Shown here: positions 1 to 64,000 of the stretch, in pieces
Position numbering within the stretch: position 1 is the first letter of the stretch
Layout: each line of letters starts with the position of its first letter
Assembly: GCA_050290185.1 (NCBI GenBank)
Contig: JBNKHE010000008.1
Location: 128,001 to 192,000 of the forward strand
Reading direction: 5' to 3'
DNA from: Pontiella sp.
GTDB lineage: Bacteria; Verrucomicrobiota; Kiritimatiellia; Kiritimatiellales; Pontiellaceae
Length of the DNA: 64,000 nt
The notes under the pieces: model-generated
What the model was told of the DNA's origin: nothing
The model's input: the letters and a program-made list of their open reading frames with translations, nothing else
Databases searched by the model: none
Translations under genes and position numbers: made by a program

Positions 1-1473
1 TTGATGGGCCAGGTGGGCGGGCAGGATGAACAGCGCCTCGACCAGCGAAATGACGAAGGTGGTGCAGACCACCATGGGGATGTTGCGGAAAAACTTGCCC
101 ATCACGCCGGGGACGAAGTAGAGCGGCATGAAGGCCACGATGTTGGTCAGGATGCTGAAGGTCACCGGCATCGCGATCTCCCGTGCGCCCTTGATGGCCG
201 CCTGCAGGAACGGCATACCGTCCTGATGGTAGTGGTAGATGTTTTCGCCGACCACGATGGCATCGTCAACCACGATACCAAGCGAGATCAGGAACGCAAA
301 CATGGTGATCATGTTCAGACTCACGTCCATGCTGTCCATGAACAGGAATGTGCCGAGGAAGGAGATGGGAATACCCAGCATGACCCAGAACGCGAGGCGC
401 AGTTCAAGGAATAGTCCCAACAGGATGAATACAAGACAGAGCCCGAGTGCCCCGTTTTTCAGCAACAGACCCATGCGGCCGCGGAAATAGTCGGCGCGGT
501 TGTCCCAGATGGTGAGCGAAACGCCATCGGGCATGGTGGCGCGCAGCTCGTCTAGAACCTCGCGGACCGAATCGTCGACCGAGACCGGGGTTTCCTTGCC
601 AACGCGATAGGCGGTGAGTGTCAGGGCCGGCTTATCGTTGTAATAGGTAAACTTGTCGGATTCGTCGAAGCTGTCGCGGATCTCGGCAATATTCTCCAGT
701 CGGAGCTGTGTTCCATCGGGAGCGGTGACGATTGGAATGCGGGCGAACTCGCGTCCCAGATCCCGCCGGTCCTTGACGCGCACGAGGATTTCACCACCCC
801 GGGTTTTCATTCCGCCTCCCGGCAGTTCGACCGAGTTGCGGGAAACAATGTTGGCGACGTCCTGCAGTGTCATGTCAAGTTCGCGCAACTTGTCCTGCGG
901 GATTTCAATGGCAATCTCGTAGCTGCGTACATTGGAAAACTCGACCTGGGTGATGCCATCGGATTGCAGCAACCGGTCGCGTACCTGTTCGGCCAGCTCG
1001 CGGAGGACGCCGTCGGGCACATCGGCCGAGACAATCACATCCAGCACGGCGCGTTTCAGGATGATGGTGCTGACGATCGGTTTTTCGGCTTCGAGCGGGA
1101 AGGTGCGGATGCGGTTGATTTCGTTGCGGACATCGTCGGTGACGCGGTTGACGTCGCGGCCTTCGAGCACCTCGATTTGAACACTACCCGAACCCTCGTT
1201 GGCCGTGGCCGTGACTTCCTTGACGCCATCGATGCCGCGTACGGCTTCCTCGACCACGAGTAGGATTCCTTGTTCGACCTCCTCCGGATTGGCACCGGGA
1301 TAGGGCACCACCACGGAAACCATGTCCAACTGGGCTTCGGGCAGAAACTCCTGCTTAACCTTGGTGGCAGCAAAGAAACCGCCCACGATCAAAACCATCA
1401 TAAGGATGTTGGCCGCAACGGAATTGCGCGCCATCCAGGCAATGGGGCCGCGTTTTGGTCCTTCAAGTTCCAT
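1..1473 (-). CDS. AcrB/AcrD/AcrF family RND efflux permease (5' part; runs off window start)
   Basis: Translated by hand from the ATG at 1473: [33 protein letters not shown]...[13 protein letters not shown]...[13 protein letters not shown], a typical RND N-terminus. It lies directly downstream of the MFP and OMF genes. Confidence 0.9.
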   Translation of the reverse strand, partial: [491 protein letters not shown]

Positions 1474-1477
1474 GAAA

Positions 1478-2620
1478 TTATTCCTCGTTGTTGGACGGGT
1501 TGACGGCCATGCCCTGGATGGGGGCGGTCAGCTCGGAAACAATCAGCTGGTCATCGTTCGCGATGCCATCGCGGATCAGAATCCGCTGTCCATCGCGCCA
1601 GAGTACCTGGACGTTCCGGATGTCAAGTGCCCCCTCAACCGTGGCGATCCAGATTTGTGAATTATTGTGCAGGGCCTCGCGCGGAATGCTGTACACATTT
1701 TCTATGGTCCGCCCATGGATTGCCGTCCGGACATATTCCCCGATCAGCAGCGGTTTCTTCTCGGCGTTTTCGGGCTTCAGACAGAGCGGATCGCGGACTT
1801 CCACCAGCAGGCGGGCCATGCGGCCTTTTTCTTCCAGATCGGCCAGTAGCCGGATTACCCGCCCTTCGCGTTCTGCGCCGGAGAAGGAGGTCACCTGGAC
1901 GTTGCTTCCCGGAATATCGACCCATTCCAGCCGGTCGACCGGAATGGATACGATCACCCAATAGGCATCGGTGCCCGCCAGTGTGGCGAGCGCGTCCTGC
2001 TGCGAGGCCTGCGATCCGATATTAACGTTACGGTTCACGACCACCGCGTTGAATGGTGCCGTGACCGATGTCCGTTCGAGATCCAGTCGTGTATTTTCCA
2101 GCGTGGCTTCCGCCGCCTGGAGCGCGGCTTTGCTGGCGGCAAGGTGCGGCACGCGCAGGGCCAGTTCCTTTTCCTGCTCGGAGGCATCGTCTGTCTTAAA
2201 CAGTTCCCATTCGCGTTTGGCGACATCCTGCCGGCCCAGCTCAAGCTTGTAGTTGAAGCGTGCCGTTTCCAGCGCGGATTCAGCAGTTGCCATGGCCAGC
2301 TTGTAGTCGAGCGGGTCGATCCTGACGGCCTCTTCGTCTTTGTTCAGGAAACCGCCGTCGATAAAGTTTGTGGAGATGGCAACGACCTCCCCGCTCACAC
2401 GGGCGCGCAATACGATTTTTTCTGCAGGAACGACGGTTCCGGCAAGCGTGAGCACGACGGTTTCATCGTTGTTGACAAGCGGCATGGTCTCGACCAGTGC
2501 GGCGGTTTTCGCGGGGCGCTTCTTTTCCGCTTTGGGGGCGGTCACCACCAGAATAATGCAGATGCCGGAGGCGACGACCAGCAGGACGGCGCAGAGCAGG
2601 ATGATGGATGATTTTCGCAT
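1478..2620 (-). CDS. RND efflux periplasmic adaptor (membrane fusion protein)
   Basis: N-terminal TM anchor, biotinyl-lipoyl-like ARVSGEV...GG motif, coiled-coil hairpin and 'TSVTAPFNAVV' motif; operon context. Confidence 0.92.
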   Translation of the reverse strand: MRKSSIILLCAVLLVVASGICIILVVTAPKAEKKRPAKTAALVETMPLVNNDETVVLTLAGTVVPAEKIVLRARVSGEVVAISTNFIDGGFLNKDEEAVRIDPLDYKLAMATAESALETARFNYKLELGRQDVAKREWELFKTDDASEQEKELALRVPHLAASKAALQAAEATLENTRLDLERTSVTAPFNAVVVNRNVNIGSQASQQDALATLAGTDAYWVIVSIPVDRLEWVDIPGSNVQVTSFSGAEREGRVIRLLADLEEKGRMARLLVEVRDPLCLKPENAEKKPLLIGEYVRTAIHGRTIENVYSIPREALHNNSQIWIATVEGALDIRNVQVLWRDGQRILIRDGIANDDQLIVSELTAPIQGMAVNPSNNEE

Positions 2621-2632
2621 AAGGGGTCTCCA

Positions 2633-4036
2633 TTAGTTCGAGGTAAATTCACTGGGCCAGCTGCCGCCAAGCGCGCGGTATAGATTGATGCGGTATTGCA
2701 GCAGGTCGTATTGCGCCGCGACCCGGTTACGCTCAATGGCCTGCAGGGTATTGAGCTGAATAAGTACGGTGGTGTAATCAATCAGTCCGTTGCGGTAGCG
2801 GTTGATCGCTTCGTTGTAGGAAAGCTGTGCCGACTCCAGTTGCTGATCGAGTAGTTCGATATAGTTGTGCTGTTTCTGTTCGGAGGCCAAGGCGTTCTCT
2901 ACTTCCTTGACGGCGTTGATTACCGTTGCGCGATAGACTGCGAGGCGCTCATCGACGATTGCGCGTGTACGCTCGACTTCGGCCTTGCGGCGCCCGCCTT
3001 CAAAGATGGGGCCCGTGACGCTGGCCGCCAAATTGGCAATCCAGTCATCGAACACGTTGCCGATGTCGATTCTGCTTCCGCCGTATGTTGCAGAGGCGGT
3101 CAGGCGAATGGCCGGCAGGCGATCCGCACGTGCGGCACTCACGCTCCAGTCGGCCGATTGCAGGGATAACCCCGCCTGGCGCACATCGGGACGGTTGGCG
3201 AGAATATCGGCGGGAATGCCGATCGCGGGGAGATCTCCAACGGCCGGAAGCTCGGATTCGGTGATATCCAGCGAATGCAAGTCGGTACGGCCGAGCAATG
3301 CCGCCAGCTCGTTGTTCAGCAGTTCTTCGTTTAGTTGGGCCAGCGGAATGGCCGATGCCGTCGCGGAAACCACTTGCCGTTGTTGATACACATCCAACGC
3401 GGAGGAGAGTGATTTGCGGAAGCGCAGTTCGGTCAGTTCGAGCGAGGATTTATTTGCTTCCAGCTGGCGGTCAAGAACCTCGAGCTTCAGCCGTTGGGAA
3501 AGGATGGCGCTCCAGCGCAGGGCGACTTGCGAGGACAGTGTGATCATGGCCGTGTCGACTTGTTCGCGTGATGCCTCGCGGTCGAGCGCAGCGGCTTCGG
3601 CCTTGGACTTCACGCGGCCCCAAAGATCAAGCTCGTAGGTTGCGTTGGCACCCAGGTTAAAGCTATTGAAGGAATCGGAGCCGGAATATAAGCCGGTGGA
3701 GGTCTGCTGTCTGGAGGTCGAAGCATTCGCGGTATAGTTGGCGGACGGGAGCCTCGAAGCGCCCGCCTGGGTTGCGATGGCGTCGGCCTGAGCCAGGCGA
3801 GCCCATGCCTGCTGGATCGTTGGACTGTTGGTCAGGGCCTCTTCGATAAGTGCGTTCAACTCCTCCGACTCGAAAGATTCCCACCACCGGTTGGTGGTGT
3901 CGGGCGTTTCGTCCGTATAGAGCGAGAATCGTTTGGGAAGGGCGGCGTTCAGGTCGCTGTGTTCCGGTGGAGAGAAGATTGCACACGAGGAAAGCAACAG
4001 GGCCAGGACGGGACTGATCTGACAGATCTGTCTCAT
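2633..4036 (-). CDS. RND efflux outer membrane lipoprotein (NodT/OprM family)
   Basis: Lipobox LLSSC, 'WWESFESEELNALIEEAL', 'YELDLWGR', 'RPDVRQA' and C-terminal 'LYRALGGSW'. Confidence 0.93.
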   Translation of the reverse strand: MRQICQISPVLALLLSSCAIFSPPEHSDLNAALPKRFSLYTDETPDTTNRWWESFESEELNALIEEALTNSPTIQQAWARLAQADAIATQAGASRLPSANYTANASTSRQQTSTGLYSGSDSFNSFNLGANATYELDLWGRVKSKAEAAALDREASREQVDTAMITLSSQVALRWSAILSQRLKLEVLDRQLEANKSSLELTELRFRKSLSSALDVYQQRQVVSATASAIPLAQLNEELLNNELAALLGRTDLHSLDITESELPAVGDLPAIGIPADILANRPDVRQAGLSLQSADWSVSAARADRLPAIRLTASATYGGSRIDIGNVFDDWIANLAASVTGPIFEGGRRKAEVERTRAIVDERLAVYRATVINAVKEVENALASEQKQHNYIELLDQQLESAQLSYNEAINRYRNGLIDYTTVLIQLNTLQAIERNRVAAQYDLLQYRINLYRALGGSWPSEFTSN

Positions 4037-4668
4037 GGGTGTATGTCCTTTTGGATTTCCTTTAATCCGCCCAGCGAGAAGGTCGCAATGTGGCGGGCCG
4101 TTCGTTCGATCTCTTCTTCGCTCATGGTATTGCAGCCCAGCACCCGTTCACGAAGAGGGCGGCTGAAATTGTAGAAGGCGCATTGGCCGATGATGCTGTG
4201 CATGCAAAGGCGAAGTTGCGTTTCGTCGATCGATGTTCCCAGCGAGGTGCGCAATGCGGCGGCAAGAAATTCACTCTGTGGTCTCAGCACCTCCTTGGCA
4301 ATGCGGTCGAGTGCCAGCGTAGGCGCGGCCATTTCGCGGTAGAGCAGCTTGGCAAACAGCCCGGTTTCGTTTTCGCTGAAGACGCGGTGAAGTATGGCGA
4401 TGGCATGACTGTAGAGATAATCGAAAAGAACGGGATTATCCGGAAGCCGGGCATCGACGGGGTAGGCCTGGTTGGTCAGCTCAAAGGCATGGTGCCAGAC
4501 GGCATCGTAGAGGGTTTCCTTGTCGCCAAAATGATAGTTCACGGCAGCGATATTGGCTTCGGCAACTTCGCAGATTTCCGCCACGGTGGCGTCACGGTAG
4601 CCTTTTTCCGCAAACACGGCGCAGGCAGCACTCAAAAGACGGTTTTTGGTGGATTTGGGTTTGTTCAT
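4033..4668 (-). CDS. TetR/AcrR family regulator with CecR/DUF1956-like C-terminal domain
   Basis: TetR HTH 'VFAEKGYRDATVAEICEVAEANIAAVNYHFGDKETLY' and C-terminal 'HIATFSLGGL'; first gene of the efflux operon. Confidence 0.9.
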   Translation of the reverse strand: MNKPKSTKNRLLSAACAVFAEKGYRDATVAEICEVAEANIAAVNYHFGDKETLYDAVWHHAFELTNQAYPVDARLPDNPVLFDYLYSHAIAILHRVFSENETGLFAKLLYREMAAPTLALDRIAKEVLRPQSEFLAAALRTSLGTSIDETQLRLCMHSIIGQCAFYNFSRPLRERVLGCNTMSEEEIERTARHIATFSLGGLKEIQKDIHP

Positions 4669-4672
4669 GAAA

Positions 4673-4701
4673 TCAAATATCTATTTGAAATAGTCGTTTG
4701 T
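4673..4701. promoter_or_regulatory. Putative TetR autoregulatory operator
   Basis: Palindrome TCAAATA-TC-TATTTGA (4673-4688) plus an overlapping degenerate copy TGAAATAGTCGTTTGT, only a few nt upstream of the tetR start codon. Confidence 0.55.
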
Positions 4702-4834
4702 AAAGTGGAGTTTACATGCAAGATTGTCAACTGCATGAATTTAGCATTAAAAGCCCTGTATTTAATGCGTTTTTTAGAATGGCCAGCAGTTGTTAACAGG
4801 TTGTCAACAGTTCGGCATTTTCCCCTTGGAGCCC

Positions 4835-6400
4835 TTAAAACACGGAGGGACCACTGCGGGAGGCGTCTTCTGCTGGAAGAGGCGGGGTTCCCATGAGCAT
4901 TCCGATTTTTTTTGCAATATCGGTGTTGTCGTAGAAACCGGAGAAGGAAGCTGCGCCGGCACCCTCGGCAAAAACCGGAACCGGGATGGCTGTATGGCTG
5001 GACGTGGACCATTGCACTCCGGCCACGTTGGCCAGAATATGGGTAATCGTGACGGTCAGCGGGTCGGTTCCGCCATAGGTCAGGTAGTCGACGTCGGTGG
5101 GGCCATCGAGATTGTAGCCGCTTGATCGGCTGTCGGTTTTAACCGCTCCCAGCGATGCGTCGTAGGCTTTTTCCAGCAACTCCTGCTGGTATCCGGACAG
5201 TTGCGCCCATTCGAGGCCGAAGCAGGATTGGATCAGGGCCTTCATGTCATTATCGATATTGCTGTCCTTCTGGTTTTTCCAGGGGTGGCCGCTACGATAT
5301 TGCCTGAGGTCTTCGGCGATGAAACGGACTCCGGATTTGGTTTGTTTCCGCAGTTTGGAAAGATCGGTCTGGTAATGGTTGCCCCGGTACCCTAGGGCCA
5401 GCCCGCCGGTTTCATGATCGCCGGTTACGACAATGAGCGTTTCGTCCGGATGGTTTGCAAGAAAGTCGAGGGCCACGCCGATGGCATCGTCAAAGGCGAT
5501 GGTTTCCCGCAGCGCAGTGGCAATATCGTTGGCGTGGCAGGCCCAGTCGATCTTGCCGCCTTCCACCAGCATGAAGAAGCCCTGGGGATCATTTTGCAGA
5601 TAATCGATCGCGACCTGCGTGATTTCCGCGAGGGAAAAATCTTCCGGGGGCTGGTCGATGCTGAACGGCATGGCATCGCCGTCATAGGAGGTCGCCACCG
5701 AGCAGATCACCTTGCCGGCCTGCTTGTCCTTGAGTTGCAGGATTTCGGTTTTATCGGTGAGGATGGTGTAGCCGGCGTCGGAAAAGGCCTGCTTCAATAC
5801 GATTTTCCCGGTGTTATTATCCTGGTCCAGCTTGGGAAAAAGGCCGCCGGCGAAAAAATCAAATCCGCTCAATGCGGCCTGATAGCCGATTTCGCAATAG
5901 CTGTTCCGGCTGTTCACATTGGCGTAGTATCCCGCCGGCGTGGCATGCGCAAGCGGCGCGCTGGAAACGATGCCGATAGCGCGACCTTGTTCCCTCGTCA
6001 GTTCGGCAATGCTTTTATAGGAGGTGTTGAGTTCGGTGTTGCGCCCGAGCGTGCCGGGTCGGGTTTTGGTGCCGCAGGCAAACGCGGTCGCGGCGGCAGC
6101 GGAGTCGGTGATGAAGCGCGTATCGGAAAAGGTTTCTGCCAGGCCCAGGACCGGCATTTGGGTCATATGCAACCGGTTGGCCGTTGCCAACAACGTTGCG
6201 GCGGAATCCTCGTTACCGGCCTTGAAGGCCTGAGCCGCTTCGATCTGGGCTGACGACATTCCGTCACCAAGAAAGAAGAAAACATACTTTGGGTGCTTGT
6301 TGACGGTCGCTTTACCGGCTGCTCCGGCGGGCGTATAGCCTTGCAGGAGCAGTGTAATGAAAATGACGCAGGCTGTAATGGGAGCTTGAATATGTTTCAT
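4835..6400 (-). CDS. Alkaline phosphatase (PhoA family)
   Basis: Signal peptide; 'FFLGDGMS', catalytic 'TDSAAAATA', 'HATPA', 'VEGGKIDWACHAND', 'VTGDHETGG' and 'SHTAIPVP' motifs. Confidence 0.93.
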   Translation of the reverse strand: MKHIQAPITACVIFITLLLQGYTPAGAAGKATVNKHPKYVFFFLGDGMSSAQIEAAQAFKAGNEDSAATLLATANRLHMTQMPVLGLAETFSDTRFITDSAAAATAFACGTKTRPGTLGRNTELNTSYKSIAELTREQGRAIGIVSSAPLAHATPAGYYANVNSRNSYCEIGYQAALSGFDFFAGGLFPKLDQDNNTGKIVLKQAFSDAGYTILTDKTEILQLKDKQAGKVICSVATSYDGDAMPFSIDQPPEDFSLAEITQVAIDYLQNDPQGFFMLVEGGKIDWACHANDIATALRETIAFDDAIGVALDFLANHPDETLIVVTGDHETGGLALGYRGNHYQTDLSKLRKQTKSGVRFIAEDLRQYRSGHPWKNQKDSNIDNDMKALIQSCFGLEWAQLSGYQQELLEKAYDASLGAVKTDSRSSGYNLDGPTDVDYLTYGGTDPLTVTITHILANVAGVQWSTSSHTAIPVPVFAEGAGAASFSGFYDNTDIAKKIGMLMGTPPLPAEDASRSGPSVF

Positions 6401-6540
6401 GGCAATCGGTTCTCCTTGGAGTGGTTCGGTAACTATGCCGCAAGCGGTGTATGTGTCCAGTCAGGAATAACGGGAAAGGCAGGCTCATCCTCCATTGATT
6501 GCTGTTGATGCAGTTCTGGGTATAAAAATATCCAGTAGAT

Positions 6541-6556
6541 CGGCACGGCAAATGCA
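6541..6556 (+). promoter_or_regulatory. Putative sigma-54 (-24/-12) promoter
   Basis: CGGCACGGCAAATGCA: GG-N10-GC spacing, 28 nt before a PEP-CTERM gene. Confidence 0.55.
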
Positions 6557-6583
6557 TCCCCATAGGTTCATGTTGGAGGTGCT

Positions 6584-7531
6584 ATGAACTATTGGCTGGC
6601 AGGGGTTGGTTTATGGATCGCGGTGGCCGCCGGGGCGGCGACGATCGAGTCGTATGGACCGTTCGATATCTACTATTACGATGTGGGCGAGGTTTGGAAT
6701 GGAGCGACCAACACACAGGCGTGGACTGCAACGCAACAGGCGGACATCCATTCGGCGATCGACGAGTGGGACCGCGTGATCAACAACGCGCCCGCGCGGC
6801 AGATCAATATGCATGTGATGTGGAACACCTTTGATGGAACGACGTTGGGAGGATCTTCCAGCTATCTACTCAGCGGCACGGATGGTGGAGGACAGCAAAC
6901 CATTTGGACCGGAAGTGAGCTGGCCTGGCGCGAAGCCCATGATGCCGGGAACACATGGGATACCTTCATCCGCTACGATGTCGATGCCGCGGGGATGGCC
7001 TGGAACTTTGGTGAAGCCGGGCCCGGTGCAGGTGAGATCGATTTTCGTAGCGTGATCCTTCACGAAATCGGCCATTCGCTGGGATGGCTTACAAGCTACA
7101 ACTCCACATCCGATGATTTTGGATATGGAGGTTACGGATTAACGAGCTATGAACGGTTTCTTGTCGATGGTTCCGGCAATGCTGCACTGAATGGCGGAAC
7201 AGGAACGCCCGACAACTTCAACGAACTCGATGCTCCGGTCTTTTTCAGTGGATACAACGCTACCAACTTCTACGGGGGACTGGTACCCATCTATGCGCCA
7301 GGTAGCTATGAAGCAGGATCGAGCCTGTCGCATCTGGATGAAACCACGTTCGGCAATACGCTGATGACGCCTTACATCGCAAACGGGCAGTCGACCCGAA
7401 GCATTTCCGATCTCGAAATAGCCATGATGACGGACATGGGCTGGGATGTGATTCCCGAGCCGTCCACGCTGGTGATCCTGCTGATGAGCGGGGCAGGTTT
7501 TCTTGGTATCCGCCGCTTTTTCCTGATTTAG
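6584..7531 (+). CDS. PEP-CTERM-anchored zinc metalloprotease-like protein
   Basis: Signal peptide, HEIGHSLG zinc motif, later 'SHLD' and 'LMTP' (Met-turn-like). C-terminus is IPEP + TM helix + RR. Confidence 0.85.
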   Translation: MNYWLAGVGLWIAVAAGAATIESYGPFDIYYYDVGEVWNGATNTQAWTATQQADIHSAIDEWDRVINNAPARQINMHVMWNTFDGTTLGGSSSYLLSGTDGGGQQTIWTGSELAWREAHDAGNTWDTFIRYDVDAAGMAWNFGEAGPGAGEIDFRSVILHEIGHSLGWLTSYNSTSDDFGYGGYGLTSYERFLVDGSGNAALNGGTGTPDNFNELDAPVFFSGYNATNFYGGLVPIYAPGSYEAGSSLSHLDETTFGNTLMTPYIANGQSTRSISDLEIAMMTDMGWDVIPEPSTLVILLMSGAGFLGIRRFFLI

Positions 7532-7588
7532 CTAAAACCAAGATTTCTATTTCAACGGACGCAGGATTCGGCGTAGATTCCGCCTCCT

Positions 7589-9007
7589 ATGCATGGCACC
7601 GAAACAGAGAACCGTTCGTTTGGCGGCTACAAGGAATTGCTGAAGATCGCGTGGCCGCTGATCATCAGTACGGGCTCCTTTTCACTGCTGAACTTTTGCG
7701 ACCGCATGTTCCTCGGCTGGTACAGTCCCGAGGCATTTCGCGCAGCCGTTCCGGCTGGTATTCTGTGCTTCACCATGCTGTGCGGATTCCTTGCACTGGC
7801 GGCCTATTCCAACACCTTCGTGGCGCAATACCACGGGGCACGCGAATACAAAAAGTGCTCGGTGGCCACCATGCAGGGGATATGGCTGGCCCTGCTGTCC
7901 TGGCCGATCATGCTGGTCCTCATTCCTCTGGGCATCTTCTTTCTGAAAATCAGCGGACACGGGCCTGTCGTATTTGAACAGGAACGCATCTATTTCATCA
8001 TCCTCATGCTCGGCTCCATATCCCAGCCGGTCGGTGCCGCGATCAGCGGATTCTTCTCAGGACGCGGCGATACGCAGACGGTGATGTTGGCCAATGTGGT
8101 CGGCAATGTCGTCAACGTGGCGCTCGACTATGTTTTGGTCTTCGGCAAGCTGGGCTTTCCGGAAATGGGTATTGCAGGCGCGGCTGTTGCCTCGGTGATT
8201 GCCGGCTGGGTGAGTCCCGGGATCATGCTGGTGCTCTTCTTTTCAAAACGCATCGATCAGCAGTTTGCCACGCGCAAGGCATTGCGATGGGATATGGCCC
8301 AGATGAAGCGGATGGTTCGCTACGGCGGTCCTTCAGGTATTCATCTGTTTCTAGACCTGGCTTCGTTCTCCCTGTTTGTGCTCCTACTTGGCCGACAGGG
8401 TGAAGCGGCTTCCATTGCCAGCAACATGGCGCTGAGCATCAACCTGTTTGCGTTGATGCCGATGATCGGCCTTGGCATCGCCTCGTCCATCATGGTGGGG
8501 CAATACATGGGCGCCGACCGCCCCGATCTGGCGGAACGAACCGGTTGGATTGCCTTGAAGGCGGGCATGGTCTACACCATCCCGCTGGTTAGTTCCTTCG
8601 TGCTGTTTCCGCACTTCTACGTCAACCTCTTCGGGCAGCATGATGGGGTGGCTGCATCGGCCGAGGTTTTCGACATCTGCCGCCGCCTGTTGATCGTACT
8701 GGTGGCATGGGGCGTCATGGATGCCACGAACTTTATTATCAGCGGCGCGTTGAAAGGGGCGGGGGATACGCATTTCGTAATGTATTTCCATACCAGTCTG
8801 GCGTGGAGCTTCTTTGCGGTCGGCGAATTGGTGCTGGTGTTGGGGTTCCACGCGGGCCCGGTGGCGGCTTGGCTGTGGTGTCTGCTCTACATCATCATAC
8901 TTGCGGTTGGCTTTTGCTGGCGCTTCAAGTCGGGGCGCTGGAAATCGATCGATATCCTCGAACGGCATACGCCGGTTGAAGACGCGCGCATACCGGTTGA
9001 TCACTAA
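7589..9007 (+). CDS. MATE family efflux transporter
   Basis: About 12 TM helices; 'LLKIAWPLII', 'GRGDTQTVM', 'GFPEMGIAGAAVAS' and 'GALKGAGDT' motifs. Confidence 0.92.
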   Translation: MHGTETENRSFGGYKELLKIAWPLIISTGSFSLLNFCDRMFLGWYSPEAFRAAVPAGILCFTMLCGFLALAAYSNTFVAQYHGAREYKKCSVATMQGIWLALLSWPIMLVLIPLGIFFLKISGHGPVVFEQERIYFIILMLGSISQPVGAAISGFFSGRGDTQTVMLANVVGNVVNVALDYVLVFGKLGFPEMGIAGAAVASVIAGWVSPGIMLVLFFSKRIDQQFATRKALRWDMAQMKRMVRYGGPSGIHLFLDLASFSLFVLLLGRQGEAASIASNMALSINLFALMPMIGLGIASSIMVGQYMGADRPDLAERTGWIALKAGMVYTIPLVSSFVLFPHFYVNLFGQHDGVAASAEVFDICRRLLIVLVAWGVMDATNFIISGALKGAGDTHFVMYFHTSLAWSFFAVGELVLVLGFHAGPVAAWLWCLLYIIILAVGFCWRFKSGRWKSIDILERHTPVEDARIPVDH

Positions 9008-9034
9008 AAAAGGGCGGCCGAAGCCGCCCTTTTT
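9006..9034. terminator. Bidirectional intrinsic terminator
   Basis: AAAAAAGGGCGGC-CGAA-GCCGCCCTTTTT between convergent genes. Confidence 0.85.
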
Positions 9035-9051
9035 ACGCAGAGGCATTTTAC

Positions 9052-10365
9052 TTACTTGCGATGCTTCTTTTCTTTCTTGCGCCCGTGATCTTTGTGTTCG
9101 TCGTGCTTGCTGATGTTGTTCATTTTGATGATGGCCCAGGTGGCGTCGCCGTCGTCGGCAACGGAGTGCTGGACGTTGACGAACAGGACATTCGGATTCT
9201 TTCCCACGTAGATTCCGGTGCCTTCGGCTTTCGGGTCGGTCAGGGATGCGAACAGGTTGACGCTGTCGGCCATGCCGTCGTTGTTGTGATCGCCTTCGGC
9301 AATCCAGATGTCGGACGGAACATTGTCTTCCACAATGATCAGCTTTCCATCCGCTGTTTTTGCCAGGTTGTCGGGATTGTCGAATCCGGTTTCGAACTCC
9401 TCGTCGCCGGGGCGGCCGATTTCAGTCGTTACGTTGAATCCGGGCTTTACGAAGTTGGATACTTCGAGCGTATGAAGATTGATGGCAATTACGCGGCCAT
9501 CGAAGGTTTGGGAGCCGTCAACGTATATGCCTTCAGTGATCGCGGCATAGAGGGTATTGCCAATGATTTGAAGGTCTTCGGGACGGTTGTAGCCGGTGCC
9601 TCCGAAGTCGGTCCCGCTCTGGCGGGCGTTCGCCGAATCGATCGGGCCGACCCATTCTCCCTGGCCGGTTCCATCGCTGTTGCCGGTTACCTTCAGCGCG
9701 TACAGATTGCCGTCCGAAAGGTCGCCATATGTATCCGGCACGAACCGGTAGATATTGCCGCCGAAGCCTTCGCGCTGCCCGCGAAATTCATCGACCACGT
9801 ACACCGATCCGTCGGGGCCGACTTCAATGCCTTCATGGGCCATGAGACCAACGGCCGGGCGCGCATATACGGTACCCGATGTCGGATCGTTTTTATCCAG
9901 TGCCAGCTCGAATACCTGTCCGTCAGCGATTTCTTCGTCGAAGAGAATCGTGCCCCAAGGGGTCCAGGTGATTCCATCCACTGCGTCCCATGAAGGATCC
10001 TGCGCGATGATTTTCGCTTTTCCCGTGCGCAGGTCGACCACGGAGATGGAGCCGCCTTCGGCCTGTCCGCGGACTTCATGGGTGGTGTAGAGGTAGCGAC
10101 CGGCATGGTTTCCGGTTTCGTTGACGGTGTTCATGTCGTGCCAGTCGTCGCGTCCGCCATCGTAGATGTTGAGGTCGGATTCGTCCGCTACAGCCACCTG
10201 AATGAAACCTTCCGGAATCTGCCACGGTGCGGCGGGATTCCAGTTGGTGCTGTTTGCGGAATCGGTCAACGGTTCGAAACCAAGCGGTCCATTCTGCGGT
10301 GCGGCGTATGATGCAAGGGACCCGGCAACGGCGACTCCCAGCAAACAAGTCATCTGTTTCTTCAT
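9052..10365 (-). CDS. PhoX/DUF839-like secreted phosphatase (beta-propeller)
   Basis: Signal peptide from MKKQ; 'TPWGTILFDEE', 'GLMAHEGI', 'RPEDL', 'DNPDNL', 'AEGTG' and 'LFVNVQH' motifs. Confidence 0.8.
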   Translation of the reverse strand: MKKQMTCLLGVAVAGSLASYAAPQNGPLGFEPLTDSANSTNWNPAAPWQIPEGFIQVAVADESDLNIYDGGRDDWHDMNTVNETGNHAGRYLYTTHEVRGQAEGGSISVVDLRTGKAKIIAQDPSWDAVDGITWTPWGTILFDEEIADGQVFELALDKNDPTSGTVYARPAVGLMAHEGIEVGPDGSVYVVDEFRGQREGFGGNIYRFVPDTYGDLSDGNLYALKVTGNSDGTGQGEWVGPIDSANARQSGTDFGGTGYNRPEDLQIIGNTLYAAITEGIYVDGSQTFDGRVIAINLHTLEVSNFVKPGFNVTTEIGRPGDEEFETGFDNPDNLAKTADGKLIIVEDNVPSDIWIAEGDHNNDGMADSVNLFASLTDPKAEGTGIYVGKNPNVLFVNVQHSVADDGDATWAIIKMNNISKHDEHKDHGRKKEKKHRK

Positions 10366-10666
10366 GATACAACTCCCATACTCGGAATTCTCAACCATGC
10401 AGCACCATGCCGCCTGGCGAATTCTTGTTGGGGATGAAGCTAGTGTTAGCAGGTTCGGATGAAATTAAGAGGGTGCTAGTTCGAGTAGAAGATTGTGTGA
10501 GATAATGCGGGTGGCTAATCCGCCTTTATCTGATGCAACGGCTGGACACGCTGGGGGATTCGGCATTATGAGGGAAAGCTGCACCCTTGTCTTGCGCCGG
10601 AGATCCGCTATCTTACGGTTTCCAACCGGGGTAGTATAGGCCGACAAACCAACATAGGAGGATGCT

Positions 10667-12205
10667 GTGGCTTCGATGAAATGGAAACAATGGGCGGTAC
10701 TAACGGCGGCAACGGTCGCATGGCAGGGTGTGGTTCTTGGCGAGCAGTTCGCCTTGACCGGTGCGCGGGCGGCCGGAATGGGCGGGGCGAATGCGGCCTC
10801 GGTACGCGATGCAACGGCACAGTGGCAAAATCCGGCGGCGTTCGGATTCTTTGGATGTTCCGAATGGGCGACCAACGCGGTCGACAACAATGATCTGTCC
10901 GGGCAGGGCTTCAGCTGTGAACTGCTCGGTTTCGGTGCCGGATATACCATGACCGAAGATCTGGGCCGCTATCTCGATATCCTTTCCAATATCGATTTTG
11001 ATACGTTCGATGCGGGAACCCTTTCGAACAATACACAAAATGTGGATTCGCTACTGACCATGGTGGGTATCGTCGGGAGCCTTGGCAGCGGCGATGCGCT
11101 CTATGCCGATGCCTCCGCCGGAACCTCGATCCAGACCGGTCATTTCGGAATCGGTGTTCGGATGTTTGGCGAAGCCGGTGCGTGGACTCTTCCGGATACC
11201 GGCAATCTGGGACTCGATGGCTACGCCAATCCTGCGGATCTGGTTGCTGAAATCGATGGTGCCGCAAGCAATGAAGGCTTCACATGGGACGGTTCCTATA
11301 ATCTTTCATTGGATCAGCGGTCCCAGCTCGGAAGCGCGCTTGGGGTTTCGGCCAACAGCAGCACGATCCAGTACCTCGACGCCCATTTTGGCGACGTGTC
11401 GGCATCCGGGGATTTGACGGGCTCGGAAATCAATACGGCGATCGATTTGTTTGGCAACCTGATCGGTGGCGGCAGCATCGATACCAACCTGACAACGGTT
11501 GTGGGCCGCGGTTTTGCATTGGTTGAGATCCCGGTGAGCTATGGCTGGGCCCTGAATAAAAATCTATCGGTGGGGGCGACGGCCAAGCTGATGCAGGGCC
11601 GTGTACTGGGGACCAAGGTGTGGGTGTTTAACGACAATAATGACCAGGTGCTGGATGATATCTCCGACAACATGGAAAGTTCCATGAACGTCGGTCTGGA
11701 TCTGGGCGTACTCTACCGCATCCCGAATTTTCAGTTCGCTTTTGTGGGGCACAATCTAAACCGTCCGACCTTCAGCGGTTTCACTGAAACCATCGACCTG
11801 GCTCTCAACGGCGGAGCAACGCAAGCCGAGACCATCCGGGTACCGGATGTGAAGGTTGATCCGCAGCTGACAGCCGGCGCGGCTTACATGCCGTCACGGC
11901 GCCTGACCCTCGAAGGCAATCTTGATCTGCTGAAAACCGGCACCGTACTTCCGGGCTATGACATCCAGCGGCTTTCGCTGGGCGGCGAGTTTGATGTATG
12001 GGTTTTGGCGTTGCGGGTTGGGGCATACCGGAATCTAGCGGCCTCATGGCAGGACTGGGTCGCCACCGCCGGCATTGGCGCCAACCTGGCCGGCGTGAAG
12101 GTCGATGTGGGCGGGGCCTATTCGCTCGGCAACAATGTGGAATACGACGGCAACGATATTCCTTCCGAAGCGCGCCTCTACGCCAGCATCGGAATGGATT
12201 TCTAG
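10667..12205 (+). CDS. TraF_2-like (FadL-like) outer-membrane beta-barrel protein
   Basis: RBS AGGAGG, signal peptide, 'GARAAGMGGANAASVRDATAQWQNPAA' plug motif, amphipathic strands and terminal Phe. Confidence 0.7.
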   Translation: MASMKWKQWAVLTAATVAWQGVVLGEQFALTGARAAGMGGANAASVRDATAQWQNPAAFGFFGCSEWATNAVDNNDLSGQGFSCELLGFGAGYTMTEDLGRYLDILSNIDFDTFDAGTLSNNTQNVDSLLTMVGIVGSLGSGDALYADASAGTSIQTGHFGIGVRMFGEAGAWTLPDTGNLGLDGYANPADLVAEIDGAASNEGFTWDGSYNLSLDQRSQLGSALGVSANSSTIQYLDAHFGDVSASGDLTGSEINTAIDLFGNLIGGGSIDTNLTTVVGRGFALVEIPVSYGWALNKNLSVGATAKLMQGRVLGTKVWVFNDNNDQVLDDISDNMESSMNVGLDLGVLYRIPNFQFAFVGHNLNRPTFSGFTETIDLALNGGATQAETIRVPDVKVDPQLTAGAAYMPSRRLTLEGNLDLLKTGTVLPGYDIQRLSLGGEFDVWVLALRVGAYRNLAASWQDWVATAGIGANLAGVKVDVGGAYSLGNNVEYDGNDIPSEARLYASIGMDF

Positions 12206-12249
12206 CGAATTGTTTCGCGCAAGGACGAAATAGCCAGAGGGGCTGGATT

Positions 12250-12327
12250 GTAGATGTGACGCCCTCGTCGCATTTCAAAGGATAGAGTGGGCGTACGTGC
12301 GGAACGCGACGAGGGCGTCGCGCCTAC
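12250..12327. repeat. REP doublet (REPIN-like inverted pair)
   Basis: GTAGATGTGACGCCCTCGTCGC (12250-12271) and the reverse complement of 12306-12327 (GTAGGCGCGACGCCCTCGTCGC): 22 nt, 3 mismatches, GTAG ends. Confidence 0.7.
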
Positions 12328-12463
12328 GTTTACAGCTTAAACCTCAATCACATGCCCCTTCATTTTCCGACGATGGGTGCGGGCGGTGTGGGGGCTGATG
12401 CCGAGGCATGTCGTGTGATGTGCTCCATGATCTCCTCAATCATGTGCATCTCCTCCATGGAAA

Positions 12464-12630
12464 AATCCCGAGCTCCTAGAACGGCTGCGCGCCAGGATCA
12501 TGGAGGTGCCGGTTGCGCAAGGTTGCGCGCTGAAGCGCACGGCGATCATGCCGGACCATCTGCATGTTGCACTGCGGGGGAGTCCGGGGATGTCTCCGTT
12601 GGAGATTGGTGCCGGGCTGCAAGGTCGACT
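12464..12630 (+). pseudogene. Fragment of IS200/IS605-type (Y1, HUH) transposase / RAYT
   Basis: In-frame NPELLERLRARIMEV...AIMPDHLHVALRGSPGMSPLEI with HUH motif MPDHLH; no full ORF; next to a GTAG REP doublet. Confidence 0.55.
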
Positions 12631-12911
12631 TTTCATGATGTTGTCCGTTTTAAAGGGCCGCGGTGACCGGTTCTTGTTTCGGTTTTTCTTCCTCCTTTAT
12701 TTTGGTTGTTTTCAGCAATTCTTTGCATGTTATGCGGTTGCGAAATTGCTTGTTCCTGGTAAGCGATTTTTTTTTTGAAATCCGTTGAAATAGGCATTTT
12801 GAATATATATTTTCCGCCCCCTTTATCCGGAATTTGGTGCCGGTTTGCGGCATTTTGAGCGGGTGATGATACGAAAACAAGCGGAAACATAGACATAACA
12901 GTAAAGGTGAT

Positions 12912-13619
12912 ATGATGAAGGAAAGAACGGGTTTTCAGATTGGGTTGCTACTGGCCGCAGTGGTTGGAATGGTTGTTGGAACGGCATCGGCGACGCCGAT
13001 TGTTGGTGGTTCTGAAATTCTGGATGCGGGGGGCGCGTTGCAATTGGAAACGTGGCTTGGTCAGGGGGCGATCTCGCTGACGAACATATTCACGAAAGAG
13101 GTAGGGAGCTCGTCGTTCGATTTTCATGACGCCTGCAATGGAAAGGGTGCCACGTTTTCAGTGATCGAGCTGATGGATGGAACGATTGTTGGCGGATACA
13201 ACCCCCAGAGCTGGAATAGCAGCGACAGCTACAACATGACTCCGGACGACGCCGACCGGACCGCGTTTCTGTTCGATTTGACCGATGCGCACTACTTCGC
13301 GCAAAGATTGTCCTCTGAGTCGATGGGCCAGGGCGAGTACCAGACCTACAATTATAGTGGAGTTGGTCCCTCGTTTGGATCGGGAAGCGACCTGTACGTG
13401 GACTATAACCTGAATAATTGTGCGGTCAAAGTGGAGAACTGGATTGGCGATGGCGGCGGATATTCATACGCCTCGGATGGGGGAGTCTTTGTTCCGGGGG
13501 GATCGATAGCCAAGCTGGAAGTGTTTTCCGTGGCAGCCATTCCCGAACCGGCCACGCTGGGGCTGATCGGCCTTTTCGGCGGCGGTATTTTAGCCGTCCG
13601 CCGCATCTTCATGGCGTAG
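12912..13619 (+). CDS. PEP-CTERM-anchored TLD(c) domain protein
   Basis: TLDc-like motifs 'FHDACNGKGATF', 'GGYNPQSW', 'AFLFDLT', 'GPSFGSGSDLYV', 'LEVF'; C-terminal IPEPATLGLIGLFGGGILAVRR. Confidence 0.85.
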   Translation: MMKERTGFQIGLLLAAVVGMVVGTASATPIVGGSEILDAGGALQLETWLGQGAISLTNIFTKEVGSSSFDFHDACNGKGATFSVIELMDGTIVGGYNPQSWNSSDSYNMTPDDADRTAFLFDLTDAHYFAQRLSSESMGQGEYQTYNYSGVGPSFGSGSDLYVDYNLNNCAVKVENWIGDGGGYSYASDGGVFVPGGSIAKLEVFSVAAIPEPATLGLIGLFGGGILAVRRIFMA

Positions 13620-13643
13620 CTGTTTACGGATAGCGTTTTTGCA

Positions 13644-13677
13644 AAGGGCCTCGGGAATTTCCTGTGGCCTTTTTTTG
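13644..13677 (+). terminator. Intrinsic terminator
   Basis: AAGGGCC-TCGGGAATTTCCTGT-GGCCTT followed by a T-run. Confidence 0.6.
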
Positions 13678-13785
13678 TTTTCCTCTCCTCCTCGCTCCAG
13701 CAATTCCTCCACTGGCGCAAGGCCGGTGGGCGGTTTTTCGTGATGTAACGGTTTCAATGGGCGGCGGGTTTTCCCGCTGCCCTTT

Positions 13786-15087
13786 TTAATGTTGTTGCGG
13801 ATTGCGGGCGAAGACGGAGCCGGCTAGGAGCAGGAGGGCGGCGAGCAGGCTGGTGACCAGGGCAATGGTGTAGCTTCCTATAAACTTCAGGACCGTGCTG
13901 AAAAAGGCGGGGCCAACGGCGCTGAAGACCACCATGAGCGACATGCACAGGCCACTGATGGCACCGAGGTGCTCGCGGCCATAGTAACGCGGCCAGGTTA
14001 CGGCCATCAGGATGCCGAACAGTCCGTTCGAAATGCCGAAATTCACCATGATGAATCCAATCATCCATCCGGGTTTGAGATAGATCAGCCCTGTCATGTA
14101 GGCCGCCATGGCCGTGAGCATGGCTGTCAGGAACCAGCGTAGCTGTGTTCGGTCGCTCAGCCATCCGCCGATCAGGTTGATTGCTACTGAAATTAGTGCC
14201 GCGGGCGGCAGTAGCGCGAACCCCCTGGCACCCTCCATGCCGGCCTGTTCAAAAATGGATTCGATGTTGAAGGTAACTGCGGTAAGTACCAGTGCCTGTA
14301 GCGCCATGGTCAGCGAGAATGCCCAGAAAGCGATAGTGTGGCGGGCTTCGGCGAGGGTGAATTGGTGGTGGATCTCCGGTTTTGTTTCTTTCTCGGCCGG
14401 TAGTTCCTGTCCGTCGGGGATCAAGCCGCAGTCTTCGGGATTATCTCGGAAAAAGACCAGCAGTAATGGCGAGAACAGGGCGATCAGCAGGAGGCCCAGC
14501 AAGGTCCATGTGCCGGACCATCCGTGAAAACCGATTATTTTGCTGAATAGGGTGGGGGCATAGGAGAATCCGTACGCCACGGCCGCGCCCGTAATGCCGC
14601 TGATCAGGCCGCGCCGCCGGTCGAACCACTTCATGATCATGTTGCGCGATGTCATGGTCAGGATGCCTTGGCCGCTCAGCCGAAGCAGAAAAAAGAGTAG
14701 CGAGAACAGGCCAAATACCGCAAAACGCTCCGGAATCAGCAGGCTGATGACTGCGGCTATGCGTGCGCTTTGTCCCAGCAGAGCAAGGACGGTGCCGAGT
14801 GCAAGGCAGGAGCCGAAACCCATCCAGCGTGCGCCGATGCGGTCGAACAGTTTGCCGGCCGGCGTGAGCAGGAACGAGCTCGACAAGGTACCGATCATAT
14901 AGGCGTTGGCTAGCTCGAGCCGGCTGATGCCCAGCGACTCCAGCAACGGCTCGATGAAGGCGGAAACGCCGGTGGTCTGTCCCGGGACGCTGAGCAGGAT
15001 ACCGATCACGCCCCATAGTAGAATCATCCAGCCGTAGAAGAATGGCCAGCGCGCGGGGTTGAACGGGATCTGTTCGAAAGGCTTCAT
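13786..15087 (-). CDS. MFS transporter (OFA/MCT-like)
   Basis: 'FFYGWMI', motif A 'GKLFDRIGAR', 'KWFDRRRG', 'GWLSDR', 'YYGREHLGAISG'; about 12 TM helices. Confidence 0.9.
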   Translation of the reverse strand: MKPFEQIPFNPARWPFFYGWMILLWGVIGILLSVPGQTTGVSAFIEPLLESLGISRLELANAYMIGTLSSSFLLTPAGKLFDRIGARWMGFGSCLALGTVLALLGQSARIAAVISLLIPERFAVFGLFSLLFFLLRLSGQGILTMTSRNMIMKWFDRRRGLISGITGAAVAYGFSYAPTLFSKIIGFHGWSGTWTLLGLLLIALFSPLLLVFFRDNPEDCGLIPDGQELPAEKETKPEIHHQFTLAEARHTIAFWAFSLTMALQALVLTAVTFNIESIFEQAGMEGARGFALLPPAALISVAINLIGGWLSDRTQLRWFLTAMLTAMAAYMTGLIYLKPGWMIGFIMVNFGISNGLFGILMAVTWPRYYGREHLGAISGLCMSLMVVFSAVGPAFFSTVLKFIGSYTIALVTSLLAALLLLAGSVFARNPQQH

Positions 15088-15174
15088 GCAGCGTACAGGG
15101 TTTTTATAAACACGAAGGCACCAAGGTCTCGAAGAACAGAGGAACCTTGGTGCCCTTGATGTTTTGGTGTTTAT

Positions 15175-16398
15175 CTATTTCTTCGCAACGGGCACGCGCT
15201 TGAATTTGCCGATCTTCGGCAGTTTGCCGACGATTGGAGCCGCATAGTCGATAAATGCCTGGGTCACGTTGTTGCCATCCTTGTTGATAAACTTGGCCGG
15301 CATATGCTGGGTTTCCTTGGCAACACTCTTGAGCGGAACGCGCTTGAACTCGACCGCATACTTCTTGCCCGGCTTGCGCTTGATGGCGATTGAGCCATCC
15401 TTGTTGCCGCTGATCGCTTCCTTTACGGCGGTGGCGCCCACGCCGAAGGCTTCCTTGGCGTCGGTTTCGGAAACGCATCCGGCGAAGGAGCGCTGAAGGT
15501 AGCCGAAGGTATCGGCGCGCACTCGGGTGATGCCGGTCTTGTTCTTGATCTCCTGCGAGAGGATATCGCCGAGCGCACCGGTGCCGCTGAGCTGTACGTT
15601 TCCGTGCGAGTCGACTTCCTTTGTGGCGGATGCTTTTGCAACGATCGGGGTGCCCTTGGCATCGGCAATGCCCTCGGAAACGGCGATCACACAACGGCCC
15701 AGTTTTTTATGGACGGCCTTCACGTCCTTGATGAAACGGCTCATGGCGAACGGGCGTTCCGGGAGATAGATCAGGTGCGGGCCATCTTCCTCGTCCTGGC
15801 GGGCGAGGGCGGAGGCGGCGGTCAGGAAGCCGGCGTGCCGGCCCATGATGACGTTGATCTTTACGCCGCCAAGCGCGACGTTGTCGAGGTTGTCGCCCAT
15901 GAAGGCCTGGGCCACGAACTTGCCGGCGGAGCCGAAGCCGGGTGTGTGGTCGTTCTGGCGCAGGTCGTTGTCGATGGTCTTGCAGATGTGGAAGCAACGG
16001 AGCTGGTATTTGGACTTCTTGGCTTCTTCGTTGATGATGTGGGTCGTTTCGGCGGAATCGTTGCCGCCGATGTAGAAGAAGTAGCGGACATCGTATTTTT
16101 CCAGCACCTTGAAGATGGCGGCGCAATCGTCGGGTGTAGGTTTACGGCGTACGGAGCCGAGAGCGGAGGAGGGGGTGTTGGCCACGGCTTCGAGAGTCGA
16201 CTTGGACTCCCGCTTCAAGTTGATCAAATCTTCGTTCAGAATGCCCTGAATGCCGTGAAGGGCGCCGTAGATATTCTTGATTTCCTTGTGCTTCTTCGCT
16301 TCGAGTACCGCACCGATCAGGCTCTGGTTGATCACGGCTGTGGGTCCGCCGCTCTGGGCGATGAGCATGTTTCCTTCAATCGTCTTGGTTGCTGCCAT
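15175..16398 (-). CDS. pfkA: 6-phosphofructokinase, probably PPi-dependent
   Basis: 'AQSGGPTAVIN', 'IGGNDS', 'KTIDNDL', 'MGRHAGFL', 'GYLQRS'. Asp in the GGND motif is typical of PPi-type enzymes. Confidence 0.9.
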   Translation of the reverse strand: MAATKTIEGNMLIAQSGGPTAVINQSLIGAVLEAKKHKEIKNIYGALHGIQGILNEDLINLKRESKSTLEAVANTPSSALGSVRRKPTPDDCAAIFKVLEKYDVRYFFYIGGNDSAETTHIINEEAKKSKYQLRCFHICKTIDNDLRQNDHTPGFGSAGKFVAQAFMGDNLDNVALGGVKINVIMGRHAGFLTAASALARQDEEDGPHLIYLPERPFAMSRFIKDVKAVHKKLGRCVIAVSEGIADAKGTPIVAKASATKEVDSHGNVQLSGTGALGDILSQEIKNKTGITRVRADTFGYLQRSFAGCVSETDAKEAFGVGATAVKEAISGNKDGSIAIKRKPGKKYAVEFKRVPLKSVAKETQHMPAKFINKDGNNVTQAFIDYAAPIVGKLPKIGKFKRVPVAKK

Positions 16399-16506
16399 GG
16401 GTTCCTCCTGTTGTGAAAACTAAGGGATAAACCTGAGGGTTTTCGCGGGTTAAATCAAGTCCTCGGGGCGGTTAGATGCGATGATAAGAATTTAATAACC
16501 TTGGCT

Positions 16507-16522
16507 TGGCATCGAAAATGCG
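16507..16522 (+). promoter_or_regulatory. Putative sigma-54 promoter
   Basis: TGGCATCGAAAATGCG: GG-N10-GC, about 40 nt upstream of the ATG at 16561. Confidence 0.55.
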
Positions 16523-16560
16523 TACTGTGCCTACTCATTTTGAGTAAAAGGAGCGTTATC

Positions 16561-17271
16561 ATGAAATGGTCTGTAAAATATTATGGTGTGACCGCGATGT
16601 TGCTATGGGTGCTTCCCATTCATGCGGACATTGTTGTTGATGGGGTCAACCATGGATTGAGCTACACCTTGACCGGAAAGGCCAATGCTGTGTCGATCGA
16701 CTCCGGCGTGCTGACGATCGGAAACAAAGGCGCGGTAAACGGCGAATTCCAGGTTCTTGGCGGCGAGGTTTTCGTGGAGCCGGGTGCGGGCAATGTGAAG
16801 GGCTTGGTTTTGTCTGGTGGACAGCTTGTGGTCGCGGGAGGGAATATCCACCAACCTGTGGTTTATGCTGGCTCGCTAACCTTCGACGGAACAGCCAAGG
16901 TGGTGGGAAGCCTGTCGCTGCTAGGGGGCACCAGTACGGTGAAGAAGATGGACAAGCTTAACGGTGGCGTCGCCATGGACAACGATGCCGTGCTCTTCAT
17001 GGAGGATCTTGATGTAAGCGGTGCAATGTCTATTCAAGGAGATGCAATCGCCTATTTTGCCGAGGGCTATCTGACAGACTCAACGATCAATCATGCGGGC
17101 AAGGTGGTGGATACGTCGAACGGATCGATTTCGGGGAGTGGAGGTCAACTCGACTTTTCGGTGGATTCCAGTGCCTCGCTTTATGTAGGCGTCATCCCCG
17201 AGCCGGCCTCGCTGGCTTTAATTCTTCTGCCTGGTGCCACGTTTCTGTTTTTCCGCCGTTTGAAGCGTTGA
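16561..17271 (+). CDS. PEP-CTERM sorting domain protein (Gly/Val-rich, beta-helix-like)
   Basis: Signal peptide MKWSVK...IHA, repetitive beta-strand pattern and C-terminal IPEPASLALILL...FFRRLKR. Confidence 0.8.
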   Translation: MKWSVKYYGVTAMLLWVLPIHADIVVDGVNHGLSYTLTGKANAVSIDSGVLTIGNKGAVNGEFQVLGGEVFVEPGAGNVKGLVLSGGQLVVAGGNIHQPVVYAGSLTFDGTAKVVGSLSLLGGTSTVKKMDKLNGGVAMDNDAVLFMEDLDVSGAMSIQGDAIAYFAEGYLTDSTINHAGKVVDTSNGSISGSGGQLDFSVDSSASLYVGVIPEPASLALILLPGATFLFFRRLKR

Positions 17272-17330
17272 GTTCTGCGACCGTTGCGTTTTGCTTTTCC
17301 CTTTCATGACTTAAGCAAGCTTTATTTTTT

Positions 17331-17346
17331 TGGCAACAAAAATGCT
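17331..17346 (+). promoter_or_regulatory. Putative sigma-54 promoter
   Basis: TGGCAACAAAAATGCT: GG-N10-GC, followed by RBS AGGAG and the ATG at 17368. Confidence 0.55.
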
Positions 17347-17367
17347 TATTGATGAATAGGAGTATCT

Positions 17368-18090
17368 ATGAAAAGAAAAGCAACTATTGGTCCGCTTAAT
17401 CGGCAAAATGCGCATATCCAGGCCAAGCTCGCCGTTGTCTTGTTGTCGGTGATTCCGGTGCTTTCCTTTTTCTATCTCGGCTCCGGAATGTATGGCCCGG
17501 AAGGGGATAGGCTACGCGATTACGAAGTGGGGATTGTTTTTGCCTGTACGCTGATTGCCGCGCTTTCCGGATATCTGATCCTTCGAAAATATCCACAGAA
17601 TATCATAAACCTGCGGCAATACGTTACGGAACTTGCCGAGGGTACGTTGCGGGAGCAAATCCAGCTTGATCAGACCGCTTGCAGCGACGATCTACTGTAC
17701 ATTGAAGAAGGGTTCAACACCATCCTCAAGGATATGCGGAACCGTCTCGGTTTGATCGAAGAAAAACTCAAGGTGGAAAAGCAGCTTCGTAAAGCGCTTG
17801 AACGGCAGCAACAGACGCTTGTACAGGCCGAACGCCACCGGGCCATGGTACAAAGCATCGGGGCCGCCTGTCATCATTTGGGCCAGCCGGCGACGGCACT
17901 GAGAATGCATCTTTTCATCTTGAAGGAACAGGTCCAGTCCCTCGAGGAGATGGAGGGCATTGAACAGAGCATCCACGATCTCGACCGAATCTGTGATATT
18001 CTCCAGCGACTCAGGGAGGTCTCCGAGTTCCGCACGGAGCCCTATATCTGTGGGGATGATCTCCCGGAGCACGAGATCCTGGCTATCTGA
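17368..18090 (+). CDS. Membrane protein with HAMP-like linker and HisKA-like helix pair, no ATPase domain
   Basis: Two TM helices, HAMP-like segment, coiled coil and H-box-like 'GAACHHLGQPATAL'; ends without N/G1/G2 boxes. Confidence 0.65.
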   Translation: MKRKATIGPLNRQNAHIQAKLAVVLLSVIPVLSFFYLGSGMYGPEGDRLRDYEVGIVFACTLIAALSGYLILRKYPQNIINLRQYVTELAEGTLREQIQLDQTACSDDLLYIEEGFNTILKDMRNRLGLIEEKLKVEKQLRKALERQQQTLVQAERHRAMVQSIGAACHHLGQPATALRMHLFILKEQVQSLEEMEGIEQSIHDLDRICDILQRLREVSEFRTEPYICGDDLPEHEILAI

Positions 18091-18153
18091 ACCGGTGTGC
18101 CCGCGAAGGCCGGAATCTCGTTTTCTCCCGTAATTATTTGCAGGCAAACGGGG

Positions 18154-18181
18154 TTGACTGATCAATTCGATCCTATATAAA
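18154..18181 (+). promoter_or_regulatory. Sigma-70-like promoter of rpsD
   Basis: TTGACT-N16-TATAAA about 170 nt upstream of rpsD. Confidence 0.5.
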
Positions 18182-18194
18182 TGCCCGTCTTGTT

Positions 18195-18332
18195 TCCCGT
18201 AAAACGGAATCCTGACCGAAGGATCATCGCCAAAGGAACAAATACCGCATGGTGCGGGGCGAGCGCCCGGATTCGAAAAATCCAAACGGGCGGCCGGTAA
18301 AGCCGGCTTAATTTGCAGGGATGCACGCGGGA
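18195..18332 (+). ncRNA. Candidate cis-regulatory ribosomal-protein leader (S4 r-leader-like)
   Basis: Closing stem TCCCGT/GCGGGA enclosing five hairpins, including GCCGG-TAAAG-CCGGC, between the promoter and the rpsD RBS. Confidence 0.45.
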
Positions 18333-18348
18333 TATTGAAAGGAAAGCA

Positions 18349-18951
18349 ATGAAATATACTGGACCGAAAATCAAGAAGGCGCGCCGTCTCGGCATCGCCC
18401 TTACCCCGAAATCCGAAAAATATCTGGAACGCCGCCCGAATGCTCCCGGTCAGCACGGCCCGAACCGTCGCCGCGGCAAGCAGTCCGACTACGGTCGCCA
18501 GCTGATGGAAAAGCAACGCCTTCGTTATCAGTACAACCTGAGCGAAAAACAGCTGCGCAATGTATACGCCAAGGCTGTCCGTAAGCCAGGCAACGCCGGT
18601 GAGGTGATGATGCAGATGCTTGAAAGCCGCCTTGATGTTGTTGTTCTGCGCGCCGGCATGGCCCGCACAATCTATCAGGCCCGCCAGATGGTTTCGCATG
18701 GCCATTACCGCGTAAACGGGCAGAAGGTTGATATTCCTTCTTACTCCCTGCGCATCGGCGACAAGATTACCGTTCGCGAAAAGTCCAAGGACCTCGACGC
18801 TTTCGTTCTGGCCCAGCAGGTTGCCAAGACACCTGAATACGTCACTGCGAACGATAAGGAACTTACGGCTGAACTGAACCGTCTTCCCGCTATGGAAGAA
18901 ATTCCGGTTACCTGTGAAATCTCAAGCGTCGTCGAGTTCTACGCACGCTAA
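18349..18951 (+). CDS. rpsD: 30S ribosomal protein S4
   Basis: MKYTGPKIKKARRLG...PGQHG...SDYGRQLMEKQRLR...LESRLD...ARQMVSHGH...VDIPSY...VVEFYAR. Confidence 0.97.
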   Translation: MKYTGPKIKKARRLGIALTPKSEKYLERRPNAPGQHGPNRRRGKQSDYGRQLMEKQRLRYQYNLSEKQLRNVYAKAVRKPGNAGEVMMQMLESRLDVVVLRAGMARTIYQARQMVSHGHYRVNGQKVDIPSYSLRIGDKITVREKSKDLDAFVLAQQVAKTPEYVTANDKELTAELNRLPAMEEIPVTCEISSVVEFYAR

Positions 18952-18986
18952 TCCGTCTTCGCCTTCGGGCTGCGACGGACAAGTCG

Positions 18987-19018
18987 AAAAACCGTTCTCC
19001 ATCGAGGGCGGTTTTTTT
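18987..19018 (+). terminator. Intrinsic terminator after rpsD
   Basis: AAAAACCGTTCTC-CATC-GAGGGCGGTTTTTTT. Confidence 0.75.
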
Positions 19019-19028
19019 GTGGATGAGT

Positions 19029-19130
19029 GTTGTAGGGCAGGAACGGTCAACGACCTTCCAGCCGCCGTCGGGAGGGCGGTGGTGGACGGCGGGAAGGATT
19101 CGTTTCACTCAACCGCTCCCTCCCTACAAC
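19029..19130. repeat. GTAG-type REP-like long imperfect hairpin
   Basis: GTTGTAGGGCAGGAACGGT pairs with ACCGCTCCCTCCCTACAAC; inner arms CCTTCC..CGCCGTC / GACGGCGGGAAGG. Confidence 0.5.
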
Positions 19131-19828
19131 CACCCGCCGGTGGCTTGCAGAGGCGTTTGGGATCCGCGGAGCGAAACCCAAACCGCGATGGCTTGGGTGC
19201 GGGCATCGGCGGGAAGGGTCAACGTGGCGGAACAGGTGCTTCCTGACTTGTTCATCTTCCCGTTCACCAGCCCGAGCGCCACGAAACAATGTTCGAGGCT
19301 ACGCCCGCGGTTTTCCCCGGCGGTTACCGAGCTGTCGAGTTTGCCGGAGAGCGGTGCGAGCCATGCGATATAATCACCGTTCGCTTTGATGGGGGAAAAA
19401 GTGATCGTGGCTTTATCGCCATCCAGCATCGCCTTCAACCTGCCGGTCTGATCGATGTGCCCGGAGGAGACCGGCTGACGTGCGGCAACGCCGTTCACCA
19501 CGAAACAGGGTGTGTACGAAGTGCGGGCGTGCCATTGTTTTGTATAGCGTCGTTGTCGTGCGCTAAAAGTCGCTGACGAGTAGGGATCCTTCCACCCTAG
19601 ATAGTCCCAGTAGTCGACATGGAAGGCGACCGGGACAAACTCCTTCCATAGCTTCTTTTTTTCCACGAGGGCATTCATCTTTCGGTCGGCCGGCGGGCAG
19701 CTGCTGCATCCTTCCGAGGTAAACAGTTCGATCAGATCCGTCCGCACGGGTCCGCTGGTGAACGTTTGGGCGCGGCTCATTGTGGGCGTTGCCAGCAGTG
19801 CGATCGTCAAGATAAGCATTCTTTTCAT
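19124..19828 (-). CDS. DUF1223 domain secreted thioredoxin-like protein
   Basis: 'ELFTSEGCSSCPPAD', 'FHVDYWDYLGWKDP', 'YTP' and 'GENRGRSLEH' motifs. Confidence 0.88.
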   Translation of the reverse strand: MKRMLILTIALLATPTMSRAQTFTSGPVRTDLIELFTSEGCSSCPPADRKMNALVEKKKLWKEFVPVAFHVDYWDYLGWKDPYSSATFSARQRRYTKQWHARTSYTPCFVVNGVAARQPVSSGHIDQTGRLKAMLDGDKATITFSPIKANGDYIAWLAPLSGKLDSSVTAGENRGRSLEHCFVALGLVNGKMNKSGSTCSATLTLPADARTQAIAVWVSLRGSQTPLQATGGWL

Positions 19829-20029
19829 TAAAGGGCCTCCTTCAAGTCGATTGGGGTGGTCAATGATCTATTCGTTCAATCCATGCGGAATGTGACGAAA
19901 AAACACGACGGAACATCGTTTCCGGTATGGAGATGCATCCGAAACCCTTCTGGGCGTTGTTTTTCGGTTGCGATTCAGGCACATTGAAGAACATCGGAAA
20001 ACCCTTTAGCTGAAAGCGAGGTTTTGCAT

Positions 20030-20758
20030 ATGACAACCATGGCGTTACTGGAATACCAGCGGGATGCAATCTGGGTGAAGGAATATCCGGTTCGTTTTGG
20101 CGGCATGGATATTCGGGCGCGTATGACGGTGGTGCGGCTTTCGAACGGGAACCTATGGCTTCACTCGCCATGCGCACTGGATGCCGAAACCATTGCGGCC
20201 ATCGGGAAGCTGGGGCGCGTGGAATGCATCGTGGCGCCGGGCTCCTTTCATTTTTCGCATATTGAATCGGCACAACAGGCATTTCCGGAAGCGGAGACCT
20301 GGATCTGTCCGGAGGTCGAACTGAAAAAACCGGATATTGCTTTTGATTGGTTATTAGGTGACCGCCCGGACCCACGCTGGGCCGGGGATCTGGGCCAGAT
20401 ATTTGTGCGCGAAAATCGCATCATCTCTGAGGTGGCTTTTTTTCACAGAATGTCCCGTACGCTCATTCTGGTCGATTTGATCGAAAACGTAACCGACGAC
20501 ACTCCGGATGTGGATTGGCGACTGAAATTGTGGTGGAAAGCGGTGTTTCGAATGTGTAACCACCCGAAGCCGGCTCCGGAATACCAGTTGGGTTGGAAGG
20601 ATAAAGCCGCAGCGCGAACATCTTTGGAACGGATCATGGAGTGGGATTTCGAGCGGATCATCCTCGCGCATGGTGATCTGGTTGAAACGAACGCAAAGTC
20701 TGTTGCGCAGTCGGCTTGGCGGAAGGTTTTAACGGGAACGAACCTTCCGCACGAATAA
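20030..20758 (+). CDS. DUF4336 domain protein (metallo-beta-lactamase-like fold)
   Basis: 'RMTVVRLSNGNLWLHSP', 'IVAPGSFH', 'EVAFFHRMSRTLILVD', 'WDFERIILAHG'. Confidence 0.85.
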   Translation: MTTMALLEYQRDAIWVKEYPVRFGGMDIRARMTVVRLSNGNLWLHSPCALDAETIAAIGKLGRVECIVAPGSFHFSHIESAQQAFPEAETWICPEVELKKPDIAFDWLLGDRPDPRWAGDLGQIFVRENRIISEVAFFHRMSRTLILVDLIENVTDDTPDVDWRLKLWWKAVFRMCNHPKPAPEYQLGWKDKAAARTSLERIMEWDFERIILAHGDLVETNAKSVAQSAWRKVLTGTNLPHE

Positions 20759-20820
20759 CTTGAGCCGTTTTGCGGCAAACGGTATACAGAACGCTCATTT
20801 TTTTCATTCGGAGCGTGTTT

Positions 20821-23226
20821 ATGAAAGTACCGGTCAGTTGGCTGAAGGAATATGTTGATTTTGAGGACACCATCGAGGGGTTGGCGGACAAGCTGACCTT
20901 TGCGGGGCTGGAGGTCGAGGCGATCGAAGCGATCGGCTCCGATTTTGCCGGCGTGGTGGTGGGCGAGGTGCTGGCTATCGAGCCGCATCCCGGTGCCGAC
21001 AAGCTGCGTCTCTGCACCGTCAATTATGGCGCCGAAGAAACCATGCAGGTCGTTTGCGGTGCGCCGAACGTCGAGGTTGGCGGCAAGTATCCCTTCGCGC
21101 CGGTTGGTACGACACTCCCTTGCGGTATTACACTCAAGAAGGCCAAGATCCGCGGCGTACAATCCATGGGCATGCTTTGCGCCAAGGACGAGCTGGGGCT
21201 GGGCGAAGACCACTCCGGCCTGCTGGTGCTCGATGCCTCCCTCGAGCCGGGAACGCTGTTTGTTCAAGTGTGGGGCGAGCCGGAAACGGTCATCGAACTC
21301 GAGATTACCCCGAACCGTCCAGACTGCCTTTCCATGATCGGTGTCGCCCGCGAAATGGCAGTGCTCTACGGTTCCGAACTGAAGGTTCCCGCTTATGGGA
21401 TTCTTGAAACCGAAGGCGATGTTAACGAAGAGATCTCCGTTGTTGTGGAGGACTCGGAAAAGTGTCCGCGCTACACGGCTCGTGTGCTGAAGGATGCCAA
21501 AATCGGCCCGTCACCGGAATGGATGCAGAAGCGCCTCGAAGCAGCCGGTCTGCGGCCGATCAACAACGTCGTGGATATCACCAACTATGTCATGCTCGAA
21601 ACCGGTCATCCGCTGCACGCGTTCGATAAGAACCTGGTTGCTGGGAACCAGATCATTGTCCGTGCCGCCAAACCGGGTGAAAAAATGCATACACTCGACG
21701 ATGTCGAGCGTACCTTGACCGACGAGATGCTTGTGATTGCCGACGCTGATAAGCCCTCCGCCATTGCCGGTGTGATGGGCGGCAATGTTAGCGAAATCAA
21801 TGACGAGACGACGACCATTCTGCTCGAAGCTGCCGCCTTCGAAACCTCGTCCATTCGTCACACTGCCAAGAAGCTGGGATTGTCCACCGACTCTTCCTAC
21901 CGCTTTCAGCGCGGCGTCAATGCCGACTCCGTCGAATGGGCAAGCCGCCGGGCGGCGGAGCTCATGTGCGAACTGGCCGGAGCCACGGTCTGCCATGGCA
22001 TCGTGGACCTCTATCCGCACCGGAAGCCGCATCTTGAAATCCCGTTCAGCTGGTCGCGTATCGAAGGCATGATTGGCTCGGGCATATCCGCCGAGGAAAT
22101 GAAGAAAATCTTTACGTCGTTGGAAATCGAAATTGAGCACGACAACGGTGAAACCGCGACTGCGTTCATCCCTAGTTTCCGCCTCGACCTCGAACGCGAA
22201 GTGGATCTCGTCGAGGAAATCGCCCGCATCCACGGCGTCGACAATGTGCCGGCCAAAATGCCGCTGGCCAAAGTGATTCCAACAGCCGACGACTCGCGGG
22301 TACGAGCAATTGGCGGACTGCGCAGCGGTCTGCAAGGGCTCGGTGTCAGCGAAATCATGAACTATACGTTGGTCAATCATCCCTTGCTCGACCTCTTCAA
22401 CAAGGAAAACCGCGAAAGCCGCGAGGAGCTGCCGCATCCGATCAGCATGGACCAGTCGGTGATGCGCACCTCGCTGATTCCGCAACTGGTCGAAAGCCTT
22501 GGCCGCAACCATTCGCGCCAGATCAGCGAGGCCTGCTTCTACGAACTCGGCCGCGTCTTCAACCGCGTCGATGGCGCACCGGTCCAGACCGAAATGGTCT
22601 CGCTTGGCATGATGGGCCCGGTGGGCCGTTCACTGCTTGAAAAGCGCGCGCCGGTTTCCGATGAGGAAATGTTTGTCTGGATGAAGGGGCTGATTGAACA
22701 GTTGCTGGCGGCACAGAAGCTGGATAACGTTTCATTCAAAGCCGAAGACCGACCGGAATTCGAAAGCGGCACGGCCGTTTCCGTGTTAGTGGACGGCAAT
22801 GTGGTCGGCTGCATGGGACTGGTGAACAAGACCGCGCGGGCCGAATGGCGTCTGAACGGACCGGTGGCGGCCGCCGAGCTGCAACTGGAAGCATTGCTGA
22901 AAAATGCATTTGTCATCACCAAGACCGAGGATTTGGCGCAGTTCCCATCCATGAGCCGCGATATCGCGCTGGTGGTCGATCAGTCGGTCAAGCACGAGGA
23001 TGTGGTAACTTTTATCCAGAAAGCCAACCCCAAGGATCTCGAAAGTTTTGGCCTGTTCGACATCTATCAGGGCAAAGGCATCGAGCAAGGCAAGAAGAGC
23101 CTGGCGTATAACTTTGTCTACCGTTCCGGCAAGCAGACGCTGACCGACAAGAAGGTGAATAAAGTTCACCAAAAGCTGAGCGACTTCCTTTGCCAAAAGC
23201 TAGGGGCTTCCTTGCGCGAGGGCTAA
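20821..23226 (+). CDS. pheT: Phenylalanine--tRNA ligase beta subunit
   Basis: MKVPVSWLKEYV, 'HPGADKL', 'VVCGAPNV', 'ITPNRPDCLS', 'NNVVDITNYV', 'RFQRG' and FDX-ACB C-terminus 'FPSMSRDIA...GKKSLA'. Confidence 0.97.
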   Translation: MKVPVSWLKEYVDFEDTIEGLADKLTFAGLEVEAIEAIGSDFAGVVVGEVLAIEPHPGADKLRLCTVNYGAEETMQVVCGAPNVEVGGKYPFAPVGTTLPCGITLKKAKIRGVQSMGMLCAKDELGLGEDHSGLLVLDASLEPGTLFVQVWGEPETVIELEITPNRPDCLSMIGVAREMAVLYGSELKVPAYGILETEGDVNEEISVVVEDSEKCPRYTARVLKDAKIGPSPEWMQKRLEAAGLRPINNVVDITNYVMLETGHPLHAFDKNLVAGNQIIVRAAKPGEKMHTLDDVERTLTDEMLVIADADKPSAIAGVMGGNVSEINDETTTILLEAAAFETSSIRHTAKKLGLSTDSSYRFQRGVNADSVEWASRRAAELMCELAGATVCHGIVDLYPHRKPHLEIPFSWSRIEGMIGSGISAEEMKKIFTSLEIEIEHDNGETATAFIPSFRLDLEREVDLVEEIARIHGVDNVPAKMPLAKVIPTADDSRVRAIGGLRSGLQGLGVSEIMNYTLVNHPLLDLFNKENRESREELPHPISMDQSVMRTSLIPQLVESLGRNHSRQISEACFYELGRVFNRVDGAPVQTEMVSLGMMGPVGRSLLEKRAPVSDEEMFVWMKGLIEQLLAAQKLDNVSFKAEDRPEFESGTAVSVLVDGNVVGCMGLVNKTARAEWRLNGPVAAAELQLEALLKNAFVITKTEDLAQFPSMSRDIALVVDQSVKHEDVVTFIQKANPKDLESFGLFDIYQGKGIEQGKKSLAYNFVYRSGKQTLTDKKVNKVHQKLSDFLCQKLGASLREG

Positions 23227-23276
23227 CCGCTTTACAAAACAAGGGCATTCGGTTATTCCTCTGAGCAAGGATTTTC

Positions 23277-23564
23277 ATGAAAGCTGTCAGCATAGCCCTA
23301 GCCGTGGTTTCGGTTGCCGTTGCGTCAACCGCCTATGTCTTGCGGCGCTCCGCGCCGCAACCCGTAGCGCATCCCGTGCCGGTTGAGGTTCCGGTTGTGG
23401 CCGAACATCCCGTTTTTCCCGAACCCGTACCAACCAATGCGGTGAAGGTCAACGATGACGGGCCGGTTCAGTCTCTAGAGGATCGGGGGGATGCCATGCT
23501 GTTCGAGATCGATGCCCTTCAGAGCATGCCGTTTGACGAGCCCATCGTCCGGCCATTCGATTAA
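23277..23564 (+). CDS. Hypothetical small membrane-anchored Pro-rich protein
   Basis: RBS-like AAGGA, N-terminal hydrophobic helix and Pro/Val-rich linker. Confidence 0.5.
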   Translation: MKAVSIALAVVSVAVASTAYVLRRSAPQPVAHPVPVEVPVVAEHPVFPEPVPTNAVKVNDDGPVQSLEDRGDAMLFEIDALQSMPFDEPIVRPFD

Positions 23565-23672
23565 ACATCGACGTCTGGTTGCAATACCGGTGCCGACGAG
23601 TGCGATGCTCAATCAGTCAAAATCGGCTGTTTAAGCTTGTTGTTGATCACGTGATCGCGCTTTTATCGGATC

Positions 23673-25835
23673 ATGAAATACTTGATCACATCCGTTGCCA
23701 TCCTTTTGTTGTTTCTCGCGACTCTACCTGTTTCGGCCCAGAAGCATGAAACCTTTGCTGAAAATCCCGGCAAGCGACAGGAGACCGTAAAAAAGACCCA
23801 CGATAGGGCCCATCGCGAAAAGGAGCAGGCTCGGCAATGGGCGGAAGCCCACGGGATGTCGATGCGGGATGATAACGGAGTGCGGACCATGCAGCTTATG
23901 GGTATCCGGGGTAATCGGCATATCTGGTACACGACGGAAAACTATAACGCCGCGATTTCGACCGCCGCCAATCAGGTGCGCAATACTGCACCATTTAATG
24001 CCGACGGTTCAGGGCTGACGGTCGGGGTGTGGGATACGGGCTCGGTGATGACCAGCCATCAGGAGTTCGGTGGTCGCGTATCCAATATGGATAGTGTGGC
24101 CTCCTATTACCATTCAACCCACGTTGGCGGAACCATTGGCGCCGCCGGGGTTGCCCTTGGCCGGCAGGGTATGGCACCTGCTGTCAACATTGATTCCTAC
24201 GACTGGAACGATGATATTGCTGAAATGAACGGTCGGGCAGCGGCATCGCCTGGCGAATCAGGAGCACTCTATCTGTCCAATCACTCCTATGGAACCATTT
24301 GTGGCTGGCACTACCTCAGTGATGGAAATAGCTGGTCGGGGAATGCCGGTTGGCACTGGCCCTACTGGTTGAATTGGGGGGCGGGTGAGGTTGACCCCTT
24401 GTATGGTCAATACGATTCAGGGGCCATGGATTATGATCAGGCCGTCTATGATGCACCGTATTTCCTGCCCTTTGTGGCAGCCGGCAACGACCGTAATGAT
24501 GGTCCCTCGAATGGCGACACCGTCTATTATAATCAGGGATCATGGCAATCCGCAATCTACAACAGTTCGATGCATCCGCTAGCGGAGAAGTCGTATAAGG
24601 GCGGCTACGATACCATCAAGGGTGAGGCATGTGCCAAAAACATCATGACAGTTGGCGCAGTGAAGGATGCCGTGTCCGGTATCAACCGTTCACTGGACAA
24701 CGCCGACATGACTTCCTTTAGCGGATGGGGACCTGCAGACGATGGCCGGATCAAGCCCGATATCGTGGCCAATGGATGGGATGTATGGTCGTGCGATGAT
24801 GACAGCACCAATGATTATATCAACCTGTCGGGGACCAGTATGGCAACCCCCAATGCCTGTGGGTCGGCAGCCCTCCTGATTGATTACTACAACCAGCAGT
24901 TTCCCGGGCAGTATATGCGAGCCAGCACGCTTAAAGGGCTCATCATCCATACGGCGGATGATCTGGGGAACCCGGGGCCCGACTATGCGTATGGTTGGGG
25001 GTTGATGAACACAAAGGCTGCGGCCGAGTTGATCCAGGGCGTTGCAAACGGCCATGTCATGTCCATGACGGAGGACCATCTGGGCCGCAATGACAGCATG
25101 GACAACTGGGAGGTCTACAGCGATGGCTATGAACCATTGCGCATAACACTTTGCTGGACCGATCCCCCAGCTGCTGGACAGACGGATAACGATGTACGTC
25201 TGGCGATGTTGGTTAATGATCTCGATCTGACGGTTACCGGCCCGGATGGTCTTCATTATCCTTATTCTTTGGACTATACGAACCCAGCGTCCAACGCCAC
25301 GGCAAGCGCGAAAAACAATGTCGACAATGTCGAGCAGGTCTATATCAATGCGCCCATCGCAGGGTTCTACACGATTACAGTGGATTACGATGGCTCGCTC
25401 ATGGGGAGCACCCAGTGGTATTCGCTGCTGGTCAGTGGTGATATCTTTGACTCGGACGGCGATGGCCTGGCGGATGGTTGGGAATACACCTATTTCTCGA
25501 GTACCACCGGAGCCATTGCAACGGCCGATAGTGACGGCGACGGGCAGGATAATCTGTCTGAGTATATTTCGGGACACAATCCCCTGCTGACCGGTTCCCG
25601 GTTTGGTGTCTCGGAAATCATTCCGCCGCAGTCGGGCTATGAATCCCCCTTCATCCTTTCGTGGGATCCGGTTACGGGACGGGTGTACCGCGTCAGCTGG
25701 TCCACATCTATGGGCTACTCTACCTTTACGAATATTTCCGGCGACCTGCCATATCCGGCGAACAGCTACACGGATACGGTTGAGCGGGCCGGCCCGAATC
25801 AATTCTACAAGCTACAGGTACGGCTGGCGCCTTAG
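23673..25835 (+). CDS. Secreted S8 (subtilisin-like) serine peptidase with DxDxDG repeats and C-terminal FY[RK] domain
   Basis: Triad: 'VGVWDTG', 'HSTHVGGTI', 'SGTSMATP'; also 'AAGND' and 'DDGRIKPDIVANG'. C-terminus DSDGDGLADGWE...QFYKLQV. Confidence 0.92.
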   Translation: MKYLITSVAILLLFLATLPVSAQKHETFAENPGKRQETVKKTHDRAHREKEQARQWAEAHGMSMRDDNGVRTMQLMGIRGNRHIWYTTENYNAAISTAANQVRNTAPFNADGSGLTVGVWDTGSVMTSHQEFGGRVSNMDSVASYYHSTHVGGTIGAAGVALGRQGMAPAVNIDSYDWNDDIAEMNGRAAASPGESGALYLSNHSYGTICGWHYLSDGNSWSGNAGWHWPYWLNWGAGEVDPLYGQYDSGAMDYDQAVYDAPYFLPFVAAGNDRNDGPSNGDTVYYNQGSWQSAIYNSSMHPLAEKSYKGGYDTIKGEACAKNIMTVGAVKDAVSGINRSLDNADMTSFSGWGPADDGRIKPDIVANGWDVWSCDDDSTNDYINLSGTSMATPNACGSAALLIDYYNQQFPGQYMRASTLKGLIIHTADDLGNPGPDYAYGWGLMNTKAAAELIQGVANGHVMSMTEDHLGRNDSMDNWEVYSDGYEPLRITLCWTDPPAAGQTDNDVRLAMLVNDLDLTVTGPDGLHYPYSLDYTNPASNATASAKNNVDNVEQVYINAPIAGFYTITVDYDGSLMGSTQWYSLLVSGDIFDSDGDGLADGWEYTYFSSTTGAIATADSDGDGQDNLSEYISGHNPLLTGSRFGVSEIIPPQSGYESPFILSWDPVTGRVYRVSWSTSMGYSTFTNISGDLPYPANSYTDTVERAGPNQFYKLQVRLAP

Positions 25836-25850
25836 GCTTCTACTCCCCGG

Positions 25851-27857
25851 CTAGCATTCCAGGTCGGGAATTTCAGTAAACTCAACCGGACATTCCTCCA
25901 GCGATTCAAGAAAAAGGCGTCCATACCACTGGTTTTGCACACGGCTGTCGAGGATGGTAACCGTTCCGCTATCGCGTGAACTACGGATGAGGCGTCCCAC
26001 ACCCTGCCGAAACTTCAGCACGGCTTCGGGCAGGGAATATTCCTTGAATGGATTGCCTCCCTGCGCTTCGATGGTTTCGAACCGCGCCTGGATCAACGGA
26101 TGGTCCGGCACGGCAAAGGGGAGGCGGGTGATGATGACATTGCTCAACGCATCGCCCTGCACATCGACCCCCATCCAGAAACGGTCGAGTCCGAACAGCA
26201 CGCCGGCCTCGTGATTGCGGAATTTTTCAAGCATGCGCTGGGGCGGCATGCCGGTGCCCTGGACCAGAAACTCGAACCCGTCCAGCTCGAAGTCGAAACG
26301 CAGCTCATCGGCCACCTTTTTCATGAAGCGCGCGTTGGTAAAGAGCACAAAGGCGCGCCCGCGGCTTTCGCGCACGAGATGGCGAATGGCCGCGCTGGCT
26401 GCCTGCTCGAACTTCTCCGAGGAAGGGGGGGGCATATTGGCCGGAATCTGGATGCACATCTGCCGGGCATAGTCGAACGGCGAGCCGACGCGCAGTTCTG
26501 AGCAGTCCATGGCGCCCACCCGGTGGCGGAAGTATTCAAGGTTGTCGCCGACCGCCAGCGTGGCGCTGGTCATCACGACGCATGGAATTTCCTCGAACAG
26601 CATTTCGCGCAGGATCGGGCCGACATCGATAGGGGCCGAGTACAGGACCGGCACGCGCCGCCGTCCCTGGACTTCCGTCCAATAAACCTGTCCTTCCAGC
26701 GATTGCTTCAGAAAGGCCTCCACGGTATCGCGCAGTTCCAGACCCTTGTTTCGCAGGCTCTTGATTTCGGCCTGAATCCCGTCGTCTTCCGTGGTCTGTG
26801 TCAGGGTTTTCAGGTGTTCGCACAGGTTGGTGATCTTCAGTGGCAGGTCGGTTTCGATGGGTGGGGGGGCCAGTACGCGTTGCTGGGTCTTTTGCGGTCC
26901 GAGCTTGAAGTGGCTGCGTACCGCCTCGAAAAAGGCTTCGGCCGCCTCGCGGGTTTGGTCGGCCATGAAGGTGCCTTTTCCGTCCTTAAGCATCGCGCAT
27001 AGACCGCGCCGTTTTTCGCCGTGGATGCGCCGGAGCCAGTATTCGATCATGTAGAGCGATAGGCGGATGCCGAGATGCGAAGAGGCGACCTGCTCCATCT
27101 GATGCGCCTCGTCGAAGACGACATAGCCGTAGGGCGGGAGCATCGCCGCACCTTCGGCGCGCAGGGCCAGCTCGGCAAAGAAGAGCGAATGGTTGACCAC
27201 CAGCACCTGTGCGTCCTGCATCTGCTGGCGGGCAATCATGAAATAGCATTCCTTATAAAACGGGCAGCGCTTTCCGGTGCAGTTGCCGTGTTCGGCGCAA
27301 ATCGAGCCCCATACATCGTGGTCGGGTTGCTCGGCCAGATTCTGATAGCTGCCATCGCCCAGTTGCCTGCTGCTGGCCAAGGCGTGGATATCGTCGAGCT
27401 GTCGCGCTTTCGTGTCGTCAAACAGGTCGCCGGATGCCCGGCGCGCGCGCTGGAGACGCAGCAGGCAGAGATAATTGGACCGGCCTTTGACCATTACGGC
27501 CTTGAAATCGAGGCCAAGCGTTTTGCGCACAAATGGGATGTCCTTGTCTATTAACTGTTCCTGGAGCGTGATCGTATAGGTAGCAATGACGCAACGGGTC
27601 TCGTGCTCCAATGCGGTCAGGATCTGGGGCACCAGATAGGCAAAGCTCTTGCCGACCCCGGTTCCCGCCTCCACGGCCAGATGATGCCCTATGCCGGCCG
27701 CGTCGGCTAAAGCTCGCGCCATGGTCTGCTGCTGCGGACGAAGCTCGAAATCGATTCCTCCTTCGATGCAATGCTGCTCAAACAGGCCGCCCGGCTCAAA
27801 AAAGCGGTCCGTGGCATTGGCTGCCGTGGTAGCAGGCGTTGGATCTGGAAATATCAT
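25851..27857 (-). CDS. DinG/YoaA family ATP-dependent DNA helicase
   Basis: 'RPQQ' Q motif, Walker A 'EAGTGVGKS', 'KGRSNYLC', Fe-S cysteines, 'DEAH', 'TSATL' and 'QGVGRLIR'. Confidence 0.93.
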   Translation of the reverse strand: MIFPDPTPATTAANATDRFFEPGGLFEQHCIEGGIDFELRPQQQTMARALADAAGIGHHLAVEAGTGVGKSFAYLVPQILTALEHETRCVIATYTITLQEQLIDKDIPFVRKTLGLDFKAVMVKGRSNYLCLLRLQRARRASGDLFDDTKARQLDDIHALASSRQLGDGSYQNLAEQPDHDVWGSICAEHGNCTGKRCPFYKECYFMIARQQMQDAQVLVVNHSLFFAELALRAEGAAMLPPYGYVVFDEAHQMEQVASSHLGIRLSLYMIEYWLRRIHGEKRRGLCAMLKDGKGTFMADQTREAAEAFFEAVRSHFKLGPQKTQQRVLAPPPIETDLPLKITNLCEHLKTLTQTTEDDGIQAEIKSLRNKGLELRDTVEAFLKQSLEGQVYWTEVQGRRRVPVLYSAPIDVGPILREMLFEEIPCVVMTSATLAVGDNLEYFRHRVGAMDCSELRVGSPFDYARQMCIQIPANMPPPSSEKFEQAASAAIRHLVRESRGRAFVLFTNARFMKKVADELRFDFELDGFEFLVQGTGMPPQRMLEKFRNHEAGVLFGLDRFWMGVDVQGDALSNVIITRLPFAVPDHPLIQARFETIEAQGGNPFKEYSLPEAVLKFRQGVGRLIRSSRDSGTVTILDSRVQNQWYGRLFLESLEECPVEFTEIPDLEC

Positions 27858-28070
27858 GGGTCGACTGTAGCTGAAGCCGGGAAGGTCTGGAATCGATTTA
27901 ACGTGAATTCAATGCAAAATGTGCGTTACCCGAAACAGGAGTCAGATAGATGTCATCGGAAAAATAAGCGTCATAATCGATGATATTCAAGAAAACGCTG
28001 GCTAATCCGGATTGATCGGCGTAGAAAAGTCGGTGCATTTCGAACAATTAGCGTTTGTGTAAGGGTATAT

Positions 28071-28745
28071 ATGTTAAGAACGAAGGCCTTTTTAGTACTG
28101 GCAGGCATGGTTGCCGTTGCTTCCGCACAGCAAGGAACGACCATGGGAATCGTAGGCGTATCCCACGTTCAGGAACCCATGGGCTTTCACATTGCGGGTA
28201 TGCAATACAACGCTGATTCGACCAACACACCTGCAACTATTTACGGCGACGCGCTTCCCCTGGGTTCCAGGATATATAAGTGGAATGGAGCAACTTACGT
28301 TTCATCTGAGTATCATGAGTATTTCGATTTCGATCTCTTAGCCAACGTCATAGGATGGGATACAGAATTCAGTATTGATAATGGCGAAGGCTATTGGGTC
28401 TCTGCTCCTAGCGCTGTGGATACCTTTCTTAATGGGAATGTTCCCGTCGACGATGCCATAACTAATTCTATCATGGCAGGATTTCAGATCTGCTCATATC
28501 CTTATCCAGTGGATTGTAGTATTACAAATTTGGGTTTTACGCCATCGTTGGGTGATAGGATATATGCCTGGAATGGAACCACTTACGTTTTGTCCGAGTA
28601 TCACGAGTATTTTGATTTCGATCTCCTTTCCAACGTCATAGGATGGGACAACAAAGCGATTCAGGTCAGCGTTGGGCAGGGTTTCTGGTATATGTCGACC
28701 GTAGAAACGAACTGGGTTGTTTCGCGGCCTTTCAACTTGAACTAA
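28071..28745 (+). CDS. Secreted hypothetical protein with two tandem ~96-aa repeats
   Basis: Signal peptide; duplicated 'LGxRIYxWNGxTYVxSEYHEYFDFDLLxNVIGWD...G[EQ]G[YF]W'; DNA visibly more AT-rich than neighbours. Confidence 0.75.
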   Translation: MLRTKAFLVLAGMVAVASAQQGTTMGIVGVSHVQEPMGFHIAGMQYNADSTNTPATIYGDALPLGSRIYKWNGATYVSSEYHEYFDFDLLANVIGWDTEFSIDNGEGYWVSAPSAVDTFLNGNVPVDDAITNSIMAGFQICSYPYPVDCSITNLGFTPSLGDRIYAWNGTTYVLSEYHEYFDFDLLSNVIGWDNKAIQVSVGQGFWYMSTVETNWVVSRPFNLN

Positions 28746-28773
28746 ACCCGTATTTATATTGATTGAGGTATGA

Positions 28774-29385
28774 ATGATGAAGAAAACAACTGCATTTCTG
28801 GTTGCCGCGCTGGCGTCGAGCTCTGTTTTTGCGGATATAGACGTAGAGCTGAAAAACATTGATAGTTCCGGCAGTGTTTATAAATCTGGCGGCGGCACAA
28901 TCGCTGTTAATCAGGCATACGTTCAGTTGGTTTGGTCACCGACAAATACGGCTCAGGCGAATATCACTGATTCCCAGTTGCTTGGAGCAGGCGAATATCT
29001 TCTGAATGAGGTGTATTCCAGCGCCGGGGCAGCAGGGCGTTTTCCAAGTCAAGGGATCCTCACATATACCGATGCCGATGTCGGGAATAACAATATTAAT
29101 GCCGGGTTTTTCTTTGTACGAATCTATGACTACGATGCTGCTGTTATAAGTGAAGGAGACTTCTACCTGCAACAGTATGTACAAGGACCGACCCTGACTG
29201 AATACGATACCGCTCCAGCCCCGAGGCCGATAGCATACAATACAGATGGATCTCTTGGCGGTGCGCTTGATGACACTAACGTGGGCGGTGGCAATGTCGT
29301 GATTCCGGAACCGGCGGTGGCCAGTTTGATCGGCATCTTTGGCGTAGGGTTGCTGTTTGGACGCCGCATTTTCGGCAAGAACTGA
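28774..29385 (+). CDS. PEP-CTERM sorting domain protein
   Basis: Signal peptide MKKTTAFL...VFA; C-terminal VIPEPAVASLIGIFGVGLLFGRRIF. Confidence 0.85.
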   Translation: MMKKTTAFLVAALASSSVFADIDVELKNIDSSGSVYKSGGGTIAVNQAYVQLVWSPTNTAQANITDSQLLGAGEYLLNEVYSSAGAAGRFPSQGILTYTDADVGNNNINAGFFFVRIYDYDAAVISEGDFYLQQYVQGPTLTEYDTAPAPRPIAYNTDGSLGGALDDTNVGGGNVVIPEPAVASLIGIFGVGLLFGRRIFGKN

Positions 29386-29411
29386 TTTCTTCCCGCACCA
29401 ACGTGAAGCAG

Positions 29412-29438
29412 GCTCCGGTTGATCCGGAGCTTTTTTTT
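29412..29438 (+). terminator. Intrinsic terminator
   Basis: GCTCCGG-TTGAT-CCGGAGC-TTTTTTTT. Confidence 0.8.
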
Positions 29439-29439
29439 C

Positions 29440-31557
29440 TTAGCCGCCGATGATGCGGTGGGCAACGAGATGTTCGGCGAGGGATTCAATGGCGCGGGGA
29501 ACGGTGGCTTCCCTGGCGATGACATCGGGCTGGAGGCCAAGGAGTTCCAGGGCGTCGGCCGTGGGTTTACCGATCACGACGATCGATTTTCCGGCGAGGG
29601 CATCTACCCCCCATTGGCCGACCAGCGATTCCACGCCGGAGGCACTGGCAAAGAATACAGCGTCGAACGGCGGAAGCTCTTCGTATTCAACCCGCACGTT
29701 GTCATAGATGACGGAGTCCTCGACTTCTGCACCGTTTTCCCTAAGGGCAATGGCGAGATCCGGTCCGGCCTTGTCGGAGCGGACGCGCAGGATCTTTTCG
29801 CCGGGCTTGATCACTTCGCTGGCCAGTGCAATGAGCGAGTCGGCGCTGAAACCGGCTTCGGGCTGGGCATCGACGCAGATGCCGTACTCCGCGAATTCGG
29901 CGGCGGTTCCGCGACCGCAGACCATGATTCTGGGGATCCTGCGGAAATCGATCTTCTGGTAGCGGACAATTTCCATGAAGGCGCGGACGGATGACGGCGA
30001 GGTGATCGCCAGCCAGTCGAATGACGCACATTGCAACGGCACATGGTGCCTGCATTTCAATTTGATCAGAGGAAACTGCACGGGCTGACCGCCAAAATCG
30101 CGAACGAGGTCGGCGGCCTTTTGCTGGATGGCATCGGAGCAGGAGAGCAGGATCCGCTTTCCCTGCAGTGCTCCGAGATCGGTCTTGTAGGCGTAGGCGG
30201 TGGTGTCGCCCACGATGATAAGTCCGGGTTGCTTAAGGCAGTGGGTTTTCGCCTGGTCTAAAAGTGCGCCCAGCGTGGTTTTGAAAATCCGTTCGTCTTC
30301 GCCGCCAGCATTGAAGACCAGGGCGGCGGGGGTGTCGGGCGAATGGCCGTCTTCCAGCATTTGACGGGTAACGGGTTCAATGGCTTTGATCGACATGTAG
30401 TAGATGACCGGCAGTTGATCTTTCATTTTGCCGTCGCAACGTGCCAGTCCGCCGCCGTGCATTCTTGGCGTGAGCGCCACAAAACCACGAGAAACATCGC
30501 GGCGGGTCAAGAGCATGCCGGTGCCGGTGGTTGCGGCCTGCAGGGCACTGATGCCTGGAATGACACGGAAAGGGATGCCGAGTTTTTCGAGTGCTTCGGT
30601 TTCTTCGGCCAAGCGGCCGAAAATACCGGGGTCGCCGCCCTTGAGGCGCACGACCTTTTTGCTTTGCCGTGCACATTCGCAAATAAGTTTGGTGGTTTCG
30701 TGCTGTTCTTTGCTATGGGCGCCGCATCGCTTGCCGACGTCGATGGCTTCGGCGTGAGGGGGAAGTTCATCCAGCAGGCTTTTATCAATGAGCGAGTCAT
30801 AGAGGCAGGTGTCGCACTGCTGCAGCGCTCGCAGGGTGGCGATGGTGCAAAGTTCTTTGTTGCTGACGCCGGCGCCGGCAAATGTGACGGCGTGCGTGAA
30901 GAGACTGCGCAGTGCCATCATGCGTTCGTCGCCTTCGCGGAAGGTGATGGCCAGATAGCCCTGGGCTTCTGGAACTTCCAGCTCATCGAGAGGAATCCAT
31001 TCGGTTACGCGTTCTTCAAGCCCCAGTCGCACGAGGGCCGCTCCGGCCATGACCATCACATCGAAATCGCCGGCATCGACCTGGGCAATCCGTTCTTCGA
31101 TGTTGCCGCGGATGGTTTTTTGGATGCCGTGGGGGAATTTTTGGGTGCAGTAGGCTTCGCGCCGTTCGGAGCTGACGCCGATCACAGGATGGTCCGGCAA
31201 ATCGGTCACCGCGTGGTTCGGAGCGAGAATCAGTGCGTCACGCGGTTCCTCGCGCCATGGCAACCAGAACCAGTCGATCCCCTCGGGCATAGGCGCGGGC
31301 AGATCCTTGGCACTGTGAACCGCAAAGTCGACTTCGCCGCGCAGCAGGGCATCGTCGAGTTCCTTGGTGAAAAAATTCGCCGGGCTGTTGCGCAGGTCGG
31401 TGGTGCGGTCGGTATCGCCCACGGACGTGATGGGCACCGACTCGAAAACGATGTCGTCGAGCATGCGCTCGATGCGGTTAAGGGCGGCACGCGACTGGGT
31501 CAGCGCCAGGCTACTCGGTCGAGTACCCGCCTTTAAAACTTTTGGTGATCTTTTCAT
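29440..31557 (-). CDS. Trifunctional fusion: truncated hydroxymethylbilane synthase (HemC) + uroporphyrinogen-III C-methyltransferase (CobA) + uroporphyrinogen-III synthase (HemD)
   Basis: HemC: 'GTRPSSLALTQ', 'FTKELDDALLRGEVDFAVHSAKDLP', 'IRGNIEERI'. CobA: 'VVRLKGGDPGIFGRLAEE...IPGIS'. HemD: 'LQGKRILL', 'ITSPSSV', 'FASASGV', 'IGKPTADAL'. Confidence 0.88.
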   Translation of the reverse strand: MKRSPKVLKAGTRPSSLALTQSRAALNRIERMLDDIVFESVPITSVGDTDRTTDLRNSPANFFTKELDDALLRGEVDFAVHSAKDLPAPMPEGIDWFWLPWREEPRDALILAPNHAVTDLPDHPVIGVSSERREAYCTQKFPHGIQKTIRGNIEERIAQVDAGDFDVMVMAGAALVRLGLEERVTEWIPLDELEVPEAQGYLAITFREGDERMMALRSLFTHAVTFAGAGVSNKELCTIATLRALQQCDTCLYDSLIDKSLLDELPPHAEAIDVGKRCGAHSKEQHETTKLICECARQSKKVVRLKGGDPGIFGRLAEETEALEKLGIPFRVIPGISALQAATTGTGMLLTRRDVSRGFVALTPRMHGGGLARCDGKMKDQLPVIYYMSIKAIEPVTRQMLEDGHSPDTPAALVFNAGGEDERIFKTTLGALLDQAKTHCLKQPGLIIVGDTTAYAYKTDLGALQGKRILLSCSDAIQQKAADLVRDFGGQPVQFPLIKLKCRHHVPLQCASFDWLAITSPSSVRAFMEIVRYQKIDFRRIPRIMVCGRGTAAEFAEYGICVDAQPEAGFSADSLIALASEVIKPGEKILRVRSDKAGPDLAIALRENGAEVEDSVIYDNVRVEYEELPPFDAVFFASASGVESLVGQWGVDALAGKSIVVIGKPTADALELLGLQPDVIAREATVPRAIESLAEHLVAHRIIGG

Positions 31558-33007
31558 ATAGATCCTGATTGTCGGCAACGATGGCGCGGCTTTGCGCCAG
31601 GATTTCGGTCATATCAGCCAATTCGCGGCGGTACCAGTATTTGAGTCCGTCCAGGTCAACCACGGTAACATCGGACGAGAGGTCGTCCAGTTCGGGGTCG
31701 ACATTGCGCGGCATGCCAAGGTCGATCACGGTTACCGGGCGTTCCTGATTGAAGAAGGGCTCATGCCCGAGGTGCAAAAGATGGCCCGGAGCATCCGCGG
31801 CACTGACGATAACGTCGGCATCCGTTATCTGGTTTTTCATGTCGTTAAAGGTGCAGAGTTCCACTTTTCCATTCCAGTCTGCGGGGACGTCGGGCCGGTT
31901 TACATGATAGCACCAGACAATCCGACCCACCTTGGGCAGCGCATCCTTGACGAGGCCCTTGCCGACCATGCCGGCTCCCAGCACCATCAGGGTGGTATTT
32001 TCGTGGATCTTGCCCTCGGCTTCAAGATAGCGCAGGGAGAGGTCTTCGATTTCGTAGCTGTGCAGCAGCGGAGCAACTTTGTTCTTGATGGCTTTTGATA
32101 TGTACAGCGCCGTGGAGATCCACTCCTGAATCATATTGCTCGACCAGCCCCGCCCTTTGGATTGCTCGAGTGCTTCTTTCATTTGGGCTGTAATGTGGTT
32201 TTCGCCGGGGGTTTGCGAAAGCATGCCGGCCGTAACCAGGCAGAGGTGTTCGTAGGCGGCCTTGCCGGTTTTGAGGTAGTATTTGTCTTCCTTCAGGTTC
32301 GTAAAGCCCATGACGTGGCGCAGAATGCCGTTTTGCATGGTTTCTTCGGAGACCACCGCGATGACCTCGACGCGGTTGCAGGTGTTGAGAATCATGAATT
32401 CGTGAATGCCCCAAAGCTGCATGATCATGAAGCCGGCTCGTTCCAGGCGGTGTCCCGTAAGGTGAAAGGGTTCGCGCTCTTCGACGGTGAGGTGGTTGTG
32501 TGAGGTTCCCACAATGACGAGATGGGCCGATTCCATCATCTTCAGATGGCGCGACAGGCTGTTCTTGACCATCTTGGACTGACGACAGTCGTTGCCGCCG
32601 GAGGAGACGGAGACGGTCAGCTGGTTATGTCGGGTAATCGCCGGAGTGCTGAAATCGCTGTCGGCCCAGTTTCCGTCCACGCAGCAGCAAAGAACATGCT
32701 GTTCGCGGCAACATTCGAGTACATGGCGATTGACTCCGCGGCTATTGGTGGCTGCGTATACGAGTATTGCACCCTCGATATCGTGGTCCTCGAAGCGGCG
32801 GACCGTGTGGGTGACAAGACCCTGTTCGATCAATGTGCCGAGCTCGTCGCAGACGTCGGGACTGACCACGGCCACCTGTGCGCCCGCTTTTTGCAGTAGC
32901 TGAATCTTGCGCAGGGCGACTTTTCCGCCACCGACGACCAGGCAGGGGCGCCCTGCCAGAAACAGGTTGATGGGAATGCCATTATAGATTGGTTTTTCTT
33001 CGCTCAT
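31511..33007 (-). CDS. Fusion of precorrin-2 dehydrogenase (SirC/Met8/CysG-B-like) and glutamyl-tRNA reductase (HemA)
   Basis: N-term: 'CLVVGGGKVALRK', 'AATN', 'DFSTPA...VSVSSGG'. C-term: 'GTSH...REPF', catalytic 'TCNRVE', 'LGAGMVG', 'IDLGMPRNVDP', 'DLDGLK'. Confidence 0.88.
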   Translation of the reverse strand: MSEEKPIYNGIPINLFLAGRPCLVVGGGKVALRKIQLLQKAGAQVAVVSPDVCDELGTLIEQGLVTHTVRRFEDHDIEGAILVYAATNSRGVNRHVLECCREQHVLCCCVDGNWADSDFSTPAITRHNQLTVSVSSGGNDCRQSKMVKNSLSRHLKMMESAHLVIVGTSHNHLTVEEREPFHLTGHRLERAGFMIMQLWGIHEFMILNTCNRVEVIAVVSEETMQNGILRHVMGFTNLKEDKYYLKTGKAAYEHLCLVTAGMLSQTPGENHITAQMKEALEQSKGRGWSSNMIQEWISTALYISKAIKNKVAPLLHSYEIEDLSLRYLEAEGKIHENTTLMVLGAGMVGKGLVKDALPKVGRIVWCYHVNRPDVPADWNGKVELCTFNDMKNQITDADVIVSAADAPGHLLHLGHEPFFNQERPVTVIDLGMPRNVDPELDDLSSDVTVVDLDGLKYWYRRELADMTEILAQSRAIVADNQDLYEKITKSFKGGYSTE

Positions 33008-33445
33008 AGTCCAGTCGTTTGTTGGAAAGTAGACCAAAGCCAAAACGCTTTGGCTAGGTCTCATTTCTTAATAGACAGAAAGGCGAGAACGATAGTGTTC
33101 CCGTACAGGGGTGTAAAGCGGCGAACACCGCAAAACCTTTCGTTTTGATAGAAGTCAAGGTTGGCTCGAACATACGTGCCCCGTTCTCTAGATCTCGCGG
33201 TTAGCATTGGAACGAATAAAATGGTGAAAATGGGATCAAAACAGTAATAAAATATTGTAAGTAGTTTGTGGGCAATAATATGAGTATTTTATGTTAGACG
33301 AAATCCTATTTTGGGGAGGTGCCGGTTTCGTCCTTGAAATGTGGTTTTGCATGCATAGGGTGCGGCATTGGAAGAACTGCGTCTTTCAACTGGAGAGGGT
33401 GATATCGACCCTGCTTCAGCCGCGGAACCCAAATGAAGGGAATAC

Positions 33446-34252
33446 ATGAACGCAACAAGATCAAAACAAAAGATGACGGGCTCGCATCGGGCCGTACTCA
33501 CAGGAGCAATGATTCTGTTCTTGATCGGGACAAACACCAGCTTTGCATATGACCGCTACAATGATGGGTGTGTTGATTGCCACGGTGCATTTAACGATTC
33601 GACTACCACAAAAGGATCCACTTTCGCCCTTGGGAATAAACACGACATGCACCGCTATACGATGGGTACGGATTGTGATCTATGCCATCTGAGTGGGGAT
33701 CAAAAAAATCCATACATGTGGAAGTCGAATGGTACGGCTAACAATTCCGGATTAGGGTGCACGGGATGCCACGTGGGCAATGGTTTGCGCGCGCATCACG
33801 ATGCAAATGGAGTGGTGGAATGTTATGATTGCCATGATCCCGCTGCATCGTCCGCAGAGAACGTTGATCCACCCTATTATGGAACGGTGGATACGTTCGC
33901 GAACAATGCGTGCAACGATATTTTGGCATCGAACACCAACGAAAACTGGACGGTTGGTGATTTTCTTGGGTTAGACAACGATGGCGATGGCCTTTACGAC
34001 TTGGCGGATTATTCCTGCGGTCCATTGCGGTTGGTGGAAATTGTTCCCGAGGGCAACAACATACGTGTCCGCTGGGAAACAGCCGGTGGCCGCGCGGAGC
34101 GAATTCAGGCAACGTCGGTCCTTACCAATGGGTTTTCGAATATTGGGACAACCGTTACGATTCCTGGCGTTGGCATCGTGACCCAGGAAGTGGTTGAGGT
34201 AAGCGGTGCTGTAGACCCGGTGCGCTTCTATCGGATTCGTTCTATACCCTGA
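33446..34252 (+). CDS. Secreted tetraheme c-type cytochrome with C-terminal FYR domain
   Basis: Signal peptide; CVDCH, CDLCH, CTGCH, CYDCH; then LDNDGDG and a beta-rich tail ending RFYRIRSIP. Confidence 0.85.
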   Translation: MNATRSKQKMTGSHRAVLTGAMILFLIGTNTSFAYDRYNDGCVDCHGAFNDSTTTKGSTFALGNKHDMHRYTMGTDCDLCHLSGDQKNPYMWKSNGTANNSGLGCTGCHVGNGLRAHHDANGVVECYDCHDPAASSAENVDPPYYGTVDTFANNACNDILASNTNENWTVGDFLGLDNDGDGLYDLADYSCGPLRLVEIVPEGNNIRVRWETAGGRAERIQATSVLTNGFSNIGTTVTIPGVGIVTQEVVEVSGAVDPVRFYRIRSIP

Positions 34253-34275
34253 TCACCGACATAGCCCGGAGATTG

Positions 34276-34317
34276 AAAGCGCCGTTGCGGTAGGCATGAC
34301 CGTAGCGGCGTTTTTTT
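34276..34317 (+). terminator. Intrinsic terminator
   Basis: GCGCCGTTGCGGT-AGGCATG-ACCGTAGCGGCGT followed by a T-run. Confidence 0.7.
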
Positions 34318-34334
34318 CTTTTCCGGCAAAAAAG

Positions 34335-34600
34335 CAAATTGGCATCCACCGAGGCATCCTGAAGCAGGACGTCGTATTGGTAGCCATATCTCCAAAATCA
34401 AGATCGGGTGTGAGGGTGCCGGGGGCGGCATACCATGCGGATTCGCCATCAAGGGCGATTTGGACACAGGTGTAACCGCCACTGTCTACCTTTTCCACCA
34501 CGGTTCCAACGGATCCGGGCATCGGTTCCGCCCATGCCGTTCCAGGGAAAAGCAGCAGGGACGCAAAAAGAGACGGGATGATTCGTTTCGTTGCAGACAT
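34335..34600 (-). pseudogene. Degenerate paralog of the OB-fold periplasmic protein at 43916-44416
   Basis: GTVVEKVDSGGYTCVQIAL..WYAAP matches GTVVSTEDSGSYTYVQLAI..WYAVP. It then jumps to GTLTPDLDFG and continues YGYQYDVLLQDASV only after a 2-nt (GA) frameshift. Confidence 0.7.
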
Positions 34601-34680
34601 GGCGGTTTCCTTTTTCCTTCAGGGATTAAAAGTCCTACAGCATGCAGGTCCTGAAAAGCTTGAAGTCAAGGCCGGTTTCG

Positions 34681-34765
34681 GAAGTCACGCATGCTTCTCC
34701 GAGGCCTACTTACCGTTGGATTTCTTGTGCTTCTTGCGGCCGATCTGGCTTTCCTCGGGGGAGAG
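34681..34765. repeat. Direct repeat copy 1 (duplicated 3' end of the cytochrome c/b gene)
   Basis: 85 bp with 6 mismatches to 38829-38913; minus strand encodes LSPEESQIGRKKHKKSNGK*. Confidence 0.9.
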
Positions 34766-35100
34766 ACGTTCACGATCTGGCCTCGTTTCATTGGGTCTTC
34801 CGTTGTGTTGCTGGTTTTATCAGTTAGACCAACTCTCTATAAACATGAGAAAAGTATGCTTTAAACGAAAAGATATAGGTGGAAATACATGAAGGTACTG
34901 TAACAAGAAATCAAAATAATATAAATGTATGTAAAATAAAAACTTACGCAATACTGATGGTAGATGTTGCGCTTTTATTGTGTGTGAGACCGTTGGGGTA
35001 CGCACCGTTGGAAAGCGCTTTTCCGCCGCTCTTCGCATTTGTTTTTTCGGTTGTCGAGGTGGTGGCTGTAGAGAAATAAACCAAATACAAGGAGGTAAAA

Positions 35101-38100
35101 GTGAGATTCAAAAGCACCAATGGTATATGTGCGGCTTTGTGCGCACTGGTCTGCTTGGCCGCAGTTCCGGCCCTGGCCCAGTCCAATCACACTGCAAAGG
35201 TGGATTTTACCAAAATTGACCCCAATGCCGAATTCAAAGAAGGGCGGTTATTGGTGCGTTTCAGGCCAGGCAATGAAAAAGCCAGAGCCACACGCCAGAA
35301 CAAAATGGCTGCGTTAGGCGGAAACATCAGTAAACAGTTTAAGTCGTTTCCTGATCTATGCGTTGTTGAATTGAATCCCGGTATGAATGTTAAAGCGGCG
35401 CTGAAATCGTTTAACGGGAGCTCCGAAGTTCTTTATGCCCAGCCTGATTATGCTTGTCAGGCATGCAACATTCCCAATGACCCGTTGCTCTCGTACCTGT
35501 GGGGCATGGACAATACCGGCCAAACCGGAGGCACACCCGACGCCGATATCGATGCACCGGAGGCCTGGGATATGTCCACCGGGGACGGCAGCGTCGTAGT
35601 GGCCGTCATTGACACAGGAGTGGACTACACCCATCCGGATTTGGATGACAATATGTGGGTCAACAGCGGTGAAATAGCCGATAACGGAGTGGACGACGAC
35701 GGCAACGGCTACATAGATGACGTATACGGCTATGATTTCCGCAATGGCGACGCCGATCCAATGGACGACAATTCCTACTACGGAATTTACCATGGCACTC
35801 ATTGTGCAGGCACTGTTGGTGCCGAAGGCAACAACGGCGAGGGCGTGGCCGGTGTTTGCTGGGATGTACGTATCATGGCTCTCAAATTTTTGAATTGGCA
35901 AGGAAGTGGTTGGAACTCCGACGCAATAGATTGTATCGACTATGCCATACAGAATGGAGCTAATGTGATAAGCGCCTCCTGGGGGGGGGGAGGATACAGC
36001 CAGGCGTTGAAAGACGCCATTGACGACGCAGGTGCGAACGGCATTGTGTTCGTCGTAGCCGCGGGCAACTCTTCTTTGAACGCCGATAGCATCCCGTTCT
36101 ATCCTGCCTGCTATGACTCAGACAACATCATTTCCGTGATTAGCACCGACGACAACGATGCCCTGTCGTCGTTCTCCAACTATGGATTGCTCTCCACCGA
36201 TTTGGGGGCGCCGGGAAGCGACATTTACAGTTGCGAGCCTGGTGGAGGATATCATTATCTCGATGGGACATCGATGGCAGCCCCCTGTGTTGCGGGGGCT
36301 TGTGCACTGTTGCTTTCCGTCAACCCCGACCTTTCCGTCGCTGAAATCAAACAGACTCTGATGGACACGGTTGATCCGACATTGACAGGCGTATGTGCCT
36401 CGGGCGGCCGACTCAACCTCGCCAGCGCAGTTGCTTTGAGTTCATTCAGCTACACCGTCAATCCGAACTACACCATCACCATCACCCAATACAACGGCGT
36501 TGGCGGCAACGTGGTCATTCCCAGCGAGATTGGTGGCCGTCCCGTGACCACCATTGGCGTTGGCGCGTTCGCAGATTGTTCCGGTCTGACGAGTGTGGAT
36601 ATCCCCGGCTCCGTTACGACCATTGACGATGGCGCGTTCGCTGGTTGTTCCGGTCTGATAGGCGTGGGCATACCCAGCTCTGTTACGACCATTGGCGATG
36701 GGGTGTTCTCAGGTTGTTCCGGTCTGACAAGCGTGGGCATACCCTACACTGTTACGAGCCTTGGCGATGGGGTGTTCGCAGGTTGTTCCGGTCTGACGAG
36801 CGTGGGTATACTCGGCCCCGTTACAACCATTGGCGACGGGACGTTCGCAGGTTGTTCCGGTCTGACGAGCGTGTATATGCCCGGTACCGTTACGAGCATT
36901 GGCTATGGGGCGTTCTCAGGTTGTTCTGCTCTGACGAGCGTGGATATTCCCGATGCCGTTACAACCCTTGGCAATGGGGCGTTCGCGGGTTGTTCTGCTC
37001 TGACGAGCGTGGTTATACCTGATAATGTTACCGTTATCGGTGATCAGGCGTTTGCTGGTTGTTCCGGTCTGACGAGTGTGGATATACCCGACGGTGTCAC
37101 TACCATTGGCAGCGCTGCGTTCGGAAGTTGTTCTAGCCTGTCCGACATACTGATCGGTAGTGGGGTTGCCTCCATTGGTGATTATGCGTTCGCAGGTTGT
37201 TCCAGTCTGACGAATGCGGTATTTTCTGGAGATGCGCCTTCGTTGGGTTCGAACGTCTTTATCAGTGATAACTCCTGTACGGTTTACTATTATGCAGGTA
37301 CGTCGGGCTGGGGGACCACGTTCGGTGGGCGTCCGACGGTTCAGTGGGCTAATCCCTCCCACTTCAATTATACCGTAGATTCGGGCAGCACCATTACCAT
37401 CACCGGGTACACTGGTTCCGGAGGTCATGTGGTTATTCCCGGGTATATTGAAGGACTGCCCGTGAGCACCATTGGCGGTGGGGCGTTCTTTCAGTGTAGC
37501 AACCTGACGAGCGTGAACATACCCGGCAGTGTCACCATCATTGGCGGTGGGGCGTTCGCAAATTGTCCCAATCTAGCGAGCGTGGATATACCCAACAGCG
37601 TCACCTCCATTGGTGATGCGGCATTCGCAGGTGGTTCCAGTCTAACGAGCGTGCATATACCCGACGGCGTTACCGCTATTGCCGGTTCGACGTTCGTAGC
37701 TTGTTCCAGCCTGACGAGCGCGGATATTCCCGACAGTGTCACCACCATTGGTGATTATGCGTTCGCCGGTTGTTCCAGCCTGCACGACATAAATATCGGC
37801 AGTGGGGTTAACTCCATTGGTGATTATGGGTTCGCAAGTTGTTCCTCCCTGACGGCTGCGGTATTTTTGGGACATGAGCCTTCATCGGGTTCGAACGCCT
37901 TTATCGGTGCTAACTCCTGTACGGTTTACTATTATGCAGGTGCGTCGGGCTGGGGGGCCACGTTCGCTGGGCGTCCGACGGTGCCGTTGGATAATCCCTC
38001 TCTGTTCAACTACACAACAAACACGGACAACACCATTACCATCACCGGGTACATCGGTTCCGGAGGTGATGTGGTCATTTCCAGGTACATTGACGGCCTG

Positions 38101-38637
38101 CCCGTGAGCACCATTGGCGGTGGGGCGTTCTTTCAGTGTAGCAACCTGACGAGCGCGAACATACCCGGCAGTGTCACCATCATTGGCGCTGGAGCGTTTG
38201 CAAATTGTCCCAATCTAGCGAGCGTGGATGTGCCCAACAGCGTCACCTCCATTGGCAGCGCGGCGTTCGCAGGTTGTGGCAGTCTAATGAGCGTGCATAT
38301 ACCCGATGGCGTCACCGCCATTGCCGGTTCGACGTTCGTAGCTTGTTCCAGCCTGACGAGCGCGGATATTCCCGACAGTGTCACCACCATTGGTGATTAC
38401 GCGTTCGCAGGTTGTTCCAGCCTGCCCGACATAATGATCGGCAGTGGGGTTAACTCCATTGGTGATTATGGGTTCGCAAGTTGTTCCTCCCTGACGGGTG
38501 CGGAATTTTTTGGGGATGCACCTGCATTGGGAGGTTCGAATGTCTTTATCGGGGCTAACTCCTGTACGGTTTACTATCATGCAGGTACGTCGGGCTGGGG
38601 GCCCGTATACGGTGGCCGTCCGACGCAAGAGCTTTAG
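35101..38637 (+). CDS. Secreted S8 serine peptidase with three BspA-type (LRR_5) repeat blocks
   Basis: RBS AAGGAGG + GTG; propeptide; 'VAVIDTG', 'HGTHCAG', 'AAGN', 'GTSMAAP'; many 'LTSVxIPxSVTTIGxxAFxxC' repeats. Confidence 0.93.
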   Translation: MRFKSTNGICAALCALVCLAAVPALAQSNHTAKVDFTKIDPNAEFKEGRLLVRFRPGNEKARATRQNKMAALGGNISKQFKSFPDLCVVELNPGMNVKAALKSFNGSSEVLYAQPDYACQACNIPNDPLLSYLWGMDNTGQTGGTPDADIDAPEAWDMSTGDGSVVVAVIDTGVDYTHPDLDDNMWVNSGEIADNGVDDDGNGYIDDVYGYDFRNGDADPMDDNSYYGIYHGTHCAGTVGAEGNNGEGVAGVCWDVRIMALKFLNWQGSGWNSDAIDCIDYAIQNGANVISASWGGGGYSQALKDAIDDAGANGIVFVVAAGNSSLNADSIPFYPACYDSDNIISVISTDDNDALSSFSNYGLLSTDLGAPGSDIYSCEPGGGYHYLDGTSMAAPCVAGACALLLSVNPDLSVAEIKQTLMDTVDPTLTGVCASGGRLNLASAVALSSFSYTVNPNYTITITQYNGVGGNVVIPSEIGGRPVTTIGVGAFADCSGLTSVDIPGSVTTIDDGAFAGCSGLIGVGIPSSVTTIGDGVFSGCSGLTSVGIPYTVTSLGDGVFAGCSGLTSVGILGPVTTIGDGTFAGCSGLTSVYMPGTVTSIGYGAFSGCSALTSVDIPDAVTTLGNGAFAGCSALTSVVIPDNVTVIGDQAFAGCSGLTSVDIPDGVTTIGSAAFGSCSSLSDILIGSGVASIGDYAFAGCSSLTNAVFSGDAPSLGSNVFISDNSCTVYYYAGTSGWGTTFGGRPTVQWANPSHFNYTVDSGSTITITGYTGSGGHVVIPGYIEGLPVSTIGGGAFFQCSNLTSVNIPGSVTIIGGGAFANCPNLASVDIPNSVTSIGDAAFAGGSSLTSVHIPDGVTAIAGSTFVACSSLTSADIPDSVTTIGDYAFAGCSSLHDINIGSGVNSIGDYGFASCSSLTAAVFLGHEPSSGSNAFIGANSCTVYYYAGASGWGATFAGRPTVPLDNPSLFNYTTNTDNTITITGYIGSGGDVVISRYIDGLPVSTIGGGAFFQCSNLTSANIPGSVTIIGAGAFANCPNLASVDVPNSVTSIGSAAFAGCGSLMSVHIPDGVTAIAGSTFVACSSLTSADIPDSVTTIGDYAFAGCSSLPDIMIGSGVNSIGDYGFASCSSLTGAEFFGDAPALGGSNVFIGANSCTVYYHAGTSGWGPVYGGRPTQEL

Positions 38638-38677
38638 TCATCCGGAGGCCTCCCTGGTGGAGGCCTGTTAGGCTGTT

Positions 38678-38711
38678 GATAAACCCCGTCGTTCGACGGG
38701 GTTTATCTTTT
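38678..38711. terminator. Intrinsic terminator
   Basis: GATAAACCCCGTCG-TT-CGACGGGGTTTATC-TTTT. Confidence 0.8.
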
Positions 38712-38828
38712 CCCGGATGGATGCAGTCTGTCACCGCCGGTCGGTTTTCCGAAGTGATGTAACCCGAGTGTACTGGGCTCCCGTCCGCGGATCACTCTTC
38801 CTCTGCCAGCGGGAACATTGATGGAGTC

Positions 38829-38913
38829 GAAGCCACGCTTGCTTCTCCGAAGCCTACTTGTCGTTGGATTTCTTGTGCTTCTTGCGGCCGACCTGGCTTT
38901 CCTCGGGGGAGAG
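38829..38913. repeat. Direct repeat copy 2 (3' end of the intact cytochrome c/b gene)
   Basis: Matches 34681-34765; minus strand encodes LSPEESQVGRKKHKKSNDK*. Confidence 0.9.
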
Positions 38914-40758
38914 CCTTTCTCGGTCGGCGGGGCTTTCGCGGCCGGTGAAAGCGGTCCACTTGACGGGATATTCCTCTGGATCGAACATCACGAAGTAGAA
39001 GTGCCAGATCACAATGGCGGCGCAGGCGAGAATGGCTTCGTAGTAGTGGATGGCCGTGCAGACATCGTAGAACCATTTCGGGAAGTGGGCGAGGGTCCAC
39101 TCCTCGTAGGTCATGAGCGTGCCGGTAAGCACCATGACGATCGAACCCCAGACGAGCGCCCAGTATTCGGCCTTTTCGATGTAGCTGTAGTGTTCGAAGC
39201 GGGCGCGTTCCTTGCGCAGACCGAGGTAGAAACCGAACATCTGGAAGGCATGAACCACGTCCGACCAGCGCGGGGCAAGCTGTTTGATCTGCCAGCGACC
39301 GCGTTTGGTAAAGATGATGTAGCCGATGTGGTAGATGCTCAGGGCGATGAAGATGATGGCCATCAATTTGTGTCCATATCCGCGCCAATCGGTCTGGCCA
39401 ACGAAGGGGCTGGCCCACCAGGCATCCGGATTCACCAGCGCGAAGCCGGTGTAGCCGAGCACAATGAAGGTGATGGCAAGAATGGCATGCTGGATACGCT
39501 CGCTGATGGTCATGCGGTGCGGTGCACCCTCTTCTTCGAGTTTATGAAGGTGCTCACGAATTTTTCTGAATAGATCAAATCCGTTATGCACCAGCATGCC
39601 GCCCAGTACGACGATGAACAACCAAACGTAAATAGTGCGGACGATGCCGGTGGCCTTGTGCTCGACTCCGGGCCGAGTGCCGGAATGAATCTGGCCGCGG
39701 GCCACCTGGTCCGTCACGCCGGCATGGCAGACACTGCAGGTTTTCTTCAGGTTGTTGGGGTTGATAGAGGAACGTGGGTCGCTGGAGGGTAGGATGTCGT
39801 GCTTTCCGTGACAGGAGGCGCAGTTGGCCGCCGTGAGGGAGCCGAGTCGCATGGAGAGACCGTGGTAGCTTTCCATGTAGGTTTCGACGGCAAATTCAGG
39901 CAATCGGTATTTGGTGACGATGCGTTCGGCTGCATGGCACTCTGCGCAGGTGGCCGATATGTGTGCGGCCGAGACTTTGGAGTCATCGGAGTCGGTCGAT
40001 GAAATGGTATGTTCACCATGGCAGTCGGTACAGGTGGGCGCATCATGGACGCCTTCGCTCACGGCTATTCCATGCACGCTCCGCTGGTAGGTGTTGGCGA
40101 TGTTTTCGTGGCATTTCCCGCAGGTGGTGGGAATGTTTTGCCAGTACAGTTTCGATTTTGAGTCGGTGGATTTCAGCAGGTTGTGCGAGCCGTGGCAGTC
40201 GGTACAAACGGGGGCGGTCGATCCATCATGCCGTCCCATGGCCAATCCATGGACGCTGTTTTCGTAACTGGAGATCGGTTCGAGCTGGTGAAGATTGAAT
40301 TTCTTCATCTGCTCCACGTCGCCATGGCAACGGGCGCAGGTCGCTGCGATATTCTTCCGGTTGATGGTCGAGGCTTCATTTCTGGAGGAGATGATATAGT
40401 GCGAGTCGCCGTGGCAGTCCTTGCAGGTGGCCGCCTGATCGCGCCCTTTTCGCAAGGCGATGCCGTGGGAGCTTTGCAGGTAGATTTCCGATTCGATATC
40501 GTGGCATTCCGCACAGTCGACTTTTTTCAGCGGAGTGTCGTGCATGGGGTCTTCAATGTCGTCGTGGCAACTGGTGCATTCGTTGTCGGCATGGACGGAT
40601 TGCCGGAAGCGTTCGCTGTCCACAGGACGGTCGGCATCGTCTTCTCCGTGGCATTCAAGGCAGTCGGCGTTGCTGATTTGTGCGCAGGTTGTGGAAACCG
40701 TTGAAAACAGTCCGATGGCGCAAAGCAGAAGAAGCAACGATGGGTAAGCTTTTTTCAT
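38854..40758 (-). CDS. CbcL-like multiheme cytochrome c (11 CxxCH) fused to FdnI/HydC-type cytochrome b
   Basis: Signal peptide and 11 CxxCH. TM domain has His ligands: 'ERIQHAILA', 'GHKLMA', 'YSYIEKAEYWALVWG', 'IHYYEAILA...IWHFY'. Confidence 0.9.
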   Translation of the reverse strand: MKKAYPSLLLLLCAIGLFSTVSTTCAQISNADCLECHGEDDADRPVDSERFRQSVHADNECTSCHDDIEDPMHDTPLKKVDCAECHDIESEIYLQSSHGIALRKGRDQAATCKDCHGDSHYIISSRNEASTINRKNIAATCARCHGDVEQMKKFNLHQLEPISSYENSVHGLAMGRHDGSTAPVCTDCHGSHNLLKSTDSKSKLYWQNIPTTCGKCHENIANTYQRSVHGIAVSEGVHDAPTCTDCHGEHTISSTDSDDSKVSAAHISATCAECHAAERIVTKYRLPEFAVETYMESYHGLSMRLGSLTAANCASCHGKHDILPSSDPRSSINPNNLKKTCSVCHAGVTDQVARGQIHSGTRPGVEHKATGIVRTIYVWLFIVVLGGMLVHNGFDLFRKIREHLHKLEEEGAPHRMTISERIQHAILAITFIVLGYTGFALVNPDAWWASPFVGQTDWRGYGHKLMAIIFIALSIYHIGYIIFTKRGRWQIKQLAPRWSDVVHAFQMFGFYLGLRKERARFEHYSYIEKAEYWALVWGSIVMVLTGTLMTYEEWTLAHFPKWFYDVCTAIHYYEAILACAAIVIWHFYFVMFDPEEYPVKWTAFTGRESPADRERLSPEESQVGRKKHKKSNDK

Positions 40759-40854
40759 AGTGTAAAGGTAGTTATAGGGCGACGCCAACGCAAATATAAT
40801 CCGTACACATTGTGTGTGTATTTATCCCTGCGCGCCGAGCGCTAGTCTTCAAAC

Positions 40855-40892
40855 AAAAAAAAAATAGCGGCGGATTTGATTCCGCCGCCATC
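40855..40892 (-). terminator. Intrinsic terminator between the two cytochrome c/b genes
   Basis: Minus strand reads GGCGGCGGA-ATCAAA-TCCGCCGCT followed by a long T-run. Confidence 0.75.
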
Positions 40893-40912
40893 GAGGTCAA
40901 AGGCATAAAACC

Positions 40913-43786
40913 TTATTTATAAACGAAAATCATCGAATAGATAATGCCGATGATCAGCGCGATTCCGATGGCCAGCGCGCACCAGGCAAAGAACGTGATG
41001 ACCTTGACCTTGTGCTCCGGCATTGGATCGGCGAGACGCTCCTCCAGTTTTCCGGTGCGCACCATCTCTTCATATTCACCCGGCTTTTCATGCTTGAGAT
41101 CTTCAAGAGGCATGCGGCCGGTGAAGATGACCTTGTCCATCGGGAACTTCTCTGGACGGAAGTGCGTGTTAAAGAAGTGGATGCTGAAGATGAACCCGGC
41201 GGCCAGCAATGCTTCATCGCTGTGGATAATAGTTGCCACATTGATGGCCCAGCCCGGCAGGAAGTGGGAGAAGAATACCGGGAACCAGAGGATGAGCCCG
41301 GACATACCGATGACAGCAATCCCCCAGAATACGGCGAGATAGTCAAATTTTTCCCAGTAGGTCCAGCGGCCGTATTGCGGGCGCGGGCCCTTGTGGAAAT
41401 ACCATTTGATGGTTTCGGCGAATTCCCGGAAGTCGCGCAGGGTTGGGAGCATGGTGTTCGGACCCAATAGCAATTCCTTCCAGGTTCCAAATTCGGTTTT
41501 CTTGCGGCGCGCCAGATCGTACAGATGAACAACGAAGATGACGACCATGACGAGCGCCGCGGAACGATGCAGTACACCTGTCACCGTGAACCCGCCGAGC
41601 GCCTTGGAAACGGCGACCGCCCAGGGCGTATAGGCAAATTTCAGCGTCATGCCGGTGGTGGCGAGCGTGAGGAAGCAGCAGATCATGGTGGCGTGCAGGA
41701 TGCGGTAGAGGAAGGTGAACCGTACGTAGAGCTTCTCGCCCGGCGCGGGTTTGTGGGCCAGACGTTCGCGGCGGGCATGCAGCGAGCGCGGCAACCACAG
41801 CAGGGTATGGATTCCGAAGAAGGTAAAGGTGCCCACGAGCAGAGCGGTCATGGCCCAGAAACTCCAGAAGATCCAGGGATACTTTTGCGGATCGTGGTGG
41901 GTGGCGTGGGTCAGATAGCCGGCAAACTTGCGGGTGGCTCCCGGATGGCATTGCTGGCAGGTCTGTACGATGTTCTCATGGCTTAGCGAGGAGTGTGGAT
42001 CGCTGATCGGCAGGATAGAGTGTGCGCCGTGGCAGTTATAGCACTTGGCGGCTTTGTCGAATCCAAGCTTGTTGGCCTTGCCGTGGAAGGTGTCAAAATA
42101 GGTTTTCGTGATTTCCTCGTGGCATTTGCCGCAACGGTCCATGATCACGAACTTGAAGTCGTCCATATCGGTGCGCTGGATGGTGTGGGCCGTATGGCAG
42201 TCGCTACAGACCGGAAGGCCGGCTTTATCCTCGGCAGATGCCTTGTCAATGGAGTGGATGCTGGCCGAGTATTGCTCATAAATGCCCTTGTGGCACTTGG
42301 CGCAGGTGGCCGCGATGTTTCCGCGGTTTACGCTCGAGTCGGGATTGGATGCAGGGAGTTCGCCATGGGCCGTATGGCAGCTCGTGCACATGGCCGTCAC
42401 AGACAAGCCGCTTTCAAGCAGGCCCTTGCCGTGGATGCTTTGCACGTAGTTGTTGACGATTTCGTGTTCTTTCCCTTGGTAGCGCACGGCAGCCTGTCCA
42501 TCTTCGCGATGGCACTGGGCGCACAGGGAGGGCACGCTGGTCGGGTACGTGGGCGAGGTGATATCGGTCTTGCCCAGTACGCCATGGGTTCCATGGCAAT
42601 CCGTACAGACGGGCGCGTTTGGATTGTTTTCGGCATGGAGCTGACCGTGTGTGCTCTTCTGATACTGTTCCACCTGATCGTTGTGGCAAACCGCGCAGTC
42701 AACCTTTTCGGTGACCGTGTCGCAGGCGCGCTCGTGGCTGGGTGTGACGCCGGTATGGCACTGGGCGCAGGCCACTTCGTTGTGCATGGAATGATCCAGT
42801 TGATCGCCGGCCACATACATCGACCGTCCGTCTGCTGCTTTCAGGTCCTCATGACTGTGGCACATGAGGCAGTCGGCATTGGCGACTCCCTGTTCGTAGA
42901 AGACCTTGCGGGCCTTGTGCGGCTGGTGACATTCGACGCAGACCGGAACGGTTTCCGGTTGTTCTTCCCACCGCTGGCCGTTGATGATCTTGCGGTGCAC
43001 CCTTTCGATTTCCGAGTGGCATTGCAGGCAGGTGGATACGACGTTGTTCTGAGCAATCGATGATTTTGGGTCGGTATGGGGGAGAATGTCGTGTGCCGTG
43101 TGGCAGGAAATGCAGGTGGCGCTGCCGCTCAGCCCTTTTTTGAACAGGCCTTCACCGTGGATGCTCAGGGAATAGTTTTCAAGGATGTGGTCTTCGGGAA
43201 TGTCCCGCTGCTCCATAACCTCCGTGCCTTCGCTATGGCAGGAACCGCAGAGAAAGGGGATCTTGAGCGGGGATACCGAGGATTTTCGATCGTCCACCGG
43301 CAGGATATTGTGCGATCCGTGGCAGTTTTGGCAGCGCGGGGCCAGTGGATCGCCCTTGGCCAGAGCCTGTCCATGGATACTGGCGACGAAGGATTTTTCC
43401 TGATCGTCATGGCAGCTCAGGCAGTTGACGCGCTCCAGCGGGGTGTCGTGCGGAAGCTCCACGCCATCGAGATCCGTATGGCAATCAATACAATCCAGCC
43501 CGCCGTGAACCGAGTCATCGAAGACCACTTCATCGACATAAACCGGAACTTCAACGCCGTTGCGATCCATCGTCAACGAGTCGTCTTCGTGGCAGTCGAG
43601 ACAGTCGCTGTTATCCGCGATGGCTCGTGGTGCAACGCTCATGGCAACTGTGCAACACAGCAATAGTGAAAAAGCCCGCCCTAAAATATTGAGTTTAGAA
43701 ATCACACCCGTCCCCCCGGTTCCTGTATCCGTATTTCCATGATTCATCATGCGCCCCGTTGCATTTGAAGCAAACCTCCCGTTCAT
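40913..43786 (-). CDS. Large CbcL-like multiheme cytochrome c (19 CxxCH) fused to cytochrome b (true start may be downstream of 43786)
   Basis: 19 CxxCH counted. TM cytochrome b domain: 'RILHATM', 'LHRSAA', 'GRWTYWEKFDYLAVFWG', 'IHSDEALLAAGFIFSIHFFNTHFRPEKFPMD'. Confidence 0.9.
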   Translation of the reverse strand: MNGRFASNATGRMMNHGNTDTGTGGTGVISKLNILGRAFSLLLCCTVAMSVAPRAIADNSDCLDCHEDDSLTMDRNGVEVPVYVDEVVFDDSVHGGLDCIDCHTDLDGVELPHDTPLERVNCLSCHDDQEKSFVASIHGQALAKGDPLAPRCQNCHGSHNILPVDDRKSSVSPLKIPFLCGSCHSEGTEVMEQRDIPEDHILENYSLSIHGEGLFKKGLSGSATCISCHTAHDILPHTDPKSSIAQNNVVSTCLQCHSEIERVHRKIINGQRWEEQPETVPVCVECHQPHKARKVFYEQGVANADCLMCHSHEDLKAADGRSMYVAGDQLDHSMHNEVACAQCHTGVTPSHERACDTVTEKVDCAVCHNDQVEQYQKSTHGQLHAENNPNAPVCTDCHGTHGVLGKTDITSPTYPTSVPSLCAQCHREDGQAAVRYQGKEHEIVNNYVQSIHGKGLLESGLSVTAMCTSCHTAHGELPASNPDSSVNRGNIAATCAKCHKGIYEQYSASIHSIDKASAEDKAGLPVCSDCHTAHTIQRTDMDDFKFVIMDRCGKCHEEITKTYFDTFHGKANKLGFDKAAKCYNCHGAHSILPISDPHSSLSHENIVQTCQQCHPGATRKFAGYLTHATHHDPQKYPWIFWSFWAMTALLVGTFTFFGIHTLLWLPRSLHARRERLAHKPAPGEKLYVRFTFLYRILHATMICCFLTLATTGMTLKFAYTPWAVAVSKALGGFTVTGVLHRSAALVMVVIFVVHLYDLARRKKTEFGTWKELLLGPNTMLPTLRDFREFAETIKWYFHKGPRPQYGRWTYWEKFDYLAVFWGIAVIGMSGLILWFPVFFSHFLPGWAINVATIIHSDEALLAAGFIFSIHFFNTHFRPEKFPMDKVIFTGRMPLEDLKHEKPGEYEEMVRTGKLEERLADPMPEHKVKVITFFAWCALAIGIALIIGIIYSMIFVYK

Positions 43787-43915
43787 ACGTGGCCTCGATA
43801 TGGTTGTCTATATAATCTGAGATAATATTAAGAATTTATAATGTGTATAAATATAGAGGATAAAAATCCTTAACGTTTGCGGTTATTAGCTCCTGTACAC
43901 GTCATGGTGGAGCAC

Positions 43916-44416
43916 TTATGGAGCGGCTGAATTTGTGCTTCCGCAGCAAGCGTTCGTTGCATTTTGCAACGGGCAGCACGCGCTGTTCGTTGACGTGCAA
44001 ACCGGAGGATGACCCGGAGGAAGCGTGGTTTGAATCGACGGATGTCCGGGAGGCAGGGTGGCTTGGACGGGGGGATGTCCGGCAGGGAGGTTGCCCGTCG
44101 TTGATTCCGCTCCGATCGTGTTGATGCCGTCGGCGAAATAGACGGTCTCGAAGGTACGGTCGAGTGTCTTGCTGTAGAAGTTTTTCATCGGCAGTCCGGG
44201 CGGTGCAACGACCTTTTCTCCCGCCTTGAATTCGCTGGCGGGAACGGCATACCAAACGTTGCTGCCTTCGATCGCAAGCTGGACGTATGTATAGGAGCCA
44301 CTGTCTTCTGTGGAGACCACCGTTCCTATAGTCGGGGATGTTGCGTCTTCGGCTGCGGCATAGCCCGAAAAACCGGCTATGAGTGCAAGAATGATCCATT
44401 TTCGAAGGTCTGGCAT
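43916..44416 (-). CDS. Periplasmic OB-fold (NrfJ-like) protein with LPxGHP repeats and a Cys-rich tail
   Basis: Signal peptide; 'GTVVSTEDSGSYTYV...WYAVP...MKNFYSKTLDRTFETVYF'; three LPxGHP motifs; tail CTSTNSACC...NACC. Confidence 0.7.
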   Translation of the reverse strand: MPDLRKWIILALIAGFSGYAAAEDATSPTIGTVVSTEDSGSYTYVQLAIEGSNVWYAVPASEFKAGEKVVAPPGLPMKNFYSKTLDRTFETVYFADGINTIGAESTTGNLPAGHPPVQATLPPGHPSIQTTLPPGHPPVCTSTNSACCPLQNATNACCGSTNSAAP

Positions 44417-44435
44417 GGGTATCTTTTCCTTTTTG

Positions 44436-45926
44436 CTACATCACGGGAACGCCGGTGTGGCATTCATCGCAACTGGTTTCTTTCCATTCCTCGTCGATAT
44501 CCTCGGGATGTTTGAATTCCAGCCCGCCGGTATTGATGCTTGAAACATCGCGACCCGGTCCCTGTGCAATGATGGTGTGGCATAGATTGCAGTCGCGGGA
44601 GATGACCTGTCCCTGTTCGCTTTCGTGGTCGCCATTATGGCAGCGGAAGCAGCCGGGCGTGATCATATGGCCGATGTGGTCGGGGTATACCTGCCAGCTG
44701 ACATTCATTTCCGGGAACATGTTTTGCCGGTAGATCTGCTGTATGGCATGAATGGCGTTGAGCACATTTTCGCCGCCCTCGGGGTAGGCTTCGGTTAAGG
44801 TTTCGTCGATCGTCTGGAGGGCTTCTCCCTCGGTTTCGTATTTCCCCGTGAGCACTTCGATTCCGTTGGCCTTGATTTCCGGTATGGAAGGATCAAGTCG
44901 GCCATTTGCCAGCGCATCGTTGAGCGCCCGTTCCGGCGAATGATACTGGTGGGTGGGGCGGTTGTGGCAGTCGATGCAGTCCATCGTGCGTATTTCCGCA
45001 CTGGCGATCTGCTCGGGTGTCAGTTGCTTGCTCTTTTCCGAGGTCTGGAAAATCGTTTCATTGCCCTGGTCGTCAGTCATTCGCACCCATGGGATTTCGA
45101 GCCGTTTTTCATCGGCGGCAATATACTCGATTTTATTGTTTCCGGAAACGTGCCAGTGAATGCCCTGGGGTCGGCCGTGGGCCGGATCGCCGCCGCCCAC
45201 CTTGAGTAGCATCTGGATAGTCCAGGGGCTGTTGTCCTCATCGGCACGGAAGTAGGTGCGCTTCAGTTCCTGGGCACCAAAGAACTTTTCAGGCCAGTGG
45301 CACTCGTAGCAGGTTTCCTTGGCCGGGCGCAGGTTATGCACCGGGGTTTCGATCGGCCGGTGGTACTTATCGAAAATGACGGAGTAGACCTGATATAACC
45401 CGTTGATCTTCGATTTTACGAAAAAGTCGGCGCCCGGGCCAATATGGCATTTCACGCAACCCGCATTCGCATGCGGTGAGTTTTGGTAGGCGGTGTATTC
45501 GGGCTTCATGACCTCGTGGCAGGTTTTTCCGCAGAACTCGACCGATTCCGTAAAATGATAGGCCCGGTAGCCGCCTACCACACTGAGGCAGATAAACATC
45601 AAGGTAACGATGACGATGATGGCAAAGTTGCGGAATTGATAGCCATCATTAAGGTTGATGATCGGCATTCGGGTCGGCTCTCCGTGTCCTTTTAATCTGC
45701 GCTTACGCTCAAAAATAACGCCAATAAGAATCAGGAGCAGGCCCGTGATGAGGAATATGGGAACCACCATATAGGTAAAGATGCCCGTGTAGGGGTTCTC
45801 GAAATGGGTTTGCATGTCGATCACGATCAGCGTGGTGCCGGTAATAAATCCGAATGCGGCCATCACAATACCAACAAGGCTGAGAATGTTGCGGACCAGG
45901 CTGTGTTTTGATGGGTTTCGTTTCAT
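44436..45926 (-). CDS. ImcH-like NapC/NirT family inner-membrane multiheme cytochrome (7 heme motifs)
   Basis: Three N-terminal TM helices; 'TESVEFCGKTCHEVMKPEY..Y.NSPHA'; one CxxxCH and six CxxCH. Confidence 0.88.
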   Translation of the reverse strand: MKRNPSKHSLVRNILSLVGIVMAAFGFITGTTLIVIDMQTHFENPYTGIFTYMVVPIFLITGLLLILIGVIFERKRRLKGHGEPTRMPIINLNDGYQFRNFAIIVIVTLMFICLSVVGGYRAYHFTESVEFCGKTCHEVMKPEYTAYQNSPHANAGCVKCHIGPGADFFVKSKINGLYQVYSVIFDKYHRPIETPVHNLRPAKETCYECHWPEKFFGAQELKRTYFRADEDNSPWTIQMLLKVGGGDPAHGRPQGIHWHVSGNNKIEYIAADEKRLEIPWVRMTDDQGNETIFQTSEKSKQLTPEQIASAEIRTMDCIDCHNRPTHQYHSPERALNDALANGRLDPSIPEIKANGIEVLTGKYETEGEALQTIDETLTEAYPEGGENVLNAIHAIQQIYRQNMFPEMNVSWQVYPDHIGHMITPGCFRCHNGDHESEQGQVISRDCNLCHTIIAQGPGRDVSSINTGGLEFKHPEDIDEEWKETSCDECHTGVPVM

Positions 45927-46046
45927 GGCTGTATCCTGCTGTAGTTTAATCGCTTCCTATTCCTAGGCGCCTTGAAAATGAGTTTGGTGAGCAGGATAGT
46001 CAAGTTAAATGTGGATATATGGGTATGTTTATAATGTATTGCAATT

Positions 46047-46070
46047 TAATATAGACGTCGAGATCCATAA
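46047..46070. promoter_or_regulatory. Candidate Rrf2 operator TAGAC-N6-ATC (also at 46705-46720 and, on the minus strand, 43795-43810)
   Basis: TAATATAGACgtcgagATCCA, TAAAGTAGACatcgggATCTT and TTATATAGACaaccatATCGA, all in AT-rich intergenic regions of the cytochrome locus. Confidence 0.45.
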
Positions 46071-46134
46071 TATGCTTGTCTGTGCTCAGTCTGAGGAATA
46101 GAATTTAAACCGAGTTAAAGGGAAGAGCTTTATA

Positions 46135-46572
46135 ATGATGTCGTTATCGCAAACTACAGGGCATGCAATTCGGGCCCTGGCCTGTCTGGCGGGGTGTGCA
46201 AATCCACCGGCAAACATCAAGGATGTAGCCTCGTGCGCCGGGGTTCCCTCGGCCTATCTGGCTAAAATCGTAAAGAAACTTAATGATGCCGGCATTGTTG
46301 CCTCCAAGCGTGGCAGTACGGGCGGGATATGGCTGGCACGGCCCGCCAAGCTGATCAGCCTGTACGAAGTGTCCTGTGCAGTGGAGGGGCCTGATTTTCT
46401 GAGTCCTTGCCTGTTCGGGCCGGAACCCTGTGGCAGTGAGCGCGAATGCCCCAATCATGAATTCTGGGTGAAAAACCGCGAAATGATCCGTAGGGAGCTG
46501 GAGCGTACCAAGCTTTCCGATGTGCTCGAATTCTATCGGGGCCGGGGCAGGCATCAAATGCCTGCGGAGTGA
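46135..46572 (+). CDS. Rrf2 family transcriptional regulator, probable Fe-S sensor
   Basis: 'YLAKIVKKL..AGIV.SKRG..GG..LARP'; C-x6-C-x5-C-x2-H motif (CLFGPEPCGSERECPNH). Confidence 0.92.
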   Translation: MMSLSQTTGHAIRALACLAGCANPPANIKDVASCAGVPSAYLAKIVKKLNDAGIVASKRGSTGGIWLARPAKLISLYEVSCAVEGPDFLSPCLFGPEPCGSERECPNHEFWVKNREMIRRELERTKLSDVLEFYRGRGRHQMPAE

Positions 46573-46811
46573 ATCGGGTTCGAGAAGGTAGAGTGTGATC
46601 TTTCTGCAGGCCCCGTTTGTTTCCCTTTTTTTTTACAGGCGCTTCGCCTGATTCTTGCACGTTTTAACGCCGGCGAGGCTGTCGTCCTGAGATTGAATTT
46701 AAAGTAGACATCGGGATCTTTTTATCTGGATGTTGTGTGGCGGGTTTATTATTACTGACCTGATAACCATTATCAGCGGAAAACGTTGGAGCCATAAACC
46801 GGGAGCAGAAA

Positions 46812-47390
46812 ATGAAAAAGTGGATAGTTTTCAGTAGTATCGGTCTTTCAATGATGTTTGTTTCATTCGCTTCGGGGCAGTCCGAAGACGTGTCCAAGCT
46901 GGTGGGTACCAAGAAATGCGCGATGTGCCACAAAAAGGATGATGGCGGAAACCAATATGGAAAGTGGATGGAAGCAAGCCACTCCAAGGCCTATGAAGTG
47001 CTCGCTTCCGACGAGGCCAAGGCGGTTGGCACCAAGCTGGGAATCGACAATCCGCAAACCAGCGGCGCGTGTCTGAAGTGCCATTCCACGGCCTATTACT
47101 TTACCGAAGAGCTCAAAAGCGACGCCGTTGCGGTCGAAGATGGCGTTTCCTGCGAGTCGTGCCATGGCCCCGGCGCCGACTATAAGAAAAAATCGATCAT
47201 GCAAAACCACGACGATGCGGTGGCCAACGGAATGGTTGCCGACGCGAAGACGCGTTGTGTAGTCTGTCACAACGATACGGGCCCGACCTGGAATCCCGAG
47301 CGCTACACCTTGCCTGATGGCACAACCACCGGATTCGATCTGACTCAAGCCTACGAAAAGATCAAACACGAAAAGCCTGCGGCAGAATAG
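46812..47390 (+). CDS. Periplasmic tetraheme cytochrome c (c554/c552-like)
   Basis: Signal peptide; CAMCH, CLKCH, CESCHGPG, CVVCH; 'QYGKW...HSKAY' motif. Confidence 0.88.
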   Translation: MKKWIVFSSIGLSMMFVSFASGQSEDVSKLVGTKKCAMCHKKDDGGNQYGKWMEASHSKAYEVLASDEAKAVGTKLGIDNPQTSGACLKCHSTAYYFTEELKSDAVAVEDGVSCESCHGPGADYKKKSIMQNHDDAVANGMVADAKTRCVVCHNDTGPTWNPERYTLPDGTTTGFDLTQAYEKIKHEKPAAE

Positions 47391-47462
47391 CGATCCAAGG
47401 GGCCGCGAATGGCCCTTTGGTACGCTGTGAAACATGGCTAAAAGCATCAGTATACTGTCAGA

Positions 47463-48557
47463 ATGAAAGATCCTTTTGAAAAGCTAAAGAAGGCCTTCTT
47501 TGTCGCCGGCGTGAACTACCGTACGGCACCGGTCGAGGTTCGTGAGCGGATGGCGGTGGCGCATCCGGATCGTGAAGAGGTCAGTCGCTTGCTTCAGCTC
47601 AAGGCAGGGCTTTCCGAGGTAGTGGTGCTCTGGACCTGCAACCGGGTCGAAATCTATGGCGTGACTGCCCGGGGTGGCGAGGTTGATGTCGCTGCCATTT
47701 TCGAATGTATGGGAAGGGAAGCCCCAAGCCTGTCTTCTCATGTCTATTGTCTCTACGGGCAGGATGCGCTGACCCACCTGTTCAAGGTTTCCTGTGGTCT
47801 GGATTCCATGGTTTTGGGTGAAACCCAGATTACCGGACAGGTTCGCGATGCCTACGAAGCCGCCCGCAAGGTGACGCTGGCCGGAAAAATCCTCAACAGC
47901 GTATTCCAGAAAGCATTGCAGACGGCTAAGGCGGTCCGTACGCAGACGTCGCTCGGGCAGGGGGCCCGATCCGTTGGCGGTGCCGCAGTTGCCCATGCGC
48001 GCGAGGTTCTTGGTTCGGATGGTCTGGGTCGGCACAAGGTTTTGATGATCGGTGCGGGTGAAATGGCTGCCTGCTGCCTGCTCCACCTTCAGAAAAAAGG
48101 GGAATGCGAAGTGGTTGTGGCCAACCGTTCGCAGGATCGTGCACGGCGTTTGGCAGAAGAGTTCGAGGGAACGGCGATCCCTTTCCGTGAACGTTATGAG
48201 GCCATGGTAGATGCTGATGTGGTGATCAGTTCAACCGGCAGTACCTCAACGGTGATTCATCGTGCCGAATTGGAGCAGGTCATGCAGCTCCGCTCGCAGC
48301 GACCGCTGATGATTATCGATATTGCGGTGCCTCGCGACGTGGATCCCGATGTTGTGGAAGTGGGCGGGGTTCATCTTCACGATATCGATGCCTTGGAGTC
48401 CACGGTGCGGCAGACGCTGGGCCGTTGGGAAAAAGATCTGGAATTCTGCGAAGAAATCATGGCGCAGGAGATTGAAAATCTAAAGGAGCAGTTCCGCAGC
48501 CGGGCTGCCGCCCGCAAGCGGGCCCAGCAACAACAACGGTTACAGCAGGCGGGCTAG
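47463..48557 (+). CDS. hemA: Glutamyl-tRNA reductase (second copy, short C-terminus)
   Basis: 'GVNYRTAPVEVRE', 'TCNRVEIY', 'GLDSMVLGETQITGQVR', 'IGAGEMA', 'IDIAVPRDVD'. Confidence 0.93.
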   Translation: MKDPFEKLKKAFFVAGVNYRTAPVEVRERMAVAHPDREEVSRLLQLKAGLSEVVVLWTCNRVEIYGVTARGGEVDVAAIFECMGREAPSLSSHVYCLYGQDALTHLFKVSCGLDSMVLGETQITGQVRDAYEAARKVTLAGKILNSVFQKALQTAKAVRTQTSLGQGARSVGGAAVAHAREVLGSDGLGRHKVLMIGAGEMAACCLLHLQKKGECEVVVANRSQDRARRLAEEFEGTAIPFRERYEAMVDADVVISSTGSTSTVIHRAELEQVMQLRSQRPLMIIDIAVPRDVDPDVVEVGGVHLHDIDALESTVRQTLGRWEKDLEFCEEIMAQEIENLKEQFRSRAAARKRAQQQQRLQQAG

Positions 48558-48621
48558 AGACAATTGGGACAGGTAGACAGTTAACTAAGCAGTGGCGATA
48601 TCGCCATGGAGGGGAAATAAA

Positions 48622-50841
48622 ATGAAAAGTAAACGGGTACAACTCATGGCAATCGCTGCAATGGCGATAGCCATGCTTGGGATTCACTGCGTTCAGGCGC
48701 AGGAGTTACGGATCGACACGCGGCCTCTTACGCCGGCCGAAATTAGCAATTATGGATTGCCTGGCACGACGCAAATCGCCAACGGCACCCATGTGGTGGG
48801 TCTCGGGCAACCAGTCTACCTCGACTTGCTGGCCGACGCTGGTACGGTAGTTACTCAGGTGGTCTGGACACTGAATGACGTGGTAGATGTAGACGGATAT
48901 TCCGTCACCTCGTCCGCGACACTTACCAACAGCCCGCTCCCGATGTCCATGCCGACCTACGATTCCGTTGACCGGGTGGCTTTCGACCTTATCGACCGAT
49001 CCATGATTGTTCCGGATGTCAAGGGTACCTATCAGATTTCGGTCCAGGCCTTTACCTCGAATGGTGTACTGAATGCCGATATCGAAGTGGTAGGCTCCGT
49101 GTTCATCGGTCAGGATTCAGCCGCCTGTTCGCTTTGTCATGCCAGCAAGCAGGAGCCATTCATGACCACGCTCCATTCCGTTGCCCTGAAGGACAATATC
49201 AACGATCCGAACGGCCATTTTCAGGCATTCTGCATCAAGTGCCACGCACTGGGATATGACACGACACCGGGTGCTGTCAATATGGGCTTTGACGATGTCG
49301 CCGACGATCTGGGATGGACCTTCCCTGCCGTATTGGGAACCAACAACTGGGATGATCTACCGGATGCGCTGAAACTGAAATCCAATGTACAGTGCGAAAA
49401 CTGCCATGGTCCGGCCCAGGAACATCTGCGTTCCGGTGGCGATCCGAGCAAGATTGGCATCAGCATGAGTGCCGGTACCTGCGGGCAATGCCACGATGCG
49501 CCTTCGCATCATACCAAGAACTTTGAATGGGGAACTTCCGTTCACGGCCAGACTACAGTCGACCGTTCGGGTAGTTGCCGCAACTGCCACACGTCCGCCG
49601 GCTTTGTGGATGCGAACGATCCCGGCATGAATGAATACGGCGAAGAAGTCGCAGTTACAGCCACCTTCAAGGAAGGAATCACTTGCGCCGCATGCCATGA
49701 TCCGCATGCGAAGGGCGGACAGATTCATCAGTTGCGTGACCTGCAAAGCGTCGAGCTCGAAAATGGTAGTGTCATCACCAATGGCGGAGCCGGCATCGTG
49801 TGCATGAGTTGTCATAAATCGCGTCGCGAGGCCGAGACCTATGTCTATGGCAATGCCAGCAAGCACTTTGGGCCGCACCATGGACCGCAGGGCGATATGA
49901 TGGCTGGCGAAAATGCCGTTGAATATGGACAGGATATGCCCTCGTCCAAGCACTTGACCGTGGTTGAAGAGTCTTGTGCCGAGTGCCACATGCAGGAAAT
50001 TCCTGCCGGTCTTCCGGCCTATGCTGCCGGCAAAGTGGGTGGGCACTCTTTCGCACTGGCCTACGAAGACGGTACCAATGCTCCGATCTATCTGGTTGAC
50101 GCCTGCTCCAGTTGCCACGGCGAAATCGAAGACTTCAATTTCGGTGGCGAGGACTACGACCTCGATGGCGTGGTTGAAGGTGTACAGGAAGAAATCGAAG
50201 GTCTGTTGCATGATCTGGCGATGCTGCTGCCTCCGGTAGGTGATCCGGAAATCGGCCTGCATACCAGCACCGATGGCTACGACACGCTGCCGATCAAACG
50301 CGGGGTGTACAACTATCTGTTCGTTGAAGAAGACGGCAGCCATGGGGTGCATAACCCGAAGTATGCGGCCGCTATCCTGCGGGCCTCCATTGAAGACCTC
50401 AAGGGCGGTATCGATATCGACCATGACGGTCTGGTCGATGCATGGGAAATTGCCAACTTTGGTGATTTGACCAGCCAGTCCGGCATGGGCGACTACGATG
50501 GCGATGGCCTGACCAACGATCAGGAAGAAAATCTCGGAACCGATCCTCTGCTCGTTGACAGCGATGGTGACGGGATCTCCGACCTGGCCGAAGTTCAGGG
50601 CGGAAGCAACCCGCTGGATATCGACAGCGTTCCGACCAGCGATATGGTCATCCTGCCGGCGGCCGAAGTCGGCTACCTTCCGCAGGGTACGGGAACCGTG
50701 GTTCGTATCCAGTCTACCGATGCTCTCGGTGGTGGGTGGCAGGATCTCGGTCCGGCCCAGACCAATACCGGCAGTATGGTCTATGGTCTCGATTCCCTGC
50801 GGGGGACGACCAACCGCTTCTATCGCGCAATCGAGGAATAA
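48622..50841 (+). CDS. Secreted/surface nonaheme c-type cytochrome with N-terminal Ig-like domain, DxDxDG repeats and C-terminal FYR domain
   Basis: Signal peptide; 9 CxxCH and no CxxCK; 'EDGSHGVHNPKYA'; DIDHDG/DYDGDG/DSDGDG repeats; ends NRFYRAIEE. Confidence 0.88.
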   Translation: MKSKRVQLMAIAAMAIAMLGIHCVQAQELRIDTRPLTPAEISNYGLPGTTQIANGTHVVGLGQPVYLDLLADAGTVVTQVVWTLNDVVDVDGYSVTSSATLTNSPLPMSMPTYDSVDRVAFDLIDRSMIVPDVKGTYQISVQAFTSNGVLNADIEVVGSVFIGQDSAACSLCHASKQEPFMTTLHSVALKDNINDPNGHFQAFCIKCHALGYDTTPGAVNMGFDDVADDLGWTFPAVLGTNNWDDLPDALKLKSNVQCENCHGPAQEHLRSGGDPSKIGISMSAGTCGQCHDAPSHHTKNFEWGTSVHGQTTVDRSGSCRNCHTSAGFVDANDPGMNEYGEEVAVTATFKEGITCAACHDPHAKGGQIHQLRDLQSVELENGSVITNGGAGIVCMSCHKSRREAETYVYGNASKHFGPHHGPQGDMMAGENAVEYGQDMPSSKHLTVVEESCAECHMQEIPAGLPAYAAGKVGGHSFALAYEDGTNAPIYLVDACSSCHGEIEDFNFGGEDYDLDGVVEGVQEEIEGLLHDLAMLLPPVGDPEIGLHTSTDGYDTLPIKRGVYNYLFVEEDGSHGVHNPKYAAAILRASIEDLKGGIDIDHDGLVDAWEIANFGDLTSQSGMGDYDGDGLTNDQEENLGTDPLLVDSDGDGISDLAEVQGGSNPLDIDSVPTSDMVILPAAEVGYLPQGTGTVVRIQSTDALGGGWQDLGPAQTNTGSMVYGLDSLRGTTNRFYRAIEE

Positions 50842-50848
50842 TGATAAC

Positions 50849-50882
50849 GGGATCGGCCCATCAATGGGCCGATCCCTCTTTC
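50849..50882 (+). terminator. Intra-operon hairpin / weak terminator
   Basis: GGGATCGGCCCA-TCAA-TGGGCCGATCCC followed by TCTTT. Confidence 0.6.
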
Positions 50883-50898
50883 CCTTGGAAGGGTGTAA

Positions 50899-52269
50899 AT
50901 GAAGGATCTTTCCAGAATCAGCCTTAACGTGACCTTGCTCGGCGCAGGGCTTTTTTTATTTGGGGCTTCGGCCTTTGGCAAAGAGGCGGCGTCCCCGGCC
51001 TATTCGGGTTCGTTACGCGCCACATACGACTATCGCGGGATGGGCGATTACGAAGACCATGATGCCTATAGCTACTGGTATTTTCGTGGACGCGATCTTG
51101 GCGATGAGCTTGTGGATATCTATACCTCCGGCCGGTTTCACTCCGACCTGGATGGCACCACCTCTACCGCATACGATCCCTTCGGAAGTATAAGCGATGG
51201 CTCACAGGGTGATTTTCGGTTGCTTCAGTTTTATGTGGATATTCACAACCGCGAGCAGAGCATGGCCATGCGCTACGGTCGTCAGTATGTAGACATCGCG
51301 GATTATATTCAACTGGATGGCGCGCAGGTCATGCTGTTTGAAAAGCAGGCGATTGGCGGCCGGGTATTTATCGGTCAGCCGGCCAGTGACTATTCCGCGA
51401 CAGACGGGGACGTCTTTTTGGGAGCATCTCTAGTCGGAAGACCATGGAGTGGCAATCAAAGCCGGGCCACCTATGCACGATATCGCGATGACAGCAAAGC
51501 TGTTGCGGATGATCATGTTTTTCTGAATATGAAACAAACCCTGGGGGACGAACTCAGGACGCACGCTTACCTTTCCGTCATGAATAATGATGTTCGCATG
51601 GGCGGGGCCGATCTGTTTTATGTCTCTATGTCGGATTATGTATTTGATGCGGTTTTGGGGGTTAAGCGCTGGGGGGATTACACTGCCGATACGCGGGCCT
51701 ATTCTCCTTTGTCGGAAGCCTTGAACGGTCTGGAGCCCTACACTATGGGATACGGCCGCTTTACCGCGGAACTGTTGCCCTGGCTATATCTTTCTCCGGG
51801 GGCCACGCTCCGTGAACCCGACGACGAAAACTTTACCAACCGCCGTTTTGAGCGGTACGACCTCAGTTTCATTCTGGAGCCGACTGACGGGCTCAGTTCC
51901 ACTGTTGCCCTGGAATACTGGGATGTGGACGACGACAGTGAATTTTTCGGTGTGAGTGGAGATATCCGCTACCGCTACCGGAAGCTCTGGGAGCTGTCGC
52001 TGGGGGCGGCCTACGTGGATTATACCTATCTGCAGTTAAGCGATCAGTCGGTGTTTAACAACGACGAAGCGATCCTTCCCGAACTTCCAATCAATCCGCA
52101 GGATGGTTCTCGCGTAGAGGCCTCCCCCAACGCGTTTACGTATTATCTGCGTGGACGGTGGAGCATCACCGAGAAAGCGGCGTTGCGGCTTTCGGGCGAA
52201 CTTGAAGACGATAGCGACGAGGAAGATCTGAGCTATCGGATTCGCACATCATTTGAGGTACGGCTGTGA
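50899..52269 (+). CDS. Putative outer-membrane beta-barrel (porin of a porin-cytochrome conduit)
   Basis: Signal peptide, no Cys, many amphipathic Tyr/Gly-rich strands ('MRYGRQYV..LDGAQV'), C-terminal strand SYRIRTSFEVRL; flanked by two multiheme cytochromes. Confidence 0.75.
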   Translation: MKDLSRISLNVTLLGAGLFLFGASAFGKEAASPAYSGSLRATYDYRGMGDYEDHDAYSYWYFRGRDLGDELVDIYTSGRFHSDLDGTTSTAYDPFGSISDGSQGDFRLLQFYVDIHNREQSMAMRYGRQYVDIADYIQLDGAQVMLFEKQAIGGRVFIGQPASDYSATDGDVFLGASLVGRPWSGNQSRATYARYRDDSKAVADDHVFLNMKQTLGDELRTHAYLSVMNNDVRMGGADLFYVSMSDYVFDAVLGVKRWGDYTADTRAYSPLSEALNGLEPYTMGYGRFTAELLPWLYLSPGATLREPDDENFTNRRFERYDLSFILEPTDGLSSTVALEYWDVDDDSEFFGVSGDIRYRYRKLWELSLGAAYVDYTYLQLSDQSVFNNDEAILPELPINPQDGSRVEASPNAFTYYLRGRWSITEKAALRLSGELEDDSDEEDLSYRIRTSFEVRL

Positions 52270-52271
52270 AA

Positions 52272-53267
52272 ATGAATCGCATAATCCAGTTCACGACGAT
52301 GGCTGTATTCCTTGTCCTGCTGTCCGGATGCAAGGAAGAAGAGAAATACCAGCTGCGCTTCAGTCACTATCTTCATGTAACCGAAAATGAAATGGGTTGC
52401 GATGAATGCCACGGTGAACCGGGACAACCCTCGTTCAGCGCCATTTCGCACGAAACCTGCCTCGACTGCCATGACGAGCCGGAGGCGGAAGAGATTGCCG
52501 CTGAAACCTGCGGAATGTGCCATCAGGAAAAACAGCTGGCTGTTTTTGCGCTGCCGGAAACCGAAGAAGCGGATGCCGCGTACGAGGTAGACAAAGTACC
52601 GGCCCGGAATATTTTCGTACACACTGAAGCCCTTGCAGGTCAATGCACGGACTGCCATGAATACTTGCTGGACGAAAATCTGGACGCTGTGCCTATGCTG
52701 GAGCGTAGCGATGTGCTGGCTATACGCCAGAAAGCCCATGCGTCGGGGCAGGAGTGTATCACTTGCCATGTAGATATGGATCCAGGGATTCCGCCGGCCA
52801 GTCATGATGTGGCATGGACCAAACGGCATGGCCGGTTTTCCATGCAGGATGATGCCTCGTGCAGCGTCTGCCATACACAGGACAGTTGCATGGATTGCCA
52901 TAATGTCATGCAGCCGGTTTCGCATAACACCATGTTCCGGACGCGCACGCACGGTACGCTTGCCGCGTGGAACCGCGACAGCTGCCAGGTATGCCATGAA
53001 GAAGACTCGTGCACGTCATGTCATGCCATGACGCGGCCAAGATCGCACAATGCCCGCTGGGGTGCTGCGGGTTTCAAACCGACACACTGTATTGGCTGCC
53101 ACGATACATCAACGCCGGGCGATGGTTGCGCAACCTGTCATGAGAATGGCAACGATGTCATGTTGCATGAACGCTACTGGGGAGGTGCTCCTATCAACCA
53201 TAACCAACCGGGCATTGAAAACTGCTACATCTGCCACTGGACGCAAGCCCCGCAAGGGACTCTCTAG
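52272..53267 (+). CDS. Dodecaheme c-type cytochrome lipoprotein (ExtA-like)
   Basis: Lipobox LLSGC; 'LRFSHYLH'; 12 CxxCH; repeats of P.SH...W...HG......CxxCH....CxxCH. Confidence 0.9.
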   Translation: MNRIIQFTTMAVFLVLLSGCKEEEKYQLRFSHYLHVTENEMGCDECHGEPGQPSFSAISHETCLDCHDEPEAEEIAAETCGMCHQEKQLAVFALPETEEADAAYEVDKVPARNIFVHTEALAGQCTDCHEYLLDENLDAVPMLERSDVLAIRQKAHASGQECITCHVDMDPGIPPASHDVAWTKRHGRFSMQDDASCSVCHTQDSCMDCHNVMQPVSHNTMFRTRTHGTLAAWNRDSCQVCHEEDSCTSCHAMTRPRSHNARWGAAGFKPTHCIGCHDTSTPGDGCATCHENGNDVMLHERYWGGAPINHNQPGIENCYICHWTQAPQGTL

Positions 53268-53278
53268 TCTAGGGAGAA

Positions 53279-53950
53279 CTACAGTTTGCGAACGGTGCAT
53301 CCGTCAGGCGCGATGTCGATTTCAAAGTCGATGATGCCTTCCGAACCGCGGATCGTGGCCTTGACGGGCTCGGTAACCGTAAGTGCGAATGCCAGCGTAT
53401 TCAGTTCGGATGGCGAGCATTGAATAATGCCAAGACTGCCGGTCGCGTTGACGATACCTTCTGCGCTGGCCTCATTCGCTGCAGATGCGGGATGCAGAGA
53501 TACGATTTTAGATGAAGAGTTTCCCGGTACACGCACAACGAGTGTGATGTCTTCGGGCAGGTTGAGGCCTTCACCCACATTGAATTCCAAATGAACGGCC
53601 AGTCCTGCAGAGGTTTGCTGTACTGTAGCTTCCTGCAAGAACAGCGTTTCAACCTCTTCTTTGACGGGGTTGACGGGGAGGGAGGTGCGGTTTGTGCGCA
53701 TCGTTGAGAGCCGTTCCCGGGTCTCTTTCGATGAATCTCCGCTGTTTAAATCATTAATTTCCGCTTTGGCAGTGGTAAGTTCCTGCTGCAGTTTGCTGTT
53801 TTGAACGGTAAGCTGCTGCACGCGGTCAGTTGCTTCCGTATGATTGCGCCACAGCATCGCAATGGCGAGGAGCAGGATCACGGTGGGCGCCAGATAGAGT
53901 GCAACGATGAGAGGATTGCGGGGCCGGTTTGGAGAGGTTGATTTATTCAT
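53279..53950 (-). CDS. Hypothetical membrane-anchored coiled-coil protein
   Basis: One N-terminal TM helix, coiled coil, beta-rich C-terminus. Confidence 0.65.
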   Translation of the reverse strand: MNKSTSPNRPRNPLIVALYLAPTVILLLAIAMLWRNHTEATDRVQQLTVQNSKLQQELTTAKAEINDLNSGDSSKETRERLSTMRTNRTSLPVNPVKEEVETLFLQEATVQQTSAGLAVHLEFNVGEGLNLPEDITLVVRVPGNSSSKIVSLHPASAANEASAEGIVNATGSLGIIQCSPSELNTLAFALTVTEPVKATIRGSEGIIDFEIDIAPDGCTVRKL

Positions 53951-54119
53951 GATTTGAGTATGCGGTTCCAGTGTTCAAGGGTCAAGGTCATCATCGCGAT
54001 CCCGGGCTCTTGTTGAGGCTTTTTTCCTTTTCTTACGGGATATTCAGGATCATATGGGTCGACATCAGCAGGCTCAAATCCTAGAGTACGCACCAATTAC
54101 TAAAAACAGGGATTTGCTT

Positions 54120-54725
54120 ATGAAACAGATTGTTATTGCCTCCTCACTTTTGGTTTTGATCGCCGGTTGCAAACGCTCGGAGCCAACGTCCTATGAAGTT
54201 CCGAAGGAGCCGGCTACGCCGGCTTCCCAGCAGGCGGCTCAGCCGTCGATGGGCTCCATGGGTTCCGATACGGATATGCAAATGGTACAGGCTGCGCATG
54301 CCTCCATGATGCAAAACACCGCTTCGCCGGCATTCACCGCCGATCTGCCCGAAGGTTGGGCGGAAGCTCCAGGTACCGGTATGCGTATGGTGAGTTACAC
54401 GATCCCGGAAACCTCCATTGACTTCTACATGATTCCGCTTTCGATGGGCGATGTGCCGAGCAACGTCAACCGTTGGCGCGGTCAGGTGGACCTGCAGGAC
54501 GCCTCCCCGGAGGAAATCGCAGGTCAGGTGGAAACCTTCCAGGTCGACTGCCACGCCGTTAACTACATTGAAATCTACAATGAAGAAGGCGGCAAGGGCA
54601 TCATTGCCGCCATAGTCGATCTCGCTCCGAGCTACTGGTACTTCACGGCCAAGGGGTCTGTTGACGAACTGAAGTCCAACGCCGCCGATATCCGTAAAGT
54701 CATCGAAAGCATAAAAATCAAGTAG
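54120..54725 (+). CDS. Hypothetical lipoprotein heading the cytochrome c maturation operon
   Basis: Lipobox LIAGC, Met-rich linker, 'LPEGW..PGTGMR' and 'NVNRWRGQV'. Confidence 0.75.
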   Translation: MKQIVIASSLLVLIAGCKRSEPTSYEVPKEPATPASQQAAQPSMGSMGSDTDMQMVQAAHASMMQNTASPAFTADLPEGWAEAPGTGMRMVSYTIPETSIDFYMIPLSMGDVPSNVNRWRGQVDLQDASPEEIAGQVETFQVDCHAVNYIEIYNEEGGKGIIAAIVDLAPSYWYFTAKGSVDELKSNAADIRKVIESIKIK

Positions 54726-54794
54726 TCCCGGCGACGCTCGTTCGTCACGGAATCCGTGCGGAAACGGGGTTGTTTGCGGCTCGATTGCAACATT

Positions 54795-56216
54795 ATGAAA
54801 AAAATCATCGATTTCTTCCTGTCGCTTAAGCTGACGGTGGCATTGCTGGCCCTCAGTATGGTGCTGGTGCTCGCCGGAACGCTGGCCCAGATCGACAAGG
54901 ATATCTGGGCGGTCATGGAGCAGTATTTCCGCTGCTATATGGCTCAGATCGACCTGTTTGTCTTCTTCCCGCGTTCCTGGGACATTCCCCGCAATATATG
55001 GATTCCGTTCCCAGGCGGTTTTCTGATTGGCTTCCTGTTGACGGTCAACCTGCTGATGGTGCATTCCGCCAGTTTCAGGGTGGTGGCCAAGGGCAACCGT
55101 CGGCTCGCCGGGTTCTTGGTCCTGTTGCTGGGGATTCTGGTTGTGGTGGGCGTCATGTTCGGCTGGGGCACAACGGCGGTGGCGGCCACGGAAGACGATG
55201 CGTTTTGGCGCGTATTCCTGCGTCTTGGACGTGGAACATTGGCGGCCGTGGTCTTGTTCTGGGCCTGCCATTTGCTCTACTACAAACGCGCGGGCATGGT
55301 TTTGCTGCACGGTGGGATTCTGTTTCTGCTGATAGGCGAATTCATTACCGCCCAGTTTGCGGTGGAAGCCAACATGACCATCAAAGAGGGCGAAACGGTC
55401 AACTATATCGACCGCACCCAGCAACTTGAACTCTCCTTTACCGACACCTCGGATCCCCAGCATGACATAGTGACCGTGATCCCGCAGGAAAAACTAAAGG
55501 ACGACGCTCTGATCCAGCCCGACACCCTACCTTTCGATATCAAGATTAATCACTACATGCTCAACTCGAACAATCCGCAACCCCTGACCAACGTGTCCGA
55601 GCGGCAGCGCAACAGTTACCCGAAATACGAAGGCTACGGATCCCGTCTCTATGTAGCCGAACAGCGCGAGGTCAGCGGAACCATGAGCGCCCGCAATGCG
55701 CCGGCAGTCGATGTGGAATTGTTTGACCGGCAGTCCGGTGCATCGCTGGGCCGCTACATCCTGAGTCTGTGGTTCTACCCCAACTTCGTCAACCAGGCAT
55801 GGGATATGCCTACCCGGATCAAGGTTGATGGCAAGGAATATATCGTTTACTACCGTTTTGCGCGGGAATATCTGCGCTCCCCGAGCGGAAGTCCCTTTTC
55901 GATCACGCTGCTCGACTTTAATCATGAGAATTATGAAGGCACCCAGATGCCCAAGGATTTCTCCAGCCATATCCGGCTGGTCAATCCGGGGGATGATGTA
56001 GATCGAGAACTGCGTATCTGGATGAACAATCCCTTGCGCTATGCCCGCCGGACCTTCTATCAGTCCGGCTTTTTGCCTAATGACAGTGGAACCGTGCTGC
56101 AGGTGGTTCGCAACGATGTGTGGATGATTCCCTATCTCTCCTGCATGATCGTGTTCGTGGGCATGGTCGGACAGTTTTCCCAGTCGTTTAAACGCTATCT
56201 TCGGAGGGACGCCTGA
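54795..56216 (+). CDS. resB: Cytochrome c biogenesis protein ResB/CcsB (System II)
   Basis: 'SLKLTVALL...LVLAGTLAQ', 'GMVLLHGGIL', 'IWMNNPLRY..TFYQSGF'; coupled to ccsA (TGATG overlap). Confidence 0.85.
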   Translation: MKKIIDFFLSLKLTVALLALSMVLVLAGTLAQIDKDIWAVMEQYFRCYMAQIDLFVFFPRSWDIPRNIWIPFPGGFLIGFLLTVNLLMVHSASFRVVAKGNRRLAGFLVLLLGILVVVGVMFGWGTTAVAATEDDAFWRVFLRLGRGTLAAVVLFWACHLLYYKRAGMVLLHGGILFLLIGEFITAQFAVEANMTIKEGETVNYIDRTQQLELSFTDTSDPQHDIVTVIPQEKLKDDALIQPDTLPFDIKINHYMLNSNNPQPLTNVSERQRNSYPKYEGYGSRLYVAEQREVSGTMSARNAPAVDVELFDRQSGASLGRYILSLWFYPNFVNQAWDMPTRIKVDGKEYIVYYRFAREYLRSPSGSPFSITLLDFNHENYEGTQMPKDFSSHIRLVNPGDDVDRELRIWMNNPLRYARRTFYQSGFLPNDSGTVLQVVRNDVWMIPYLSCMIVFVGMVGQFSQSFKRYLRRDA

Positions 56217-57964
56217 TGCGCCGCACCATTACCAACATGATCGTTGTTCTGTTTGCGCTCTGGTTCTTTGCGGCCGGAGTACGGCCCGCAAAGGAAGGCG
56301 CGTCCGACTTCCAGCTCAGCGCCTTCGCGCATTTGCCGGTAAAATACGATGGCCGCATAAAACCGATCGACACTCTGGCGCGCAACCTGTTGACGATTCT
56401 TTCCGGCAAGCAGTCGTTGAGCACCGATGACGGCGAGCGGCTGAGTGCGGTGGAATGGTTTCTCGACACGGTGTCCGGGCGGGAAGAAGCGTTCGACTAC
56501 AAGGTCATCCGCATCGAAAACCTCGATGTGCTGTCCAGCCTTGGGCTGGAAGAGCGTCATGGGTTGCGCTACTCCTACCGCGAGCTGGCGCCGAGTCTCG
56601 GCAGGCTCAACATGGCCGCGCGGTCGGCCTATGCCAAGGACACCCGCGACCGCGACGTGTACGACCGGCAGATCGTCAAGCTGGCCAACAAGCTCTATAC
56701 CTTTGACAACGTGCTATCTTCGTTCGAGGATCCGTCGACCTTTCCCAAGGACCAGCTGATGGCCACTGCGCAGCGCTATATGCAGCTGGAGGGCTACTCG
56801 CTTCCGCTCGTGATTCCGCCGCACGACGCCACGAAACGCTGGCGACCGCTCATGAGTTCATTGCTGGCCGGGCCCATGACGACGCCCGATCCGCTGGCCG
56901 TCAAGTTCGCTGCCATGCTGCACGATTACCGGGATGGAAGTACCGCCGGATTCAATCATAATCTGATGGATTACGGCACGGCTGTGAGCCGTGCCAATCC
57001 GGAAGTCTTTAGGAAGCTTGGCTTCGAAGTGTTCTACAACCGGCTCGGCGCCTTTATGAAATCGGCCGAACTTTACCTGCTCGTCTTTGTCCTCAGTTGT
57101 ATCGGCTGGCTGTTCCGCAAGCAGGGCCTGCTGGATGCCGCCCGCACCCTGATGATCTTCGCCTTTATTCCGCACACGTTCGCCATCGTGGCCCGCGTTT
57201 TCCTCTCGGGCTATCCTCCGGTAACCAACCTCTACTCCTCCGCCATCTTCATCGGATGGGCGGCGGTAGCGGTCGGTATCCTGATGGAAACCGTCTTTCG
57301 CAAGAAGGCTGACGGTATCGGCAATCTGGTCGGCGGCATTGCCGGTTTCACCACCTTGCTTATTGCCCATTTTCTTGCAGGCGACGGCGACACCATGGAG
57401 CAGATGCGCGCTGTGCTTGATACCCGCTTCTGGCTGGCCACGCATGTGACCATAGTAACACTCGGTTATATGGCTACATTTGTCGCCGGTACCATCGGCA
57501 TGTTCTATGTCTTTGCCGGACTGTTCACCCGGCGGCTCGACACCGAGACCGAAGACGGCATGTACCGCATGCTTTACGGGACCGTCTGTTTCGCGCTGCT
57601 CCTCAGTTTTGTTGGAACAGTGCTCGGGGGCCTGTGGGCCGACGATTCATGGGGGCGGTTCTGGGGCTGGGATCCCAAAGAAAACGGAGCGCTACTGATC
57701 GTGCTCTGGAACGCCATCATGCTCCATGCCCGCTACGGAAAAATGGTCAAGCACCGCGGTTTTGCCATCATGTCCATATTCGGCAACATCGTCACGGCCT
57801 GGTCGTGGTTTGGGGTCAACCAGCTCAACGTCGGTCTGCATTCCTATGGCTTTACGGACTCGGCCGGCTTTTGGTTGATGGTTTTCATCCTTTCTCAGAT
57901 GGCCATTTGCATGGCATGCCTTATTCCGCCGCGGTTTTGGAGAAGCGGTGCCACCCAAGGCTAG
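56216..57964 (+). CDS. ccsA: Cytochrome c biogenesis protein CcsA/ResC (System II)
   Basis: 'GRIKPIDT', 'PPVTNLY', 'WLATHV', WWD domain 'GGLWADDSWGRFWGWDPKEN', 'GLHSYG'. Confidence 0.93.
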   Translation: MRRTITNMIVVLFALWFFAAGVRPAKEGASDFQLSAFAHLPVKYDGRIKPIDTLARNLLTILSGKQSLSTDDGERLSAVEWFLDTVSGREEAFDYKVIRIENLDVLSSLGLEERHGLRYSYRELAPSLGRLNMAARSAYAKDTRDRDVYDRQIVKLANKLYTFDNVLSSFEDPSTFPKDQLMATAQRYMQLEGYSLPLVIPPHDATKRWRPLMSSLLAGPMTTPDPLAVKFAAMLHDYRDGSTAGFNHNLMDYGTAVSRANPEVFRKLGFEVFYNRLGAFMKSAELYLLVFVLSCIGWLFRKQGLLDAARTLMIFAFIPHTFAIVARVFLSGYPPVTNLYSSAIFIGWAAVAVGILMETVFRKKADGIGNLVGGIAGFTTLLIAHFLAGDGDTMEQMRAVLDTRFWLATHVTIVTLGYMATFVAGTIGMFYVFAGLFTRRLDTETEDGMYRMLYGTVCFALLLSFVGTVLGGLWADDSWGRFWGWDPKENGALLIVLWNAIMLHARYGKMVKHRGFAIMSIFGNIVTAWSWFGVNQLNVGLHSYGFTDSAGFWLMVFILSQMAICMACLIPPRFWRSGATQG

Positions 57965-57992
57965 ATGTAAACAGGATTGCAAGGCCATTTCC

Positions 57993-58094
57993 TGAGCGGT
58001 CCTGCGTATCGGTAAAGATACGGTATTTCTCTGTTGCTCCTGCACTGAGTGCTACGAATAAACAGACCAATAGAACCCCGGGCCCAATCTTCAT
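57993..58094 (-). pseudogene. 5' fragment of a secreted-protein gene
   Basis: MKIGPGVLLVCLFVALSAGA-TEKYRIFTDTQDRS: a signal peptide plus an SHD1-like 'RIFTDxxGR' start, after which the frame runs into the ccsA 3' end. Confidence 0.35.
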
Positions 58095-58285
58095 CGTATT
58101 TATCCCATCTATATCGACGCCTTATTAATTATGGGAAGAGTTATCCGATTTGAACCATCAACAAAGCTCCCTGACGGGGAAGGGTTGGATTGCAAAGGTT
58201 GTAGGGAAAAAGAGACATATAGACTCATGTATTGGTTGAAGGATTATAGTTGTTTATTTTGTGCCGTTATGGCACATGTGTAGGC

Positions 58286-59470
58286 ATGAAACCGGGATTC
58301 TTTGATAAGCTGGTTGATCGGCTGGACCATTTGGACAAAGGTAGCCTTCAATCCTATTTCCTGCATTTGGCCAGGGAAAAGGGATTGATGGAGACCATCT
58401 TTCAGGCGCTGGAGGAGGGGATCATCGTGCTGGATCCCGACGCGCAGATCAGCTATGCGAACCGCGCCGCAGAACAGTTTCTCGGTTTCAAGCTCGAAAC
58501 CGCCCTGGGAGTATCGATCCAGCGCTACCTCAAAGGGATCCACTGGGATCTGGTACTTGACCTCGACGAATACGAATGGAGCAAGCTGGTACGCCGGGAA
58601 ATCGAGATCACCTATCCTCAGCACCGCTTCATGGAGTTCTACGTCGTTCCGCTGGCTGCCGTGGATGAAAAGGAGGAGGGGGCTGTCGTGATTTTTCGCG
58701 ATGTCACCCGCGAACGGGAAAGTACCGCCGAGTCGATTGAATCCGAACGGTTGCACGCCCTGAGCCTGCTGGCCGCCGGTGTGGCGCATGAAATTGGAAA
58801 CCCGCTCAACTCCATCAATATCCATTTGCAGCTGCTGGATCGGGAACTCGGCTTTATTGAAGATGAGCAGACCAGGAGTGATCTCCGTGAACTGGTCGAT
58901 GTTTCACGTAAGGAAGTGGCCCGGCTGGATACCATCATTCGCCAGTTCCTCAAGGCGCTGCGCCCGTCGATGCCCGAGCGCAAGCCGCAACAGCTCTCCG
59001 GTTTGCTAGCCGAAACGCTGGATGTGATGAAACACGAGATCAAGGATCGGCGCATGCTGGTTGAAACCGATTTTCCGGATAGGATTCCGGCGGTGGCGGT
59101 GGATGAAACGCAAGTTAAACAGGTGTTTTTCAACGTCATTAAGAATGCTCTGCAGGCCATGGAGGACGGCGGCATACTGAAGGTCGAGACACAGCAGTCG
59201 GACCGGTTCGTAAGCGTGGTGGTCGAGGATAACGGGCCGGGCATCGATCCCGAGAAGATGGGCGCGATTTACGAACCGTACCATACTACCAAGGCCGAAG
59301 GCACAGGCCTTGGCATGATGATTGTCCAGCGCATTATGCGCGACCACGGCGGCGAGATCGAAATCAACTCCGGGCCGGGCAGGGGAACGAGGTTGATCCT
59401 TCGCTTCCCGCGCGAGGATGCCCGGATGAACCTTCTGGTCGCACCGGAAAAGGAGCATGAAAATGTCTAA
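58286..59470 (+). CDS. Cytoplasmic PAS-domain sensor histidine kinase (NtrB-like)
   Basis: PAS ('EGIIVLD...YANRAAE'), H-box 'GVAHEIGNPL', N-box 'NVIKNALQAM', 'DNGPGI', 'GTGLG'. Confidence 0.92.
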   Translation: MKPGFFDKLVDRLDHLDKGSLQSYFLHLAREKGLMETIFQALEEGIIVLDPDAQISYANRAAEQFLGFKLETALGVSIQRYLKGIHWDLVLDLDEYEWSKLVRREIEITYPQHRFMEFYVVPLAAVDEKEEGAVVIFRDVTRERESTAESIESERLHALSLLAAGVAHEIGNPLNSINIHLQLLDRELGFIEDEQTRSDLRELVDVSRKEVARLDTIIRQFLKALRPSMPERKPQQLSGLLAETLDVMKHEIKDRRMLVETDFPDRIPAVAVDETQVKQVFFNVIKNALQAMEDGGILKVETQQSDRFVSVVVEDNGPGIDPEKMGAIYEPYHTTKAEGTGLGMMIVQRIMRDHGGEIEINSGPGRGTRLILRFPREDARMNLLVAPEKEHENV

Positions 59471-60809
59471 ACCCACGGTGTTAATTGTCGACGACGAAAA
59501 GAGTGCCCGTGATGGGCTGGTTCGGGCGTTGCGGCGCGACTACAACGTGCTGGCTGCGGAAAATGGCAATTCCGCCCTGGAGGTGCTTTCGGAGCGGAGC
59601 ATTGATGTTCTGCTGAGCGATGTCCGTATGCCGGGGATGGATGGGATTGCGCTGATGCAGCGCGCGCTGGTGAACCACCCTGAACTCACCTGCATCATTC
59701 TGACGGCTTACGGTGATGTGGATATCGCGGTCGAGGCCATGAAGCAGGGGGCCACGGATTTCATGACCAAGCCGATTAACCTCGATAAGCTGGAGCTGGT
59801 GCTGGGTCGGGTACTGAAAGCCAAGAAGATCGAATTGGAAAACGAGCAGCTCAAGGTGCAGCTCGACAGCAAATACGGACTTGAAAACATTATTGGCCGC
59901 TCCGAGCCCATGCAGGAGGTATTCGATACCATCCGTCAGGTGGCTGCGTCGCGCGCAACCGTGTTGATTCAGGGTGAAAGCGGAACCGGCAAGGAGCTGG
60001 TGGCGAAGGCTATTCATCAGCTGAGCCCGCGCAGCAAGGGTCCGTTTGTGGCGGTACACTGCGCGGCACTTTCGGAGAATCTGCTGGAGAGTGAGCTGTT
60101 CGGCCATGAAAAGGGGGCCTTTACCGGTGCGATGGAGCGGCGCATCGGACGGTTCGAAAAAGCAGACGGCGGTTCGCTTTTCCTCGATGAAATCAGCGAG
60201 ATCGACGCGGCGGTGCAGGTTAAGATCCTGCGGGCGCTGGAAGAACGGCAGATTGAGCGCGTGGGCGGAGATACGCCGGTTGATGTTGATACCCGCCTGA
60301 TTGCGGCAACCAACCGGGACCTGAAGGAAATGGTGGCAAACGGCGATTTCCGCGAAGACTTGTTTTATCGTCTCTATGTGGTGGTCATAACCCTGCCTCC
60401 ACTGCGCGAGCGGCAGGACGATGTTCTGTTGCTGCTTAGCCACTATCTGGCGGTTTTCAATCAGGAAAACGGCAAGCAGATCGAGGGATTCACTCCAGCT
60501 GCGTGTGACATGCTTTCGGCCTACGGTTGGCCGGGCAACATCCGTGAACTGCGCAATCTTGTGGAGCGGATGGTGGTGTTGGCTCGCGGCAAGGTGTTGG
60601 ATGTGAAGGATATTCCCGCGCAAGTCCGGGACAGCATCGGAGGAGGGGAGGTGCGGGTTGATGCCGAGCTGACCGTCGATGAAATGGAAAAGCGGATGAT
60701 TATCCAGGCCTTGGAGAAAACCGGAGGAAACCGGACCAAGGCCGCGGAAAAACTAGGGATCAGCCGCCGAACCCTGCACCGCAAGCTGAATCAGTATGGA
60801 GTCGGTTGA
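59463..60809 (+). CDS. Sigma-54-dependent response regulator (NtrC/AtoC family)
   Basis: REC 'LIVDDE...DVRMPGMDG', 'GESGTGKE', 'GAFTGA', 'FLDEI', 'WPGNIREL' and Fis-type HTH. Confidence 0.95.
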   Translation: MSKPTVLIVDDEKSARDGLVRALRRDYNVLAAENGNSALEVLSERSIDVLLSDVRMPGMDGIALMQRALVNHPELTCIILTAYGDVDIAVEAMKQGATDFMTKPINLDKLELVLGRVLKAKKIELENEQLKVQLDSKYGLENIIGRSEPMQEVFDTIRQVAASRATVLIQGESGTGKELVAKAIHQLSPRSKGPFVAVHCAALSENLLESELFGHEKGAFTGAMERRIGRFEKADGGSLFLDEISEIDAAVQVKILRALEERQIERVGGDTPVDVDTRLIAATNRDLKEMVANGDFREDLFYRLYVVVITLPPLRERQDDVLLLLSHYLAVFNQENGKQIEGFTPAACDMLSAYGWPGNIRELRNLVERMVVLARGKVLDVKDIPAQVRDSIGGGEVRVDAELTVDEMEKRMIIQALEKTGGNRTKAAEKLGISRRTLHRKLNQYGVG

Positions 60810-60907
60810 TCCGCCAGGAAAAAACGAAGTCCCCAATGGTTGGCGGTGCCGGGTGGCATTGCGCGTTACGTTGATTCTTTGGGCAAGTCCTGTTTTACCC
60901 GTTCGGG

Positions 60908-61225
60908 TTAGAAGGCACCTCATTCCTGCTTGCCCGGAATATAATAACTGGGGCAGATGTAGTTAAACATGTTGGCGATGTGGCGGGCTCGTTTGAGCGT
61001 CTGCGCGTCTTCCGCTCGCAGCTTGGCACGATCATCGCCAAAGTCCGCGTCAAAATATTCATTAGCCGCCTGTTTCCGGTCGGCTTCGGTTTCAAACTGA
61101 TCACGTATTTTCCGGAGCTCGCCGGCATCCAGCAAGATTCCTCCGCAACCATTTTTACATACATCAACTGTGAGGTTTCCAACCGTCATTGTTTCCAACT
61201 CATTACTATACGCCGGACAGTTCAT
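60908..61225 (-). pseudogene. Probable pseudogene of a zf-TFIIB-like zinc-ribbon protein
   Basis: MNCPAY (CxxC broken)...VDVCKNGCGGILLDAGEL...ICPSYYIPGKQE-TGA-GAF-TAA. Confidence 0.5.
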
Positions 61226-61319
61226 TGTAGACTCCTTTTCTGCATGGTTAATGATATTGCTAACGATGACAGCCGCTGTTAAAGAAGGGCGTGAGGATAT
61301 CCTAGAAAAGGAGACTGCA

Positions 61320-61859
61320 ATGCTGAAGCGCGACGAAGTGATCTTGCTGTTTATCGATGTACAGGGCCGGCTGCACGAAGTCATGCACGACAAGAGTGTG
61401 CTCGACGCCAATCTGGAACGGTTGATCCGGTGTGCCCGGTTGCTGGAGGTTCCGATTCTGGCGACCGAGCAGATTCCCGAAAAACTTGGTCCGACGAATG
61501 AACCGTTCAAATCATTGATGGGCGACGCAAAAACGATCGCGAAGACCACGTTCAGTTGTTGCGGCGATCTGGTCTTCCTGACGGAGCTGCGGGCGCTCGG
61601 CAAGGAACAGGTAATCCTGACGGGTATCGAGGCTCACGTCTGTGTATATCAAACGGCGATGGATTTGCTGGAGGCCGGGTACGAAGTGTTTGTGGCGGCC
61701 GATGCGGTGTCGTCCAGAGCGGCAGAGAATAAAGAGCTGGCCCTGCAGGCCATGCGCGATGCCGGTGCAAGAATTCTGCCGACGGAAACCATGCTGTTTT
61801 CCCTGCTGAGAGATGCGGCCGATCCCCGTTTTAAGGAACTTCTCAAGCTGATCAAATAG
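61320..61859 (+). CDS. Isochorismatase family hydrolase (YcaC-like)
   Basis: 'LLFIDVQGRL', 'ATEQIPEKLGPT', 'KTTFSC', 'GIEAHVCVYQTA', 'DAVSSR'. Confidence 0.92.
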   Translation: MLKRDEVILLFIDVQGRLHEVMHDKSVLDANLERLIRCARLLEVPILATEQIPEKLGPTNEPFKSLMGDAKTIAKTTFSCCGDLVFLTELRALGKEQVILTGIEAHVCVYQTAMDLLEAGYEVFVAADAVSSRAAENKELALQAMRDAGARILPTETMLFSLLRDAADPRFKELLKLIK

Positions 61860-61894
61860 CGCTATTCTTTCGTCGTTGAACGGAGGGAATCGCG

Positions 61895-62230
61895 ATGAGT
61901 GATGAATTAACCAATAAACGTTGTGTGCCTTGCGAGGGTGATGTCCAGCCCTTGGCGCCCGAAGCCGCAGATGCCTTGATGAAGCAGTTGGATGGCTGGG
62001 TCCGCACGGGGAACGAAATTTCGAAGACCTACAGTTTCAAGAACTACTATCAAACCATGGCTTTTGTGAATGCAGCGGCCTATGTTTCGCATCAGGAAGA
62101 TCATCATCCCGATATGTTGATCGGCTACAAGACCTGTGCTGTGACCTATACCACCCACGCGATCGGCGGCCTGTCGGAAAACGACTTTATCTGCGCCGCC
62201 AAACTCGATGCCCTAGTCAGTCGTGACTGA
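61895..62230 (+). CDS. phhB: 4a-hydroxytetrahydrobiopterin dehydratase
   Basis: 'CVPCEG', 'EDHHPD', 'THAIGGLSENDFICAAK'. Confidence 0.92.
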   Translation: MSDELTNKRCVPCEGDVQPLAPEAADALMKQLDGWVRTGNEISKTYSFKNYYQTMAFVNAAAYVSHQEDHHPDMLIGYKTCAVTYTTHAIGGLSENDFICAAKLDALVSRD

Positions 62231-62416
62231 GGAGCCGGGAGAGAACTTCTTCTGGAGCGGTTTTCCGGGCCGCGGCAGCGTGTGCACTCTGCACGAGCGC
62301 TAAAGATAAAACCGTTTTGCGCAATGTATTCATGGTCATGATCTATCCATGGAAATTTCTGCGCGGCGATCGGTTTTCGAGTATACCTTGCGTCAACAGC
62401 TCTGTTCCCGCGGGGA

Positions 62417-62845
62417 TCAGCCGATGATGTATTTTTCGAGGCGTTCTTCGTCGGCAAGGAATTCCGGGATAAGTTTTTTGCGGGCGGAGGCGCCGTGGGC
62501 ATGGACGGATGCAGGGTCGCCGGTGATAAGCGGGTGCCAGTCGGGCAGGGGCTTTCCTTCATGCATCAGCCGATAGGCGCAGGTTTCGGGCATCCATGCG
62601 AAGTATTCGGGATGGTCGACCGATAGGTGGGCGCAGTCGGGAACCAGTTCGTGGCGGTTTGCATAGTTGGTGCAGCGGCAGGTATTGACATCGAGCAGGC
62701 GGCAGGCCACGCAGGTGTAGTGTATTTCTCCGGTTTTATCGTCTTCAAGCTTGTGTACGCAGCATTTGGCGCATCCATCGCAGAGGGATTCCCATTCGGC
62801 TTCGCTAAGCTCGTGCAGTTTTTTTGTTTTCCAGAATGGTTGCAT
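62417..62845 (-). CDS. YcgN family cysteine-cluster protein
   Basis: 'FWKTK.L...EWESLCDGCAKCC', 'CRLLD', 'VPDC', 'WMPETCAYR', 'WHPL'. Confidence 0.9.
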   Translation of the reverse strand: MQPFWKTKKLHELSEAEWESLCDGCAKCCVHKLEDDKTGEIHYTCVACRLLDVNTCRCTNYANRHELVPDCAHLSVDHPEYFAWMPETCAYRLMHEGKPLPDWHPLITGDPASVHAHGASARKKLIPEFLADEERLEKYIIG

Positions 62846-62847
62846 GG

Positions 62848-64000
62848 CTACGAGGTGTATTTGTTGATCATATCGATCAGATCCTGCCGGCTGACCGGTT
62901 TGGAGATATAGTCATTCATGCCGATTTCAATACACTTGTCCTTATCTTCTTTCAGGGCATGGGCGGTGATGGCAATGATGGGAAGGTTGCAGTGGGGCTC
63001 ACGCATTTCGCGAATGCGTGTAGTGGCTTCGAAGCCATCCATGACCGGCATCTGACAGTCCATGAGGACGACATCGTATCGTTTCTTGCGGATCTGCTGT
63101 ATGGCATCCTGTCCGTTGTCCACGGTGTCAACGGCGCATCCGGCCTTTTGCAGGATGGCGATGGCGACCTTCTGGTTGACCTTGTTGTCTTCGACCAGAA
63201 GCACGGTGACGTTGGGTTTGGTGATGGTTTTGATGCGATCGGATTCGGCGGGCTTGATCGCTGCGGCATGGTTCGCTTGCGGCAGGGTGAGGTTGAAGAA
63301 GAACGTCGATCCCTGTCCTTTGGAGCTGATCAGTCCAATGGTTCCACCCATGAGTTCGATGAGTTGCTTGCATATCGCGAGACCGAGGCCGGTTCCGCCA
63401 TACATGCGCTTTTTGGAGCCGTCGACCTGGATGAATTTTTCAAAGATGCTGGCCTGCTTTTCCTTGTCGATGCCGATGCCGGTATCGATGACCTGAAAGT
63501 AAAGTTCTGCGCCGTTAGCTCCCTTGGCATGGCATTCGATATTAAGCGATACCGCCCCTTTGTGGGTGAATTTAATGGCATTGCCGACCAGGTTGACCAG
63601 GACTTGTTCGATCAGCCCTTCATCGCCGATTACGTAGAGCGGAACGCTGTCCTGGCATTCGCAGGTGAAGCGAATGCCGTTCTGGCTGGCGGTCGGCTGG
63701 AACGTGTGTTGAAGGTTTTCGCACATAACGCGCAGGTCGATGACCGAGGTGTGTACATCCATCTGGCCGGCTTCGATTTTGGAGATATCCAGCACGTGGC
63801 TTATGATTTTGATCAGACCGGAGGAGGATTGCATGATGGTGTCGACGCAGTTCTTCTGTTCGGCGGTGAGCTCGGTGTCGCTGAGCAACTGCACCATGCC
63901 GAGAATGCCGTTGAGCGGAGTCCGGATTTCATGACTCATGTTGGCTAGGAATTCGCTTTTAGCCTGGCTGGATTTTTCCGCCATCTGGCGGGCGTTTTCC
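62848..64000 (-). CDS. Hybrid sensor histidine kinase/response regulator (3' part; 5' end outside the window)
   Basis: '[19 protein letters not shown]', '[10 protein letters not shown]', 'DTGIGI', 'GGTGLGLAI' and REC 'LLVEDN...[11 protein letters not shown]'. Confidence 0.93.

What the first reader, a model, noticed from the sequence alone, without database searches (positions are those of the whole stretch)
33446..57964. Complete Geobacter-style extracellular electron transfer kit in an apparent PVC/Kiritimatiellota genome
Seen: seven c-type cytochromes with 4+11+19+7+4+9+12 = 66 heme motifs, plus a beta-barrel, ResB/CcsA, HemA and an Rrf2 regulator in one locus. Together they cover every compartment: inner-membrane quinol oxidases, periplasmic carrier, outer-membrane conduit and secreted cytochromes. 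Established: ImcH, CbcL and porin-cytochrome complexes are the core of metal and electrode respiration in Geobacter. Inference: the host looks like Kiritimatiellota, known mainly as anaerobic polysaccharide fermenters. This may therefore be an undescribed, self-contained EET system (Fe/Mn oxide, humic, electrode or interspecies transfer) in that lineage.
Basis: partly seen in the sequence, partly recalled or inferred. Interest (0 to 1): 0.92.

Follow-up and report, generated by a model that had tools for sequence, protein, structure and literature searches.

The report
Electron-export gene island in Kiritimatiellia
A group of sediment bacteria known only as sugar fermenters carries, in some of its members, a conserved gene cluster that looks like a complete wire for passing electrons from the inner membrane to the outside of the cell, though no one has yet shown it working.

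Summary
In detail: seven cytochromes with 65 CxxCH plus one CX3CH motif, a barrel, ResB/CcsA, HemA and Rrf2, in a Pontiella genome with no sign of chimerism. The NapC-type protein meets every ImcH sequence feature tested, including five signature residues at the Geobacter positions. Two proteins are CbcL-like (11 and 19 hemes). The outer half is not shown to be Geobacter-derived: the predicted 22-strand barrel's named distant relatives are in anammox Brocadiales and Omnitrophota, and the 9-heme protein resembles OcwA of Gram-positive Thermincola, with a C-terminal tail shared with about 60 exported proteins of this genome. The barrel occurs in 27 of 401 Kiritimatiellia genomes (12 genera); 26 of these also carry ImcH. 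Its lipoprotein partner grows from 12 to 26 hemes by repeats. Best reading (0.7): menaquinol, fed by Na+-NQR, is oxidised and electrons leave the cell. Direction, acceptor and surface location are inferred only. Porin-cytochrome operons in Kiritimatiellaeota bins were mentioned in 2020, so this is a new variant of a known kind. The subtilase gene inside the interval is unrelated, and the CcsA serves the whole genome.

The parts
29440..33064 (-). Tetrapyrrole synthesis fusions flanking the island (CysG-N/HemA-like; HemC-CobA-HemD)
   Evidence: Pfam/NCBIfam; next to the island in G011, G002, G069 and others
33446..34252 (+). Small exported cytochrome c (4 CxxCH here, 3 in orthologues) with C-terminal FYR tail; accessory
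   Evidence: tail E 0.088 here, 7e-7 to 0.018 in three orthologues
34253..34600 (-). Short paralogue of the 43916 protein, function unknown
   Evidence: no family; BLAST cross-hits from 43916 orthologues
35101..38637 (+). Subtilase with BspA repeats; inserted, not part of the system
   Evidence: PF00082/PF13306; no hit in 15 relative loci, paralogues elsewhere in genome
38854..40788 (-). CbcL-like bc-type cytochrome, 11 c-hemes plus cytochrome b domain
   Evidence: PF01292 E 9.6e-16; seven conserved His columns in membrane part of 13 homologues
40913..43786 (-). CbcL-like bc-type cytochrome, 19 c-hemes plus cytochrome b domain
   Evidence: PF01292 E 1.9e-7
43916..44416 (-). Exported protein of unknown family, conserved beside CcsA or CbcL across the class
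   Evidence: Atlas hits below 0.9, no named family
44436..45926 (-). ImcH-family menaquinol oxidase (3 TM, CX3CH + 6 CxxCH, 496 aa)
   Evidence: against PMC6295460 and bioRxiv 2023.05.03.539133
46049..46070 (.). Conserved palindromic site between imcH and rrf2; candidate Rrf2 operator
   Evidence: rank 5 in genome
46135..46572 (+). Rrf2-family regulator with three C-terminal Cys
   Evidence: PF02082, TIGR00738 above cut-off; 69-75% identical in Pontiella relatives
46702..46723 (.). Conserved palindromic site upstream of the tetraheme gene; candidate Rrf2 operator
   Evidence: rank 1 in genome
46812..47390 (+). c554-like tetraheme, candidate periplasmic carrier
   Evidence: PF13435; PDB 1bvb E 1.2e-6
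47463..48557 (+). HemA glutamyl-tRNA reductase
   Evidence: TIGR01035 331 bits, cut-off 209.55
48592..50841 (+). OcwA-like nonaheme: signal peptide, Ig-like domain, heme core with helix bundle, TSP3 repeats, FYR tail; candidate surface reductase
50899..52269 (+). Predicted 22-strand plug-less outer-membrane barrel of no catalogued family
   Evidence: relatives
52266..53267 (+). 12-heme lipoprotein cytochrome (18-26 hemes in other families); overlaps the barrel stop codon
   Evidence: lipobox Gly-Cys invariant in 20 of 20 rows
53279..53950 (-). Membrane-anchored protein of unknown function, kept near the conduit across the class
   Evidence: no family above cut-off
54054..57964 (+). Lipoprotein, ResB and CcsA (system II heme attachment); the only CcsA in the genome

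Best explanation
The island encodes an outward electron-transfer chain. Sugar-derived NADH reduces menaquinone through Na+-NQR (genes shown elsewhere in the genome; flux inferred). ImcH and the two CbcL-like proteins oxidise menaquinol at the periplasmic face (family membership shown by sequence; activity and a high/low-potential division of labour inferred from Geobacter). Their long heme chains and the c554-like tetraheme bridge the periplasm (inferred). The 12-heme lipoprotein runs through the 22-strand barrel (barrel predicted; threading inferred from Pcc/Mtr analogy and gene linkage). The OcwA-like nonaheme, placed outside by its FYR tail, hands electrons to Fe(III)/Mn(IV) oxides, humic quinones or partner cells (fold shown; location and acceptor inferred). 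Rrf2 switches both divergent arms through a palindromic operator (site conservation shown; binding inferred). The gain is most likely respiration-assisted fermentation: NADH is reoxidised with Na+ pumping in place of H2 release.
For: ImcH signature residues E127, H137, K173, Q179, Y188 sit at the same numbers as in G. sulfurreducens ImcH. ImcH homologues were reported only in Fe(III) reducers among metal-cycling bacteria in the 2018 survey. Barrel, strand number and a 12-heme partner fit the Pcc definition of 18-22 strands and 5-14 hemes. The nonaheme's best sequence and fold matches are two surface cytochromes, 6i5b OcwA and 6qvm (OcwA paper). Order nonaheme-barrel-lipoprotein is kept in 14 of 16 loci. 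26 of 27 barrel-positive class genomes also have ImcH, against 19 of 374 barrel-negative ones; 13 of 13 in the genus. The genome has futalosine menaquinone genes, Nqr, Sdh/Frd and Rnf. Pontiella type strains make menaquinone and divert electrons to AQDS/MnO2 and ferric citrate during fermentation.
Against: No expression, localisation or physiology data. The FYR tail is not a proven export signal: no Pfam/NCBIfam match, 7 of 67 matches are internal, and the third held-out cytochrome did not score. The barrel model matches generic barrels with no stand-out. The nonaheme model is weak over residues 400-503 and Z 8.6 is only just above unrelated rows. OcwA itself reduces nitrite and hydroxylamine. 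CbcL/MtrH/MtoC homologues also occur in Fe(II) oxidisers. K. glycovorans reduces metals and AQDS without c-type cytochromes, and a Pontiella strain did not grow on H2 plus AQDS/MnO2, so metal reduction in this group need not use such a conduit. The genome lacks a PF00346 match, so no proton-pumping complex I. Kin are not independent in the co-occurrence counts.
Confidence: 0.7

Rival explanations
1. Periplasmic or surface reduction of soluble nitrogen or sulfur oxides, or detoxification: quinol oxidases feed c554 and an OcwA/NrfA-fold enzyme, under an NO- or redox-sensing Rrf2; the barrel only admits substrate.
For: The nonaheme profile also matches NrfA, MccA and octaheme nitrite reductases; it keeps two His-His motifs like those over OcwA's open hemes, and OcwA reduces nitrite and hydroxylamine; c554 is a nitrogen-cycle fold.
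Against: All nine motifs are CxxCH; the genome already has NrfHA; a soluble-substrate enzyme does not need a translationally coupled barrel plus a 12-26 heme lipoprotein or two further bc-type oxidases.
Confidence: 0.13
2. The same hardware runs inward: electrons from Fe(II), reduced humics, conductive minerals or partner cells enter the quinone pool or go to the cbb3 oxidase, NrfHA or nitrogenase.
For: CbcL/MtoC homologues occur in Fe(II) oxidisers; the genome has a Rieske/cytochrome b/cbb3-like cluster, NrfHA and a Nas/Nap-like molybdoenzyme.
Against: ImcH was not reported from Fe(II) oxidisers and is characterised as a menaquinol oxidase; the host has many tail-bearing glycoside hydrolases and so a surplus of reductant.
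Confidence: 0.12
3. A Desulfobacterota fragment mis-assembled into, or recently transferred to, this genome.
For: Patchy presence: 13 of 53 genus genomes; ImcH and CbcL are best known from Geobacter.
Against: GC 0.551 against flanks 0.559 and 0.544; orthologues at 52-85% in six relatives; pheT lies on the same contig as the island in G011, G023 and G069; Pontiella barrels form one clade, 96/99; named best hits are Pontiella/Kiritimatiellales.
Confidence: 0.01

Closest known systems
Geobacter sulfurreducens ImcH (GSU3259, locus tag recalled) and CbcL
   Same: ImcH architecture, length and five signature residues; CbcL layout of c-heme chain plus HydC/FdnI-like cytochrome b.
   Different: Two tandem CbcL-like genes with 11 and 19 hemes (CbcL has 9); no PpcA-sized triheme found; quinone reduced by Na+-NQR, with no complex I match; all parts in one locus.
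Pcc porin-cytochrome conduits (Shi et al. 2014, PMC4245776), notably the Anaeromyxobacter and Kuenenia types
   Same: 18-22 strand barrel next to a 12-14 heme cytochrome of 338-344 aa; here 22 strands, 12 hemes, 333 aa. Full-length profile match to a barrel set that includes Brocadiales proteins.
   Different: Those clusters lack an outer cytochrome; here an OcwA-like one is linked. Partner reaches 26 hemes in relatives against a maximum of 14 in that survey. Homology to OmbB/ExtB or kuste4024 was not tested directly.
OcwA of Thermincola potens (PDB 6I5B) and the Carboxydothermus S-layer undecaheme (6QVM)
   Same: Nine CxxCH, c554-plus-NrfA-like core, C-terminal helix bundle, two His-His motifs.
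   Different: Diderm host; linked to a barrel; added N-terminal Ig-like domain, TSP3 repeats and FYR tail.
Verrucomicrobial porin-MHC clusters of bog lakes (He et al. 2017, PMC5615132) and PCC operons in Kiritimatiellaeota bins (bioRxiv 2020.04.01.018762)
   Same: Same phylum or class, same hypothesis (electron export to humics or metals), untested.
   Different: He et al. describe 8-heme partners; only 1 genome outside the class matched the barrel, weakly, in a 401-genome phylum draw. The 2020 preprint's text does not name ImcH or CbcL; whether its operons are this family could not be checked because the figure is not held.

Membership tests
ImcH | Three N-terminal TM helices | tested here: met
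   Hydropathy peaks 18-36, 54-72, 101-119; definition
ImcH | CX3CH next to the membrane domain plus six CX2CH, 495-519 aa | tested here: met
   CX3CH at 132, CxxCH at 157, 206, 317, 426, 446, 486; 496 aa
ImcH | Heme 1 His137/Gln179; E127, K173, Y188 | tested here: met
   Same residues at the same numbers; E127 117, K173 120, Q179 119, Y188 99 of 120 homologues
ImcH | Direct alignment to the Geobacter protein | not tested
   No tool returned that sequence; the 120 listed hits stop at about 53% identity
CbcL/MtrH/MtoC | N-terminal c-heme chain fused to HydC/FdnI-like cytochrome b | tested here: met
   PF01292 above cut-off in both; conserved His columns
CbcL/MtrH/MtoC | Heme number: 9 in CbcL, 3-23 in homologues | tested here: met
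   11 and 19, inside the homologue range but not CbcL's own 9
CbcL/MtrH/MtoC | Six C-terminal TM helices | tested here: inconclusive
   A crude hydropathy cut found four in each
Pcc conduit | Barrel of 18-22 strands | tested here: met
   22 long strands, no plug, in the AlphaFold2 model; range
Pcc conduit | Adjacent periplasmic cytochrome of 5-14 hemes | tested here: met
   12 hemes, 4-base overlap; 18-26 in other families exceed the range
Pcc conduit | Sequence homology to OmbB/OmbC/ExtB/ExtE | tested here: inconclusive
Pcc conduit | Purified trans-membrane complex that conducts electrons | not testable with these tools
   Needs purification and proteoliposome assay
MtrCAB | MtrB/PioB barrel (26-28 strands, TIGR03509) with a decaheme MtrA/DmsE | tested here: not met
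   No NCBIfam match for the barrel, no DmsE-family match for the 12-heme protein; 22 strands
OcwA-type nonaheme | Nine hemes, c554+NrfA-like core, three-helix bundle | tested here: met
   Profile E 7e-20; Foldseek ranks 1-2; Z 8.6, rmsd 5.4, 315 aligned, tied with 6qvm Z 8.2
OcwA-type nonaheme | Two His-His motifs over open hemes | tested here: inconclusive
   HH at 306 and 429 align near OcwA's pairs, but geometry is unresolved in the low-confidence model
OcwA-type nonaheme | Cell-surface location | not testable with these tools
   Only the indirect tail argument
Nitrosomonas cytochrome c554 (NF043010) | Score above curated cut-off | tested here: not met
   42 bits against 400; distant homology only
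T9SS C-terminal domain | Match to Por_Secre_tail or TIGR models | tested here: not met
   Five tails scanned, no such match at E up to 1

The most novel reading that the evidence does not exclude
Kiritimatiellia hold their own class-wide electron-export machine in which an OcwA-type reductase is put on the cell surface by an uncharacterised Verrucomicrobiota export route that reads the FYR tail (the same route that displays their glycoside hydrolases), and a lipoprotein wire of adjustable length (12-26 hemes, built from tandem diheme repeats) reaches through and beyond the barrel. Primary polysaccharide degraders would then respire metal oxides or wire directly to partners, without an H2 intermediate.
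Probability: 0.3. Interest if true: 0.85.

Novelty: new variant of a known kind. Interest (0 to 1): 0.62.

Why it matters
Kiritimatiellia are abundant anaerobic degraders of algal polysaccharides. A 2026 survey of 898 genomes describes the class as fermentative and its main text has no occurrence of 'cytochrome', 'heme', 'porin' or 'respirat'. If about 7% of sampled genomes (27 of 401), in at least 12 genera, export electrons, sediment carbon turnover can couple directly to Fe/Mn and humic reduction at the first step of degradation. The locus also offers a compact, single-copy EET chain, a natural length series of one heme wire, and a heme-stainable reporter for testing whether the FYR tail is an export signal. 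A genome named Pontiellaceae bacterium B1224, listed without a MAG label, carries barrel and ImcH relatives; if it is a culture, the question is directly testable.

Tried and rejected
Complex prediction of barrel (30-456) with the 12-heme lipoprotein (20-331): no answer, score 0.13 against a mark of 0.32, no controls folded; not used for or against. PDB sequence search of barrel and ImcH: no match. Fold searches of the barrel: generic barrels only; MtrB 6r2q_B at Z 16.5 (rmsd 5.6, 360 aligned) sits among TonB receptors and ushers; no Pcc barrel structure was listed, which does not exclude one. NCBIfam on 60 of the 148 distant barrels and the second barrel: nothing above cut-off. Atlas: unnamed clusters for the barrel, hits under 0.9 for the 43916 protein. 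Sigma-70 and terminator scans at chance level (14 v 10.8; 17 v 14.2). Operator matrix: 8 sites above 17 bits in the genome against 6, 4, 2 in three shuffles, so no regulon outside the island is claimed. Second barrel (C3) is not related to this one (hhalign probability 0.5). Earlier findings by place, by sequence and by EET words: none. Literature searches naming Kiritimatiell* or Pontiella with EET terms and for a sorting domain listed no paper describing this island; subscription journals and bioRxiv supplements and figures are outside the library. PMC12133095, PMC11475568 do not mention Verrucomicrobia or Kiritimatiellia in the passages searched; PMC12057145 concerns flavin-based EET; PMC10504345 treats Kiritimatiellae as fermenters.


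Full report
OBSERVATION. The seven cytochromes and their motif counts are as reported: 4, 11, 19, 6+1, 4, 9 and 12. The six-frame count of CxxCH is 68 in the interval and 2 in the preceding 33 kb. Rrf2, HemA, ResB and CcsA are confirmed by profile. The subtilase gene at 35101-38637 had no match in 15 relative loci and has paralogues elsewhere in the genome, so it is an insertion.

HOST. The window is G000:C8:128001-192000 of a 3.58-Mb genome, 95.5% complete, 0.09% contaminated. Its RpsD is 93% and 88% identical to that of two genomes whose records are titled Pontiella, and the named close relatives of the barrel and ImcH are Pontiella, Pontiellaceae or Kiritimatiellales. GC of the island equals its flanks, and pheT shares a contig with the island in three relatives. 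Chimerism is excluded.

INNER MEMBRANE. 44436-45926 has three N-terminal hydrophobic helices, a CX3CH followed by six CxxCH and 496 residues, the ImcH pattern of Zhong and Shi (PMC6295460; passages). E127, H137, K173, Q179 and Y188, named for G. sulfurreducens ImcH in bioRxiv 2023.05.03.539133 (passages and section 6), fall on the same numbers here and are nearly fixed in the 120 listed homologues. The 11- and 19-heme proteins join a c-heme chain to a PF01292 cytochrome b domain with seven conserved His columns in 13 rows. That survey already counted 1 ImcH and 4 CbcL-type homologues in Verrucomicrobia and a range of 3-23 hemes.

OUTER MEMBRANE. 50899-52269 matches no Pfam, NCBIfam or PDB sequence. 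AlphaFold2 with 58 sequences gives 22 long strands from residue 34 and no plug. Fold searches return generic barrels. A profile search found 492 representatives at E up to 0.001; of 30 clusters looked up and 93 hits of a distant-set profile, the named ones are Brocadiales and other Planctomycetota, Omnitrophota, Lentisphaerae, Sumerlaeota, Hydrogenedentes and SAR324. The two barrel sets align over 396 columns (probability 100). This fits the Pcc definition and sizes given for Anaeromyxobacter and Kuenenia clusters (PMC4245776; passages); a Brocadia porin-cytochrome pair was expressed on an electrode (bioRxiv 855817; passages), but identity with that pair was not tested. The downstream cytochrome has an invariant lipobox Gly-Cys in 20 of 20 rows. 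It has 12 hemes in all 9 Pontiella rows and 18-26 in all 10 rows from other families, through 3-6 copies of a His-Pro-rich repeat near the C-terminus. Which way the repeats point is unknown.

OUTER CYTOCHROME AND TAIL. The nonaheme's best PDB matches by sequence, profile and fold are OcwA (6I5B) and 6QVM (OcwA paper PMC6703420, passages). The model is moderate (pLDDT 68; 400-503 below 50). It adds an Ig-like N-terminal domain and TSP3 repeats. 34 of 4789 long ORFs end in F[FY]R[VLIA] against 2-7 in seven internal windows. An HMM from 27 of these (4 dropped by eye as unlike, 3 cytochromes held out) gave 67 matches at E below 0.01, 60 ending within 15 residues of the C-terminus; the nonaheme scored 0.0014, the 33446 cytochrome 0.088 and the third cytochrome did not score. 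12 of 15 full-length Kiritimatiellia orthologues of the nonaheme score below 0.05; the homologue in L022, from a distant genome (RpsD 43%), stops after the helix bundle. Of 20 tail-bearing proteins scanned, 17 have Pfam matches, mostly glycoside hydrolase, carbohydrate-binding, laminin G, cadherin, peptidase or phosphatase domains. This suggests an outside location but does not show it; earlier AI notes reach the same unproven view.

DISTRIBUTION. The barrel is in 13 of 53 genus genomes, all 13 with ImcH; ImcH is in 19 of 53. Four contiguous genus genomes (G007, G044, G052, G071; 1-10 contigs) have neither. In a draw of 401 class genomes the barrel is in 27 (12 of 162 genera) and ImcH in 45; 26 have both. 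In a 401-genome phylum draw only one genome outside the class matched, at 9e-16. Order nonaheme-barrel-lipoprotein holds in 14 of 16 loci; G423 is rearranged and L074 too short. CbcL number and order vary, and ResB/CcsA are not beside the conduit in G009 or L021. In a 26-row tree the 7 Pontiella barrels form one clade (96/99); family f28 is split by f43 and f14 although it is one clade for PheT (quick tree), which hints at exchange within the class (G009, G331, G576, G027 and three partial barrels left out). An old class resident with many losses is the simplest reading; no donor was tested.

REGULATION. Both intergenic regions flanking rrf2 keep a palindrome. A matrix from 15 sites in 8 relatives, seeded with a consensus read from alignments that included the window, ranks window 46702 first and 46049 fifth in the genome; genome-wide counts are near those of shuffles.

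METABOLIC CONTEXT. Futalosine menaquinone genes, Na+-NQR, Rnf, Sdh/Frd, an [FeFe] and a group-3-like [NiFe] hydrogenase, NrfHA and a cbb3-like cluster are present; no PF00346 (complex I/group 4) match. The island's CcsA is the only one. Four secretins pass cut-off. No multiheme ORF under 169 aa was found, so no PpcA.

WHAT IS KNOWN. Pontiella type strains ferment, make menaquinone, reduce ferric citrate and AQDS/MnO2 during fermentation by an unknown route, and one did not grow on H2 with AQDS/MnO2 (PMC7356697; passages); the cytochrome rows of their selected-annotation table show NrfAH, oxidases and four further c-type proteins each (supplement; the table is a selection). Porin-MHC clusters were proposed for bog Verrucomicrobia (PMC5615132, PMC6344600; passages) and PCC operons unlike verified ones were noted in Kiritimatiellaeota bins (bioRxiv 2020.04.01.018762; passages; figure not held). 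The class-wide preprint 10.64898/2026.10.06.756941 (part 1 of 4 read, whole text searched) does not mention cytochromes. PMC11492766 (passages) gave only context.

VERDICT. Real, conserved, and most likely an outward EET chain (0.7). It works like ImcH/CbcL plus Pcc; ImcH membership is met on all sequence features tested, Pcc membership by architecture, MtrCAB not met. The parts are known kinds; the combination in one locus, the OcwA-type outer cytochrome with a lineage tail, the variable-length wire and the class-wide spread were not found in the papers searched. New variant of a known kind; interest 0.62.

Noticed in passing
G000:C3:173634-181226 (L023): Second conduit-like locus: membrane-anchored 4Fe-4S/FAD oxidoreductase, membrane protein, 20-heme and 24-heme cytochromes and a 603-aa protein ending in an aromatic residue (barrel assumed, not folded). 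Unrelated to the window barrel and found in only 1 of 201 class genomes, the own one.
   Followed up: partly
G000:C3:215287-221855 (L024): 881-aa hexaheme with Ig domain and an FYR ending lies directly upstream of prepilin-like genes on the same strand; with four secretins in the genome this hints at type II-like export of tail proteins.
   Followed up: partly
L018:1462-4846: HemA is 98% and the nonaheme 86% identical to the window's, while neighbours are 72-77%, suggesting recent exchange inside the island.
   Followed up: no
G000:C2:305522-308341 (L025): 9-heme cytochrome, 4Fe-4S protein and NrfD-like membrane subunit, a further quinone-linked module.
   Followed up: partly
G000:C7:11111-18812 (L027): Rieske protein, ExtP/ExtQ-like cytochrome b, 7-heme cytochrome and cbb3-like subunit I in one run.
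   Followed up: partly
G000:C9:117981-121789 (L079): Third RnfD/NqrB-like gene outside the rnf and nqr operons; possibly the flavin-based EET locus linked to Kiritimatiellales in PMC12057145.
   Followed up: no
G382:C38:6559-8013, G423:C3:24417-25877, G059:C92:1725-2612: ImcH matches with one stop inside (TGA, TAA, TAA).
   Followed up: no
G054:C157:406-9052: Two copies of the barrel on one contig.
   Followed up: no
L022 (G043): A distant uncultured genome holds the same cassette (CbcL-like 11 and 19, 8-heme OcwA-like without tail, barrel, 11-heme lipoprotein).
   Followed up: partly
window 10667-12205: Protein with TraF_2 and PorP/SprF matches above cut-off, in a genome whose tail proteins resemble T9SS cargo in layout.
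   Followed up: no
window 23673-25835: Subtilase that also carries the FYR tail.
   Followed up: partly
window 28071-29385: Two exported proteins of no family; the second ends in a PEP motif plus hydrophobic stretch (PEP-CTERM label recalled; no profile match).
   Followed up: no

Follow-up and report, generated by a model that had tools for sequence, protein, structure and literature searches.

A putative porin-cytochrome conduit of Kiritimatiellia with an OcwA-like nonaheme cytochrome that carries an exchangeable C-terminal tail

The locus described here raises the question of whether a secreted nonaheme cytochrome that is not a lipoprotein can serve as the terminal reductase of a porin-cytochrome conduit. 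The locus lies within a 64,000-nucleotide stretch of Pontiella sp. DNA; we refer to this whole stretch as the window, and all positions are given in it. With a probability of roughly 0.6, we read its gene trio as an outward electron conduit of Pcc-like type, whose terminal reductase is OcwA-like, exported, and retained by means of its tail. The trio and its parts are as follows.

48622..50841, + strand: OcwA/OmhA-like nonaheme cytochrome, 739 aa, nine CxxCH motifs, Sec-type signal, without lipobox
48706..49098, + strand: N-terminal Ig-like beta-sandwich of the nonaheme (residues ~29-159, predicted model), without Pfam family
49099..50409, + strand: nine-heme core and C-terminal three-helix bundle, with His-His pairs 296/297 and 419/420
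50410..50631, + strand: TSP3-type DxDxDG repeats, predicted to bind calcium (TSP3_bac, E 9.4e-13)
50647..50841, + strand: C-terminal FYR domain, a small, uncatalogued beta domain
50849..50876, + strand: 12-bp hairpin 3' of the nonaheme stop codon
50899..52269, + strand: predicted outer-membrane beta-barrel, 456 aa, 0 Cys
52266..53267, + strand: 12-heme lipoprotein, 333 aa from a GTG start, 12 CxxCH motifs, lipobox

The gene content given in an earlier note on this DNA was confirmed: three co-directional genes encode nine CxxCH motifs, a Cys-free protein of 456 aa, and 12 CxxCH motifs with a lipobox. The last two genes abut as described, the GTG start of the lipoprotein gene overlapping the porin stop; an alternative ATG start lies at 52272.

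A profile of the nonaheme matched OcwA of Thermincola potens (PDB 6I5B, E 6.5e-21; available part of PMC6703420) and OmhA of Carboxydothermus ferrireducens (6QVM, E 6.2e-14; available parts of PMC7829351 and PMC9250108). OcwA was also the top Foldseek match of the predicted model (E 9.8e-8), with a TM score of only 0.49 by target length. The three proteins share nine CxxCH motifs, a C-terminal three-helix bundle (helices 521-535, 556-571 and 579-593 in our model), and His-His pairs at positions matching both open heme sites, whereas the diderm host, the porin partner, and the added Ig-like, TSP3 and FYR domains set the window protein apart, and structural identity is 19%. The motif count is likewise nine in 114 of 116 homologues, and no CxxCK was found. 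The OcwA pairs 281/282 and 380/381 lie over hemes 2 and 5 (available part of PMC6703420). H296/H297, conserved at 0.68/0.98 among the homologues, align with an OcwA pair, and H419/H420 (1.0/0.80) align with the OmhA pair and are located after heme 7, as in OcwA. In OcwA, heme 9 has His/Met ligation. In the window protein, seven more invariant His residues would be enough for seven bis-His hemes; the model was built without hemes. A conserved His 444 stands near the position of the Met that precedes heme 8 in OcwA, and heme 9 may therefore be bis-His. The heme core is thus OcwA/OmhA-like by profile and by Foldseek, and the earlier description of the protein as a new type of outer nonaheme was too strong; OcwA-like nonahemes of Gram-negative bacteria had already been noted (available part of PMC7829351). 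The statements that the protein lacks a lipobox and begins with an Ig-like region held, the latter forming a beta-sandwich at residues 29-159 with Ig-like neighbours in a Foldseek search of the whole model, in which the Ig-like and FYR domains are not separable. The nonaheme is likely the outer terminal reductase. NrfA nitrite reductase, with five hemes and catalysis at heme 1, was rejected as a counterpart because the window protein has nine hemes and only its C-terminal module matches NrfA; a PF22113 match of the nonaheme (E 1.3e-14) was read as generic, since c554 is matched too.

The tail of the nonaheme consists of the DxDxDG repeats, whose proposed calcium-binding character agrees with the TSP3_bac match, and the FYR domain. 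The latter forms the C-terminus of 70 proteins encoded in the genome and is detected by its own profile, which supports the idea of a lineage-wide C-terminal domain; seven copies are internal. Of 11818 ORFs, 67 end in the FYR motif, whereas three control offsets gave counts of 13, 13 and 17, and a profile built without the nonaheme detected its tail (E 3e-6 to 4.9e-9). Sharing of this tail with the protease at 23673-25835, as had been claimed, was supported by the profile but not by pairwise comparison (E 0.58). Among the 70 FYR-tailed proteins, 58 pass a crude signal-peptide test and none has a C-terminal membrane helix; they include proteases, proteins of up to 2616 aa, and three multiheme cytochromes with 4, 6 and 9 heme motifs. 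We found no support for the other two cytochromes being OmcS- or OmcE-like.

The CTD of type IX secretion is a small beta domain that ends many signal-peptide proteins. The FYR domain resembles it in being small, terminal, rich in beta structure, and carried by many signal-peptide proteins that have no membrane helix; unlike it, the FYR domain has no match in Pfam or NCBIfam, and PorV was not found in the genome (95.5% complete), in which the control profile was positive. None of 22 tails matched the Por_Secre_tail-type CTD models of Pfam and NCBIfam, PDB sequence searches with the FYR tail returned no family, and the Atlas returned unnamed clusters only. A search of the genome for SprA gave no match, and its control likewise gave no signal; the genome encodes four secretins and one TraF/PorP-like barrel. 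The chances that the FYR tail sorts or retains the nonaheme appear to us evenly balanced; what is shown is its terminal position and its exchangeability. We counted against tail display that no export machine was found, that some FYR copies are internal, and that FYR matches persist in a relative whose nonaheme ends differently.

The claim that 50899-52269 folds as a beta-barrel of conduit width was supported by the predicted model, in which 22 long strands begin at residue 34 and a plug is absent (pLDDT 82); its structural neighbours are outer-membrane barrels only. The model aligned with the barrel part only of the TonB-dependent receptor FyuA (Z 18.7, rmsd 5.9, 364 residues aligned) and with MtrB (Z 15.6, rmsd 7.7, 354 aligned), and MtrB was absent among the Foldseek matches listed. 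Counting strands in the barrel alignment from sequence alone gave a weak signal of 15 amphipathic stretches, against a mean of 9.4 and a maximum of 16 in shuffled sequences. Searches of Pfam, NCBIfam and PDB sequences assigned no family. Only 16 of 66 barrel homologues are Cys-free, and distant relatives occur in Brocadiales, Planctomycetota, Hinthialibacteria and Sumerlaeota. A shared barrel fold by itself shows no function.

The lipoprotein has its lipobox (LSGC) at residues 19-22, and a lipobox pattern is present in 25 of 26 lipoprotein ORFs. Its N-terminal part is c7/c3-like, and its C-terminal repeats reach 26 hemes in relatives. The N-terminal half resembles ActA, QrcA and GSU1996-type proteins, which we take to be periplasmic.

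By the standard rule that defines conduits, the lipoprotein lies outside and the Sec-only cytochrome inside (available part of PMC6148476), and the orientation could therefore be reversed: the 12-heme lipoprotein would be the outer partner, as are ExtD and OmcB, and the nonaheme would be periplasmic, its tail binding something there. A lipobox in nearly all lipoprotein ORFs agrees with this arrangement, as do its near absence from the nonahemes (only 5 of 116 have a similar pattern) and the PorV and SprA searches, which identified no export machine for the tail. We nevertheless regard it as improbable. The closest solved relatives of the nonaheme are cell-surface proteins, its globular core and helix bundle would, in the model, poorly suit a barrel lumen, it carries TSP3 repeats (FG-GAP repeats in a relative) and a tail common to proteases and giant proteins, and a homologue adjoins an MtrA-type pair in one relative. 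In the favoured orientation the outer partner lacks a lipobox and so departs from the lipoprotein that conduits usually have outside, which only the reverse orientation would provide; a plug-less outer-membrane barrel (predicted) and conserved adjacent multiheme cytochrome genes are present as in other conduits.

In general plan the trio is Pcc-like. Porins of the Pcc type are predicted to have 18-22 strands, and some are paired with periplasmic cytochromes of 338-344 aa and 12-14 hemes (available part of PMC4245776). The barrel and lipoprotein described here, with 22 predicted strands, 333 aa and 12 hemes, fit the pattern of an 18-22-strand porin with a 5-14-heme partner, and have the order of barrel then multiheme cytochrome seen in OmbB-OmaB-OmcB and in the two-gene Pcc of Anaeromyxobacter and Kuenenia (same source, available part); the trio is likened to them by size, strands and hemes, and differs in its OcwA-like outer partner without lipobox and its inner cytochrome with one. 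ExtABCD of Geobacter sulfurreducens likewise combines a barrel of medium size with a 12-heme cytochrome and one or more other multiheme partners, but its barrel ExtB is predicted to have 18 strands, both ExtC and ExtD (the latter a 12-heme outer lipoprotein) are lipoproteins, and the available part of PMC6148476 describes no OcwA-type member. MtrCAB of Shewanella (PDB 6R2Q) shares the three-part logic and the barrel alignment noted above, although the window barrel is shorter (456 aa versus 649 aa solved), and NCBIfam models for the MtrA decaheme, MtrB and MtrC were all below curated cut-offs or absent.

Among 251 Kiritimatiellia genomes, the porin was found in 19 and the nonaheme in 20, including all 19 porin genomes; both were on one contig in 17 of the 19. 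These searches scored the top 3-6 candidates per genome, so that second or weakly matching copies could have escaped them. The trio is conserved as a unit: of 28 porin loci, 24 have the nonaheme gene upstream, and in the remaining four the porin starts no more than 435 bases from a contig end; the lipoprotein gene lies downstream in 25, the other three being cut by contig ends. In a 301-genome phylum sample, the barrel profile detected only one genome outside the class.

The nonahemes of relatives keep the core and exchange the tail for FG-GAP repeats or an aromatic tail. In G044, FG-GAP repeats that also match ORFs on nine other contigs replace the FYR tail, and 15 FYR matches remain in that genome. 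The aromatic tail of the G297 and G401 nonahemes occurs on only one and no other ORF there, respectively, so that a tail can occur without tagging proteins across the genome, and the proposal that every tail is a genome-wide tag was rejected. In a tree of 24 nonaheme cores, long branches lead to the three forms without FYR, with a fork left open. In G297, the gene of the nonaheme homologue is followed by that of a DmsE/MtrA-like lipoprotein (E 3.5e-42) and by a barrel-like ORF of 713 aa that is not matched by the window barrel profile; the inner slot is thus already filled beside this nonaheme. This locus, with an octaheme-type MtrA-like protein, a large barrel and a nonaheme homologue, fits the cluster of the same phylum described by He et al. 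2017, which has a porin of at least 20 strands, an 8-heme periplasmic partner and sometimes an extracellular multiheme cytochrome (available part of PMC5615132), whereas the window partner has 12 hemes. The tail swaps, together with the MtrA/MtrB-type pair beside the homologue in one genome, argue for the nonaheme as the outer partner.

The barrel and lipoprotein could instead form a complete two-part conduit, with the nonaheme undocked as a released or matrix-bound redox enzyme for N-oxide, sulfur or quinone reduction that is only loosely fed. Two-gene Pcc clusters with 12-14-heme cytochromes are proposed to span the membrane alone (available part of PMC4245776), the lipoprotein grows to 26 hemes, the nonaheme pairs with unrelated barrels, and OcwA, in which two heme sites are open, reduces N-oxides (available part of PMC6703420). 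At 21 of 25 loci, moreover, a strong hairpin lies between the gene of the nonaheme and that of the porin. We consider this reading unlikely, because porin and nonaheme were gained or lost together in the class sample and lie so often on one contig.

The genes around the trio bear on the direction of electron flow.

38854..40788, - strand: 11-heme cytochrome fused to cytochrome b
40913..43786, - strand: 19-heme cytochrome fused to cytochrome b
44436..45926, - strand: NapC/NirT-type inner-membrane cytochrome with six CxxCH and one CxxxCH
46135..46572, + strand: Rrf2-family regulator
46812..47390, + strand: tetraheme c554-family cytochrome with signal peptide
47463..48557, + strand: glutamyl-tRNA reductase HemA (heme supply)
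54756..57964, + strand: ResB-like and CcsA-like cytochrome c maturation genes

We take the NapC/NirT-type cytochrome to be ImcH-like and the two cytochrome b fusions to be CbcL-like. That the trio is flanked by candidate quinol oxidases of the inner membrane, by HemA and by maturation genes was counted for a conduit. In the outward conduit that we favour, the NapC-type and cytochrome b/multiheme proteins would oxidise quinol, and electrons would cross the periplasm through the c554 tetraheme, likely a periplasmic shuttle, or through the c7-like N-terminal region of the lipoprotein. The heme repeats at the C-terminal end of this protein, which are narrow, may fill the 22-strand plug-less barrel of the model and pass electrons to the OcwA-like nonaheme, which by homology could reduce extracellular Fe(III), humic quinones or electrodes; its two open heme sites, with their His-His pairs, could take N-oxides, as in OcwA. 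The TSP3-plus-FYR tail, rather than a lipid, would likely hold the exported protein at the surface. The hairpin that follows the nonaheme gene suggests that this protein may be made in excess over the barrel; the hairpin is not exceptional, as z < -2 is reached at 6 of the 19 gene ends scored in the window. Flow in the opposite direction through the same architecture, in which the cell would draw electrons from Fe(II), sulfur, reduced humics or partner cells, seems very improbable, as OcwA and OmhA come from reducers and the flanking genes, by the names we presume for them, are similar to those with which Fe(III) reducers oxidise quinol. Nevertheless, a conduit can in principle run either way, and inward types are known (PMC6344600).

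The general idea of porin-cytochrome clusters in these groups is already in print, for Verrucomicrobia (PMC5615132, available part; PMC6344600; PMC13608581) and for Kiritimatiellaeota bins (10.1101/2020.04.01.018762); our searches of an open-access library returned no description of the FYR tail or of an OcwA-type partner in such a cluster. If our reading is correct, the outer end of an electron conduit can be built without a lipid anchor, a Gram-positive-type surface reductase fold is linked to diderm porin wires, and extracellular respiration in Kiritimatiellia is indicated. More tentatively, the FYR domain might be the address label of an undescribed Verrucomicrobiota route for export or surface retention that carries folded multiheme cytochromes; OcwA-type nonahemes might then be plug-in terminal reductases that bear the surface tag of their lineage and dock on unrelated porin wires, and polysaccharide-degrading Kiritimatiellia might be extracellular respirers. 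A heme-stainable cargo offers a simple reporter for the role of the FYR tail, which ends ~70 proteins in the genome. A promoter scan was uninformative, with 11 sites against 6.3 expected. The locus is also carried by Pontiellaceae bacterium B1224, which has a cultured-type strain label.

The genes considered here lie in the window as follows:
48622..50841 (+), nonaheme cytochrome, ending in the FYR domain (50647..50841), a small C-terminal domain named for its motif
50899..52269 (+), porin
52266..53267 (+), 12-heme lipoprotein

Re-reading of the heme, Cys, and lipobox counts bore out the earlier note's description of a 9-heme protein, a Cys-free 456-aa protein, and a 12-heme lipoprotein: the nonaheme (739 aa) contains nine CxxCH motifs, the porin (456 aa) zero Cys, and the lipoprotein (333 aa) 12 CxxCH motifs and the lipobox LSGC. 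The porin and lipoprotein genes share four overlapping bases. Named homologues of the trio belong to Pontiella and other Kiritimatiellales. Among 251 genomes of the class, the porin was found in 19 and the nonaheme in 20, counts that are not independent owing to kinship among the genomes; the two sets were identical except for one genome, whose nonaheme runs off the contig end. The phylum sample (301 genomes) yielded the porin in 5 and the nonaheme in 7. The trio is real and conserved, and the genes and models predict that it is most likely an outward electron conduit.

Here and at many loci, the trio is flanked by genes for a NapC-type protein, two cytochrome b/multiheme fusions, Rrf2, c554, HemA, and ResB/CcsA, which together with the trio give, on paper, a quinol-to-surface path; inward electron flow through the trio is very improbable. 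We regard the NapC-type and cytochrome b/multiheme neighbours as ImcH-like and CbcL-like, respectively. Three genes of no known family (53279-53950 (-), 54120-54725 (+), and 43916-44416 (-)) accompany the conduit in many loci, and 34253-34618 (-) is a shorter paralogue of the last.

No Pfam or NCBIfam family fitted the porin or its 66-member alignment. Its AlphaFold2 model (mean pLDDT 82.1, pTM 0.71) has 22 long strands that start directly after the signal region, leaving no plug domain, and every structural neighbour listed was a membrane barrel. The barrels of TonB-dependent receptors such as FyuA and BtuB have 22 strands and a plug inside; the model covers their barrel part alone (Z 18.7 and 16.7, respectively), and it aligns with MtrB at Z 15.6 (rmsd 7.7). 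The fold and these receptor alignments therefore argue against a non-barrel or a lumen too narrow for a cytochrome, and the barrel proposed earlier stood. Judging from the model, the empty 22-strand lumen would need a filler. The porin belongs to a large family, with 492 clusters matching at E ≤ 0.001; five of ten distant clusters inspected were named, as Hinthialibacteria/Omnitrophota, Brocadiales, other Planctomycetota, and Sumerlaeota.

The N-terminal half of the lipoprotein resembles ActA, QrcA, and GSU1996-type c7/c3 proteins, and the C-terminal half is a row of short heme repeats. Complete relatives carry 12 to 26 heme motifs, and the lipobox pattern occurred in 25/26 lipoprotein ORFs. 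In the accessible text of Shi et al. (PMC4245776), porins of porin-cytochrome conduits (Pcc) have 18-22 strands, and their periplasmic counterparts from Anaeromyxobacter and Kuenenia have 338-344 aa and 12-14 hemes. Since our pair has 22 strands, 333 aa, and 12 hemes, we liken it to a Pcc pair by these figures, not by homology, and by analogy it may work in the same way.

When solved structures were searched by sequence and by profile, the nonaheme matched OcwA of Thermincola potens (6I5B) and OmhA of Carboxydothermus ferrireducens (6QVM), then NrfA and MccA; Foldseek of its model (pLDDT 90.8, pTM 0.80) placed OcwA on top, followed by Ig-like domains. As far as the accessible passages go, OcwA has two defined open hemes, each with a His-His pair (Costa et al., PMC6703420), and has already been grouped with nonahemes of Gram-negative bacteria (Gavrilov et al., PMC7829351). 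Both pairs have conserved counterparts across 116 nonaheme sequences (H296/H297, 0.68/0.98; H419/H420, 1.0/0.80), in which seven further His are invariant. Because OcwA is the top match and these pairs are conserved, the core is of the known OcwA/OmhA type, and the idea of a new type of outer nonaheme was not sustained; the novelty is its packaging, in the order Ig-like domain, core, TSP3 repeats, FYR domain. It is unlikely that the nonaheme is an exported enzyme only loosely coupled to the conduit. Elsewhere in the Pontiella genome (G000), a 4-heme and 5-heme gene pair (G000:C4:305102-307034; five CxxCH motifs in the NrfA-like member), resembling NrfH/NrfA, may cover nitrite reduction apart from the nonaheme.

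The nonaheme core stays constant while its tail and the porin pair vary, as three exceptional genomes indicate. G044 combines the same barrel with a 23-heme lipoprotein and a nonaheme ending in FG-GAP repeats; these match ORFs on 9 other contigs (of four inspected, two terminal and two running off the DNA examined), and FYR matches still number 15. In G297 and G401, outside the class, FYR matches number 1 and 0, and the nonaheme has an aromatic tail almost unique within those genomes. The G401 nonaheme opens contig C104, and contig C85 ends with a distant barrel (E 1.5e-15) and a 12-heme gene. In G297, the nonaheme is followed by a lipoprotein of DmsE/MtrA-like type and an ORF of 713 aa, the layout of the verrucomicrobial cluster in the accessible part of He et al. 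(PMC5615132). The strongest case for the nonaheme being the outer member comes from this association with an MtrA-type wire. The reverse orientation, with the lipoprotein outside and a Sec-only nonaheme in the periplasm, has a small probability; in its favour, the accessible text of Otero et al. (PMC6148476) defines conduits with lipoproteins outside, and ExtD likewise has 12 hemes. Among other variants, one Kiritimatiellales contig has a second barrel and lipoprotein copy 6 kb downstream of the first (L005:7646-9810), and two loci encode long 8-heme forms (L021:3023-5869 and L022:4571-7687; 948 and 1038 aa), that of L021 without an FYR end.

A profile built from the FYR tails of the Pontiella genome, leaving out the nonaheme, recovered the nonaheme tail at E 4.9e-9 along with 70 terminal and 7 internal copies, supporting the shared C-terminal domain noted previously; the tail is retained on the nonaheme in 23/24 loci. 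Of the 70 FYR-terminal proteins, 58 had a signal peptide by a crude test, 3 a lipobox-like pattern, and none a C-terminal membrane helix; 3 were multiheme cytochromes. Curated families and solved structures gave no match to the tail, and its Atlas neighbours were unnamed Verrucomicrobiota clusters. PorV and SprA were not found in the Pontiella genome (95.5% complete), which has four secretins. The barrel at 10667-12205 (+), which hits TraF_2 at E 4.8e-18 and PorP_SprF at E 1.6e-11, is the only PorP-like match in that genome and, by sequence, a candidate handler of C-terminal tags. Further FYR-tailed cytochromes of no clear family lie at 33446-34252 (+) and G000:C3:219210-221867 (-) (4 and 6 CxxCH motifs), and a 9-heme ORF (L017:773-3103 (-)) and a 3-heme ORF (L010:735-1568) at compared loci end similarly. 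Two small ORFs (G000:C8:29032-29409 and 32138-32524) comprise a signal peptide, an FYR domain, a proline-rich end, and little else. A subtilase with BspA leucine-rich repeats (35101-38637 (+)) adjoins the cytochrome cluster without an FYR tail.

In their accessible portions, published sources describe porin-multiheme clusters of Verrucomicrobia (PMC5615132, PMC6344600, PMC13608581) and porin-cytochrome operons in Kiritimatiellaeota bins (10.1101/2020.04.01.018762), with further related work in PMC9250108, 10.1101/2025.05.29.656830, PMC11492766, and 10.1101/855817. The literature searched, mostly outside subscription journals, contained no description of the FYR tail or the trio's combination.

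A hairpin with a 12-bp stem lies 3' of the nonaheme stop. Values of z < -2 were obtained at 21/25 loci versus 0/25 coding controls, and likewise at 6/19 gene ends within the window; the hairpin may raise the nonaheme message over the porin message.

The Pontiella genome has a second porin-cytochrome cluster (G000:C3:175777-181226; 20-heme, 24-heme, and 606-aa barrel-like ORFs), and profile comparison found no relation between the porin and this barrel-like ORF. More heme/siroheme synthesis genes, among them a second HemA-like fusion, lie 15 kb upstream of the conduit (29440-33064).
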